A stretch of DNA of 64,000 nucleotides from Okamejei kenojei (GCA_035221665.1 CM069136.1:41602001-41666000); one strand, 5' to 3'; shown: positions 1 through 64,000, numbered from the stretch's first letter. A program made the numbers and translations. Notes: generated by a model from the sequence alone, not told the origin.

Positions 1-1282
1 AAATATCCGGCACATCATATGTTATGCTTCGGTTACCAGCTCATCGCCATTAACAGCATGTCTTTCTGTTACAGGATGATATAACTAAAGACAGGAAGTA
101 GTTTTTTGTAAACACATCTGGGAACAAGCATCCAGAGCTGTAGAATTGAATTCTGTAAGCTTTTTGAATTGTTTTTCTCTGTATGACTGACCGAATAGCA
201 TTGTAAATCATTGCAACAAGACTTACTCTGTTTTGCAGGAAGTGTTTGCAACATGAACATCCTATTCTCCATGCCACAGTCAGCCTTTCACTATGGAGCA
301 AAGGTGGATGCCTAATTTAAAAAATACAAAGCAACCGTTTAACTCAAGCTGTCCAGAACATAAATGTAATGGATAGTGACCATTCATAGCTTACACATGT
401 GTCTCAGGCTTTATTAACTTTTAAGAGGCGACATCTCGTTGAAGATATTGGGCAAAAATTGGCTTTTATACAGGAAAAAAATGTTTAAAATGGGATAAAA
501 AGGTATTCCCAAGCTATTCCAGTGTAATGAATATCAGACTGAAATAATGACATTTGTTTGCACAAATCATTAGGTTTTTTTAACGTTGTGTGCCAAATAA
601 TCAGAATGACTCATTAGTCTGATGTATGTTGTCAAATTCTCAAGCTATGCTTAAGCAGACTTGAATAATGGTTTGTCTAAGAAGCTACTGATCAGTGCAT
701 GAACTATTCCCGTGGTTATTGATGCATTCATTCTTTGGTAAACTGCGTGGGGTTTGTATCCCATGCACCAATCCTCTTGAATGGACAAATAAACTGTTCT
801 GTGATTTCTCAGTAAGGTTTCAGTATTGCTCTCGTTTAATTTGTAACAAATGTGTTACAAATATCCCAAATGTCTCACTTGTTATAAGCAGAGTTTACTG
901 CCATTTGCATGCATTATTTAAAACTCTGCAACAAAATCATCACACACAGGACAACGCCTTCATTTACACAGGTGCAGTTGTAGATGGTGATCACAACTAG
1001 AAAAGGGAGATTGTCAGAATAGTCTTGTATTTATTCTAGCCTACTCAATTAGCCACATGACCTCATCCTGTGCCATAATAATTTTTTATGGCGCTGTTCA
1101 CACCGCTGGGAGATTCCCTTGCACTTTATAGCCAATGAGGTGCTTTTGAATCAAAGCATAGTCAGAGCCAAAAATAGTCAATGGGATCCTCCTGATGGAA
1201 TATTGTGAAAGTACACTGAATTTTGTGGTACTAATCCGTGAAGTGTACATTCATATTCTGTGCTGGATTAGTTGTGAATGCA

Positions 1283-1402
1283 GTATGTAGGAAGGAACTG
1301 CAGATGCTGGTTTAAGACAAAGATAGACACAAAATGCTGGAGTACCTCAGCATCTCTGGAGAGATGGAATGGGTGACGTTTCGGGTCAAACCCTTCTTCA
1401 GA
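1283..1402 (-). mobile_element. Short Penelope-terminus element with hammerhead-like core
   Basis: Reverse complement of 1375-1401 reads CTGAAGAAGGGTTTGACCCGAAACGTC, followed by the family tail ...CCAGCATCTGCAGTTCCTTCCTACA. Confidence 0.8.
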
Positions 1403-1624
1403 TGTTTGGTTAGCTTTGGTAGGGTTAGGGGAGAGGCACCTAGTTTGTGAGGCTAGTCTCCAGAAATCCCAGGCGTAAAGTGTACCTAGACAGGTGTAGG
1501 TTAAGGGCACGATCAGACCTTGTTGTGATTCATCACATTGTCAATATCTTTTGGCATTTCCCATCCAATCTTTTCCAAAAGTATGGATTTATGCCGCCAA
1601 CAGTTCAGACCTGGGAAGTGCTGC

Positions 1625-1831
1625 ATTTAGAAGTTATAGGAGTTTTAAAAATGTTTTCTTTTGTGCTAATGGCTGAGCCGGTGATATGAACACACAGGGT
1701 TACCAGTATATAACTTTTACTACTTGCGAACTTTGGGTGTATAACTAGTTGTTTCAGCGGCCAAGTTGATTCAGTATTCTGCCACACAGCCCTTGATGGG
1801 TTTTTGGCCTTCTGAACATGTCGTATGTTTG
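1625..1831. repeat. Unclassified ~200 bp segment, copy 1 (copy 2 at 4362-4552)
   Basis: Both copies share TTTAGAAGTT..GGAGTTT, TAATGGCTGAGC, ATGAACACACAGGGTTACCA, GTATTCTGCCACA, CCTTCTGAACATGTCG.ATGTTTG. Confidence 0.85.
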
Positions 1832-1924
1832 CACTACAGATTGCGGCTTTCTAAACATACAGATTATCAATGGAAGCGGAAGTTTTCTAAAATACAGTGT
1901 CACACTTTAAATCAGTTAATTTGA

Positions 1925-2022
1925 GTCTGAAGAAGGGTCTCGTCCCGAAACGTCACCCATTCCTTCTCTCCAGAGATGCTGCTTGTCCCACTGAGTTGCT
2001 CCAGAATTTTATGTATATCTTC
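1925..2022 (+). mobile_element. Short Penelope-terminus element with hammerhead-like core and TSD
   Basis: Core CTGAAGAAGGGTCTCGTCCCGAAACGTC at 1927-1954; direct repeat TCACACTTTAAAT at 1900-1912 and 2021-2033. Confidence 0.85.
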
Positions 2023-3166
2023 ACACTTTAAATAGTTGGGTAGATAGTCAATCAAGTCCATTCTTATTGTATCAACCACACCATCACGTTAGTGTTTTGG
2101 TGTTTTATTTTGAACAGACCACTTGTTGCTTAATTGACCATTGACATTAATTTAAATACAAATGAAATTTTGGAGAAATTTAGAATGAATTGCTAAATCA
2201 AAATTGCCTATTTTACGCTAATGCCCCGTCAAAATTGCATCCAATCTCTCCATTAAATAAATGTATTTTTAGGCTTTCTAGGACTAGCAAGGCATTTCAT
2301 CTCAGTTATTGACAAGATACTTGCATATTAATCACCTCAAGGAAGTAACTATAAAATGTATTTTTTTTAAAGTTATTAGTATGCTATGAATTTTAACAAA
2401 TGTTTAACTATTTTTTTAAATGCGAGAGTTGCAGTACAAGTGGCTATTATGACGAGATTATTTTTAGACTTGGTAGCTTTAGCAGTAAAGCTGATGAACA
2501 ATGGAGCAGTATTCTGAGTGTCCTTCGGCCAATACAATGAAAGCTGTCAGTTTGTGGATCTGGTCACCATTAATATGTCTGGTACCATTGGCACTTTGGC
2601 ACAATAGCTGGAAATTGACACAGTGGCTCCACTCTTTCCTAATTTTCTTACGATCATTTTATATCTTTAGAACAACACAATCTGATATTTATCTGCAGAT
2701 TTGTTTCTGTGTCATTGTTTCTGATAACCAAATAGTTTTATCACCAATTTTAAAAACAAGTTAAATAGCTCCTTGTAATATAAATCAACAGAAACTGAAG
2801 GATAATTAATTGATTTGATTTATCACACTAACATGGGTGTAAGTTGTTAGGAAATGGAAATGTTGCAAAGGGATTCTCCAATTTCGTGCTACTTCCCTTT
2901 GCCCCTTTAAATTCTTGGTTGCTGAAGTGGAATATGTAACTAAGTAAATTTAATTATGAACTGTTAGGTTTTCAAATACATTTGGAGGTCAATGCTTCCC
3001 AGTCATAGATTTGCTCCTAGTGTTTCCTTCCCCTTTACAGTGTAGATTACACCAAATAAATGCAAATAATTTGTGAATTACTTGAATGTAAAGTTTCAGG
3101 AAACTTGCATTTGCTCATTTTTAAATAAGGGATGTGAATGTCTATGCTATTCATTCAGTTGCGATT

Positions 3167-3530
3167 ACATAGAAACATAGAAAATAGGTGCAGAAGTAGG
3201 CCATTCGACCCTTTGAACTAGCACTGCCATTCAATATGATCATGGCTGATCATCCAAAATCACTACCCCGTTCCTGCATTTTTCCCATATCCCTCGATTC
3301 CGTTAGCCTTCTGTGGCAGCGAATTCCACAGATTCACAACTCTCTGGGTGAAATTTTTTTTCCTCATATCAATCCTCAATGGTCTTAAACTATGACCCCT
3401 GGTTCTGCTCCCCCAACATCGGGAACATTTTTCCTGCATCTAGCCTTTCCAATCCCTTAAAAATGTTACATGTTTCTGTAAGATCCCCTCACATCCTTCT
3501 AAAGTCCAGTGAATATAAGCCCTGTCGATC
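3167..3530 (-). mobile_element. CR1-like LINE 3' fragment with internal deletions
   Basis: (ACATAGAA)n tail plus GTAGGCCATTCG; collinear with the CR1 3' end at 61044-61500. Confidence 0.8.
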
Positions 3531-3559
3531 CTCTCTTTACTTGAATCTTTACTTGTCAA

Positions 3560-4040
3560 TCTGAGGCGCTGGTAGAATTCTTAACTTGGAGCTTGAAAGC
3601 TGCATGCTGAGAAACGAGGTTATACATTTGGCCATTGTGCAATACTGAGAAACAGCTGCAATGTGTTTTGACGGAGACCTTAAACCTGGGCTTTGCGTGC
3701 ATGTTAAAGTAGATATTTAATGTTTCACTGCACTTTTCAGGAAGAACAGAGGAATTATTTTGTCTGAAGTAAGCTCTCGACCCGAAACGTTACCCATTCC
3801 TTCTCTCCAGAGATGCTGCCTGTCCTGCTGAGTTACTCCAGCATTTTGTGTCTATCTTCGTTTTAAACCTTCCTACAGAATCATTCTGTTGTCTGCCCAA
3901 CATTTATTTCTGAGCAACTTTAAAAAAAACTGGTTATTATCTCATTGCTATTTGTGTGATTTGTTGTATCCAAATTAATGATGCTACTTGCCTACATCAT
4001 TATGGTCATTGCATATATTTATTTAAAAAAAAGCTATTTG
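3560..4040 (+). mobile_element. Degraded Deu-domain SINE (SacSINE1/AmnSINE1-like), interrupted by a hammerhead element
   Basis: GTGCAATACTGAG, GGAGACCTTAAACC, GAAGAACAGAGG and TTATCTCATTGCTATTTGTG resemble the Deu-domain SINE consensus as I recall it. Confidence 0.5.
3762..3877 (+). mobile_element. Short Penelope-terminus element, degenerate core
   Basis: CTGAAGTAAGCTCTCGACCCGAAACGTTACCCATTCC followed by the family body. Confidence 0.8.
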
Positions 4041-4109
4041 ATATTTGTTTTCTGTGATTAATTGTCACTTCTGTAGTCTTCCACACCAGATTCTGATGCA
4101 TAGTCCTAC

Positions 4110-4595
4110 AATGAAGGATCTAAATAATATAGATTATGAAACTTTCCCCCAGCGGTGGTGGCCAAAACTAGAGAGATTCCAAGATGAATATTTTCATCCA
4201 GATGGTGGTTAAATCTGGAACACACTGCTTGAGTGGGTGGTAGCTGCAGGTACTTTCACAACTTTAAAAAAAACCATTGAGACGAGTACTTGAGTTGCCA
4301 AGGTATAGAAGGCTGCGGACCAAGTGCTGGCAAATAGGATTAGTATAGACATATACTGTCTATTTAGAAGTTGCAGGAGTTTGAGAAATGTGTGTTTTGT
4401 GTTAATGGCTGAGCTGATGACATGAACACACAGGGTTACCATTGTAACTTTGGGTTTCTAACTATTTGTTTCAGTGACCGCGTTGGGTGATTCGGTATTC
4501 TGCCACATAGCCCTTGATGGGGTTTTGACCTTCTGAACATGTCGCATGTTTGGCATGAACATGATGGATTTGAAAGGCCTGTTTTGGTGCTTCAT
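4110..4595 (+). mobile_element. Old CR1-like 3' fragment interrupted by the 4362-4552 segment
   Basis: ATCTGGAACACACTGC..GTGGTAG..GCAGGTAC and GGACCAAGTGCTGGCAAATAGGATTAG before the insert; GCATGAACATGATGG..GAAAGGCCTGTTT after it. Confidence 0.55.
4362..4552. repeat. Unclassified ~190 bp segment, copy 2
   Basis: Aligns by eye to 1625-1831 with a short internal deletion. Confidence 0.85.
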
Positions 4596-5005
4596 GAGTA
4601 TGATTGTGGCCCTGATATTTCACAATTGTTCATGCACTGCAAAGACTTTCCTGTCAGACATAGATTTCCACATCCTGCAGATGTGGGTTGATGACTTTGG
4701 ATCTCCCAAGCATGGAAACTTTTTTGTGATGTAGTGAACAATTTTCATACCATGGACAAGTGAGGGAGGGGCTAGAGTTTCAAAGATCGAGAACAAAAAA
4801 AATTTAGTCAATTTTCACAAGATGGGCTTGGATGATATGACACTCTGGAGGGGCAGTAATTTAGGTTTGACAATAGAATAACAAAATTACAGAATAACAA
4901 TCTTGTGTGCACCAAGTGTTTGCATGGCTTCAAAGTTAAATATTCTGGGCTACTTCTTTGGGGCTTGGAAAACAGGGCGTGTGAAAGACCAGATATTGGC
5001 TGGTA

Positions 5006-5208
5006 GACAAAAAATGCTGGAGAAAATCAGCGGGTGAAGCAGCATCTATGGAGCGAAGGAAATAGGCAACGTTTCGGGTCGAAACCCTTCTTCAGACTGA
5101 AACGTTGCCTATTTCCTTTGTTCCATAGATGCTACCTCACCTGCTGGGTTTCTCCAGCATTTTTGTCTACCTTCGATTTTCCAGCATCTTCAGTTCCTTC
5201 TTAAACAA
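5006..5208. mobile_element. Fold-back (inverted pair) Penelope-terminus insertion with 15 bp TSD
   Basis: Arms ~5002-5075 and ~5099-5171 are near reverse complements; AGATATTGGCTGGTA at 4991-5005 and 5209-5223; minus-strand core CTGAAGAAGGGTTTCGACCCGAAACGTT at 5068-5095. Confidence 0.9.
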
Positions 5209-5499
5209 AGATATTGGCTGGTACATTTTAAAACTATAATTAATTGTAGCTGATTGGTAACTGCTCTATTTCCTTTGAAAAACAGGGCCATTTCCAAACC
5301 CTATTTATGTCTGGCACTACAGACGGAAACAATGGTAATTCCATGCCTTCATTTTCTGTGATAGGTATTGCATTAAAAAAAAGTACATAAAATATGCAGG
5401 TTGGGGCATATTCTTTTGTGGCCTTCAGAATTTTAGAGCATGCTGTCAAGACTCAAAAAAAGAGTCAGTTTCTTCTTAGGTAGTCCTAAGTGTTGGATT

Positions 5500-5770
5500 G
5501 TTGGAGGGTTATCCTCTGATTAAATCGAGGCCCCATCTGCCTGTTCTCATGGTTCAGGTGAATGTGTGGGAACCCATGGCAACATTGAAAAAGAGCATTG
5601 TCACTGAAAACAGATGAACTGTGCATTCATCTCATTAGTGTTTAAGCATATTGCTTCATGTAGAGCAGCAATACTGTGGGCTTACATGTATCTGAAGTTG
5701 ATAAGCAGATCAACAGACTAAAATATTATTTCAATTTGAATATCAATTTCTTGAAGGTGTATATGGTGCA
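5500..5770 (+). mobile_element. Degraded Deu-domain SINE
   Basis: TTAAATCGAGGCCCCATCTGCC...CAGGTGAATGT...CCCATGGCA...GAAAAAGAGCA...AAAACAGAT. Confidence 0.55.
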
Positions 5771-7665
5771 AGATGAAGGCAAACATTTTTTAAAGCAACC
5801 TATTGGAATATTTATTTTCAAAGCAACCTATTGGAATGTTTTTCCATGTGAAATGTTAACTGAAAGTCCTGTATGTTCATATGCTTATAGAGGTACTGCA
5901 GGTTTGTTCTCCAACCAAGGAATTTAACAGTGTGGGTTTTCATTGAGGTTAGTGCAGGTCCACATCATTGCCATTAGCGAGGATATGTCTACTCTTAAAA
6001 TGTCTTGCTGCATTTTAATCCTTGGTAACCCGGTACTTAAATATTATCCAGTAAACGTTTCTGTGTAATTCTGGAAGAATCTGGGTGAGTCAATTTCAAA
6101 GAACACAAAGTTGAAAAACAACTGTTTTGGAAAAAGGGACATTTGCTGCTAAGTTACTTTCAGAAGGGTAGATATTTGATTGATCAGTTATCATTGCAGG
6201 ATCACACGAAGAGGTGGGAATGAAAAATGGACCAATTTAAATCTGAGCATGAGCTTTATTGTTGTCGAGTTCCGTTCTTTTCCTGTGGGGAGGAGGGATT
6301 ATTTACTGTATTTTCTTGCGTTGATCTTTATGGTGCTTTGGTCTGGGAGATGGAGAGGATTTTTGCAAAACATGTTATTGACTGGAGAAGAGGAAGTGAT
6401 CTCTGTTTCCTTCATAATCTAAATAACAGAAAGTCATTGGCATGCCAAATCTGGAGTGTATAATACTACGTCCTTCTCTGCTTTAATGTGAAGTAATTTG
6501 GTTTGTTCAATATTCTTAAACCCATGGTGCAAAATCTAATATGGATTGCATTGTTGTGGATACTTAACCTTGACCAGGATGTTTCCAGCACTCTGCAGTA
6601 CAGTACTGGTAACCTATTTTCATCACTTGAGGAATGTAGCATTAACATATAATGCAAATGTAAAACTGCACCATGTATTGCCTAGCCTTGAAATGCATTT
6701 TTAGTCACTTCATTCCAAAATGTCACAAATGCTTGCAGTCCAGTCCCAACAAGGGTTGCTGTTCAGACTGATATGCTTCTTAACTATAGAGACTAGGAGG
6801 GGCCCACAATTAATTCATTATTAGTGCAAAGAATCTGGGTTTTCAATAGAACATGAATAATTGGCTGCAGGGTCGCCGGGCTGGCAGGGGAGTAATGAGT
6901 CAGTCTGAGCTCTTGGCTCATGGTGATAGCAGACATTATTTGATTTTTGAACCAAGTTAGGCATGACATGATTACTGAGGCTCAAGCATCAAGGAAGGTC
7001 CATTTTTTTAAGCTTCTGCGATATCTTGGACCTGGCTCTGTTCTGAAGATGATGGATTCTCTGAAGCAGAAGGCAAGAACAAGAGCTCTGCAGCCTCCTG
7101 AATCTGCTTGAACAAGGCTTCAGTATTCTGCAGCAACGCTTCCTCTGCACGGAGTATTCTGGAGCAGTCTTATAGAAAGAGCCTCCATTTGTTTGGAATT
7201 GTGCACAGTCTGATAATACTAGGGCCGTGGCATTGGGCAGCAGCCAAAGAGCATGAGGAAGAAAAAAGTGGACTCCACCAGAAGCCTCTTTCCGTCAGGA
7301 TATTCAGGAAGCAACTTGCCACAAATCCAATTTCCCAATCTACTGCAATTCCTTCCCTTTATTGCTGATCATTTTAACATACGCTGAATCACAATGACAG
7401 AATGTCAGACCACACCTAACCAACATTCCAAACTACATTGCACATCTTTGCAGATGTCTGTCTCCATCTGCTGCCTTCCAATTTACTGCCCCATACAAAT
7501 TCTCCTCCACATCCTCTGTAACAGGAGCCAGGTGTGACCACTCGCTGCAGGAAGCTGGCACCCGGACTGCCCTTCCATTTTGACCTGCCTCCAGTTCACC
7601 AGTGCTAGTGACTCTGGATGTCACATTGAGTCACACATGCTTTCTTAATGTCAAATTGATTCACA

Positions 7666-7812
7666 CATATAAACCATATAACCATATAAACCATATAACA
7701 ATTACAGCACGGAAACAGGCCCTCTCGGCCCTTCCAGTCCGTGCCGACCATTTGTTTTGGTCATGCTGGCTTAAACGGCCGAATGGCCTACTCCTGCACC
7801 TATTGTCTATTG
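7666..7812. mobile_element. Two opposite-strand CR1-type 3' tails joined back to back
   Basis: (CATATAAC)n + GGAAACAGGCCC..GGCCC on minus; GGCCGAATGGCCTACTCCTGCACC(TATTGTC)n on plus. Confidence 0.7.
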
Positions 7813-8183
7813 CCCTGTGGCTGGCGTCTCCTCAGCCATCAGGCAGATAAGGGTAGTGTAAAGAAGCAGAGAAGGGATACAAATAAGAGCTGTGCACTTA
7901 CACAACACATACATCAGAGATTCTGTGGGTAAGAGGGACTTGGAATGTAGGCAGTATTGTCATGAGTGCACAATCAACCTCTCAGATCTCTGTTCCATCA
8001 TTGGATTGAAGTCCTTTGACAAATGCTTCACTAGTTTTTTTTAAATGCTGGTAGTGGAGGACTTCTCACCCCATATAACCATAAGACATAGGATCAGTCT
8101 TTTGGGTGGATAGTTATTAGAACTGTACCTATCTCCCATAGGTTTCTGTTGCTGGCACCAATTGTTTATCAACATCTCCTGCA

Positions 8184-8262
8184 AGAGATAGACAGAGAGG
8201 GAGAGAAAGGGATGGAGGAGGAGATAAAGAGGCCGAGAGGAGGGGGAGAGGGAGAGAGAGAT
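8184..8262. repeat. GA-rich low-complexity tract
   Basis: Almost pure purine run GAGAGAGGGAGAGAAAGGG...GAGAGAGAG. Confidence 0.8.
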
Positions 8263-8659
8263 GTGAGTGACAATGATGAGTTTAAGGAATGTGCCTGCCA
8301 TGGTAGCATAGGTGGCAGTGTGTGAAATATGTGAGGCTTATTAGAGAGAAATTGTAAGTTTGCAGAGCTCCCATACAACATATGAAAGTTGGATTCCCCA
8401 ATGACTGATGGAGATTGCTGGTGAGCGAGTGTTAGTGGTGTGGCCCTTTGAGAATATCTGACGCTGATTGGGAGAGGGGATTTGATATATTCACTGGTGT
8501 TGAACACATGGATTTGATCGTCGACACTCACTCACCGACAAACTCCATAATTCATAATTGGAACCCAACGGCAATCTCCTCGATGAGACTTTTGCAAATT
8601 CACCAATCCTCTCAGCTAGCTACCAAACCCCACACCATTCACACACTGGCAACTATATG

Positions 8660-9000
8660 AATGGTGTGGCTGGTAGAGCTACATAGCATATCTCATAACA
8701 TACCTCATAGCACCGGGGACCTGGGTTTAATTATGACCTCCAGTGCTATTGGTGTGGAGTTTGCACGTTCTACCTGTGACTATGTGTGTTTCCTCCAGGT
8801 GCACATGCTGTCCTTGGGGTATTCTGGTTTTCTCTCGCAACCCAAACATGTGCGGGTTTGTAGGTTAATTAACTGTACCCTTGGTGTGTAGGGAGTGGGT
8901 GTGAAAGTGGGATAACATGGGACTAGTATGGACAGATGATCACCGGTTGGACTTGGTAGGCTGAAAGGTCTGTCTCATGCTGTATCTCTAAACTAACTAA
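8660..9000 (+). mobile_element. tRNA-derived V-SINE (HE1-like)
   Basis: B-box-like GGGTTTAAT, V-domain GTGTGGAGTTTGCACGTTCT, GTTTGTAGGTTAATT, tail TGTATCTCTAAACTAA. Confidence 0.75.
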
Positions 9001-9170
9001 TGCAACCTTTGCATGCACATGATCATCAGCCTTCTTGCGGACTGCATCTGCCTCCATGGGACTTGACTAATTGAGTTCCATTCAAATGCTGCCTCTCCTG
9101 CTCCGCACATTAATTTGCTTCAGAAGGTCTTTTTAAATGCTGGTAGTGGAGGACTTTTCATCCCACTTGA

Positions 9171-9512
9171 CCATAAGACATCGGAGCAGAATTAGTCCAT
9201 TTGGCTCATCGAATCAGCTCCACCATTCAATCATGGCTCATCTATTTTCTATTCTCAACTCCATTCTCCTGCCCTCTCCCATAAACTTAGACAAACTAAC
9301 TAATCAAGAATCTGTCAATCTCTGCTTCAAAAATGCCCAATGACTTGACCTCCACCACCGTCTGTGGCAATGAATTCCACAGATTCACCACCTTATGGCT
9401 AAAGTAATTCCTCCGCATCTCCACTCCAAAGGTACATCCTTTTATTCTGAGGCTGTGCCCTCTGGTCCTAGACTACTGGAACCATCCTCTCCACATCCAC
9501 TCTATCTAGGAC
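9171..9512 (-). mobile_element. CR1-like LINE 3' fragment
   Basis: CATAAGACAT.GGAGCAGAATTAG tail; TGTGGCAATGAATTCCACAGATTCAC shared with other CR1 copies here. Confidence 0.8.
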
Positions 9513-9677
9513 TATCCCACCTCAACCACAATGTGTTCATGGCCTTCCTTCAGCATCTCAGTGCAGTTCTTACCCATGGACCATGCCTGCCAGCAAACCG
9601 GTGATAAATTTGACCACCAGTTGCAGTCATGAGATCCTTTCCCTTTTACAGGTGCTGGCCAACTTAAATGTAGCATG

Positions 9678-11970
9678 TTTTCTTTTTTTATTTTTTAAAT
9701 TAATGGTTTTTTATTGGAGGGGAAAAAAAAATCACAGTACATCTGATGTATAGCATTACATTTTCCTCCATTTTGTTTTTTATAAATAATAATAATAATA
9801 ATATAAACAAAATAATCCTAACCCACCCTCCCTAAATGCCCCTTGGCAGCTTATTTTTTCACAATCCAAATATATCACAAAATCAAATGCACTTTTTAAC
9901 AATAATAAAGTAACAAAACAGAATAAAGGCAGATCCCCACTTAATGTCAAGTGCCCTCTGTCAACAAATAGACCCTCAAAGTATGATAAAAAGGGTTCCC
10001 ATTTCAAATAAAACATTTTCACAGACCCCCTCAATGTGAATTTAATCTTTTCTAACCTTAAAAAAACATGACGTCTTCCAGCCAAGCAGCGGCAGATGGA
10101 GGAGTGTTAGATTTCCAGACCAGCAAGATTCTCCTACGGGCCAAAAGTGATGTAAATGTAATGATATCAGACTGGGTTGTTTTAAACCCAAGGTTTTATC
10201 TGCTACACCAAATACAGCTACAAGCGGGCAAGGTCTCACTGTCATCCCAAGGACCTCACTGATGGTTTTAAAAACCACTGCCCAGTAGTTAACAAGTTTG
10301 GGGCAAGACCAGAATGCATGAGCTAGATTGGCTGGAGAGAACGAGCACCTGTCACAGCCAGCGTCCTTCCCTGGATATATGTTAGCAAGCCTGCCTTTGC
10401 TTAAATGAACCCTGTGTAAAACTTTAAATTGTATGAGCCCCAATCTAGCACATGATGATGAGGAGTGGACTTTTTTCAGCGCTTCTGTCCAGCATTCCTC
10501 AGACAGATTCATACCAAGGTCATCCTCCCACCTAGCTTTAACTTTGTTCAGGTTTTGATCTCCTAAATGCATCAATCGAGAATATACTGCAGAGATCAGT
10601 CCTTTATTTGCAAAGGTAAGAGTGAGTTTATCCAACACTGTGACAGGAGGGAGATCAGGAAAAGAAGGAAATTGTTTCATGACAAAGTGGGCAAACCTGA
10701 AGATATTTAAAGAAATGATTATGTGGAGGACCATGTTTTTTTGTGTAGGTAGTCGAAACTATCAAATATGTTGTTAGTGTATAAATCCTTAATGGACATA
10801 AGAGCATTCAAACCCCATTGTCGAAAGTTGAGTCAAGTGTAGAGGGGGGGAATAAATGGTTACTGTGAATGGGACCCAGAACTGAAGCTGATGTAAGCTT
10901 ATAATGGCAACGATATTGGTTAAAAAATTTTGATGGTACGACAGGGTTGGATGTAAATCTAGAGGGTTTCAATGACAGGGAGGAATATTTTAAAGCTGGG
11001 AGAGACGAGGAGTAACAGGATTGTGAATCAAGCAGCCACCAGTCTGTATCTGGTCGGTGGAGCCAGAGTAATATCTTTTGGATATTGGATGCCCAGTAAT
11101 AATTAATAAAGCTAGGAAGGCCCAGTCCACCTATTTCACGATCTCTTTGGAGAGTACACTTATTGACCCTTGGAACCTTGTTACCCCATATAAAGGAGGT
11201 TATAGATTGGTTAACTGAGTTAAAAAATGACTTGGGTAGGAAAACCGGCAAACATTGGAACAAGTAAAGAAATCTGGGAAGTACAGTCATCTTCACTGAC
11301 TGCACTCTCCCAGCCATAATGAGTGGCAGACTACACCATCTCTCAAAGTCAGCCTTCATTTGGCTAACTTGAGGCATGTAGTTAGCTGCAAACAGGGATG
11401 TGAAAAAGCGGGTGATGTGTATTCCTAAATATACAAACCCTTCTTGAGATATGGGAAAGGGCAGGGTTTCCTGTTGGATCTGTAGGGCTAAGTTGATGGG
11501 AGAGCATTTGCTTTTTTGGAGGTTTATTTTATAACCAGAAAAAGTCCCAAATTGATCCAACAAGGACACAATTGCAGGGCTACTGGCTATAGGGTCGCTC
11601 ACATAAAGAAGGAGGTCATCAGCATATAGAGACACACGATGTTCCCTGTTTCCTCTCCTAATGCCCTGGAATAATGCTGTTGACCTAAGTGTGATAGAGA
11701 GAGGCTCAATTGCAATGGCAAAAAGAAGTGGAGACAGTGGGCAGCCTTGTCGAGTGCCACGTGTTAATTGAAAATAATCAGATTGCAAATAATTGGTCTG
11801 TATACATGCTAAGGGTGAATGATATAATAGCTTAACCCAGGCTACAAATATTTTGCCAAATCCAAATCTCTCCATGACTCTGAACAAATATGGCCACTCC
11901 ACTCGATCAAATGCCTTCTCCGTGTCCAAAGAGATAACAGCCACTGGGTGCGGAGAAGCACTGGGCGAAT
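9678..11970 (-). mobile_element. 5'-truncated L1-clade LINE (ORF2 RT, C-terminal Cys/His motif, 3' UTR, A-rich tail)
   Basis: ORFs 10808-11944 and 10042-10734; minus-strand AATAAA and A-rich tail at ~9678-9715. Confidence 0.92.
10042..11944 (-). pseudogene. Frameshifted L1 ORF2 fragment (reverse transcriptase plus CCHC-like motif)
   Basis: SLDTEKAFDRVEW, RGTRQGCPLSPLLF, YADDLLLY, YLGI, CDRC...HAFWSCP; split across frames; no endonuclease domain. Confidence 0.9.
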
Positions 11971-13174
11971 TTCTTGAGTCACTGACAAAATTGGGCTTTA
12001 TGCATATGCAATAAGGTCAACAACAGCATAATTGGCACTGGTAATTGGTCAATGTAATCATCTTAATAAGCACTCGGCATGAATTTTGTGTGTCTCCTGC
12101 ACCTAAACAGGGGGCACTTGTCGACCTTGCATCACAGTCCCAGTCTTGGCACTGGAGATCTTAAGTTGCCTGCCAAGCATGTGACTCTGAAAAACTGTTA
12201 TTGTTAAATCGTAATGTGCTGTAACTCAAAATGCGACCTTTGGATGAATCAATCTGATTTTAATTTGAATAAATTAATTCTAACCTGTTGGCCGAACCTG
12301 TGCGCTTACTTTCTCCAGGTAGGTGGATTTGACGTAATTCAGAGTAGAAGTGTTTTGTGCCACAGGCAAATATTTTTAATTGTTTCAAAAAGTTCTATTT
12401 TTCTGGCCTTACGATGGCCAATTATCAAACACATACACTGAGTTTATATTTAGGCCTGAAAACAAGGGCTTCTTGTGGAAAAAATAATTGAAATCACTCC
12501 AAGTTCTTTTTTGTTAAATGGGTACAGTGTCCATGTTTAACTTTTTTTTTTTAAAGAAGCTGTTTTATCAGTCACTGTTGTTCTATTTAAGTAACATGAA
12601 CCCTGGGATGTAGATTAGTCTCTCATTTACAGAATAACTTTTCAACAACATTTTGTTAATAGATTTAATGTTTGAACAAATGGGACAAATTCACATATAT
12701 GATTGAAAAAATAAATCATCCTTGAAAATTAATAGATAGCATCTTTATTAGATATCCAGAGAATTGTCTGTGACACAGTCCTTTATATAATGGCCCAGAA
12801 ATCTGATGCATCGCACAATGCTGTGAGATTAATTTGATCCAAATCTCTACATGTAAATCCTTTGTTCAAGGATTGATGCTGGGAATGCATATTGTCACTA
12901 CAAGGCATGCACTGCATATTTTAATATCCAGGCAAGTGACTGTCAGAAGCTTCGCAAACTGAAGCTAGCAACTAGTTGGTTGAAGCCTGCTTCAGTGGTG
13001 GAAGCCGGATCTCACCTGTCAATAATGTATTGGTTGATGGCTATTGCAATTTAATCCCAGGTAGGAGTGGATAGGAGGAGAATCAGGTCTGGCGTTGAGG
13101 ATCAGTTTCAGTGATGGTGCATATGAGGCTTTGACTTTGGGACAACAACTGCAGGTGGTCACATCTGCCAATGA

Positions 13175-13472
13175 TTTAGTTTAGTTTAGTTAAGAGCTAC
13201 AGTGTGGAAACAGGCCCTTCAGCCCACTGATTCCATGCCGACCAGCGATCCCCGCACACTAACACTATCCTAAACATGCTAGGGACAATTTACAATTTTA
13301 TGAATCCAATTAATCTACAAACCTGTACATCTTTGGAGTGTGGGACGAAACCGGAGCTCATGGAGTAAGGTCATCTGTACAAATCTGTACAGACAGCACC
13401 CGTGGTCAGGATTGAAAACGTGTCTCTTGTGCTGTAAGGCAGCAACTCTACTGCTGTGTCACCGTGTTGCCC
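13175..13472 (-). mobile_element. tRNA-derived V-SINE (HE1-like)
   Basis: (TTTAG)n tail, GGAAACAGGCCCTTC, GGGACAATTTACAATT; 5' end GGGCAACACGGTG on minus. Confidence 0.85.
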
Positions 13473-13662
13473 ATGAGAGAGATGAGCAGATGAGTGTTTA
13501 TGAGAATAGGTCACAGGGAAATAATTGAGAGACCGGATTGAAGGTTTTACTGTGAGAATAATGGGCTGAGTAGTCTTCTGTGATGAGAAAATATGAAGTG
13601 CGAAAAATACTCTTTCTCAAAATAAACCTCTAATCAAAAATAAGGGCACCCCTCTTAATATA

Positions 13663-13942
13663 TTAGTTTAGAGATACAGCATGGAAACAGACTCTTCGGC
13701 CCGCCGAGTCTACGCTGACCATCAAGCACCCGTACACTAGTTCAATGCCCTTCACACCAGGGACAATTTGCAGAAGCCAATTAGCTTACAAACCTGCACG
13801 CCTGTGGAATGTGAAAGGAAACTGGAGCACCTGGAGTAAACCCACAAGGTCACAGGGAGAACATATACGGTCAGCACCCGCAGTCAGGATCGAACCTGGG
13901 CTTCGGTTGCTGTGAGGCAGCTGCTCCACCACTGTGCCGCCC
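13663..13942 (-). mobile_element. tRNA-derived V-SINE (HE1-like)
   Basis: Minus strand GGGCGGCACAGTGG (A box) and CCAGGTTCGATCC (B box); tail TTAGTTTAGAGATACAGC. Confidence 0.85.
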
Positions 13943-15588
13943 ATTTTCTTTGGTTAGGTTTCCATTTTCAGTTGCGTGCCATGAAGTCTTTTGAAATACA
14001 TAAGGTATTCCGGTTTCAGGAATGTGACTTACGGCACTCCTAAGCGACGGCACAGTAAGAGACATGTCCCCAGTCAGGACGGTGTGTAACTTGTAAGAGT
14101 AACCTGAAGGTGATAATGTTCCCACATAGCTGCTTCCTTTGTTTACTTGGATTGTGGTAGAGATGGGAATTAGTAGTAATATGTTGTACTGATATATTTT
14201 GGTTCTGCAGCAAAGTGTGTGACAACAGGGGCAATTTATGATCCCTTCAGTATAGTAAGCCAGATACTTTCATACAGCTCTGTACTGGGGTGAAGTGCAC
14301 TCCATCAATGCTCACATTATTTCTAATTATGTTTCGGAATTTGCTAGTTCGTACCATCTGCAGTGATGAATGAAGGTCAACTTTCTGGCTGATTCCACTT
14401 CCTTTGTCACTGTCAGCAATGGTTAAGAGTTTCTCTTTTGTATTTGCAGAACTGTATAACTAAATGGAAAGAAAATATGCCACTCCCTGTAATACTATGT
14501 TCAATGATGGCTTGTGGTTCTGTAGCGTGGGAAAGCACTTTGAGATTACTCGCCTCCAACCAGCTATAAAGTAAGATAGGAACAAATCCCATTAACTCAC
14601 TGGTGATGAGGCTGTGCCCAAGGAAAGTGTGGCGAGCCTGGGAGAAAAGATTTCCCTAAATTCCGAGGTAATCAATTATTTTATTCTGCATCCACCTAAA
14701 AGAAGATAGGAAGACAAAGGGCAGCTAAACTGTTTGTAATTTGCACACGTCATCTGCTGCATGCTGTTGCCAGTAGCGGCGTTTGTACAGAGCTGATGAA
14801 TGGCTTTGTAGTTGCACAGCAAGCCCCTCCCTGCCAGTGACAGATTGGAAGTCAGGAAGTTTTTTCTATTATTACACTCTCTTCCTTCACATTGTTTTGC
14901 TCCTCAGATCTCCACAGGGCTGCAGGATCATGCAGTTAGATTACATTCACACCAGATCCTGCCGCCTCCAAGCGCTCACTTTTTAAAAAGATTTAACTGT
15001 TCACTTTATGATCATTAATGTCCTCTGCAGTGGAAAGTACTTTTCACCATTTATCAATGATGACTTTTTTTTAGACAGACACATTTGACTTCTATGCAGG
15101 ATTCTTGCAACTTTTCTGACTGCAAGATCCTCAAGAACATGAAGCTTTTGCTGCTTCTCGAACAGTTTTTGCTTTTTGAACAAGAAGCTTTTTGCGCTTT
15201 TGCACATTCTAGGTAGCACCCACATACAAGGTAATGCAGCTGACTTGCACTCCAATAATCCTTAGTTTTAATTTTTAAAAGCTATCTGCAATTTCTATTG
15301 AAATCTCAGGTTTGCCTTTCTTAGTGTAAAGTGTTGTTCTTTCAAGGCTATTTGTTCACCCTGTGCTGTTTTTGGTATCCGTTAGGAGAGTAACTTTAAA
15401 TTGAAATTAATTTAGACATTTCCCGGTAGTACCTTGTAGTCCTTCTCTTGAGACCAGGAAGTCACTACAAATTTGGGCAACATCATTCAGAATCATTGTG
15501 TGCTGCAAATTGTGCAACAGTGTAGTGCGATGCATTGTGGTGGGAACTTCTCTTCTCAGTGAAACCTGTGCTTTTAATGTAATTAAAA

Positions 15589-16220
15589 TGAACTGCAGAT
15601 GCTGGTTTATACCAAAATATTAGATTAACTCTGCGGGTCAGGCAGTATGTCTGGGTGAAACTGGATAGGCGACATTTCAGGATCCTTCTTCAGACCAAAG
15701 ATCCTATAGAGGAGCAAGATAGATCACTCCTGCTAAATGCAATGGGCTGACGTGTAGTATGCAATGGAACGGAACATGGGCCTTTTTTTCATCCATTTCC
15801 GTAACCGGACCGGACCCGACCCGACCCGACTCGCAATGTAATTAACGGTGCGGGGGAACAGTTTGTGTTAATAAATTAAAATTCTGAACATGAGGAGAAG
15901 AATTTTACCAAATAACTTTTATTTTTACGAGGATGTTTCCATAACCGGCTTCCGTCTCCGCACGATTATTCTATGGGATCTTGGTGTGGAGACGGAAGCC
16001 GGTTATGGAAATGGGACCTTAAATTACCCATGAATCGGCCCATGACCGTACTACGTCTTTTTCGTCGAGTGGACTATCTTGCTCGCTATAGCATCCTTGC
16101 TTCAGACTGATTCTAGTGAGGGGGAGGGCAGAAACTGGAGGCAAGAAAACTAGGACAAATCAGGGCTAGCAACAGGAGACTTTGGGTAAGGGGCATCCTG
16201 ATAGGCCAATTGTTGGCTTG
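15589..16220 (-). mobile_element. Penelope-terminus element split by a MITE
   Basis: GAACTGCAGATGCTGG...CCTTCTTCAGAC before the MITE; CTTCAGACTGA plus purine-rich 3' UTR complement after it. Confidence 0.75.
15696..16099. mobile_element. Non-autonomous DNA transposon (MITE), hAT-like
   Basis: ~33 bp imperfect TIRs CAAAGATCCTATAG..GAGCAAGATAG..CACTC / GAGTG..CTATCTTGCTC.CTATAGCATCCTTG; 8 bp TSD CTTCAGAC at 15688-15695 and 16100-16107. Confidence 0.85.
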
Positions 16221-16234
16221 AGATGCTGTGAGCT

Positions 16235-16623
16235 TCTTTTAGGTTGTCGTGGAGTCATATAACATTGAGTCTGGTCTGTGGCCCACCAAGTCCACGCCAG
16301 TCATTAATCACTCATTTATTCTAATGCTCCATTCATCTAATTTTTTAGAAATGTATTCACATGCTCATGAACTCCCCCTCTCCGCATATTGCTGCACTTA
16401 CCTCCACACCAGGGAGAACCTAAAGTGACCAACCTGCACATCGTTGGAATGTAGATGGAAACAGGAGATGCCAGACAACACAGGAAGAACATGTGTCACA
16501 TGGACTGACCACATGGTCATAGGGAGAACATGCAAACTCCACACAGACAAGACCCAAGTTTGTGATTGAACCTGGAGCCTCTGCTGCTCTGCGACAATGG
16601 CTCTGCTGCATCACTGTCCTACC
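16235..16623 (-). mobile_element. Older tRNA-derived V-SINE
   Basis: GGGAGAACATGCAAACTCCACACAGAC (V-domain complement) and GATTGAACCTGG. Confidence 0.7.
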
Positions 16624-17072
16624 CACTTTATTTAGTTTCTTATGATATTTAATGTTGCATCGTAATGAAACTCCAAGCAATTATATCTATAGACATTGGA
16701 ACCTTAACTAAGACTGCTAAATTACTTTAAATTGGTAACACAAAGAGGTTGATCATTTGAGAATTCTGTATCTAATGTGATTAAATTGCTACTTTGTGGC
16801 TTAGTTCATCAAGGTAGTTGAACAAGCGAATCAGGGAGTCACCATTTTATACATATTGGAGACAATAAAGAGGTTGATTCCTGGGATTGCAGGACAGTTT
16901 TTTAAGGAATGATTAAGCAGGTAGTGCATGGATTCCCTATATACTTTGTAAAATGAGAAATTATTTTATTGACAGATACAGGATTCTGAGGTTGATGACT
17001 AGGTCCACGATGTTTTCCGTTGAGGGGGAATCGAGGAATATGGACCTCAAGAAGGGTCCATAAGAAGAATAT

Positions 17073-17204
17073 GTCTGAAGAAGGGTCTCGACCCGAAACG
17101 TCGCTCATTCCTTCTCTCCAGAGATGCTACCTGTTCCGCTGGGTTACACCAGCATTTTGTGTCTATCTTTGCTTTAAACCAGCATCTGCAGTTCCTTCCT
17201 ACAC
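17073..17204 (+). mobile_element. Short Penelope-terminus element with intact core
   Basis: Full body ending TTCCTTCCTACAC; possible TSD AATATGGACCT 17037-17047 / AACATGGACCT 17205-17215. Confidence 0.85.
17075..17102 (+). ncRNA. Minimal hammerhead ribozyme-like motif (putative)
   Basis: CUGAAGA-A-GGGU(CUCG)ACCC-GAAAC-GUC: both conserved core blocks, stem II and an NUH triplet; stem I only partly paired. Confidence 0.6.
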
Positions 17205-17769
17205 AACATGGACCTTGGTTTCAGGATTCTCATTTAAAAAGGAGATGAAGACGTATTTCTTCTCTGACTGGGTCATAAATGGAGTTCTCTAATCGAGATC
17301 ACTGTGTAGGCTGAGTAATCTGGAACAGGCAGCAAAGTGGAGTTAAAGCGAGGATCATATTTGCTTTAATTTTGTTGAATTGTGAAGGAACTTAATAACT
17401 AAAAGGCAGCCTTCTACTCCTGTTTCTTATGCTCTGATAGAGTTATGCCAATGAGAAAGTTACAGACAACTGTGGGTCCCTCTAATTATTTCAGCTTGCT
17501 TATTCTATGCAATAATTCCTGCAGGAAACACACTAGGGGTAACATTAACATCGGGCTTAGTTGTGATCTCAGCTTCATCACCTCTCACCCTTTGTTCCCT
17601 GCAGTGCAAAAGGATAAATGCTCCCAAATACCTCCCTGGTTGAATGCCAGAAGACAAATGTTGCTTGTGAAACAATTTCCCTCTAAGAGGTAGTAGAATT
17701 ATGAGAAAATTAAATCAGCAGGAAAAAAGAGAACATGTATAATAAAACTAAAAATGGCTGCTTCTTGAA

Positions 17770-18505
17770 TATAGTCATAGTGATACAGTGTGGAAACAGG
17801 CCCTTCGCCCCAACTTGCCCACACTGGCCAACAAGTCCCAGCTACACTAGTCCCACCTGCCTGTGTCTGGTCCATATCCCTCCAAACCTGTCCTATCCAT
17901 GTACCTGTCCAACTGCTTCTTATGCAATGGAATAGTCCCACCCTCAACTACCTCCTCCGGCAGCTTTATCATACACCTACTAAATCTTGTCCCCATCACC
18001 TTGAACCTTTGTCCTCTGATCCTCAATTTCCCTACTCTGGGAAAGAGACTGTGCATCTACCCAATCTATTCCTCTCATGATTTTGTACACCTCTATAAGA
18101 TCACCCCTTCTCCTCCTGCACTCCATGGAGTAGAGACCCAGCCTACTCAACCTTTCCCTATAGCTCACACCCTCTAGTTCTGGAAACATCCTTGTAAATC
18201 TTTTTTTAACCCTTTCTTATAACATGGTGCCCAGAACTGAACACAATATTCTAAATGCGATCTCAACAATGTCCTATACAACTGCAACGTGACCTCCCAA
18301 CTTCTATACTCAATACTCTGACTGATGAAGGCCAATGTGCCAAAAGCCTTTTTGACCTTCTTATCTACTTGACGTTCAAGGAACCATGCACCTGCACTCC
18401 GAGATCCCTCTGCTCTACAATACTCCGCAGAGGCCTACCATTTATCGTGTAGGTCCTGCCATCATTTGACGTCCCAAAATGCACACTTCTCTGTATTAAA
18501 TTCCC
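17770..18505 (-). mobile_element. CR1-like LINE 3' fragment (RT C-terminal region)
   Basis: ORF fragments SYRERLSRLGLYSMECRRRRGDLIEVYKIMRGID and EQRDLGVQVHGSLNV; (ATAGTC) tail. Confidence 0.88.
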
Positions 18506-19117
18506 CCTTTCTCCCAGTGAGATAATTCCAGGTGGAGGAGATACCAGAAGTGCAAGAAATATTTTCCATGCCCTGTGCATCTGTAGAAAACACACACACA
18601 CTAACACACACTGGAGATGTAATGAGTTTTACTTAAGGCAACTGGGAATGTAAATAGATTATTGTCATTGAAATATCTTAACATACTTAACGGGAAACAC
18701 ATTTTTCAGACCAGGATCTGATTTGGAGACTGAATGTAGCAATGGATTGGGTTGATTAACACTGATATATAAACACTCAAATCTGGTGAAGATTTCAAAT
18801 TAAGCAGAAAGATCCCGTTGGCATAGAATCCTCAATGGGAATCATTCAGCTTCATTTCCTGTAAACAAAGCTATTAATTTTTTTGAATTACACCTGATGT
18901 AATGGGAGAGTTGTGTTATCCCTTATGATTTAGTTAGATTGATGAATAATATGGTCTTTGATGTACAGTTTCCAATTCCGAGAAAGCTAATGAACAGCAC
19001 AGTTTGTTAATCAGCTAATTTTTTAAAAAAATAATGAAGACTAGTTAGAGGAGAATGTTCATACAGCATGAGACATGTTTGTTGAAGTCGCATACTCTGA
19101 CACACTTCCAACTCATT

Positions 19118-19251
19118 GGCTGAAGAAGGGTCTTGACCCAGAAAGTCACCCATTCCTTTTCTCCAGAGATGCTGCCTGTCCTGCTGAGTTACTCCAGCGT
19201 TTTGTGTCTTATCTTAGGTGTAAACCAGCATCTGCAGTTCCTTCCTGCACA
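19118..19251 (+). mobile_element. Short Penelope-terminus element
   Basis: CTGAAGAAGGGTCTTGACCCAGAAAGTCACCCATTCC plus family tail. Confidence 0.85.
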
Positions 19252-19479
19252 AAATACTGTCAGTACAATGGGATGTAATTTATTCAGTGGCTGATATTAC
19301 CAGGTTGTAATTTTATCCATGTCAGCTTTCAAAGATCAACACCCAGTTCAAAGAGCTGGTCTGCAGAGAGCTTCCAGAGCATAAGTAAATCGTAATAGTG
19401 CATTAACTACATATTGACCACTGAAAAGTCCTGCGCTCTAAGCATGTCTTCAAAACTTTACATCTAGTCTTGTTCATTG

Positions 19480-19735
19480 AAGAGAATTGCTGGAGAAGGC
19501 GAAAAACAATCCTCAATAGAAAATGGAATTTATGAGTGGGCGGTTTTATGGTCTCAAAAGCAAAGTCGAGCTGATTTCTGATTTGATTTGCTCTTCTTCC
19601 AGTGGCTTCTAACAGCAAGTCAATAAAGATGGCAACATTTGAGGATTTGAACAAAGCTGTGCTCGGATTTTTCAGCCAGCAAACGCTATAAGAACAGCAT
19701 TGGGAGCAGGGGTACTATTTTGAAGCAGGTGCAGT
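19480..19735 (+). pseudogene. Possible ancient Tigger/pogo (CENP-B-type HTH) transposase relic
   Basis: Hand translation gives GEKQSSIENGI...SKSIKMATFEDLNKAVLGFFSQQ...GTILKQ across frameshifts. Confidence 0.4.
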
Positions 19736-19992
19736 CCATTCAGCTTCTTGTGTCTGTGCCACCATTCAATAAGATCATGAATCATTTTGACCTGAGCACA
19801 AACACCAAATTTATTAAAAATTAAAAAATCTATTGATCTCTGTCTGGATGTACTAAATAACTCAAGATTTTTTATTTGTGCGGGAGATTTTGTATTTCAT
19901 TCAGATGGTCGACCCTCTGTTCAAAGGAAATGTGAAATACAAACAAGTCAGCTGCTGAAACATTCTGAGAGAAATATATATTGAAAAGGCAG

Positions 19993-20475
19993 GTAGCCCA
20001 GTCCACCACAGAATCCAGTCCCCCCCCCCCCCCCCCCTCCCCCTTTCATGCTGCCTTGGAAATTCAGCCAACATGATCAAGGATCATTTACATCTTGGTC
20101 ACTACCTCTTCTCCGCCTTTCCCAGACAGAAGGTACAAAAGCTTGGAAGCATATACACTAGATTCAGAAACAGTTTCTTCCCCACTGTTATCAAGCTACT
20201 GAATGGTCCTCCCATAAGATATGGATGCAATTCCAATCTCACAATCTGTCTCATTCCAGCCCTTGCACTGTTTTTAAAATCTGCACTTCTCCATACCTGT
20301 AATGCTAAAACACTCTAGCACTATAATCTGCACTCTAATATTTTTCTCTTTGCACTACCTGTGGTATTTGTGTAATGGTTAGGTTGTACAAATGTGTCGT
20401 GTTGGTTGTCTGGACAGCATGAAAACAGAGTTTTTCACTGTATCTTAGTACCTGTGATAGTAATAGACTAATACC
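19993..20475 (+). mobile_element. Rex1/Babar-like LINE 3' fragment
   Basis: IKDHLHLGHYLFS...TRFRNSFFPTVIKLLN, then 3' UTR ending TTTCACTGTATCTTAGTAC..GTGATAGTAATA. Confidence 0.75.
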
Positions 20476-20632
20476 CAGAATTGCAATGAGAACAGGTATA
20501 CAATGCATTGGAAGTCCCTGCTGACAACAACCTTAGCTTCAACAACAAACAACGTGTTCTGCGGCACCAGTGTAACAAAGAGAGGCTAGCATTCATGTGC
20601 TGTACCAATACAATCAGCTTGTATTAACTCTG

Positions 20633-20765
20633 ACGCACAGGAGACTACAGATTCTGCAATCTTGAACAAAAAAAGTAGCTTGTGGAGGAACTCAGCAGGT
20701 CAGGCAGCATCTGCGGAAGGAAATGGACAGTCTCGCTTTGGGGCGTGACTTTTCATTTGAACTGG
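20633..20765 (-). mobile_element. Older Penelope-terminus element
   Basis: GGAGGAACTCAGCAGGTCAGGCAGCATCTG family body; core eroded. Confidence 0.65.
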
Positions 20766-21862
20766 GCGTAGGGTCTGATGAATACTTGTACTTATCACCA
20801 AATGTAACATCTCTAATCTAATCTATTGAGCCGGTTATGGTATTGCACCATGCGGGGCAGGGGGGTCGTTCTTATCAAATGGGAGAGAAGTTTGTTTGGA
20901 TTTCCTCAAGAATCAGACTACTCACATTTTGCTTAGAATTGCATTATATTCACCGAGTCTCCAGGAAGAGTACTGGGGAACAGGCTGTTGTTTGTTGAGG
21001 ATGCTTTGTTTCAATTGGGGATTCAAAATAAAAAATCTCCTGTTAAGTGACATGAAAGATTTTTTGTGGTTATTCAGAAATGTGCAAGGAACATCATATG
21101 TCCTGATCAACATTCCACCCTCAAAATGGCCACCAAAAGCACATTAATGCACACTGTTGTTCTGCCAAATATAATTGGGGGAATCATTCATTTTGTGCAT
21201 GAATAGAATTCCTTCCTCTATCAACCAGATATCATATACCTTCTTTAAATTATTTTGTATTTTTCTAATAGTGAAACTGGTGATGGCCAAAACATTAAAG
21301 CAAGTCTTATCTGTCGACACTGATGTGCAGTATCATACTTCACTGCTTGTGTCTGAAAACTGCATTAATTCATACGAGTCTCTAAATAAGTTTAATTTTG
21401 CTATTTGTAACATTACTGTTTAGCAATGACTTGTAAAAGGGATAAACCTGAGCTTGATTCAATTCTCGGGACTACCTCGACGGAAAATTCCCCAGCATCT
21501 GTCCACAGAAGCACACTCTATAAGGCATCAAATTGTGAAGCATACTCAAGAGGCTACATGATCTTCTTCTGTCTCTGTTTTCTCCAGCCATCTCTGCAAA
21601 CTTTGACTGTGTATACAGATCTTTGGTTTACATCAGAATTTTCTGGAATAACCATATTATTCTATTACAAACCAGTAATCACGTTGTTGGCATGTAATTC
21701 AGTAAATTATCCCCCATCTGCATGTGGCATGATGTATAATGCAATGCTGAATAATATCTATACACTGTAATACGTGCCTGCGCCTTTACAAAATAAAAAC
21801 TAAGCTATGTTTTAAACATTCTTCATGAATAACATTTTAATACAGATTTATTTTTTGTTAGG

Positions 21863-22132
21863 TTTTAGTTTTAGAGCTGCAGCGTGGAAACAGGCTCTTC
21901 AACCCACCAACCGATCACCCGTACCCCAGTCCTATCCTACACACTAGGGACTATTTATAGAAGCCAATTAATCTACAAACCTTTGGAATGTGGGAGGAAA
22001 CCAGAGCATCCATGGCAGAAAACCCATACAGTTGCAGGGAGAAAGTGGAAACGCCATACAGACAGCATTCATAGTCAGGATCGATTCCAGATCTCTGACG
22101 TTGTAAGGCACCAGCTCTACTACTGTGCCACC
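21863..22132 (-). mobile_element. tRNA-derived V-SINE (HE1-like)
   Basis: TTTAG tail, GGAAACAGGC, GGAATGTGGGAGGAAACCAGAGCA, GTCAGGATCGA. Confidence 0.8.
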
Positions 22133-22523
22133 CTAAAGTTGACTAACTTTTATAATTATCCCTATTTGCAATGTTTGTACTGCATTTATTAGTTTTCCTT
22201 CATCTCTAAATCATGGCAATTCAATGCTGGATGTCTTGTCCAAACAGCAGATATTCCAACCCTGCCTTCCCCCACCTCTCACACTTGCCCTCCAATTTTC
22301 TAACTAACCACCAAGAGTGGACCTGGGCTCATGTCCTCCAATGAATGGCTTGCTGCTTTTTCACCTCTTGGGGTTATTGTTTCCCAATTATTGGGAATCA
22401 GGCCCTAGAGGTTCAGTAGTATAATGTAGTTTTTTCTTGTTATTAGGCAAATCAAAACTGATTATTGTCCACAAGTGAAGTCCAATGCATATGTTTCCAG
22501 GTTGTATTGTGTCATTTGGAAAA

Positions 22524-22825
22524 ATGTCCAGGGTCTGACCTCCCCAGAGGAGCATGGGTGAAGCTCAACAGACTTCATACTGGAGTTGGGCGTTTCAATG
22601 CCAGTATGTGGAGATGGGGGCTCTGCCAGAGCCCAGCCTGTGAATGCGGAGCAGAACAACAGCCAGCCAACCATGTCATCTCTGGGCGCCCGCTCTACCA
22701 CCCACCAAATGGAGCTCAGGGCCAGGCAGACATTGACGCAGAGACAACAACCTGGCTGCTCAACACCCAGCTTGAGATCTAACTCTTCCTTTGGTTTATG
22801 TTTCATTCGCAAGAAGAGGAAGAAG
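22524..22825 (+). mobile_element. Vingi/Ingi-like non-LTR retrotransposon 3' fragment
   Basis: WVKLNRLHTGVGRF..MWRWG...PACECGAEQQPANHV...WL-stop; (GAA)-rich tail; 10 bp TSD ATTTGGAAAA at 22514-22523 and 22826-22835. Confidence 0.65.
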
Positions 22826-24849
22826 ATTTGGAAAACTAACAAATAGTATACCTTTTGTGAGTCACCGTCACCATGTTAATGCAATTTCCATGCCAGATCT
22901 GCACAGAATTATATTGTTCCTCATATATTGTTCTTTTTGGAGCAATACAGGTACATTGTGCTCGGAACACCCGTTGTTGGTCTCTCTCAGAACAGCTAGG
23001 TTTTGAGATGCAGAGGCACCAACGTGGGAGATGTGCAAGCTAAATAAAATACATGAGACCTTCTGAGTCTCACTCTGCACCCTGATCCTGCAATTTCTTT
23101 TTTTTTTTAGCACCACTTTTCCCCCCTACCTCTCACCACCAAAATTGCCAAATGAGTTTTATTCTCCCATTCTATGTGTCAGCCGCATTTCAATCCCACG
23201 CAGTCAGGAATGATCTTGTCCATGGATTAACTAAAACATTATACCTGACTGTGTCAGTGGCTGAAGTCTGGTCCGTGAACACCACAAATAGGGGTCAGAC
23301 CATGGTTTCAGGCACAGTTCTCTCTCTTTGCTTTATCTGCTGTTTTTGAAGCTTTTTATTTTTATCGTTAAAATGAAGGAGTGGAGAGGGTGCCTTCCAT
23401 CAAAGATGATCCCATTTGGCCTTTGACTGCAGTAATTCCTCACTTTCCAAAAGGCTTCTGTCACAATGTTTGCTTTGAAGCTGTCTTTAAAGTGTTTGCT
23501 CTCGCCTTATGTCCTTATTCCTTGACCAGGCTGGAATAAAGCATTTGTTTAGGGAGGCATTTATGTCATTGAAGTTGACGATGGATGATTAAAGTTGATC
23601 ATGCTGGACATAATGCTGCCAACATTGAATGCTCATCCTATCATGGGCAAAGCTGATGGGGTGGACACAATATGTCCCCACTTTCAGGGAAAAGTAGAAT
23701 AAGGAAATCTTCTTTGCAAAATCACCACCACGAAATGCAAGCGAATAATTCAGAGGTTCTACACCCAAAGAAAGGTAGGAATGTGGAACATGTCACCACA
23801 AAAAGTCACTAAGGCAAAAAGGAAGGCTGCATAAACTAGGAAAGGGAATAGAGGTTTAGACTGAGAGAGAAATTGCTCGTAAAAATCATTTTGTAGGTTT
23901 TGAAGTGTTTACATCCATTTCCAATTGAAATCCCACTCATTAGGAATTTGGACCAGGCACTCTTTAGGTATGGCTTGCTGGAGTGTAGCTTGCACTTCCA
24001 CATTCTCCTTGGTGCACTGGCTATCATCATCAGTGGAGCAGTGCTCAGTAATTCCTTTCCCACAAAATCTGGATGAAAATGAGGTGACCCACAGCTATCA
24101 TCTTTCACTCACAAGCGAAGCAGCGACCCACACTACAATTTAAGCATCAATTCAAGGTTCCTCGCTGAGATTTTATTTTAATAATAACTGCTGAATCCTC
24201 CACATTTATTTTCTCATTATAGACAGCATGAAGTCAGATTGCAGCATCTGTGGGCCCAATAATCCCACTCCCTCACTGGTTGGTGGCCACCTATCACACG
24301 GTTCCCAATGGCATCACGTAGAAGGCTGGTTAGTGAGTGTTGTTCAGATGCCACCTGATGGAATATTTATATTTGTTTATTGGCCTCCTTGTTGAAATAT
24401 TGGACTTGGAAATTGGCTGGTGAGCTTCACCTAAATGGTCATGGGCAAAGTGGGTTAAATTATGAGAAGGGATTTAAGGACTTGGTTGTACTTTGACAAG
24501 TTTTGAAGATTGTTGGTTAAAATAATAAATGGACCCAAAAGAATAGATTGCAGAATTAATTCTTCAGTATAAATAACTGCAAGGGTATTTAATCTTAGAA
24601 TTAGAGGACAATTATGAGTAAAATCTGGAAGCATTTTCTTGTATGAAATATACAAGAAGCTTGAAAGCTCTGCCCAATAATTGTGTTAGCAGATGCTGAC
24701 ACAATTGAAACTTTTGGAACTGATGGATCAGATCTTTTCACAATTTCCTCTGTTCCAGATAGAGTAACCTCAGGTCAAACTTCTCCAGCGGAGAACGTTC
24801 CTGCCCCTGTGTACTTTTGGGAAGCTGCATCTTGATTTCTCAACCTCTC

Positions 24850-25026
24850 ACCTCCTCAACTCTCTTTTTCTGCTTTACAATGTTTTTTATAAACCTACCT
24901 CTTTGACAAATGCTTTGGACTTTGTTCAGTTGTCGCTAATGTGACCGGACTTCGAACTTCTTTCTTTGAAGGTGCTAATGTGAAGCACCTTGGAAATGTT
25001 AGTGCTATAAAAATACTAGTTCTTGT
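24850..25026 (+). mobile_element. L2-like LINE 3' end
   Basis: AAACCTACCTCTTTGAC...TGTGAAGCACCTTGG...GTGCTATAAAAATACTAGTT. Confidence 0.55.
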
Positions 25027-27274
25027 AACCGATACTTGATGTGAAATCAGTTCATTCATTACAAACTTTGTATTGGCCAGGGAGGCTACATTGGGCTAGT
25101 GTTAAATTGCATAACCAGTTTAGGTAATCTCGGGTATTAGAGAGCATTGGCTTATTTTATTTTGCATGTAATGAGATGCTAACTGAATCCAAGAAAATAC
25201 ATATTTAAATAAAATCCTTACTTCCTAGATGCAAGAACCTTGAGTAAAACTGGAGTACTTACTTCCACTAATCTGACCCTTCAGTCCACTGTCCGTCAGA
25301 CACTATAGGGGTTTACGCTTTTGGTTCAGTTTTGAAACCTCATTGGTAGCACAGACTGTTTCAATGGCAGAAAAGTTGAAAACAAGTTATAGTCTGAAAG
25401 GCAAATTGTTCAGAAAAGTTTTCAAAGTAATAAAATTGTTTTGAAAAAACACCGCAGCTCTTTAATGGCACAGTCTGCTTATGAATGTGCTTTTTGTTAG
25501 GTTGAGCTTGTCTCAGAGACATGTGTGTTAACAAAAAAGTGCCCAGCAATGCTCTGAGGCTATTGAGAAATGACTGGCGGTTATGTCAGGTGACTGCTTT
25601 TACTAAGTGTTTGTTCTTGCAAGCACAGAAGAACTTGGCCTTCACTTGCTCCTCCCCAGACTCTTCCCTATCCTCAGCTGCCTTGTGTGATGGTTGGTTC
25701 TTTCCAGCTCAAAGACTGCCTCTTGCAGGAAGTGCCTGCCAAATATGGAGAACATTCAGATTCTGGCTTGAGACTCTCGCACAGGCAGTTCCCATTGGTC
25801 ACAAACCACAGGGCAGAGGCGGGGAACAAGCTTACTTTGATGGAAAGTGTCCATTTGTCAGTTTGAGATGTTCCAGAACGTGAAGCTGAGTGGAAAAGAC
25901 AGCAAAGAGGAAGCAATTAACTGGCTTTTAAATAAATCTAAAAGCTTAACTTTGTTTATGCGGGGGAAATGTTGCATGTTAAAGAGGAAAATGTTGCTGA
26001 GAGGTCGTTTTCTTTACTGATAAAGCCACACACTTACGGGTACACGGGAGAAGCAGATGTTTGCACGGCTCAGAGGAAGTGATCCTGACAAGTGACACAG
26101 TTTTTTGTGTGATTGTTCATGAGCAATCCTTTCCTGTCTGTAATTCAATCTATCTCATTGTGTTTCTTTATGGTGAAAAAGTGCTCTGTCTCAAAGACAG
26201 AATGATACAACATCCTTACACGCTCACACTTGTAATGTAATTTTGTTCATTCTTGTGGCACTTACTGAGGATATAATTCAAATACCCTGCATATTTTTCT
26301 GTTATGTCAGAAAGCACAGTGAAATGCAGTAGATATATTCTACAATAGTTGTACACTATGAAACAAAATGCCATAATTATATTTGGAATCAATTATAATA
26401 ATCGTGAATTAGGAGATGAGAAGACTAATAATTTTGAATAAAGAGCTGCAGGGATGAAACATCAAATGGAAGGCATTTAAAGGGATGCTGACATTGAATT
26501 GTTCAAGTTTTCCAGCAATATTAGTCTTGGTGTCTAGAGCAAATTGTTTTAGATTTGGATTCACCTGATGTCATAATTGACTGCTGGAATACATCTTGCG
26601 CAACATCTGTCACAGACGTGTCACCAATGACAGTGACGTTGTCCATTTAAAAGAAATCATGGAAAAAATTGAGTTAAATGGGTTTGATGGGTTATTATGT
26701 ACGTTCCTGAATTTATTTGGAGCAGAGAGTTACTTGTCTCAGCTACGTGTCTAACTGTCTGTCGTCTGCACCACCAAGCATGAAAAGAACAAGAAGTGCA
26801 TGAGAAAGTCACTGCCAGCAGAGTTCCCTCCTGACCTGGAAGTGATTCATCGTTTTTTCATCATGACTTGGTCTAAAACGTTGGGATAATATCCTGGGAG
26901 TGTCTTCATCAGGATGACAGCAGTTTGAGAAGGTGGCTCACGGAAAATTCTTAGGAACAGTTCGGAATAATTTCCAATGATCAGGCTGTGAAAATGGTGC
27001 CAAAAACCTGGTGCCTCTTGCATGGGGGCTCAGTGGACTCTTTCTGTACACTTTGCTAATCGGGGATTGTGCTTAGGTATGGCGATACTTTACTGGACTG
27101 TTTGTAATAAATAAATTGCACTGTGCGTTTGCACGTGAGACAATAAAGCAGCGTTGAATAGCTATGCCTAGCCATGCCCACAATACCCCATTGTGGAAAA
27201 TTAACAGAAAATAACAAGCTTTAAATCCAGCCGTTAACTTGTATCGTCGGTTAAATTAGGACCGATGTAAGGAA

Positions 27275-27438
27275 GATACGAGAGACTGCAGTTGCAGAAC
27301 CAAACTGCTGGAGGACGTCAGTTGGTCAAGCAACATGTGTAGATGGGAAGGGATTGTTGGCATTCAGGGTCAAAGACCCTGCATCTAAATCATCAATTCC
27401 CTTGCCTCCTCCCACTGAGTTCCTCCACCAGTTTGCTT
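27275..27438. mobile_element. Older fold-back Penelope-terminus element
   Basis: CAAACTGCTGGAGGA..CAG vs CTGAGTTCCTCCACCAGTTTG inverted; central AGGGTC-AAA-GACCCT hairpin. Confidence 0.55.
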
Positions 27439-27941
27439 TTCGGAGGTTGCTGGTTCAGTGAAGTAAAGAATTGCCCAACACAGGGCAGAACCACGGCGGC
27501 CAGAAGTGTCTCAACTGTGACACGCAGTTGAAAATGATTGATGTAGATATCATAGTTTAGAACTATTCAGCCTGTGTACCCATGACGCTGTTCCATTTTA
27601 TTCTTGGCATCCTAGAGGGGAAGGTGAAAAGGAGATTGCATGCCCACGTGCTTTCCGAATGGGTGGGAACAGAATCAGGTTTGGCTATCGTACCAACCCC
27701 TCCTGTACCTCCTGATATCCTACCGTCAGCTCACAAAGAATTAATGTGTATCGGAACAGTGCATTTGGACCGTTCACATATGTATTGCATCGGCATTGGT
27801 CTATGTTACCTTTCCCAGCATAATTCAAAGGCTCAGGAGAAGTGAGGAGTCAAAGAGAATGTTCAGGAAAAGCAAAAAGGTCACTCCAAGCTTTAGCCCA
27901 CTCAAAATAGTGCACCGGCCTGCACAGAAGAAAATATAACC

Positions 27942-28160
27942 AAGATAGACAAAAAAATGCTGAAGTAACTCAGCGGGACAGGCAGCATCTCTGGAGAGAA
28001 GGAATGGGTGATGTTTCAGGTCGAGACCCTCCTTCAGATTTTCATGTCTCAATCCTGAAATGTCACCCATTCCTTCTCTCCATGGATGCCTGTCCCGCAG
28101 AGCTACTCCAGCATTTTATGTCTATGGTGTAAACCAGCATCTGCAGTTTCTTCCTACACA
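27942..28160. mobile_element. Fold-back Penelope-terminus insertion
   Basis: GGAGAGAAGGAATGGGTGA..TTTCAGG and CCTGAAA..TCACCCATTCCTTCTCTCC are inverted arms. Confidence 0.85.
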
Positions 28161-28991
28161 CTTCCATGTTCTGGTTTCTTCAGTTATTGTAATCCTACCC
28201 TTTGGAGTCCTCTTGAAGAATTTGTTAACAGATTTGTTAACAAATATTTTCGTACCCACCCCATTGACCGTATGCCCAAACAATGTATTTGATACAGTGC
28301 AGAGATTTAATTGAATGTTGAAAACTATGTCAGGGCATTGTTCAGGGAACCAGCTCCTTGTTGGCATCAACTGATAAATCAGACTGGGATGGGTCATGGT
28401 TAAAATCAGCAAGGATACTTTTGAATGTTTTCATCTTTCTACGCATTTTAAATGTTTGAAGGTGCACAATAAAAGTGTTCCACCACCCATTTCAAACAGT
28501 TCTTTCCTACACAGAAAATATAGCCCGGCTGGAAAAATAAATTTTAAACGGGTGAAAAGGTAGATTGTGGGGCAAGTTTGATGCTTAATGATTAGTGATC
28601 AATGTGTTGATGTAAGGCATTAGATTCATGGTTTTGCTGACCCTATATCCTCTCCATCACAAAGACTACCTGCCTACTTCAACCTTCATCATGCCGCCTG
28701 TCTTCAAACCCACCTCTGTCCATCTGCTGCTGCTCTCATTCAGGTCTCTGTCTCTTCCACCCCCAATGTTCAAATGCTGTCCAGGTTGGGTTCCCATCCT
28801 CCACCATCCTCCACACAGATGATCCAAAACTCTGAACCCCAGCATGTCCCCCTCGTGCATTATTCCGGCCTTCACTGATGTACACCATTCCCCCATCCAC
28901 AGCGCTTCCAATTTAAAGCTCTTGTGCTTTCATTCCTTTTACAGCTTAGCTTCCTTTTCTATAACAGCCCTTTAACATCCTGCCTCAACCT

Positions 28992-29770
28992 CAAGTCAAG
29001 TGAAGTGGAGTTTATTATTATGAGGTACTGATGCAGTGAAAATCCTGCTTGCAGCAGCATCCCAGGCACACAGACCCAGACAAACACAGAAAAGTATAAA
29101 TTATACCTTAATTATACCTAAATTACATGTACAATTCTACAAGACAGAAAAATAAAAACAAAGCATTGCAAAGAAAATATGTTAGTGCAAAACACAATTA
29201 GATAAATAAACAAGTCCATGCTAGTACATGAGGTGGCTTGCATTCATTGTAGGATTAGGGTTGTGTTGCTTGGATCATGAACCAGATAGTTGCAGGAAAG
29301 ACAAACAATTCTGGCATAACTCAGCATCTCTGGAGAGAAGGAATGGGTGACGTTTCGGGTCATGACGGGTCTGAAGAAGGGTCGCGTCCTGAAACATCAC
29401 CCATTCCTTCTCTCCAGAGATGTTGCCTGTCTTGCTAAACTGGCATTTTCAGTGTCAATTTTCAGTTTAAACTAGCATCTGCAGCTCCTTCCTACACAGT
29501 TATAGGAATATAACTATTTCCGAAACTGGTACTAGGCAACTTTAGATTTCTATACCTCCTGTCTGATGGAAGCAATGATATATGCTGTGTACTTGAGGCA
29601 GCGTCTCATGCAGATAGATGCTCATGATTGTGGGTAGGGCTGTGCCCATGATGGACCAGATTGAGTCCAACACTCTCTGTAATGGTTTGTTTTCCTGTGT
29701 GTTGGAATGTGTGACAAGGCCATGATGCAAGAGATCAGGATACTTTAGTGGCATATTTGTAGATGTTTTA
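28992..29770 (-). mobile_element. Rex1/Babar-like LINE fragment interrupted by a hammerhead element
   Basis: ORF 29542-29817 contains LQRVLDSIWSIMGTALPTIMSIY; (CAAGT)n plus TTTATT tail at ~28992-29018. Confidence 0.65.
29299..29497. mobile_element. Fold-back Penelope-terminus insertion with TSD
   Basis: Plus core CTGAAGAAGGGTCGCGTCCTGAAACATC at 29371-29398; inverted arm ~29322-29360; AGTTGCAGGAA 29288-29298 / AGTTATAGGAA 29498-29508. Confidence 0.85.
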
Positions 29771-31738
29771 TATTTTTGCTGTGTTCTGACTGCCCCTTTT
29801 TCAATACATATTTTCAATGTTATGAATTCACTGCATATTTTAGAAGCTAGAGATTAGAAGCTTACTCAGCACGTCGCAAAATGTTATAAATTATTACTTT
29901 TACAGATTGTGACGCAGACTTTACTGACCAATTCACAGAAGCTTTACAGTTGAGTAGTCAAACTGAAGTTAGCCACTTGATGATGTCCCTGGGATAACTT
30001 TAACACACTATGACTGGAGAATAGAGAACAATTTGCAGCTAGACAAATCAATTTTGCTGAGTGCTTCTTCTCGGACTGGTTTGTTCCTTGGATTGTGTCC
30101 ACAGGTCTCTGCAGTTCTTGGGTGCTTTGTTCTTTGTAATTCATCGAGTCATGCCATCAAGAGTTGGTAGTTGTCAGTAGGTTAACATCTAACACCATTC
30201 CAGCTTTCACCGCTGCTGGTTTGCATGCCGAGCCCCGACCCCCTGTGTGCATGTTCTAGAAGATTCCAGCAATTGTTTGTCCCCCCCTGGAGAAAGAGTA
30301 AAGAGTTCTTCTGACTGTCTGGACAGTAGACTTTGTTCAGCTAACAGCACAGATGAGTACTTCATGTTATTTCCTGTTTGTGAGAACCTGGTATTCAACA
30401 AAAAAATGTCATCGTTCCAAGCTGAAAGCTAGTTTCAATATCCAGCTGGTTCCCATAACAAAACTCATGGAATCATGCAGTAGCAAGAGCCAGTATCTTG
30501 TGGAGAGAAGCAGAATATTCTCCATCATTTCCATCTTCCACTTATTTTCCATCTTCCACTTATTTTCCCATGGAATAAAGTGATGATACAATGGAGAGTA
30601 TTTTGCTGGTTTTAAATATTGTAACATCCTTTATGCTGCACAAGATATTTATAATCTTGACACAGCCTATTCTGCAATGCTCAACTATCTAATTGTATAT
30701 TGTCTTGGTTTGTTGGATTTCTCTTCACAAAGTTTTTGTTTCCCAGTAACTATTCCAGCATTTATGTTTTTGATCAGTGAAACAGAACATTTTTTTATTT
30801 TGCACTCCTCTACCAATCAAAAGGATTATGTGCATTCAAGGGTGGCCAAGACTAATTAAAGCTGTTTTGCTAATGAGTTGAAATTTATGCATAATCTGAG
30901 TTGTTGATGTAGATTCCTGGTTCCTTTCACAGGTTACTTGTTAATAAATCAATGATCAAGAAATGTATACCCAATGGGTGACTTTGGATTGGGAAGAGGA
31001 ATTAAATGTTTAAAGATGTGAAACCTTAACCTGCCAAGAACCTGCATTCTTCAATCTAAACCTTTGTGGGTTTCAAAGAACAGGAAGGAACCCTACACTG
31101 GAGAGGCACATCACTCATCGACATGAACATGTACACAAAGTTCTATATCTGATATTTCGGCAGCTATCTAAATTTAATTCTGGTCAGTTGGAATTCCGGG
31201 GGCGATGTAATCCACCTGGCTGCCTGTTAGAAACAGAGAGAGAATACAGCCTTAGTGACGTTTTCTGCTAAACATTATCAGAAGGTCTATGATCCGGTCA
31301 CTTCTAGATTTTTCTCCACTAATGATACTCCCCGGCTCACAATATACAGAAAATGTGTTGCTCTTGCATGCTGCCTTACTTCCCAGATTGCATGCATTAG
31401 AAGCAGCGATTTTTCCACCCTGCTTCACCATTCAGTACCTTGATGATTGACTCATGTCTACTTTCTCGCCTATATCCATTGATTCCCTTAGTTTCCAAAG
31501 ATATACTGATCTCTACTTTGATGACGCGCAAAGGATTGACAGCCACACCAATCTGGAATATCAACATAAAATGCGAAAAACACTTAGCAAATCATACTTT
31601 GGCCTGAAACATTTACTCTGTTTCTCTTTCAACAGAGGCTGTCTGACCTTCTAAGTGTTTCCAGCATTTTCTGGTTTTATTTTGGATTGCCATCCTCTGT
31701 AAAAAAAAAAAAATTTCCAATTATAACATTCAAGATGT

Positions 31739-32040
31739 GGGCGGCACAGTGGTGCAGCTGTTGGAGCCATTGCCTCTCTGTGCCAGAGACCCGGATTCAA
31801 TCCTGTCCTCTGGTGCTGTCTGTTTGAACATTCTTCCTGTGACTGCAGTGGCTTTCTCTGGGTGCTCCAGTTTCCTCCCACACCCCAAAGGCATGCCAGT
31901 TTTTAGGTTAATTGGCCTCTGTAAAATTGCCCTCAGATGGTCTGGAGTGGAGGAGAATGTGGGATGACATAGAACTAGTGTTAAGAGGTGATGATCGTTG
32001 TGGATCAAAGACCTTTTTCCCATGCTGTATCTATAAACTA
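31739..32040 (+). mobile_element. tRNA-derived V-SINE (HE1-like)
   Basis: GGGCGGCACAGTGGTGCAGC, GGATTCAATCC, GGGTGCTCCAGTTTCCTCCCACA, tail CTGTATCTATAAACTA. Confidence 0.85.
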
Positions 32041-32267
32041 GGGTAGAAAATTTCAGAGATAACACCAGCTGAATGAAGAAATCTCTCTTAATCTCGGCCT
32101 AATGTGGTTGATATAGAACCTGAGACGAAGACAATTAGAAGCAGACTCCCTGCCCAGAAGAAACAGTGTTTTCATTATCCACCAATTCAATCACATTCGG
32201 AATTGTATATACACCAATGAAGTAACCACTAATTGTTTTACACTCAGTAGAGTTTATATCAATCCCA

Positions 32268-32349
32268 GGGTACACAAAAGGCTGGAGAAACTCCAGCATC
32301 TAAGGAGCGATGGAGATAGGTGACGTTTCGGGTCGAGACCCTTCTTCAG
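32268..32349 (-). mobile_element. Minimal (~82 bp) Penelope-terminus element with intact core and TSD
   Basis: Reverse complement of 32322-32349 = CTGAAGAAGGGTCTCGACCCGAAACGTC; ATATCAATCCCA 32256-32267 / ATATTAATCCCA 32350-32361; body matches the 44034-44160 subfamily. Confidence 0.88.
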
Positions 32350-33099
32350 ATATTAATCCCACTCAATTTCTCTTCTTGAAGCAATCTTTTTAAACTTTGA
32401 ATATAACGTATTAATGCTGCACTGCCGCCAAAATGCATCTTTGTTTGGCTACAATTACAGGGTTTCAGGTGTGATGTTACAAAAGCCCTTTGCAATTACA
32501 GGAAGATGCCAACTGACCTGCAATAAAGGCCAGCTTTCCATCTAGTTGCTTGCTGCACTGATACGTTAACCTCCAAAGAAGTAACAAGTTTCATTCCTCA
32601 AGAATATTTCCTCCCAATCCCAATCCTTAAATACTCAGGAATAGAATCTTGGAGTTAAAGTAAACAATTGACTGGCAGAATGGAGTTCTGTACTTTCACC
32701 ACCCTTGTGTGTCTAATTGTTTTAATTCAAACCCTTTTCTTCTAATTTCCAAGGAATACAGTTTAGTCACTTGTTATAGTTTAGCCCCGTTGAGGTATCA
32801 TTCTGGTAAATCTATGTGCCACTAGGTTTTCAGAAAGTGGGAGTTCTAAAATGTTCCCAGTGCTACAAGCGTTTTGCACAGTTGTGACTTTTAACTTGCA
32901 GTCGTCCAGCATTTCATTAGACTATTAATATTTATTTTTATTCTTGACATTTTAATAATCTTGGGGTGAATGATCGTCAGTTGTTGTGAAATTTCACTTT
33001 CAAGTTTTCATAATTTATAAAGCATTTTGTTCTATCTTTTTATTGGGTCCAAAGTGAACAGCCTTACATGTGCCTAGACAGACAAACATTTCCCATAGT

Positions 33100-33895
33100 T
33101 AGAGCAAAAACAAAGTTCCGGAGGCCAGACAGCATCTGTAAGAGGAAATTGTCAGGCGTCACTTCAGGTTGGGATCCTTCTTCAGACTGATGGGGTGGGG
33201 GGGTTAAAGTTGGACCAGAGAGGTAGGAATAGGGCAAAGCTTGGCAAAGTGATAGGTGGAGACAGGTGAGAAGTTGATCGGCAGATAGATGGAGTAACTG
33301 ACAAAGGCTAGAGATGAAAAGGAGACAAATAGTGTGTAGGATAAAGGAAGAAGATGAGAAGTGAAACACAAAAGGGAGGGATATGCATTGAAGAGAAATA
33401 GGGGACTTAGAGATGGGAGGGATGACCAATGCACTTAAGGAGGAAGGACAAGGAACCTGGTGGCGGGATAAATGTGTTCACACCTTGGTGTGTGGGGGAG
33501 GAGGGTTTAATATGAAATTGGAGAATGTAATATTCAAACTGTTGGGATGTAGGCTACCCAAGCAAAATATAGGGTGCTGTTCTTCTGGTTGGCATGTGCC
33601 CTTTGACAGTGGGGGAGGCCAGGGATAGAAATGTAGGCATGGAAAAAATGGAAAGCGGAACTAGGTGGGAATGGGAAGTTGTGACTGGTATTTGGATTAT
33701 GCTGAAGGTGACATTATCAGTCTCTGGCATCTTCATTTACCATTGTTTATTTGGACAGACAAAGTTTCAGACCAGGTCCACTTCTTCAGATGGAAGGATC
33801 CTGATGTGAAACATCATCTGTCCATTTCTCACCACAGATTCTGCCTGATCCACTGAGCTCCTCCAGTTGATTTTTATCTGCAGTCTCTTGTGTCT
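33100..33895 (-). mobile_element. Degraded Penelope 3' region (GIY-YIG end and UTR) with an inverted terminal copy
   Basis: CCTTCTTCAGACTGA at ~33176-33190; GCTACCCAAGCAAAATATAGGGTGCTGTTCTTC matches the complement of the EEQHLIFRLGSL region. Confidence 0.65.
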
Positions 33896-34567
33896 TCCAT
33901 CGGTTAGTTTTTCTTTGTTCACTTAAAACTATTCATACCTGTTGCGATTTATTCTATATTAACATTGCCTGCAATGCCATCTATCTTTGATCCGGCAGAA
34001 TGGAATTTGTTGCTTTCCATCCAGGTATTTAAGTTGTACAGTAACATACTCAATATTTTCAGCACAAACCCTTTGTGGGAAGAATCATCTCTTCTCCTGT
34101 TTAAATTGAACTCAGACAGCTCTTTAAGAATATGTGATTGAAATGTGGAGTGTAATCTGTGTACATAATCCTATCAACAGAAGAGATCTATGTATGTGTT
34201 TGAGCAAATAACCTTTGAGACACTGCTTTCTTGAACCAGAGCCAAGGTGTATTTAACCTTTTAACAGCTTAGAAATAACACTTTTCATCACCCATCATTC
34301 CTTTTCATTTGCATTGTTTTCCTTTCTATGAATGGTTGTGTAAACTTCTCTTTTTACATTTTCTCTTTTAAAATTTTCCCTCCCGCTTTATTTGTATGTT
34401 AACTTGTTTTTCTTCTCTTGTTCCTCAGTATTCAGTTTTGTAATCCTCAATACCCTGTATCCTCGATTAGCTCAAAGTGCACCCTCTCAGGGGCCCAGAG
34501 ATTCATCTGCATAGCAGTGGCAAACAGGCGTTGTGCAGACAAAGATAACATTAATGTGGCGTTAACC

Positions 34568-35660
34568 GGGAAACTGCAGCTACTGAAATCTGGAGTTGTA
34601 AACAAACGGCTGGAGGAGCTCAGCAGGTCAGGCAGCATCTGTGGAGGGAATGGGCAGACGATGTTTTGGGTCGGGACCCTTCTTCAGATTAATGTAGTCG
34701 GAGAAAGAATGGTGGAAAAGAAAAAGGTGGGGTGGGGCAAAGCCTGGCAAGTGATGGGTGGATACTGGTGAAGGGTGATCATTGGCAGAAGCTTGGATTG
34801 GGTGACAAAGGCTCAAGTTGAAAACAGGTGAGGGCTCCATCCATGGAGGTGGGGTGGGGAAAGCCACTGAAGACTCCATCTACAGTGGCAGAGGGGGGGG
34901 ACGGAGCACATTGTTGTGGATGAGTTCTTACCCATGATTTTTCTGTGTCCCGCAGTTCTGCTTTCGCTCTCCCTCCTATTTAGACAGAACAAAGATAGAG
35001 ATCCCCTGGAAGACACCTTTCACCCCACCAGCTTCTGCATCCAACACATCATTCTCTGACATTTCCGCCACCTTCAGCATGATCGCACCACCAGTCACAT
35101 CTTCCCATCCCTACCCCATTCCGCAGAGACCACTCTCTCCATCTCACCTTAGTTTGCTCATCCATTTTCATCCAGCCCATCCGCTCCTCAGGCACCATCC
35201 CGCAGGAGATGTAACACCTATTCATACACCTCCTCTCTCACTTCCATCCAGGGGAACCCAGTCATCCTATTTAAGACAGAAATTCCAACTTTAAGGCAGA
35301 TCTTCCAACTTCATCTATTTGCTTCGGAATTCCCGATATGTCGGCCTTTACATCGCAAATCCAGGCGTAGACTAGGGAACCATCTCGCTCAACACATCCT
35401 CTGTCTGCCAAAGCCTGCTGGAACTCCAGGTTGAGAAGCATTTTAATTCCCTTCCCATTCCCGACAGAACTTTCTGTCCTTGGTCTTTTTCACTGTCAGA
35501 TTGAGGTCACACACACAAACTGGAAGAACAGCACCTCATATTCCGCTTGCGTAGCTTGCAACCCAATGGTATTTACATTACATCCTCCAATTTCCAGTAA
35601 TGCACCCCCATCTCCCCTCTTTCTCATGTTCCCATGCCCGCCTCCAACCTAACCCCAGAT
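34568..35660. mobile_element. Degraded Penelope element: minus-strand terminus plus plus-strand GIY-YIG region
   Basis: Minus-strand core at ~34660-34687; TTTCACCCCACCAGC and GGAAGAACAGCACCTCATATTCCGCTTG collinear with 43200-43750. Confidence 0.75.
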
Positions 35661-36004
35661 GGAGATTATCAACTCATTCAATACAAGTGAGGAATAGCAG
35701 TGTCACTAATAGAGGAACCAGTTTTTACCAATGCTACAGGCTCCACAGCACTGTTGCTGCAGGCTTCATAGCATTATCTTTCTCCAGGGTCCAATCAGCT
35801 CTCTTGTAGTTATGTGTAGAGTGCTGCAGAAATTGGAAAAAAAAACTTCAAGCATGTTGAAGTAACCACTAACCAGTACCTCAGGCCATTTCACTGTGTT
35901 TCTCACTCAAAATGCAATTGCCAGAATTGCCGGAGGATATCATCCATGCACAAAAGTCCATGTTCGTTAGATGAGAAATCAATTAAAGTCTGTTAAAATT
36001 TCAC

Positions 36005-36482
36005 AAGTTAAAGTCTGAATTGGGGCAGTGCCAACTTTAATGATATTGTACAGGAACTTGCTCAAGTTGATTGGAGTAGGTCGTTTGCGGGCAAGGGAAC
36101 AACTGGAAAGTGGGATGTTTTCCAAAGTGATGACAAGAGTTCAGAGCAACAGGAGTTCCTGTTAGCGTGAAGGGCAAGGCAGGTGGAAGTAAGGAAGCTG
36201 GGATGATGAGTAAAATCATTTAGGAAAAAGGAGGCATAGGCAGCTGCAATGAAGTGCATACTCATGACCTGCTTAAGGTGGCAGGAGATAGCTCTGGCGG
36301 ACAATATTAAGGAAAATCCAATAGGTTTTATGTACGTTAAGGAAAAGAGGGTAATTAGAGAGAGAATAGAGCCCCTTGGATACCAAAGCGATCAGCCATG
36401 ATCACATTGAATGGCGGAGCTGGCTCAGAGGGCCGAATGGCCTACTCCTGCACCTATTGTCTATTGTCCATTGTCTATTATC
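36005..36482 (+). mobile_element. CR1-like ORF2 linker fragment fused to a CR1 3' tail
   Basis: Hand translation LNWG.ANF..I.QELAQVDW and ALADNIKENP; tail GGCCGAATGGCCTACTCCTGCACC(TATTGTC)n. Confidence 0.65.
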
Positions 36483-36504
36483 AACCCCATGTGGAGCCAC
36501 AGGA

Positions 36505-36812
36505 ACATAGAACAATTGGATGAAAGGTATGCAAAAGGACAAATCACAGCCAGCAACGATGATCAAGGAAACCACTTTTTCCTTGGTCATCATTGCAGGC
36601 CTCCACCTTTCCTTGATTATCATGGCTTTGATTTGTTTTTTTACATGCTCTATGTTGCCTTTCCTATCTCCCCTGACTCTTGGTCTGGAGAAAGGTCTCG
36701 CCCCAAAACGTCACCTATTCCTTTTCTCCAGAGATGCTGCCTGACCTGCTGAATTACTCCAGCTTTTTGTGCCTATCTTCGGTGTAAATCCGCATCTGCA
36801 GTTCCTTCCTAC
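36505..36812 (+). mobile_element. Penelope 3' UTR/terminus with short inverted 5' part
   Basis: CTGGAGAAAGGTCTCGCCCCAAAACGTC degenerate core plus full family tail. Confidence 0.75.
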
Positions 36813-36959
36813 TTATTCTACAATTACTTTGGTTGCTCTGTTGTACTACAGAGTTATTTAGGTCCATCCACCATGGTCACCTGGAGTTTCCAGTTCTAGC
36901 CATTTCACTTATCCCTCCCCAGTGCCACACCGACCAGTTTGTCCTTAGTTTCATCTCTG

Positions 36960-37320
36960 CCAGGGTGCAAACTAAAGGAACAGCTGCTCATATTACACCT
37001 CAATAGTCTACATCCCGACAATGTGAACATTAATTTATCTAATGTCAGGTAACAGCCTTAGTTGATATCTCCACCACTTTGACCTCCAAAGCATTGGTTC
37101 TGACTCCTTCCAAGAATCCACCCCTCTGTATCTGGATCCACCAATAAATCCGCTGTGTTTATCTCTGGCTATCTACTCTCCACTCGTTCTGTCCAGGGCA
37201 AGGGTCTTAACCCGAAATGGCAATGGCCGATTTATCTCCACGGATGCTGCCTGACCCATTGAGTTCCGCCAGCCGTTTGTTTTTTGCTCCAGATATCCAG
37301 CATCATTATTCTTTTGTGTC
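36960..37320 (+). mobile_element. Older Penelope 3' fragment
   Basis: GGAACAGCTGCTCATATT (EQ.LI) and AGGGTCTTAACCCGAAAT, GATGCTGCCTGACCC. Confidence 0.6.
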
Positions 37321-39917
37321 TGTGGAATTAAGTTCAGCTTGCTGGGGGAGTTAGTGTCATCCCCAATGTACTGATAGCACATAACAAATAAGGGGACTGT
37401 TTTTGGCTCTTGTTAAGGTGAGGGAAGTCATCCCGGGAATTCTGTTTGGAACCAGACGTTTATTGTATTTCCATATACATATGTGCCCATTTTAGTTGCC
37501 GGGAAAATGCTACTGATTGAATGGAGAGTAAGATATGGCAACTAAGTAATTCTGCTTTTTTCCTGGCTTAAAGTAGCAAACGTCTACAAAGATCCACACA
37601 TGTTAGAGTTGCCATTTCAAAGCATTGCAGACAAAAAATATATTAAGAAAAGTGGAGTATTTTCCACATGATGATAATACACCATGTTGGATCCCAGTAG
37701 GTGGCTTCACTCTGAACCTGAAACAAAATGTTGTTACTGAAAACAGGATAATCAGTAAGAATCAGTGATTACATTGGTTCTTTACAAAATTCAAGCAGTC
37801 TGAAATGTACTTCCAGAAAACAATATAAAAACATTGGAACCAAATTATTCCATGTGTTTGTAGTTTGTTACTTGGCTTTTTTATGTCTTCATAAATACAA
37901 TCCCTTGTGTATTTGTGTCTCTCATATGTCTGAATTTCTCACTCTTTTTCTCGTATCTATGAAAACAACAGCCACCAAAACAGGGAGTGGGAAATCTCTT
38001 TCGTCTTTTTAACAAGTGAGCCTCCTTTCATCGACTGCTGGCTAGAGTCCAGGTTCAGAGTGTTCTTACTCTCACTGGTTAGCCAGCTGGAATGAAGCCC
38101 TTCGATTGCTTCAAAAAGCTCTTTGTAACTACCTCTTCGGACTTAACTGCTGAGGTACTGCGGGTAACAACATGTAGTGGAATTTACTTTGCATTAATTA
38201 ATTCTCATTTGCATTGTGCTGCTACTGCACAACTTCGCAAGTCATTGCGTAAAATTGTTTGCAATCACAACCTGAATCATCTTTTATTCAAGCATTCTAA
38301 AAATGAGAGCATTTAATTCTGTTTGTATGTGCTTTATGTTTGGATTGTGCAGTTATCCGAAAGAACTGGGAACTTTAAAAATCAGATGTGTTTCTAAACA
38401 AATAATACTTTTTCAAATCTTCAAATTTCTAAATGAGTGAAAGTCAATAATAAATTCCATTGGACCTCAACTTCTCATCTCGCACCAGACCATGATGACG
38501 CCAGCATGACGTTGCCTTGGGCTGTGACCTTGTGGGTGGAGTTGAAGCCTACGTCATTGTCTGCTTCCATATGAGTCTTTAAACAAGGCTCTCAGTTTCA
38601 CAGTTTAATTTTGCAGTAGTGGAATACATTACATGACTTCTCAAGTTAGTTTGAAATCAAAGTGAACATTAATTTAATATATCATTATTGTTTGTTAAAT
38701 TAGTATCACATTTAATGAATCAAATATTTCCAATGTCCACGTGTTTCTTTGTATATTTTTCTACCAAGCACGTTATTGCTTATGTTTATAACATTTGGCA
38801 AAACTGGGTATTTTTTCTTCAGTGCCAGCATCAAGTTTTTAAAATAACTTTCTTTTAAATCTTGTTCTTTCCCAATAATCTTTGAAAATTTCCTTGACTT
38901 CCCATAGTTAAGCAGTTTGCTTAAAATGCCTTTTTAATCCTGTGGCCAATGCTGCAGCAAAATGAAAACATGTAGCACTAGAATTATTTTCTGCTGTACC
39001 TTCTGCTCTTAATTTGGCTCTAAATATTTTGATCCTTCTGGAGACGCTGTGTAGAGTGTCACAAAGATGGTGCAAATTCCTTGCTTACTGGGAAAAAAAG
39101 CTGATACAGAGAACTAGTGATCCTTTGGCATATAATTTCACCTTTTCATTGTCAACACTTGTATAACTTTACCCTGACTGAGGGGCAAAGCACATTGAAG
39201 AATGCTAACCAACAACAAATTATTAAATACAAAGCATTTTTGTTTTCAACATGCGTCAAATAACGATGACCCTGACATAAAATAAACAGTATGAATTATA
39301 TCAAATTTACTTTTTAAGAAATCATAAAGTGTTTAAATTATTATGAGGAAACAGAATTTTGCACATGTTATTTTAGACATGCAAAATTGTCGAACATTAA
39401 TTATGGCTGAGTGTGGCATTGAAAACACACATCCAGTTCCTTTGGCAAGGCATAACATTTTGAGGTTTGTCTTCAACCATCAGAATAATTAATAAGTGGT
39501 TGAAATCATGGCTGTTGATTGATTTCTGCTGATTACACTGGAGGAAATTGCAGTGTTTACCTCTAAAGAGGAGCAAACATTGATTGCTCAACCATTGATT
39601 TCCTATTCCCAACTGCTCAAGATGGTGTTGGGGTGGCCTCCTTGACCAGCTGCAGTCCATACAATGATGATACACTAGTGCTGTTGAGTGATATAGGTTT
39701 TTAGCAGCACATCACTTGGTCCAAGATGTAAGTTTTCAAATGACAAATGAGTCCCATTCAGGGGAGAGGGACACTGATGGGAATGCATCCCCAGAAGCAG
39801 GTTTCCATCAAGCTTTCAGCAGGTTAATACTCGCATCTAAAATTAATTTCTAAAATTATATCTGGCACCCCACCATGTCCTCAGGATGTGTGAAAACTGT
39901 TCATGTAGATACTACTT

Positions 39918-40233
39918 GTCACAGTGGTCGGGCGGTAGAGTTGCTGCCTTACAGCGAATGCAGCGCCGGAGACCCGGGTTCAATCATGACTACGAGTGCT
40001 GTCGACAGAGTTTGTACCTTCTCCCCGTGACCTGCGTGGGTTTTCTCCGAGATCTTTGGTTTCCTCCCACACTCAAGATGTACAGGTTTGTAGGTTAATT
40101 GCCTTGGTAAATGTAAAAATTGTCCTTAGTGTGTGTAGGATAGTGTTAATGTTCGGGGATCGCTGGTAGGTGCGGACCTGGTGGGCTGAATGCCCTGTTT
40201 CTGTGCTGTATCTCTAAACCAAACTAAATTAAA
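39918..40233 (+). mobile_element. tRNA-derived V-SINE (HE1-like)
   Basis: GCGGTAGAGTTGCTGCCTTACAGC, CCGGGTTCAATC, V-domain, (CTAAA)n tail. Confidence 0.88.
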
Positions 40234-41525
40234 CCACTTGCAATATGTAGTTACAATGTTGCACAAATCTTCATTGTTCTAAATTTTCATTTGGCTTTCT
40301 GTGGCCCTTTAAGTTGCTGTTTGATAATGAGGTTTAATACATTAAATGAGCACTGGTCACCCACAACATTGAAGTGCAGTCTAAGGGATAAAATGGTGCA
40401 TCCTGTGAATTTTAATTTTGCTTATCTGCACAAACTCTGTCAAGACCAGTAAATCTGGGACTGTAGAGTGTGTCAGAAAATACCTATCATTTGTTGGGAA
40501 GTGACATTTCAGCAGTTCCTTGAACTATTTATAGACTTCTGCTTGAAATCAAAGAAGCGAAGGAAAGGAAAACCATTTTGAACATGTTAAGTACATTTGC
40601 TAAACTTGTTGCCACTGCCAAATGAAACTGGATTTTGGATTGGACTCAAGAATTGAAAGACTTTTGTTTGGCATGGACATGTAGAGTGTGTGTGTATCCA
40701 CATATGGGTGTATTTTCCAAATCTGTGCAACAGAACCTGGGTCTCTTATCAACTTAGATTTTTTTGCCATTGGCCAACTGCATACTCATTTAAATCCATA
40801 TTGTACTAATGTGCAAAGAGGCTTCTCCTGCTCTTTAGACATGGAAGCAAGTCATCAGTGATCCAGGTGGACTTCCTAAGAAGAAGACTTCAGTTTCTTA
40901 CTTCCTCTGCTATAATCGTTCATTATCTCGTGACCTAAAGCACGTTTCGTTTTTATGCTCTCAATCTTTGGGGAACGGATAATGATTCACCCATTGATAA
41001 TACTTTCCAACGCCTGTTTTATTTGACTTGTGCATAACATTTAATGACATCACACCAGAAGCTTATTCATTGAACCATTGGAAACCATAAGTATGAATGG
41101 CTTTCAGAAGGGATGATTCAAAATCAGAGAAACTAGGAGCATGGACTAGAAAGTACTAGAAAGTGCAGTCAGGATAGCTGTGGAGATTAGTGAGCTTGTA
41201 ATGGGAGTTTTTGTTTTCTTTTCCTGTTCTTCTTCTATACCTTACTTATCCAGGTTAGAGGTTGTTAATCAGCTTTTGATACGCTATCTCAGTCATCATC
41301 TATTTTCTCTTTGTCTCCAAACTACTATGGCCATTCGATTATTTCTTCCCACTCCTCCCACTTATCCCCTACTCCTCTTTTAAATTTTCCCAACTCTGGT
41401 CATAATTCTGAAAAACTAATTCCATTTAACTCTAAGTACGTGCTGCATGACCCATTGGGGGTGGCCTTGGGCTTTTTTTTTAATTTAACCAAGCAGCAAC
41501 ACAGACAAAAGGATGGCATGTTTAA

Positions 41526-41900
41526 GGGGTATAGAAGAGACCTTGGTGAGAGCCTCATCTATAGTAGAAGAGGGGATGCCCTCTCCGATGCCCTGGTGTG
41601 GAACACCTCATCCTGGGGGCAGATGCGGCGTAGTCGGAGGAATTGGGAGTAGGGGATGGAGTCCTAAAAGGAAGCAGAGTGAGAAGAAGTGTAGTCCAGA
41701 TAGCCATGGGAGTCAGTGGGTTTATAGTGGATGTTGGTCAGTAGTCTATCATCTGCGATGGAGACAGTGAGGTCAAGAAATGGTAGGGAAATGTCAGAAA
41801 TTGTGTATTTGAGTGCCGGATGGAAGTTAGTGTTGAAATGGATGGAGTCAGTGAGTTGTGTGTGGGTGCAGGAGGTAGCACCAATGCAGTTATCAAGGAT
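41526..41900 (-). pseudogene. Penelope (Neptune-like) reverse transcriptase fragment
   Basis: Hand translation ILDNCIG...FHPALKYT..SLPFLDLTVSI....LTNIHYKPTDSHGYLDYTSSH...*DSIPYSQFLRLRRIC; catalytic YxDD eroded, internal stop. Confidence 0.85.
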
Positions 41901-42754
41901 GGCATGGTCTGGGGTTGTGGTAGAGGATGGAATGGGTTTAATGGGCTGATGATCAGTAGAATCTTGTTGGGGTGGGCGGATGTTTTAGAAGGTCAAAGAA
42001 ACGTTCATCGTTTAACATAATGTGGACAATTTGATTCGGTGATTTAGCTCTAAGACCAAGATGTCCATGTTTCCCTGCAAAATGAGTGTGAGTTGACCAG
42101 AAGTGATCTCAAACACAGTGTACCTCAAATTAAATATATTTTCAGCCATATTGCACTGAAAAGAAAACATCTATGTTTTCCTATCTCATTTTTGGACATG
42201 TATGTTTATTCCTTAAACATTTGTGCCCAAGCCTGACAAGGTGCTTTAAAAAATGAATTAACATAACACTTTTATGTTTATTGGAATGAATTATAATATT
42301 TGTTGAGTTTGGTATAATTGAAGTGCCTCCCAACACATATAGCTTAGAATATGGCCAATAGGACTAGGTGCCAGAAAGCTCTCACCAACTGAGATCAGGT
42401 CTCAGCAAGGAGTCAACAACCTTGGGCAAGGATCAAAGAAAAGAAGGAAACCTGGTTCAATTTTAGGTTAAATTAAATCAGTGTTGTAGCCTTTAATTGT
42501 CTTTAAATTGTTATTAAATTAAATAAAAGTAATAGAGACAAAACAACATATCGAACAGAATTCAAATGTTCCATAGCACAGCATGAAACTTTGAGAAAAT
42601 CCTGTTCTGCTGTATTTGTAAACGTAGCTGTGGAAAATATCGAACAATTGTTACTCCCTCTTGACCTATCAGTTGAGAGGTAGTGTTGATTGTAGTGCAA
42701 GATTCCTTGCTGCTTCAGTTACATCAAAGCCACAACTGACAACGGCCGCATTTA

Positions 42755-42856
42755 GTATAGTTTAGTTTAGCGCGGAAACAGGCCCTTCGGCCCACCGAGT
42801 TCTTGCCGACAAGTGATCCCCGCACATTAACACCAGTGTACACACACTAGAGACAA
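42755..42856 (-). mobile_element. V-SINE 3' tail fragment
   Basis: (TTTAG)n GCGGAAACAGGCCCTTCGGCCCACCGAG...CACACACTAG. Confidence 0.8.
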
Positions 42857-42864
42857 TATTAAAT

Positions 42865-44161
42865 TGTCTCACCATCTCTATTGCAGGAGATACACTCCTG
42901 ACCGACATCCACTACAAACCAACTGACTCCCATAGCTGCCTGGACTACTCTTCCTCCCACCCTGCTTCCTGTAAGGACTCCATCCCCTATTCCCAATTCC
43001 TCCGTCTACGCCCCATCTGCTCCCAGGATGAGGTGTTCCACACCAGGTCATCACAAATGGCCTCATTCTTCAGAGAACGGGGATTCCCCTCCCCCACTAT
43101 AGATGAGGCTCGTACCAGGGTCTCCACCATACCCCGCAACACTGCCCTCTCTCCCCATTCCCCCACTCGCAAACAGGGCAGAGTCCCCCTGGTCCTCCCC
43201 TTTCACCCCACCAGCCGGCAAATACAACACATAGTCCTCTGCCAGTTTCGCCACCTCCAATGTGACCCCTCCACTCGCCACATCTTCCCATCTCCCCCTC
43301 CCTGTCTGCCTTGCGCAAAGACCGCTCCCTCCGCAACTCCCTTGTCAATTCTTCCCTTCCCTCCCGCTCTACCCCTTCCCCGGGCACTTTACCTTGCAAC
43401 CGCAAGAAATGCTACACTTGTCCCTTCACCTCCTCCCTCCACTCTTTCAGGGACCCAAGCAGTCCTTCCAGGTCCGACAGAGGTTCACCTGCACCTCCTC
43501 CAACCTCATCTACTGCATCCGCTGCTCCAGATGCCAGATGATCTATATCGGTGAGACCAAGCGGAGGCTTACGATGTTTCGCCGAACACCTCCGCTCGGT
43601 CCGCAATAACCAAGCCAACCTCCCGGTGGCTCAACACTTCAACTCCCCCTCCCATTCCGTATCCGACCTCTCGGTCCTGGGCCTCCTCCATGGCCAGAGT
43701 GAGCAACACCGCAAGTTGGAGGAACAGCACCTCATATTCCGCTTGGGGAGTCTGCATCCTCTGGGCTTGAACTTTGAATTTTCTCAATTCTGTTAACCCT
43801 TGCTGTCTCCTCCCCTTCCCACCTCTCCCTCAGCCCTCGGGCCCTGGCATTCCCTCTCTCTCTATCTCCCTCCCCCACCCTAGTCGCACTAGCTTCTCAT
43901 TTTCACACCACAAACAGCTTACAATGGCTTGTTCCCTATATCATCGATACTTTTTTGCATATCTTTCATTCAATTGTTCTTTATCTCTCCACACCACCGT
44001 CTATATCTCTCGTTTCCCTGATCCCTGATCAGTCTGAAGAAGGGTCTCGACCCGAAACCGCCTATCTCCTTCGCTCCTTAGATGCTGCTGCACCCGCTGA
44101 GTTTCTCCAGCCTTTTGTGTACCCTCGATTCTCCAGCATCTGCAGTTCCTTCTTTAACAAT
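42865..44161 (+). mobile_element. 5'-truncated Penelope-like element (RT thumb, GIY-YIG endonuclease, 3' UTR with hammerhead-like motif)
   Basis: HYKPTDSHSCLDYSSSHP, SIPYSQFLRL, CNRKKCYTCP, FTCTSSNLIYCIRCSRC..IYIGETKRRL, PVAQHFN, RKLEEQHLIFRLGSL.P.GLN-stop 43796; frameshifted; TSD ATATTAAAT 42856-42864 / 44162-44170. Confidence 0.92.
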
Positions 44162-44344
44162 ATATTAAATCACTTGTTGCCATCCGGAACACAAGTGGTT
44201 CCAGCACAAGGCATTATTGTATAAATGGCACCTAAAAATCACGGCAGGATCCAAATAATTAAACCTTGATATCCAAATGAGGTTCCTGCCTGCTTCTGTC
44301 AAGTAGCCTTGAAAGTGCAGAAAACCCAGCACGTAAAATGTCAT

Positions 44345-45320
44345 CAAGCAAGGTTTCAAGGTCAGTTTATTGTTACATGTACCAATTAAGGTACAGTGAA
44401 ATTTGAATTACCACACAGCCATACTAAAAAAAAAGCAACAAGACACACAACTACATAAAAGTTAACATAAACATCCACCACAGAGGATTCCCACGTTCCT
44501 CACTGTGATGGAAGGCAATAAAGTCCAATCTCCTTCCTCTTTTATTCTCCTGCGGTTGGGGTAGTCCAACCATCCGCAGTCAGGGCGATCGGGGCATCGA
44601 TCCAAGCCCCGGGGTGATCCAAGCTCCCCATCGGGGTGATCCAAGCTCCCGTGTCGGGGTGATCCAAGCTCCTGTCTGGATCCAAGTTCCCCATCGGGGG
44701 GTTCCCCATCGGGGGGATCCACCATCGGGCGATCCAAGTTCCCCATCGGGGATCCAAGTTCCCCATCGGGCGATCCAAACCCCATCGGGGGGGCGATCCA
44801 AGATAGATCCAAGCTCCCCATCGGGGGATCCAAGAGATCCAAGTTCCCCATCGGGGCGATCCAACTCCCCAGCTCCCCATCGGGGCGATCCAAGCTCCCC
44901 ATCGGGGCGATCCTCCCCATCGGGGGGAAAGCTCCCCATCGGGGGATCAAAGCTCCCCCGTCGGGGCGATCCAAGCACCCGGGGATCCAATCGGGGCGAT
45001 CCAAGCTCCCCACGTCGGGGGCGATCCAAGCGATCCCACGTCGGGGCGATCCAAGCTCCCCATCGGGGGCGATCCAAGCTCCCCATCGGGGGGATCCAAG
45101 CTCCCCATCGGGGGGATCCAAGCTCCCCATCGGGGGGATCCAAGCTCCCCATCGGGGGGATCCAAGCTCCCCATCGGGGGGATCCAAGCTCCCCATCGGG
45201 GCGATCCAAGCTCCCGCGTCGGGGCGATCCAAGCTCCCCATCGGGGGGATCCAAGCTCCCGCGTTGGACGATCGGAGCCCCTGAGTCCGGGCGGTCGAAG
45301 CTCCCGCGTTGGCCGATCGA
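44345..45320 (-). mobile_element. Unclassified retroposon carrying a GC-rich minisatellite
   Basis: Reverse complement of 44345-44545 matches 54905-55090 (GGACTTT..TGCCTTCC.TCACAGTG, CAAATTTCACT, ACAAT.AA); AATAAA plus short tandem tail. Confidence 0.65.
44583..45320. repeat. Minisatellite, ~21-22 bp unit GATCCAAGCTCCCCATCGGGG(G/C)
   Basis: Near-perfect units at ~45050-45260, degenerate and deleted units at ~44600-45040. Confidence 0.95.
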
Positions 45321-47120
45321 AACACGATTGAAACAGGAAGTGTATTCTGGACGCTGTCAATAAACCAGAAAGATTAATGGACAATTTAATCTATATTTAA
45401 AGATGTACCAATCCTGACATTCAGATTACTTTGTCTTGCTATCTGTATGTTCAGCTAAATTTTCTACTGCACCATGTTTCTTGAAATGCTATGACTGAAG
45501 CAGAGGTGGCCAATTGGTCCACTGTACCTGTTTCATACTAGCTCTTCAACAAAGTCTGGTGTGAAGCATTAACTGAGATAAGGAGCAAGGAAAGGGACAA
45601 TAGGAATTCTATGTTGATTGTGAGAGGTGGCAATCTCTCTTCCCATTTGTAACACTGACAGCTCCCGGAAAGAAGCAGCGCAGTCAACTGTAGCAATACC
45701 ACTGACAAGAGAAGGGGTTGCCAGCAAGAGAGTTGCCTGGTAGAGGAACCTGCATGAGGATGAACGTTTAGGCAGTGAGAAGAAAGGATGCCAGCTCTCA
45801 TAAAAGCAAATATTCTTGCAAGAAAAGGGAACAGATCTTTAATTGTAAAAGTGAGTTGTCTGGTGGTATCATTCAATTACTTTGTTTCCAACTGCTAGGC
45901 TGGTGGCTGTTCTAAGAGGCGTGACAGAGTTAGAGGTATTCTTTATCCTTTCCTTGTACAGGGCAAGGAAAGAGGCTCCATGGGAAATTGATCCTATTCT
46001 CAGGCAGCTATGGAATGTCAACATTTAGAGCTTTCTCCTCCAGCTGAGTGCAGCTCTGAAACTTAGTAATGCAGCTTTCTATTTGGTCTGTCGAGCCCAC
46101 TTCACTTTCTCACCAATTTCCATGCTTTAAATTGCACTTTAAAAGCCCCTTGATTGCTTCAGCAAATTGATAAAATGATGATGTAAAGCAAATACAAATA
46201 TACTTTAAAAAGTGTGTAATTTTCATGACCACAATTTTTGCATCATATTTTCTTTGAATCACAAAGAATCAAAGGTGGAGGGGATCGTGGGAAATGTAAG
46301 ATCGGCAGAACTTTAAAGCAACCAAAGAATATAATTCAGATGTGCCTGAAGTAAATGGTGATTTGGAAATATAACAGCGTACCATTACTTTAGTTAATAT
46401 TAGAGTTATTGTTGTTATTTATAGCTACATGTCTTTCCGAAGCATTTTTTTAACTCTGGCCTTCCCATTTATAAATATACTGTTCTTTGGCATTTTGACC
46501 AACAGAGCAGGAATACGAATAGGAATTGTGAGCATCTTTTCATGTGTGCATTCTGGTCTTTAGTGTTTTCTGACATTTTTACTTTCTTGCATTTTCTTTC
46601 TGTTTGAAAGGACAAGTGCATAAACGGACAGTTAAGTAAAGTCCAAGTCAAAATTGTGTTTGTGATTTGTGAAGATTTCCATACAGATGTTTCCCCTGTG
46701 TATAAAAAAATCTGGTTTTAATACACCCATAGAGTTGCCATTGAGGATATTCAGGCTAGTTAAGCAGAAGTGATTGAGTGGCAATGCACTGGCGGAAACC
46801 AAGAGGAAATGGGAAAAACACAAGGGATTGGGAAATTGGAAACACTTTGTGGACCAAGCTGTAAACCAGGAGCTGCGAGACAGTTTCCGGAGGCTGTGTG
46901 AAGAGAGTTGAAGGAGTGGCAACATCAGAATATGACAGCACTGTGGACAACACATTCAGAAGCTGCTGAGCTTTAGGAGTTTGGACAAGTGAATCACACT
47001 GATAGATTGGAGCTCCACCTGACAAGATTTAAAGTTCGAAGAATTAATTGATTTTCCTATTGAAGTACATGTAGTAGATTTTCTTTTCATTTGAATTAGC
47101 TTTCAAATCAACATGCGTAG

Positions 47121-47220
47121 GAGTCTGAAGAAGGTTCTCGAACCGAAACGTTACCCATTCTTTCTCTCCAGAGATGCTGCCTGTCCCGCTTAGTTACTCC
47201 AGCTTTTAGTATCTATCTTC
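47121..47220 (+). mobile_element. Short Penelope-terminus element with compensatory stem II and TSD
   Basis: CTGAAGAAGGTTCTCGAACCGAAACGTT at 47125-47152; TTCAAATCAACATGC 47102-47116 / TTCAAATTAACATGC 47218-47232. Confidence 0.88.
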
Positions 47221-47532
47221 AAATTAACATGCATGTTTTAAGACTTTGATACCTATCAAGATACAACATGATGCTTGTGACTTGGACCATTGGATGCTAC
47301 ATCTGAATGAGTTGTGTGTAGAAATTTAAGCTGCTTCTAGGTACAATACTTCCTGTGGGTAGAATAGAACTGGTAAATGGGATCCTGAAGATTTAACTCG
47401 TTCCATGCAAAATATAGAAAATGCCCCTCTAAAAAAATCATTGGAACCTCTTACATATTAAAAACTGTTGACTAAATCTAATCATTTGATGGTATCCAAA
47501 TAAAGAATTTTCATAAAAAACGTCACTTAAAA

Positions 47533-47658
47533 TGTGTAGGAAGGAACTGCAGATGCTAGTTAAAATCGAAGACCGACACAAAATGCTAGAGTAACGCAGC
47601 GGGGCAGGCAGCATCTCTGGAGAGGAATGCCTGACGTTTCAGATCGAGACCCTTCTTC
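47533..47658 (-). mobile_element. Short Penelope-terminus element truncated inside the core
   Basis: TGTAGGAAGGAACTGCAGATGC...GACGTTTCAGATCGAGACCCTTCTTC. Confidence 0.85.
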
Positions 47659-47725
47659 TCACTCTTAAAATTATGGGTGAAAGTCATGGGACATTTTTTA
47701 ATGTAATGGCTGTCATTATTTAAAT

Positions 47726-47848
47726 ACAAGAAACTGCAGATGCTGGTTTACAAAAGAAGACACAAAGTGCTAAGGTAACTCAGTGGGTCAGGCAGCATTT
47801 CTGGAGCACATGGATAGGTGACCTTTCAGGTCGGGACCTCTCTTCAGC
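47726..47848 (-). mobile_element. Short Penelope-terminus element, variant stem II
   Basis: Reverse complement of 47820-47847 = CTGAAGAGAGGTCCCGACCTGAAAGGTC. Confidence 0.8.
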
Positions 47849-48486
47849 ATATAGCATTGAATTGTTCCATCACAAAAGTCTCTGGGAACCTGACAACGTA
47901 ATGGAGGGAAGGACTTTTGGAATGAAATGGTTTAATTCTAGAACTGCTTGCAGCCCAGGAGGAGCATGAAAGCCATCCTCTGATCTGTCCTCACATCTCC
48001 TCCTCGCACCTATGGCCCTGAAAATGGGAAAATTGGATCATTTTTTCAATCTTTCCCACCCAATCCCTCCAAAGATTTTGATTCCCCTGTCTCCATTCTC
48101 TCCAGGTATTCCATCCACACATGCCCACCCTCCCTTAGTCTCCTCAATCCCCCTGTTTAAAATGCTCATTCTGTTTGATTATCAAACTGAATGTAATCTG
48201 TCACACATGTACTTGCCTGTGTTTCCCAACTGATAATCAGTTCTCATCACATATGGCAACAAAACACTCTTGACTACTCTTGACTACTTCTTTCCACCTC
48301 TTCTCAAACTAACAATATGTCACCATTTCGCAATGATTTTAGAGAGATAGCACTCATTCACATTTAGAGCTAGATTTAAAGGAGGACACTATGTGAGGAA
48401 GCACACTGAATTAAATTGGTATATGAGTTACTGGTTTGAAATGCAACATGAATTGGACCATAAGCCAGTGGTAAAACATGAAAAGT

Positions 48487-48790
48487 CTTGCATTTTTATG
48501 GTATTATTCACATCCCTTTCTGAACATCCCAAAGTGCTTCACAACTAATGGAGTTCTGTAACATTTAATCATGTTGCAATGTAGGAAATGCAATCAGCAA
48601 GCCACTACGAACAAAAAAAATCTGTTTTACGATTTTCATTGAAATATATAACAGCCAGAACATCAAAGGTCACTTCAGTTACATCATGGGATGTTTCAAG
48701 TCCACCTGAGGGAGGACAAAGGTCTCAGTTTAACATCTGTTTCAAACGGTGCATCAATACTGAAAATCAAAGTCAGCCTATGTTTACAAT
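48487..48790 (-). mobile_element. Degraded Deu-domain SINE
   Basis: CATCCCAAAGTGCTTCACA, AATGTAGGAAA and CATGGGATGTTTCAAGTCCACCTGAG..GGTCTCAGTTTAACATCT resemble the Deu-domain complement. Confidence 0.6.
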
Positions 48791-48794
48791 GCAC

Positions 48795-48921
48795 CTTACC
48801 CCTCACATGGAGGGAGTGGATGAGAACATGGGATAACATGGAACTAGTGTGAATGGGTGATTGATGGTTGGAGTGGGCCACAAGGCCTGTTTCCCTACTG
48901 TATCTCTAAACTAAACTAAAC
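48795..48921 (+). mobile_element. V-SINE 3' tail fragment
   Basis: GGGATAACATGGAACTAGTGTGAATGGGTGAT...GGCCTGTTTCC..CTGTATCT(CTAAA)n. Confidence 0.75.
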
Positions 48922-50294
48922 GAAAGAAAAGAAAAGAAAACATTGTGAAAGTCGTAAGGCAGCAGAAGAGTATTTAAGACATCTGAACGAACGTGAAAAC
49001 ATAGCCCAGCTTTGTCGGCACAGGTGGGCAGGTAATGAGCCAAGTATTATTGGTAGAAATAACTTGCAAACATGGCAGTAGGTTCCTGCAGTATTAAGCG
49101 AGGCTGGCAGTAAAACTGCAGAAACCAGCTGAATAACCTGTCATATTCCAATAGGACACAGGAGAAAAATACCAGTTCACTGCGCTCCCGCACAATTTAA
49201 CACTGCAATTGCAAAAGTTGTTCGTCCAGACATGCGAGTACAAGATGACAGCACATCATGTTCTGCTTTGGTAGCTTACAACCCGACAGTATGAATATTG
49301 AAACCTCCAACTTTAGCTAACAGTCAACGGTAGCACTACTCCAGCACTAAAGCACTTTTTTGTTGTAAACTAGCACCTGAAGTTTCATGTTTCTACATGA
49401 GTGATCCAGGTAAGGATAGGTTAAATGTAAAGATTACAAACAGGGTTTGAACCATATGCAGTATTCGATGTTGAATATTCAATCTACAACTGTAATGTAA
49501 TCTTGCAAGTACATCTTGCTTTTGGGGTATCTTTAGCATAGAAATGCATGCTACGGCACGTTATGGAGGGATTAAAAATGATTTGATGGTGACGTTAGAG
49601 GAAGAAATGGAAAAATTGACGTTCAATAGGCCTATCAGTCAAAGAAAAGTGGAAAGATAAAATTATTCAGAGGTGAGAGTTCTAAAGAGCAGGAAGACCA
49701 AAGGTTTGTCATCAAATTAAAAGTCAAGCAAGTGGAAGATCTTATCACCTCACCTGCCTGGAGGTGCTGAGCTTTGAGGAGGTGGTGAGATGGTAGAAAA
49801 GCAGAGTGAGAGTTGATATTACATAAGAATATCAGAATTCTGGAGGTGACTACAAAAGGAGGGCGACTATGGAATGAATTTCAATTAAAGTTAGATTGTT
49901 AGAGGATAGGGAGCCAGCCAGTGCAAGTCATTGAAACGCCGTGGAATTTTAGAGCCTCATGTAAATTAATACAAGTACCATATAAAATGAATAAATGATC
50001 GTCGAGATTTAAACTGATAACTCCTAACACTTCTCTGGAGTTCAGAATTCCATGCACAATCCAATCAGGAAGCAGCATTTGAAATTTCATTTCCTGTTTT
50101 AGGCAGTTTTATGGTAATTACTAACCTGATATTTTGCATTTCAAGTTTTTATTGAAAGAATAATGTTTATTATTCTCCCAGTGGTTGAGTAGATTGACCT
50201 ATTGATTAAAGAGCCTGTAAAACCAGCACATTTCAAGATTCCATTCCAGATGTGACTTCAGCCAAAGGAATAATGCTTGGTTCACTTTGGAACT

Positions 50295-50430
50295 GTGTAG
50301 GAAGGAACTGCAGATGCAGGTTTAATCCGAAGATAGTCACAAAAAGCTGGAGTAACTCAGCGGGACAGGCAGCATCTCTGGAGAGAAGGAATGGGTGACA
50401 TCACCCTGACACATCACCCATTCCTTCTTC
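50295..50430 (-). mobile_element. Penelope-terminus element with short fold-back, core deleted
   Basis: GAAGGAATGGGTGA / TCACCCATTCCTTC inverted around a short spacer. Confidence 0.8.
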
Positions 50431-51552
50431 ATTCCTTCATAGGACAGGTTAAGGGTGGGTTTCCTGGTGACACCCACATGCTGAAATGCAACAGTAAGAT
50501 GTAGGAGCAGGCCCAGAATAGAATCTTGGATATACCAACAGTATTTGCAGATCACTTGCAGGTATGCCTTTGGCCATTTGTGGAGAGAAAAGGATCAGAC
50601 TAGTAAAATGATGGATGAGAATGGAGAGGTACTGGTGGACGATGATGGGGTCGACAAATGGAGAGGTATGAGGGTGGATCAATTATTTTTTTAATCATAT
50701 TTATTTTTGGGGATATGGGTGTCACAGGCGAGTCCAGAATTTGTTACGCATCCTGAATAGTCCTTGAGAAGGTTAGGTTGGAGGCTCTTTGAGGAACAAC
50801 TCCAAACCTTCTGGTGTACTAGTGCCATAATAGCTTTGGACAAGGAGTTCCAGAATCAGAACCACTTGATAGCACTGTTGATGACTGAAGCTGTCATTAC
50901 TTTGCTGAAGATTGAATGTACGCTGACTGGGAGTAATGACCAGATTACTTTAGTCCTGCCATCTGTGGTTCTTGCTCACAATCAAATATTGGTAGTCACT
51001 TCAAGAGTACTTTCAGTGCTATTAGACAGCAGGAAACTTGGTTGGAAATTTCAGACAAGGAGTCCCAGGAAAGAAGTCCAAAATAATGGGAGGTGACTAT
51101 GCATTTAAAGCTTCTGGTAAGATTAGCCAGCATTACTATTCCTTATAACTACTGGTTTTGTGGCGAATGACTCAGTGGATAGACTTCAACAAAATTGCTC
51201 ATCGTCCACCACAGCAGTGACTCGGTTCAAGTCAATTATCTCGCAGTGGAATCTCTCCGTATTTCTGGGCTCTTTGGCTGCTTTTCTGTTAACCAGGTTT
51301 TGAGGGGCTCCTTTAGGGAAATGTCCTTTTTTAAGACTAGTTGAACTGCAGCACTCAAATTGAGCATCTAATCTCACACCCTCTTCAGTAAAATCTTGTC
51401 ACTGCTGTGTTATCGGCCACTTCTGGCCTCAGCCTTGACGAAGCCACTCTGATGCAGAAATCCCATCCGTATCTTTTTCACTTGCACATTCCCTTTCTAA
51501 ACGCTCCTATCCTAAGTAAACTTTGAGATCATCCAGCTCTCCTTTTTTCATG

Positions 51553-52018
51553 GAAGATAGACACAAAAAGCTGAAATAACTCAGCTGGTCAGGCAGCATT
51601 TCTGAAGAAAAGGAAGAGGTAACGTTTTGGGTCGAGACCCTTCTTCAGACTGAGAATAAGGGGAGAGAGAAATGAGAGATGTAGAAGGTACAAAGAAGAA
51701 ATGAATGAAAGGTATGCAAAAAACAATGATGCTCGAGGAAAGGTGGAGCTCACAATGGTCCATTGTTGGCTTGGGGAAAATGATAACAAGTTATACAAAC
51801 TGTGAAACTCAACAACATTGGGGATGATCAGCCATAATAACATTGAATGGCGGTGCTGGCTTGAAGGGCCGAATGGCCTACTCCTGCACCTATTGTCTAT
51901 TGTCAACAAGACTAGTGAAACTAGTACGATGACTGGGATGGGGGAGGGATGGAGAGAGAGGGGAGCAAGGGCTACTTGATGAGAGAAATCAATATTTATA
52001 CTGCTGGGTTGAAAGCTG
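51553..52018 (-). mobile_element. Penelope 3' UTR/terminus with nested CR1 tail
   Basis: Reverse-complement core CTGAAGAAGGGTCTCGACCCAAAACGTT at ~51621-51648; UTR similar to 43800-44030 and 36505-36680. Confidence 0.8.
51816..51902 (+). mobile_element. CR1-like 3' tail insertion
   Basis: GATCAGCCAT..CATTGAATGGCGG...CCTATTGTCTATTG; TSD TCAACAA 51809-51815 / 51903-51909. Confidence 0.85.
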
Positions 52019-52483
52019 TACATTTTATCCTATCATCCTACTCCATCCATCACTTGTGCCCCTCATCTCTTTCTACCACATCCTCTGAGACTCATTCCCT
52101 TAAACTCTCTGTTCTCAGTTTCCGTTTCCTCTTTTATGGTTCTTCTTAAAATTAACCCCTTCTGGTATGTTTTTGATCGTGCCTAGTTTGATAAGACCTC
52201 TGTGAGGTGGGTTAATATTTGTATTTTATAGCATAAAAAGTAAAAAGGAATGGCAAGGCATTTTAGTGTGTTTTTAACCAAAAAGTAAAAAAAAACATAG
52301 GTTGCTACCTAAAATGAGAGGTGTTAGTTTGTTATAGGACCTGTACTTCAGTTGAGGTTAGGTTTATGTGTCTTTTCCGGAGGCTGTTTAATCTTGGATG
52401 AATGGGATCATCTCAATACAGTTTCTGTTAAGGACATGTATGAGTGCTTGGCTTTGATGTCCTCCATTGGTCTCATATGTTAA

Positions 52484-53031
52484 AGGACCTGTCCCACCAG
52501 CACGCGATTGCATGCGTCTAGCGCGACCAAATGTGGTCGCTTGAGGCGTGCAGCCTCGCGGGGCCAGTCCCAATTCGAACCGCAGAGGCGTATGGAGTTC
52601 TGTGGGGCTGGTCCCGACATCATACTCACCAATCAGCTGGGCAGGAGGCGGGCCGACTGAATTTGGACGTCGCACGGCATCGGGCGATGGCGTCATTACG
52701 CAACGGCACGCCGGGCCGTGACGTCATTCCGCAACGCCACGCGCTAGGCGTACATCGTCAAGACGCTGCGTACGACGTCAAGCCGCTGCGTATGCACGCC
52801 GAGACACTGCGTACGCCCTCAATGCGCCTGCGGGCCGACAGGCCGTTGCCGCGCGGTATATTCGGACAGTGCAAGATTTTTGGAGCCCCGCGCGATGTCG
52901 TGACCAGCCCCGCATAACTCCATACGCCTCCGCCGATTGAAGTGGGACCGGCCCCGCGAGGCCGTACACCTCAAGCGACCATGTTTGGTCGCGCTAGACG
53001 CAGGCAATCGCTTGCTGGTGGGACAGGCCCT
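52484..53031. mobile_element. PIF/Harbinger-like MITE with ~138 bp TIRs, CpG-rich
   Basis: Arms 52484-52621 and 52894-53031 are near reverse complements; termini AGG(A/G)CCTGTCCCAC; TAA on both flanks. Confidence 0.88.
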
Positions 53032-53544
53032 TAAGGCTCATAGTTAAAGTGCGCATCCATATGTGCTCAGGATATCACATCGTTAGGATATAAAAATGTA
53101 AACATTTATATGAGGAGGTTGATGCTTAATTTTTCCAACAACAGCCATTAGAGAAAATCTTCACTGAGTGTGGTCATATGTGAAATAAAAGCTAAGCACA
53201 TCTGTTTATTGAAGATAAACAGAACCATCGTTCTCAGACAGTTGCTCTGAAAAAGAACAGCACTTTACTTCAAAGGCATCAGGATGTTTTGTTTATGTTC
53301 TGTTTGGGCGTCACTCACAGAGGTGTTTCGAAGAACAAGCGAACATCATTTTGACAATGTTATATATTTGGGAATGCACAGCTAAAAGAAAGCTTATACC
53401 ACAAGAAGCAGTGTTAAAGGGCATGAGATAATTGGAGCAGGTAGCCAATTCTAGTTCCATTCCTATCTCTAGGGTGACACCTAATGGAATAGTATTCCGG
53501 GTGAGGTGAGAAAACAGTTGACTTAATGTTAATTACATAACAAT

Positions 53545-54030
53545 CACCACAGCCATTACAATTCACCTTTAATGTGGTAAAACAAGGTGATTCTTAGCAG
53601 TGTTTAGTAAACCAGTCTGACACCAGCCTTCCTAAGGAAATATTGGAATAGTATCCAAAGCCTTTAGGGCCTGTCCCACTTGCCGATTTTTTCGGCGACT
53701 ACTGGTGTCATATCAGTGTCGCCAAAAGATTTTGAACATTTCAAAATCCAGCGGCGACACAAAATGTTGCAGCACTTGAAAAAACACCACCACCGCGTCA
53801 CGCCGTGAATTTTTCGGTGACCTGAAACATCAGCCAATGATGCCGGCAGTCGCCGAAAAAATCGGCAAGTGGGACAGGCCGTTTTGTACTTTTACAAAGT
53901 GTCTTAAACATGATACAGGGAGAGGTTTAGGGAGGGAAACCCAGAGCTGCTGATGATGAGGTTGTTGTAGGTTGGCCAACCAATGGGGAAGGAAATTAAT
54001 CTGGGACCAGCAAGAATTCATAATTGGAGC
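53545..54030 (-). mobile_element. Degraded L2-like 3' fragment hosting a MITE
   Basis: CACCTTTAATGTGGTAAAAC...AAGGAAATATTGG...GTGTCTTAAA...AGAGGTTTAGGGAGGGAA. Confidence 0.5.
53666..53882. mobile_element. PIF/Harbinger-like MITE, short form
   Basis: ~46 bp TIRs AGGGCCTGTCCCACTTGCCGATTTTTTCGGCGACT / AGTCGCCGAAAAAATCGGCAAGTGGGACAGGCC; TTT on both flanks. Confidence 0.85.
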
Positions 54031-54174
54031 AAAGACCTATCGCTGGACATGGGAATTGAGAAGTTTGAAAAGGTAAAGAGAAGCAGGGACATAGAAGAAA
54101 ACAGAAAGGAAAGAAAGCAACAGCCACTCAATGGCTGCAGTTTTCGCCAGAAACCAACAACAGATTTTCAGAAT

Positions 54175-54282
54175 TCATAAGGTCATAAGTGATAGGAGTA
54201 GAATTGGGCCATTCGGCCCATCAAGTCTACTCTGCAATTTAATCATGGCTGATCTATCTCTCCCTCCTAACCATTTTCTCTG
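54175..54282 (-). mobile_element. CR1-like 3' tail
   Basis: TCATAAGGTCATAAG.GATAGGAGTAGAATT.GGCCATTCGGCCC...ATCATGGCTGATC. Confidence 0.75.
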
Positions 54283-54904
54283 TCTTAGAAAGCAATTAGG
54301 CACACAGTAGTGAATTAGAGGCATTGGAATGGTGAAGAGGTAGTGGCGAGATGTAGAAATTATGTCTTATGTATATCTGCCCATCCCCGACATCTCGTCA
54401 CAATCATCAAGTTCCATGCCACAAATTCCTTATATGTGAATATACTTGGCCAATAAACGTATTCATTCATTCATTCATTCATTAAAGATGTCTCATGCCA
54501 CTGCAAGACAGACCTGAGCAAGCTGGCTGAGATCAGAGCATGTAACTGCAGGAATAATTTTGAGGGGCTGTTGTAATTTATGAAACACCCAGTGAAACTT
54601 GTAGAAATATACTGATGAATACAAACCTGAGGCTGACAGATGCAGTAACCAAAACATCAGAGGTGTTACAGAAAGTCTTAGACATATCTCATTTGCTGAT
54701 TTGCCATATGGTTTAATTTTAAAAAAATTGTGTGTCCAATTTGCACAAAAAATTGATGCAAATAGTTTCTCAAATCTGGTGTCTTTTATCTTGAGTACCT
54801 GATGGCAGTTCACCATTAATATAAAAAAGATAATTAATGCTGCCTCAGAGTGTACTTTAGTTTTTTTCATTGTGCCATTAGAATCAGCTAGAATCAGGGG
54901 TGAG

Positions 54905-55090
54905 CAAGAGGAAGAGGACTGGACTTTGCTGCCTTCCCTCACAGTGGGAACCATTGTGGGGGGATGTTTTTATGTTTAATGTTAAATTCTTCTGTAATGT
55001 TGTGTTTTATTTTTATTGATGTGCTGCAAATGGCAACTCAAATTTCACTACACCAATTGGTGTACGTGACAATTAATGTCCTTTGTCCAA
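54905..55090 (+). mobile_element. 3' fragment of the retroposon family seen at 44345
   Basis: Shared blocks with the reverse complement of 44345-44545; no minisatellite in this copy. Confidence 0.6.
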
Positions 55091-57257
55091 AGGAACATAA
55101 GGTGGCAAAGCCTTCCAGAGCATTTCACAGGAATAATATCAAACAAAATATGAGTGCTTTGCATTAAGAAATATTAGGGATGATGACCAAAACCTTCGTA
55201 TTAGATGATTGTGAGTTCAACCTGAATGTCTTTAACATACCGATGCTGTGTTTTGAGTGATTTGGGATAAGACTGGAATGAATGTGTCCTTGGTTGCAGG
55301 CAGGATGACCCACAATTGCTATTCTGGAAAGAGATGGAGACGTCATTGCAGATGGTTCTCTTCCTCTGCCAGCATAGATAGGAATAGACATGCACAAGCA
55401 CACACACCCAGTCTGTTTGGATGCAAAGGAGATTGTGTGGCCAACTTATCCTGGGTTGCAGACAAGCCAAAAAGGAGGAAGATTACCTTATAACAGTCTT
55501 ATAGAATATCACTTGGAATTGCTGTAAAAGTTCCACTTTTTTATTTATAAGCCTAACCTTATTCTTGGTTCAATTCAGCAGTTCTTCCAGAGTAAGCAGC
55601 TTGCAGAGACTGATCTGTGTCAGTATTAAGATATGCTGGTTAATGCATATAGCTCCCTTAGCAAACACTGGAAATGGCCTGAAGGATGCAGGTTCATTGA
55701 AGATTCATACACTTTGTTTCATAAAGAATTTATACACACATAGAGTTCATTGTGGGGAAATGCAAAGGTAAAATCCTGATAACATGCTGCACACAGAACA
55801 CACAATATTGGCATTTTCTCTAATATATTCTGTGCAAAGGACTGCGCTAATTTAAGCTCACCCTCACCTTCTCAAATAATTGAAAATCACAGAACTTCAG
55901 GTGCTTAAGAAAGAACTGCAGATGCTGGAAAAATCAAGGTAGACAAAAATGCTGAATGGTCGGCACAGATATTGTGGGTCGAAGGGCCTATTCCTGCGCT
56001 GTACTTTTCTGTGTTCCAAAGATTGGGTGTGTGACAAGATGGCCTTGCACCGTAGCTCTTCCGTGCTGCATGCCCTGCTGAGTATTTCCAGCACGTATTT
56101 TTCTTTCAACCTTTCCCCACCGATCTTTCAGTGAGCCAGTTGACAGCAGGGACAGCTCCTTCAGCTGGAGGAGCAGCAGGGTTGGGGCTGAACTGAGTCA
56201 TTTTTTAAACTCTTTGTGATGCATTGGATTTCCTTTAGCTACTTTAATGTTCTGTACTTGTTTGTTTTCCCCTCTCCTTTTTGTCTGCCAGGTATCACAG
56301 AGATCATGTAGTCAGCAAGGCAGATTCCACTGTCCCTGCCTCCTTGTCTCGTGTCTTGTTAGCACTCTACACCCGTCTACCACAATCTGGTTAAGCTTCA
56401 CATGTAATTGGATTGGGTGTTGTGCTTCAGGCTGCCCAGTCCTCACATGAATGCAAATCATTGGCTTTGCATTGTTCTGGTCCATGAATGTTGGGGAGTT
56501 TTATCTTTAAGCTGCTTCTGCTATAACCTGGATAGATCAAAAATTTATAACAATAGAATCTCCTGTATTTCCGCACATAACGTTGCAAATTTCTTGCTTT
56601 TAGCCAGGAATATAACATTGATAAATCTTAATATAATAGCAGCTTATTTGAAATTATGCTCTTTGTACTTGTAAATTAAAATGATAAAAACAGATTAAAT
56701 GCATGACTCTGAAACATTTGGTGAATTTACTTTTGATAGTATTTGTGTGCTGTAGCAATGGAGACAAAAAAAAGGGGTGTGAATGTTGACAGGGAGAAAC
56801 AGGAAGACCGTTTCCTTTCTGCAGAAACACTTTTTTTTCCTGAATACGTTTTCTGAAAATATTTTGTTGAATGTTTCTGGGGTAAAGATAGAGTGCCAAA
56901 TTAAAATTACAGGTACTGCAAATACTTGTAGGTATGTAGGTCCCATTGGGTTTACTGTTATGGACTATTCGGGACTTGTAAAATTATGTGGATTAAGTAA
57001 GCATTAATTTCAAATACGAATGAAATTCCTTGTATATTGTAAAACATACTTGGCGAATAAAGTCTGATTCTGATTCTGATTCTGAAAATCTTTAGAAAAC
57101 CTATTCTAATGAACATTGCAAGCAGTAGTTTGTTTGAAATTAAAAGGTCAGCGTTGTCAACAAACAGTGCTGCCTACTGAGATGACCACGAGACAGTCTT
57201 GTATGGAGTATGTTAATTGGCCTTATAAAACCAAAAATCTTCAGCTTAAGTTATTTG

Positions 57258-57810
57258 GCACGGTAGAAAACATTTTATTGGGTAGCATCACAGCTTAGTT
57301 TGGGAACAGCTCTGCCCAGGACAACGAGGAATTGCGGAGAGTTGTGTATGTAGCCCAGTCCAACACACAGGCCGGACTCTCCACCACTGACTCCATCCAC
57401 ACTTCTCGCTTCTTCAGGAAAACAGCCAATATAATCAAGGGTTTTTCACCTCGGTCATTTCCTCTTCTTCCCGCTCCCATCAGACAGTAGATGCAGAAGC
57501 TCAAAAGAATGTACCACTGGGTTTGGAAATACATTCTCTGTTATCAGACGTAAGAACATTTCTCCCATGAACTAGGGTGCAGTCCCAATATCCCTTCCTA
57601 TCTTGTTGCAAACATTGAGATGCTACAATGCTGAAGATTATATTCTGCACTCTGATATTTTTCTCATTACTTTACCTCATCTACTGGTGAAAAGCTTGGT
57701 TATATTAATGTACTGTATTATCTGTTTTAATTTGTATAGCATGCAAACACATGTTTTAAACTCTATCTTGCTACACATGACAATAATAAATCCATACCAA
57801 TGCCAATACC
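57258..57810 (+). mobile_element. Rex1/Babar-like LINE 3' fragment
   Basis: Hand translation VENILLGSITA*FGNSSAQD..ELRRVV.VAQ...SIHTSR..RKTANIIK; UTR ends ACATGACAATAATAAA(TACCAA)n. Confidence 0.75.
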
Positions 57811-58111
57811 AGTTAACCTTCCGTAGAGTTGAACAATATTGAGAAAATTGCTAATTATGTTGGTGTTACCTCTTCTGATTCTACGTCTCTTTACTATCAC
57901 TTTGCCTTAACTTGCTTCCCATTCTTTTGGTATTGTGTGGACAGACCAGCAGGTAGGCAACTGCAAAGATGGACTTATTTTGTGTTCAATTCTGGAAAAG
58001 ATATGGTCTTGAGTAGCTTCAACCAATTATTATTTTTCTCTCGTCAGATTCCCTCAACCATTCACCTTCTTATCTATCACTCCTTCACTCTTCATTGCCA
58101 AGCTATCTTTG

Positions 58112-58415
58112 TGGGCTGCAGTGTGGTGCAGCGGTTAGTGCTGCTGCGGCACCATCCGAGCAACCTTTGTTCTATTCTGATGCTGACAGTATGGAATTTG
58201 CACGCTCTGTGACAGTGTGGGTTTCCTCAGGTGCTCTTGTTTCCAAACACATCACAAATACGTACTGGTCGGTCATCTGGCCACTGTTAATTGCATCCAC
58301 TACAGGCATGGGCAACAGAAGAGTAGGTGGGGAATTGATTGGTCTGTGGGAGGGAATGGGTGACTCGGAAATAAATGTGTGGCACACCGTGGGCCAGCAT
58401 AGATTAAGTGAGCTG
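58112..58415 (+). mobile_element. Older tRNA-derived V-SINE
   Basis: GTGGTGCAGCGGTTAGTGCTGCTG, TGGAATTTGCACG, GTGGGTTTCCTCAGGTGCTC. Confidence 0.7.
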
Positions 58416-58416
58416 A

Positions 58417-58650
58417 ATAGAGTCATAGCGTCATTCAGTGTGGAAACAGGCCCTTCGGCCCAACTTGCCCACACTGGCCAACATATCCCAGCTACACTAG
58501 TCCCACCTGCCTGCGTTTGGTCCATATCCCTCAAAACCTTTCCTATCCATGATCCTGTCTATATCTGTTTTTTAAACGTTGGATAGGCCCAGCCTCAACT
58601 ATCTCCTCTGGCAGCTTGTTCCATACACTCACCACCCTTTGGGCGAAATA
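58417..58650 (-). mobile_element. CR1-like 3' fragment, same subfamily as 17770-18505
   Basis: Near-identical GTGTGGAAACAGGCCCTTCG.CCCAACTTGCCCACACTGGCCAACA..TCCCAGCTACACTAGTCCCACCTGCCTG. Confidence 0.85.
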
Positions 58651-60519
58651 GCCAACTTCATAGTCGTAGGTATTACGAGATCTATTACGAGTCTTTCCAG
58701 CATTCTCTGTCTCTAATCATAGTCTATTTTGCTTTATTTACTCATGGTAAAATCTGTTTTTAAATACTGTCTTTAAACTCAAAACAATGCAGCAGTGGTC
58801 ATAAAAACATTGTTATTTTTACTAACTCACTTCCTCTTTTTCCACAAGAACCGCAGTGTATTATACTCCATTGAAACAATTTAAATATTCTCTCTGTTAC
58901 TTTCTTGATATTTTGAACGCAAAGCTGAGAAAAGCTGCGGAATATTTTCCTTACTAGAGCTAAGTGCTGCTTTCTGGAAATATTGAGCCAATAGCTATGC
59001 TCAGACTGCCTGATCAAAGTTCAGATCACAAGGTTAAGTACTGAGTGAAAATATAGAAACTGAAGCCTTCATGTCAAATCTTTGATGAAGCCATTAAAAG
59101 CTTCAAAACAAATACAGATTGCACAAGCAGTCATATTATTGTGAAATACACATTTAAAAAAAAGTTAAGGTTGAACAAATCTTCAACAAATACGTATAAT
59201 GGAAATTTCAGTTATTGAGGGGGAAAATGGCAGTTTAGAAAATCTTTTTTGGAAAATTAATGCAAACAGATAGTGCAATCTTGTGACCACATTGACGAAT
59301 CAGATGCAAGTGTTTATATTCTAAATATGGACATAGAAACATGAAGATAGATTGAAAATGTGTGACAAAAATATAACAATTGCGAGTACACAGGAACTGT
59401 ACAAATTTATTAACATAGATAAATATTTTTATCAGTATTTTACTTTTTGATTGTGATTCAGTAAGATTCAGTAACATGTAACCTGGTTCCTCATTTCCTT
59501 GTGATCTTCCTTTCTTCTGCGTGTGTACGGTTAACATGTTTCAACTTAATAAAACAAACGCAGTCTGATGTCAATTTTGCTTGGTGAAACAGTATAAACT
59601 GCCATGATTTAAACAGAGTGTGGAAAACACAAAGCTTGACATGAGACATTTAATAAGATTGAAACAAACTTTGCAGGGTCTGAGTTCTGTGAACCTACAT
59701 AAAAGTGCAGTTTAACTTATTTGGACCTTCTGAACCTAGGGCATGCTGTGACAATTTGGCTCCTAATGCATGTGTTATTGCACTGTGACATTTTTGTGCC
59801 AAACATTTGGATATATAGATTCTGCCCTTTTATCCATTATCCCCCACTTAGGCTCATCACTTAATTTTATGTGTTGTAGGTTTCTGTGTCAATATACAAA
59901 TGTTGGGTCTTAATTACTGATTAGCAAATGTTATGTTGTAAGGGTCAGACCCTGTACGAACCAGTAAATGTCATCTAGTCCAAGCCACTGGTGTTAGGGT
60001 GGTCCAGTGGTTCGGTTTCTCTGGCAGTAGGTGCAATCAATGGACACTTCCCACTCTTACTGCTCTGACTCGTTCTAGGCATGGTCTCCTTATTAGCCTT
60101 AAACGTTTAAAATAAATGTTCATTTTGCTTTTCATGCCTTTGAACTAATTTGAAATATTTTCCTCTGAGTGGCTCATTTCATAACGTAACTAGTTGGAAG
60201 GGACATTGCACAAACTCAGCTCTTACCACGCTTTTCAAACTGATTACATGAAGCGAGGGAAGTTACAATAGATGAGCACTTGCCCATGAACCAAATCTGA
60301 GTTCAAATCTGAGGCAGCCTCTTGTCACTTCACTGTTGTTCTGGCTCAGGTTAATGTCACACAGAAATGTGATATTCCATTTCTGGGTACAATTGTCCTT
60401 TCCTCTGATGGTGGAGAATTCCTTGTTCATTCTTGCCTTACTTGACAGTGCAGGGCCATGGAACAACTGTGAAAATGACAATAAAAGAAAAATACAGATT
60501 CTGGAAATCTGAATTATAT

Positions 60520-60839
60520 GGGCAGCACGGTGGTATAGCGGTACACGGTGGTATAGCCTTACAGCACCAGAGATCCATGTTTGATCTTGACTATAGGTGC
60601 TTGTCTGTACAGAATTTGTATGTTCCCCCAGTGACCCGCGTGGGTTTTCTCCGGGATATCCGGTCACCTCCCACACTCCAAAGACGTACATGTTTGTAGG
60701 TTAATAGGCTTTGTATAATTGTAAATTTTCCCTAGTGTGTGTAAGATAGTGTTAATGTGCGGGGATCACTAGTCGGCATGTACTCAGTGGGCCGAAGGGC
60801 CTGTTTCCTCGCTGTATCTCTAAACTAATCTAAACTAAA
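60520..60839 (+). mobile_element. tRNA-derived V-SINE (HE1-like), apparently inside an older Penelope terminus
   Basis: GGGCAGCACGGTGG head with 5' tandem duplication, V-domain, (CTAAA)n tail; flanks ACAGATTCTGGAAATC and AAACTCAGCAGGTCAGACAGC belong to the Penelope-terminus family. Confidence 0.85.
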
Positions 60840-61043
60840 TCCAGAAATCTCAGGAAAAACTCAGCAGGTCAGACAGCTTCTGTGGAAGGAGAAACAGCTA
60901 ACATTTGAGGTCTGAAACCGTTCTTCAAAACTGACGAACATCCAGTTCTGATTAATGTCCTGGGACAGAAACAACGATTTCTCTGCCGAGCATTTTCAAC
61001 ATTTTCTGATTTAATTCCTGCAAAAATGATGGTCAGTGGAAAG

Positions 61044-62197
61044 ATAGACAATAGACAATAGACAAAAGTGCATGAGTAGGTCATTCGGCCTACTCCGCCA
61101 TTTACTGTGATCATGGATGATCATCCACAATCAGTACCCCATGCCTGCCTTTTCCCCATATCCCATGACTCTGCTATCTTTAAGAGCCCTATCACGCTTT
61201 CTCTTGAAAATATCCAGAGAACCGGCCTCCACCGCCCTCCGAGGCAGAGAATTCCACATACTCACAACTCTCTGTGTGAAAAAGTGTTTCCTTATCTCCG
61301 TTCTAAATGCCTTATCCCTTATTCTTAAACTGTGGCCCCTGGTTCTGGAACCCCCCAACAACGGGAACACGTTTCCTGCCTCCAGTGTGTCCAAACCCTT
61401 AATAATCTTATATGTTTCAATAAGATCCCCTCTAATCCTTCTAAATTCCAGAGTATACAAGCCCAACCGCTCCATTCTCTCAGCATATGACAGTCCTGCC
61501 ATCCGGGAGTTAACCTTGTGAACCTACGCTGAACTCCCTCAATAGCAAGAATGCCCTTCCTCAAATTAGGGGACCAAATCTGCACACAATACTACAGGTG
61601 TGGTCTCACTAGGGCCCTGTACAACTGCAGAAGGACCTCTTTGCTCCTATACTCAATTCCTCTTGTTATGAAAGCCAACATGCCATTTGCTTTCTTCACT
61701 GCCTGCTGTACCTGCATGCTTCCTTTCATTGACTGATGAACAAGGACCCCCAGATCCCGTTGTACTTCCTCTTTTCCCAACTTGACACCATTTAGATAAT
61801 AATCTGCCTTCCTGCTTTTGCTACCAAAGTGGATAACCTCACATTTATCCACATAAAACTGCATCTGCCATGCATCTGCCCACTCACCCAACCTGTCCAA
61901 GTCACCCTGCATTCTCATAGCATCTTCCTCACAGTTCACACTCCCACCCAGCCTTGCGTCATCTGCAAATTTGCTAATGTTACTTTGAATCCCTTCATCT
62001 AAATCATTGATGTATATTGTAAATAGCTGCGGTCCCAGCACCGAGCCTTGTGGTACCCCACTAGTCACTGCCTGCCATTCTGAAAGGGACCCGTTAATAC
62101 CAACTCTTTGTTTCCTGTCTGCCAACCACTTCTCTATCCATGTCAGCACTCTAACCCCAATACCATGCGTCCTAATTTTGCCCACTAATCTCGTATG
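61044..62197 (-). mobile_element. 5'-truncated CR1-clade LINE (RT domain to 3' tail)
   Basis: WLADRKQRVGING, SGVPQGSVLGPQLFTIYINDLD, KFADD, KCEVIHFG, LYRALVRPHL, RGDLIETYKIIKG, TRGHSLR; (CTATTGT)n tail; frameshifts near the 3' end. Confidence 0.93.
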
Positions 62198-62838
62198 TTG
62201 CCGTAAATTACATGCATCCAATAATACTATTGAGTTAATATTTCAAAATAAAATTTTATTTTGAATTTTCTGATCTTTCTTATTTATCGGTTATTTTGTG
62301 GCGTATCACTGCTTTGCGAGGGTGAACATTTTTTACTGACTTGTTTTTAAGTACTCGGCATGGACTTCCCAGGGTAGCTGAAGTGCAGTAAAAAGCCTTA
62401 TTCATTCAAAACATTTTTAAAAATATATTTACATGTGTGGGATGTAGCCATGGATGTAAGCAAATTCATAGATACCAGAATTATTAACCAGCCTCTTGTC
62501 TCCTTATGCTGAATGTGCAATGAAAGCTCTCTCTATCCTGAATTTTAGCAGTAGGTAATTAGCCAGATTGTGTTAGAGTGAATGGCAGAAGTTTGTGGAT
62601 GAATGGCTCTTTTGTTTTCCTAAGAAGGACCTTCTTTGCACTTGTATTCTAGTAGACGGGTGGCGCTGGTTACACTGAGGACACTTTATCACATTAACGG
62701 CAGAGAGTCATTGTTGGTGTTGCAGCAATTAGTTAAAATGTGCAGTCCCAGCACCTTTTCCTTCTGTGAGCAGGAAACTGTTGAAGAACAGAGAAGCCCC
62801 TGATTAACAAATAAGTAATTTGCCAATTAATTTCATTA

Positions 62839-62927
62839 ATGGACAGTATGACTATAAACATGCATTTTATTCATGGACAGTATTTCTATGAACATGCATT
62901 TTATTCACGGACAGTGTTTCTATAAAC
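62839..62927. repeat. 34 bp tandem repeat, about 2.6 copies
   Basis: A(T/C)GGACAGT..T/ACTATAAACATGCATTTTATTC starting at 62839, 62873 and 62907. Confidence 0.85.
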
Positions 62928-63676
62928 TGTGTTCAGCAATTTTAATTTTTAATGGTATTAATCAAATTATGCATCGGAATCCTTTGGTCATTCGTGTATA
63001 ATTGCATTTGAGCACAAGCACCTTATGAGAAGGTGACAATACTTGCAAGATTTCACTTGCAATGTGCGCTGATGGATTTAGGTGAGATTGGTGTGGAAAA
63101 ACTGCTGGGGTTTGGAGATTTGAACAACAGGAACAAATATTTTGCTTTGATGAGGAAAACGTAGTTTCAAATATTAATTGGGGATTTCATCTGTTCATGT
63201 GAATAGTAGACAGCACTCTATGCGGGAATTAAAATTGTTCTTGGGAAGGGCTATAAAACGTATACGGGTTAATGCACTGCTCAGCCCTTCTATTGTGGCG
63301 AGGAGGTTAAAGGCCCTGTGCACTGACCTCTGTAAAGGATTACTAGGCCATTTGGCCTAAATTGGTATTATTGCTTTGAATAGTGCCATGTTTACATAAC
63401 TCTTGAAGGGGTATCTTCACATTTCCCAAAATGTTGCCCCAACCCTTACCAACCCATCCCACTCGCCCCCTCATGCTTCCTTACATTCTCTGAGTGTTAT
63501 GCTAAGGTATTATCTTATTTACTGAGGAAATAGAATTTTAAATCCAGATTGTTTTATAAAAAATAAATCTGCTTTGTTGTATATGACAGTCACTAAACTT
63601 CAATGGTAGATAGTTGGTTGCAAAACATTTTGAGATAACACTGACACAGTGATAGAATTTGGGGAAAGTTAATGGG

Positions 63677-63792
63677 GACAATAGTAGGCCATTCGGCCCT
63701 TCGAGCCAGCCCCGCCATTCAATGTGATCATGGTTGATCATCCACAATCAGTACCCCGTTCCTGCCTTCTCTCCCTATCCCTTAACTCCGCT
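63677..63792 (-). mobile_element. CR1-like 3' tail
   Basis: GTAGGCCATTCGGCCCTTCGAGCCAGC..GCCATTCAATGTGATCATGG.TGATCATCCACAATCAGTACCCC, as at 61076-61140. Confidence 0.85.
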
Positions 63793-64000
63793 AGTAGTTC
63801 GGTAAATAAAACAAGTGCACAATTCATTTAAATGGGTGCTCGATGGACTAGGGGGCCAAAGGACATATTTCTGTTTTTTATGTCACCATAGCTTTAGATA
63901 TTATATAAAATCTATGCATTTTTCCTGTCATCTTTTTGAATTTTGCAACATTGGCAATTCTGACAAGGTTAATTTGAGCCTTGTCCTCTGGCGAGATGCT

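Follow-up and report, generated by a model that had tools for sequence, protein, structure and literature searches.

A dense family of hammerhead-like repeats in the skate Okamejei kenojei, most probably representing the termini of Penelope-like elements

The window analysed, a stretch of 64,000 nucleotides of Okamejei kenojei DNA (GCA_035221665.1 CM069136.1:41602001-41666000), harbours a confirmed, real repeat family built around a hammerhead-like motif. A 28-nt pattern with up to 3 mismatches has 11 matches in the window and none in 100 dinucleotide shuffles, while a profile built from 17 copies identified 39 segments at E<10, including 31 at E<0.01, against a top value of E=0.13 from six reversed or shuffled controls. 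These 31 hits correspond to about 26 insertion events. Six near-intact cores had been predicted at 1401(-), 1927(+), 5095(-), 17075(+), 32349(-) and 47125(+), and exactly these, out of 19 parsed copies, retain the intact CUGA-GA / GAAA / CG-U-H core together with at least three helix II pairs. The family is also present at all 12 positions proposed for degenerate cores (near 3764, 15680, 19120, 28020, 29371, 33170, 34670, 36685, 44034, 47640, 47830 and 51630), and extra copies lie at 20754, 27385, 31601, 33789/33793, 37200, 50401, 55956/56064 and 60927. The copies at 55956/56064 and 60927 are located outside the range covered by the original prediction.

The short copies of this dispersed family are true insertions, but the description as units of 80-220 bp does not apply to several other listed copies, which are the 3' ends of longer fragments of Penelope-like elements (PLEs): those at 33185, 34687, 36685, 44034 and 51648, and probably 15693. 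The 5'-truncated, apparently Neptune-type PLE at 42868..44159 (+) encodes in several frames an RT thumb (YKPTD...IPYSQFLRL), a CxxxxCxxC linker and a GIY-YIG endonuclease, followed by a 3' UTR, the core and a tail, and carries a 9-bp TSD. Here the core (44034..44061, +; triplet damaged) is found in its parental setting of pyrimidine tract, TCAGT and core, at the end of the truncated RT-thumb/Zn-linker/GIY-YIG ORF plus UTR, which places the motif in the pLTR. In tblastn searches the ORF matches RT plus GIY-YIG proteins. Of 335 candidates, 47 are homologues at E<=1e-10, led by those from Hypanus, Mobula and Amblyraja; the Pfam GIY-YIG match is weak (E=0.034, below its cut-off). The zinc-finger-like linker reads CNRKKCYTC in translation and fits the CX2-5CxxC of Neptune and Nematis. 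The predicted Neptune-type parent is consistent with the ORF upstream of the 44034 core, its batoid homologues and this linker, and the placement in Neptune is suggested by the linker and by the vertebrate clades being reported as Neptune and Poseidon.

Termini adjoin ORF remnants also at 33185, 37192 and 51648, and the one at 34687 is inverted against such a remnant. The old compound insertion at 33090..33898 (-) comprises an inverted tailed terminus (33793+), a direct core (33789-), a deleted ORF remnant with the endonuclease C-terminus, a 3' UTR and the terminus 33185-, while in that at 34571..35640 a terminus with UTR (34687-) is inverted against a linker-endonuclease ORF remnant (34985-35618+). 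The endonuclease C-terminus is also recognizable at 36930..37310 (+), an old copy with UTR, decayed core and tail, and at 49249..49398 (+), where it is followed by a tail fragment and the core region is missing. A tailed terminus at 36509..36813 (+) retains approximately 95-105 nt of UTR together with an inverted UTR segment, whereas the terminus at 51553..52030 (-) retains UTR and the last ORF codons, is tail-less, and is interrupted by another repeat at ~51817-51904. In the older terminus at 15575..15697 (-) the core is split by a 400-bp insertion, TCAGT and the pyrimidine tract resuming beyond 16105; since its UTR homology (15693) is not above null, the long status of this copy is only probable. 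Lastly, a PLE reverse-transcriptase fragment with no terminus beside it lies at 41512..41897 (-) and is 85% identical to 42868-43064. As the window holds no full-length element, neither the 5' terminus copy nor the ORF start is visible.

TSDs above null flank five of the nine clear short solos, in agreement with the proposal that the short copies are separate insertions. These are 17073..17204 (+; intact core, tailed, 8-bp TSD, ~27 nt extra at the 5' junction), 1924..2022 (+; tail-less, 13-bp TSD), 47122..47220 (+; tail-less, 15-bp TSD with one mismatch, two-sided change in helix II), 32268..32349 (-; tail-less, of the 44034 subfamily, 12-bp TSD with one mismatch abutting the core) and 47533..47663 (-; tailed, core damaged, 8-bp TSD). 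In the case of 3762..3877 (+), which has a deletion within its tail, the candidate 12-bp TSD contains two mismatches and is not above null, and a TSD was searched for but not found at 1283..1402 (-; intact core, tailed, 12-nt internal deletion), 19119..19250 (+; tailed) and the older tailed solo 47725..47848 (-).

Other copies form inverted pairs. At 5002..5208 a tail-less arm with a whole core (-, 5095) stands head to head with a tailed arm (+) that begins at GAAAC, and the pair has a 15-bp TSD. The pair at 27939..28161 combines a tail-less core arm (-, 28037) with a tailed arm (+), that at 29296..29498 a tail-less arm (-) with a tailed core arm (+, 29371), and that at 50293..50428 a tailed arm (-) beginning just before the triplet with a 24-nt inverted piece. 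Old decayed copies were mapped to 20640..20765 (-; possible 5-bp helix I), 27280..27440 (with an inverted fragment), 31585..31690 (+; a distant subfamily) and 60842..61010 (of that distant subfamily too, with a possible inverted partner), and a tail fragment and an inverted fragment with unrelated sequence between them occupy 55903..56095. Judged by eye, the 3' ends of 28 arms comprise 18 tailed, 7 tail-less and 3 unclear ones.

The motif agrees, as predicted, with the published consensus of PLE minimal hammerheads (PMC4209133), and the order CUGANGA(+1), helix II, GAAA-N-N-U-H with a palindromic helix III stub is intact in 6/19 parsed copies. A hammerhead descriptor with no helix I requirement gives 8 matches in the window (mean of 0.07 in 30 shuffles), one requiring a helix I of at least 2 bp gives 5, and the published one (helix I of 3-7 bp) only 1, namely 29371, whose 4-bp helix I, the sole one of this length, was created by the inversion junction. 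Stem I had been described as 2-4 contiguous bp; the six intact copies have 1-2. The Rfam search put forward as a check returned 7 matches in the window at E<=1, none of them a hammerhead. A helix I below 3-7 bp weakens the minimal-hammerhead claim but is not fatal to it, since some published PLE hammerheads also have a 2-bp helix I (PMC4209133); because helix I is only 2 bp here, self-cleavage is regarded as putative. In the predicted folds helix I has a probability of about zero, and an inactive hairpin is preferred by both the monomer and the short dimer, the core pairing with sequence 15-28 nt after the triplet in 9/9 folded copies (mean probability 0.43-0.99).

When majorities of subfamilies, assigned by hand, are compared, 2/28 columns differ in the core and 26/99 in the rest of the unit (p=0.02); the core is thus better conserved across subfamilies than neighbouring positions, contrary to the pattern that the original prediction named as counter-evidence. 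Helix II shows two-sided change in 2/4 pairs, the count of three such cells being equalled in 44/500 shuffles. Meanwhile the individual copies decay neutrally after insertion: non-CpG mismatches amount to 6/120 in the core and 72/874 in the body (p=0.28 for core vs body plus tail), and CpG sites mutate about three times faster.

A sharp boundary was detected at the 5' ends of the arms. With 12/31 profile hits left out (junction partners, old copies, fragments) and 33789 added, 13/20 measurable arms end 0-5 nt before C3, the core start, the other seven reach ~90 nt or more upstream, and none ends in between. The stopping rate is ~59 times higher at the boundary than elsewhere, and a test of the boundary restricted to the solos, in which long copies count for no more than 90 nt, gives p=6e-6. 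The 110 nt upstream of all 13 short arms score within null against the parental UTRs. Copies 1927 and 47125 carry G where the parents carry C before AGT; these two clean cases and one inside a TSD constitute the extra-G evidence, and the other 10 short arms share only 0-2 nt of parental upstream sequence or, in 5095, 5 nt including the parental C. In L1, an additional G at the 5' junction is the mark of capped full-length insertions (PMC11702581). In no arm of the window does the sequence start at the cleavage site, which is where a processed or circular RNA intermediate might place the end.

The repeats are almost certainly termini (pLTR plus optional tail) of a PLE, made by PLE machinery. 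It is likely that they belong to several Neptune-type subfamilies, owe their insertion to the GIY-YIG endonuclease and RT of the element itself, and then decayed; probably, the stubs come mainly from PLE-type transcripts and not from a separate short master. That their fixed 5' end is a capped RNA start has about an even chance. The endonuclease would cut AT-rich DNA, as established for the anole PLE PAc, leaving the 8-15-bp TSDs observed in the family. RT would initiate internally on the RNA, ~95 or ~128 nt downstream of the core, and by analogy with PAc this choice between two sites may produce the observed tail-less and tailed 3' ends. A start near the 3' end of a long transcript would yield ordinary 5'-truncated PLEs, while a start at the 5' terminus copy would run off the RNA 5' end, presumably at the initiator-like TCAGT directly before the core, after 80-130 nt and yield stubs. 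The head-to-head pairs of one tailed and one tail-less arm would arise by twin priming from both cut strands. Since the stubs retain the whole core, the template RNA would not have been self-cleaved, and selection would keep the hammerhead in master elements. It is probably a dimer-dependent or protein-assisted ribozyme, the free RNA being predicted to adopt the inactive hairpin. For PAc, published work reports that two RT start sites flank the tail, that cutting and extension affect both strands, that the enzyme works mainly on uncleaved RNA, and that the ribozyme depends on the protein (PMC11167929).

The 5' boundary also resembles a 3' splice site and coincides with the 5' foot of the predicted hairpin, at -1 to +1, the starting point of most short arms. 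With PLE origin retained, it could therefore reflect a strong RT stop on a long RNA containing the 3' UTR, caused by the core-downstream hairpin or by cDNA fold-back after the hairpin is copied. The pairing of the core in all folded copies, and of 84% of hairpin cells across 17 copies, is consistent with such a stop. RT, however, usually pauses on entering a hairpin from the 3' side, not after exit. As the boundary is on the exit side, two-sided changes occur in 0/11 hairpin pairs and the G in place of C is left unexplained, an RT stop seems unlikely. If the boundary (pyrimidine tract, CAG/T) were a 3' splice site, the stubs would descend from a spliced RNA whose first exon is very short and might at the same time extend helix I. 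The intron of D. virilis Penelope ends at helix I of its hammerhead, and in many published PLE hammerheads a U-rich stretch and an AG directly precede the ribozyme (PMC4209133); in six long copies the upstream pyrimidine fraction is 0.65-0.85 (95th percentile 0.67). Nothing beyond GAG, however, is common upstream of the short arms as a candidate first exon, and 0/5 database proteins with a translated terminus clearly show host exons joined there, leaving splicing rather improbable. Later trimming of longer insertions by deletion or pLTR recombination has a precedent in the Adineta solo pLTRs without TSDs that were ascribed to recombination or deletion (PMC3846280), and old copies in the window do have large deletions (33090-33898, 49249-49398). 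Yet TSDs directly flank 82-130-bp stubs and random deletion would not yield one common 5' boundary, hence trimming is very improbable.

As to whether the stubs form a lineage of their own, they might be a SINE-like non-autonomous family with an internal RNA polymerase II promoter and short genomic masters, mobilised in trans by a Neptune protein that would need only terminal RNA. The fixed 5' end, the separate insertion sites with TSDs and the high density suit this explanation, as do the internal promoter of D. virilis Penelope (PMC2377424), the trans-mobilisation for which pLTR sequences suffice in Adineta (PMC3846280) and the non-autonomous PLE derivatives reported from Chlamydomonas (PMC8557442). 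The commonest subfamily has more short and paired arms than long copies, and its branches are poorly separated on the tree, so a short master could hide there and, on the basis of one window, may re-transpose by itself. Nevertheless, the short solos are not a clade but are spread over several subfamilies beside ORF-linked copies: short and ORF-linked labels require 9 changes on the tree vs 9.6 when shuffled, S32349 pairs with L44034 (support 98/93), and a short-only clade is rejected (AU p=0.036). The 11-12-nt internal deletion marks no lineage, as it recurs in two subfamilies and in just one arm of a pair, and no tRNA gene was found in the window; a SINE-like origin thus appears doubtful. The strongest reading of the original prediction, an independent retrozyme-like parasite whose RNA would cleave itself, form circles and return to the genome as unit-length or tandem DNA, has in its favour the type I hammerhead-like core, sequence in common with the pLTR, the pLTR-related retrozymes of Xenopus and the retrozymes in the one chondrichthyan sampled (bioRxiv 10.64898/2026.07.22.740005). 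It is extremely improbable: head-to-tail arrays of the unit are absent from the window (0/21 tandem-repeat rows involve it), the nearest same-strand cores, 187 nt apart, belong to different subfamilies, are separated by a unique spacer and include one that has a TSD of its own, no copy is permuted at the cleavage site, and the hammerhead is minimal, lacking the full helix I and loop-loop contacts of the canonical type I form. Without tandem arrays in the window and mixed with ORF-linked copies, the short copies are probably neither a separate parasite lineage nor retrozymes.

In 2014 Cervera and De la Pena reported dispersed minimal hammerheads derived from truncated PLEs (PMC4209133), with no cartilaginous fish among the species of Table S1 and Fig. 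S3. The skate copies share with them CUGANGA with one extra nucleotide, a G10.1-C11.1 helix II, GAAA, palindromic ACGU in place of helix III, UH, location in the pLTR and occurrence mostly as single dispersed copies with opposite-strand pairs nearby, but differ in a helix I of 2 bp (3-7 bp in the descriptor) and a 4-bp helix II. RT, CX2-5CxxC linker and C-terminal GIY-YIG with CCHH, as well as the 5' truncation, inverted termini (pLTRs) and optional 30-40-bp tail at one end, all present among the window copies, recur in the account of Neptune-clade PLEs (Craig et al. 2021, PMC8557442), whereas the window lacks a full-length copy. Terminal hammerheads, lone copies, inverted pairs, optional 30-40-nt tails and TSDs are already published for PLEs; a sharp 5'-end pile-up at the hammerhead was not found described in the portions of the PLE literature compared, those of PMC8557442 included. 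With the Anolis Poseidon element PAc (Frangieh et al. 2024, PMC11167929) the family shares two RT starts defining a tail ~100-130 nt past the hammerhead, AT-rich targets and an uncleaved template (in vitro for PAc, inferred here), but PAc belongs to a different clade and its ORF starts in helix II, where the skate copies have no ATG. Animal non-LTR retrozymes (PMC7229834; bioRxiv 10.64898/2026.07.22.740005) are likewise short, non-coding and pLTR-related with a type I hammerhead; unlike these tandem arrays with typically canonical hammerheads and circular RNAs, the skate copies are dispersed monomers or head-to-head pairs and carry TSDs and PLE tails.

A further possibility, considered unlikely, is that a skate/ray Neptune PLE makes a defined run-off cDNA of 80-130 nt, which extends from the tail start sites as far as a capped RNA start at the hammerhead's foot and is integrated directly, the stub then being re-mobilised as a polymerase II-type SINE; holding initiator, ribozyme and RT start sites, it would be transcribable and movable again. 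If true, this cDNA would be the PLE counterpart of strong-stop DNA, with ~one insertion per 2.5 kb in a family that the published hammerhead descriptor would miss, and helix I, ~5 bp long in old subfamilies, would have shortened to 2 bp by the time of the youngest. As the 2-bp helix I hides the family from Rfam and the published descriptor, the number of ribozymes in cartilaginous fish may be underestimated. As a natural record of PLE insertion the skate family is very dense. If its fixed 5' end is the RNA start, it would give in vivo support to internal initiation, a model derived from PAc in vitro; the stubs would map the transcript 5' end beside the ribozyme and show that uncleaved RNA is used, and the role of the PLE hammerhead would become easier to test.

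The repeated motif claimed in the original prediction is present in the window as described, and only part of the interpretation built upon it is supported. Matches to the 28-nt core pattern (up to three mismatches) numbered 11, compared with none in 100 shuffles, and a profile search of the window returned 39 segments at E<10, including 31 at E<0.01 (17 of them being the 17 copies from which the profile was built), the best value in six controls being E=0.13. Grouping by eye gave ~26 insertion events, or one per roughly 2.5 kb, and the copies with their attached ORF and UTR remnants occupy 7,448 of the 64,000 bases. Each unit consists of the 28-nt core, a body of ~70 nt and an optional tail of ~35 nt. 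The core is intact in 6 of 19 parsed copies, exactly the six that had been named as near-intact from the sequence alone. The Rfam scan reported no hammerhead family, its seven weak matches being six miRNA families (mostly on inverted repeats) and IS009. An exact 25-nt pattern had no match in prokaryotic genome contigs, and a blastn search of plasmids yielded no match to the family.

The parent of these copies is a Penelope-like element (PLE). A 1.3-kb fragment with a 9-bp target site duplication (TSD), located at 42868-44159 and ended by the core copy 44034, encodes in its frames the PLE reverse transcriptase (RT) thumb, a CNRKKCYTC linker and a GIY-YIG endonuclease. A search with the thumb segment gave 47 homologues at E<=1e-10 among 335 candidates. 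The best named ones belong to Hypanus sabinus, Mobula hypostoma and Amblyraja radiata; RT and GIY-YIG domains occur together in several other homologues. Pfam assigned no family to the RT-thumb and linker pieces and gave a sub-threshold match for GIY-YIG only. A linker of this type is described as a Neptune/Nematis signature (PMC8557442), and the clades reported for vertebrates are Neptune and Poseidon (bioRxiv 10.64898/2026.07.22.740005); the parent is thus probably Neptune-type, an assignment based on the linker and the reported clades. Further PLE ORF remnants lie at 33493-33603, 34985-35618, 36978-37049, 41574-41897 and 49249-49314, and in copy 51648 the UTR is preceded by the last ORF codons. 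The translated terminus also matches a Rhinoraja protein, so that, together with the thumb homologues, a batoid is the most likely host. One reading frame of the terminus at 17075-17203 (+) stays open over 43 codons. Predicted proteins contain its translation, among them a Rhinoraja gene model at its N-terminus, probably through annotation leakage of the repeat.

The 3′ ends of 28 arms, as classified by eye, fall into two classes (18 tailed, 7 tail-less, 3 unclear), and the head-to-head pairs at 5002, 27939 and 29296 each combine a tailed with a tail-less arm. PLEs of Adineta have been described with inverted terminal repeats (pLTRs), a tail on one side only and TSDs of 8-10 bp (PMC3846280). 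TSDs exceeded the swapped-flank null in 5 of 14 units tested, and all five (1927, 17075, 32349, 47125 and 47660) belong to the nine clear short solos, i.e. lone copies of 80-130 bp; among compound or long insertions the figure was 2 of 12. The 15 nt downstream of the nine solos are 70% AT, as against 59% for the window. With these TSDs and AT-rich flanks, the short copies are genuine insertions. That self-primed fold-back alone produced the inverted pairs was judged less likely, since the arms of 5002-5208 and 27939-28161 each hold sequence missing from the partner. At 17040-17074, the 5′ junction of 17075 carries ~27 extra nt in which the core start is partly copied and a piece of the TSD recurs in inverted orientation; this points to repeated template jumps. 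An identical 11-12-nt deletion between GCTG direct repeats (1340-1360, 29310-29325 and 32285-32300) suggests slippage across a hairpin; as it recurs in three arms of two subfamilies, once in a single arm of an inverted pair, it was rejected as a lineage marker.

The 5′ ends are clustered. The 5′ side could be measured in 20 arms, comprising 19 of the 31 profile segments plus 33789 (five junction partners starting inside the core, four old copies and three fragments were omitted): 13 start 0-5 nt before C3 of the core, 7 extend upstream and no end falls between. The pile-up has p=6e-6 when the count is restricted to solos and each long copy is credited with 90 nt. In every one of the 13 short arms the 110 nt upstream stayed within the null when compared with parental UTRs. 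Six of the 7 long arms have alignment support for at least ~94 nt upstream or for ORF sequence. Such support was sought and found absent for the seventh, 15693, which was rejected as a short copy and reassigned to the long class because its core is split by a later insertion. The inserted element (15698-16098; 400 bp, imperfect terminal inverted repeats, an inner hairpin at 15936-16011) is presumably a hAT-type MITE, as its 8-bp target duplication suggests.

In layout the core matches the consensus published for minimal PLE hammerheads, down to the palindromic ACGU and the additional base that precedes helix II (PMC4209133). The same source counts ~4,000 motifs for coelacanth and 9,000 for Xenopus, most minimal motifs being single and probably tied to truncated PLEs, with opposite-strand pairs 100-700 bp apart also occurring. 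Helix I is the weak point of the hammerhead assignment. Under the published descriptor as re-implemented here (helix I of 3-7 bp) one copy passes, 29371, whose helix I pairing derives from an inversion junction; five copies pass at 2 bp and eight without a helix I requirement. Published examples with a 2-bp helix I include Culex, some Drosophila species and Oikopleura (PMC4209133). A longer ancestral helix is hinted at by old copies (5 bp in 20761; 5 bp plus a bulge in 33185). It is as if helix I had eroded with time, the basis being these two decayed copies, at 20735-20770 and 33155-33190 (-), whose old subfamilies seem to retain a helix I of 5 bp (one bulged), compared with 2 bp in the youngest. 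On folding, helix I had a probability of about zero in 9 of 9 copies, the core pairing with downstream sequence instead; two-sided changes in this competing helix were sought and none found.

In 14 arms of the main subfamily, mismatches at non-CpG cells amount to 6/120 in the core versus 72/874 in the body (core against body and tail together, p=0.28). Decay at CpGs is about threefold faster. The core thus decays like its neighbours, so the genomic copies look inert. Across subfamilies, the better conservation of the core that the original prediction called for is observed: when the majorities of three subfamilies assigned by hand are compared, differences affect 2 of 28 core columns versus 26 of 99 elsewhere (p=0.02), which indicates that the core was kept in the masters. 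There is slight covariation, with three two-sided cells and equally high values in 44 of 500 shuffles. The core is hammerhead-like by layout, and its catalysis is putative.

The most likely source of the short stubs is run-off by the PLE machinery on uncleaved RNA. For the anole element PAc, the tail is delimited by two internal RT start sites, cutting and extension affect both DNA strands, the main substrate is uncleaved RNA, and hammerhead cleavage takes place only with protein present (PMC11167929). In the present family, the PLE protein would nick AT-rich DNA and reverse transcription would begin on uncleaved RNA, at either of two tail sites. A start at a long RNA's 3′ terminus would give ordinary truncated PLEs; a start at the 5′ terminus would run off at the RNA start after 80-130 nt, leaving stubs, and priming from both strands would produce the head-to-head pairs.

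The fixed boundary may well mark the RNA start; the rival readings are a hairpin stop and a splice site. In the parent its order is pyrimidine tract, TCAGT, core; the sequence TCAGTCT fits the initiator consensus YYANWYY as well as a 3′ splice site. A host-protein search for splicing into the terminus gave 5 matches among 157 candidates, the splice and start-site readings not being separated by it. A TATA-like word near -30 is found in 44034 only and is absent from the other long copies. No arm begins at the cleavage site, the nearest being 50401 (3-5 nt before). In the TSD-bounded 1927 and 47125 a G replaces the parental C just before AGT (47660 is ambiguous); capped full-length L1 insertions are marked by an extra G at the 5′ junction (PMC11702581), and a copied cap may likewise account for the G here.

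As to the source RNA, run-off on PLE transcripts has as its main rival a short master that carries an internal promoter, as Penelope of D. virilis does (PMC2377424). In a tree built from 128 columns of 28 arms, the short label, given to 13 rows of which two (27385 and 60927) resemble old pairs on later inspection, requires 9 changes versus 9.6 for shuffled labels, short rows were grouped in 0 of 200 bootstrap trees, and the 82-bp solo 32349 groups with ORF-linked 44034 (98/93). Constraining the nine clear solos together against seven long copies was rejected (p-AU 0.036), a value only indicative because the subset was chosen with the tree already known. Short copies are thus interspersed with ORF-linked ones, contrary to the independent parasite lineage originally proposed, and a short master is conceivable within the main subfamily, since its branches form an unresolved star. 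Nor does the retrozyme-like label hold: retrozymes are by definition tandem arrays (PMC7229834), and no tandem array of the unit occurs in the window. The candidate tandem dimer 47847/47660 was rejected: its two cores, 187 nt apart, belong to different subfamilies separated by a unique spacer, and one copy has a TSD of its own.

The window also holds other repeats. A broken non-LTR retrotransposon ORF at 10042-12016 (-; Pfam RVT_1, E=3e-24; cysteine-rich C-terminus) appears to us L1/Tx1-like, and the 3′ half of a LINE ORF at 61131-62242 (-; RVT_1, E=3e-14), with related 3′ ends at 3177, 7764, 36390, 51817, 61044 and 63683, is presumably CR1-like. A second abundant short family (13166-13474, 13655-13943, 21864-22133, 31738-31933, 39932-40242, 42750-42865, 60518-60897) we take to resemble the tRNA-derived HE1 SINE of sharks and rays; ARAGORN called no tRNA in the window. 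A GC-rich minisatellite (44509-45390; unit of ~22 bp, higher-order periods) has several frames open on both strands. Two further elements (52483-53032 and 53668-53880), alike at their outer ends and each delimited by long inverted repeats, are possibly non-autonomous DNA transposons, and the two-copy repeat pairs 1625-1831/4362-4552 (~2.7 kb apart) and 8024-8097/9116-9189 (~1.1 kb apart) could be duplicated exons or conserved elements.

A literature search, with most subscription papers outside its scope, found no report of this family or of a 5′ pile-up at a PLE hammerhead, and no paper combining hammerhead ribozymes with elasmobranchs; the available part of a recent ray and skate genome preprint contains no mention of Penelope (10.1101/2025.06.08.657570). 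A 2026 retrozyme preprint lists families for one chondrichthyan (bioRxiv 10.64898/2026.07.22.740005), and the present family may already be catalogued. The class itself is already known, and the one testable feature here is the fixed 5′ end.
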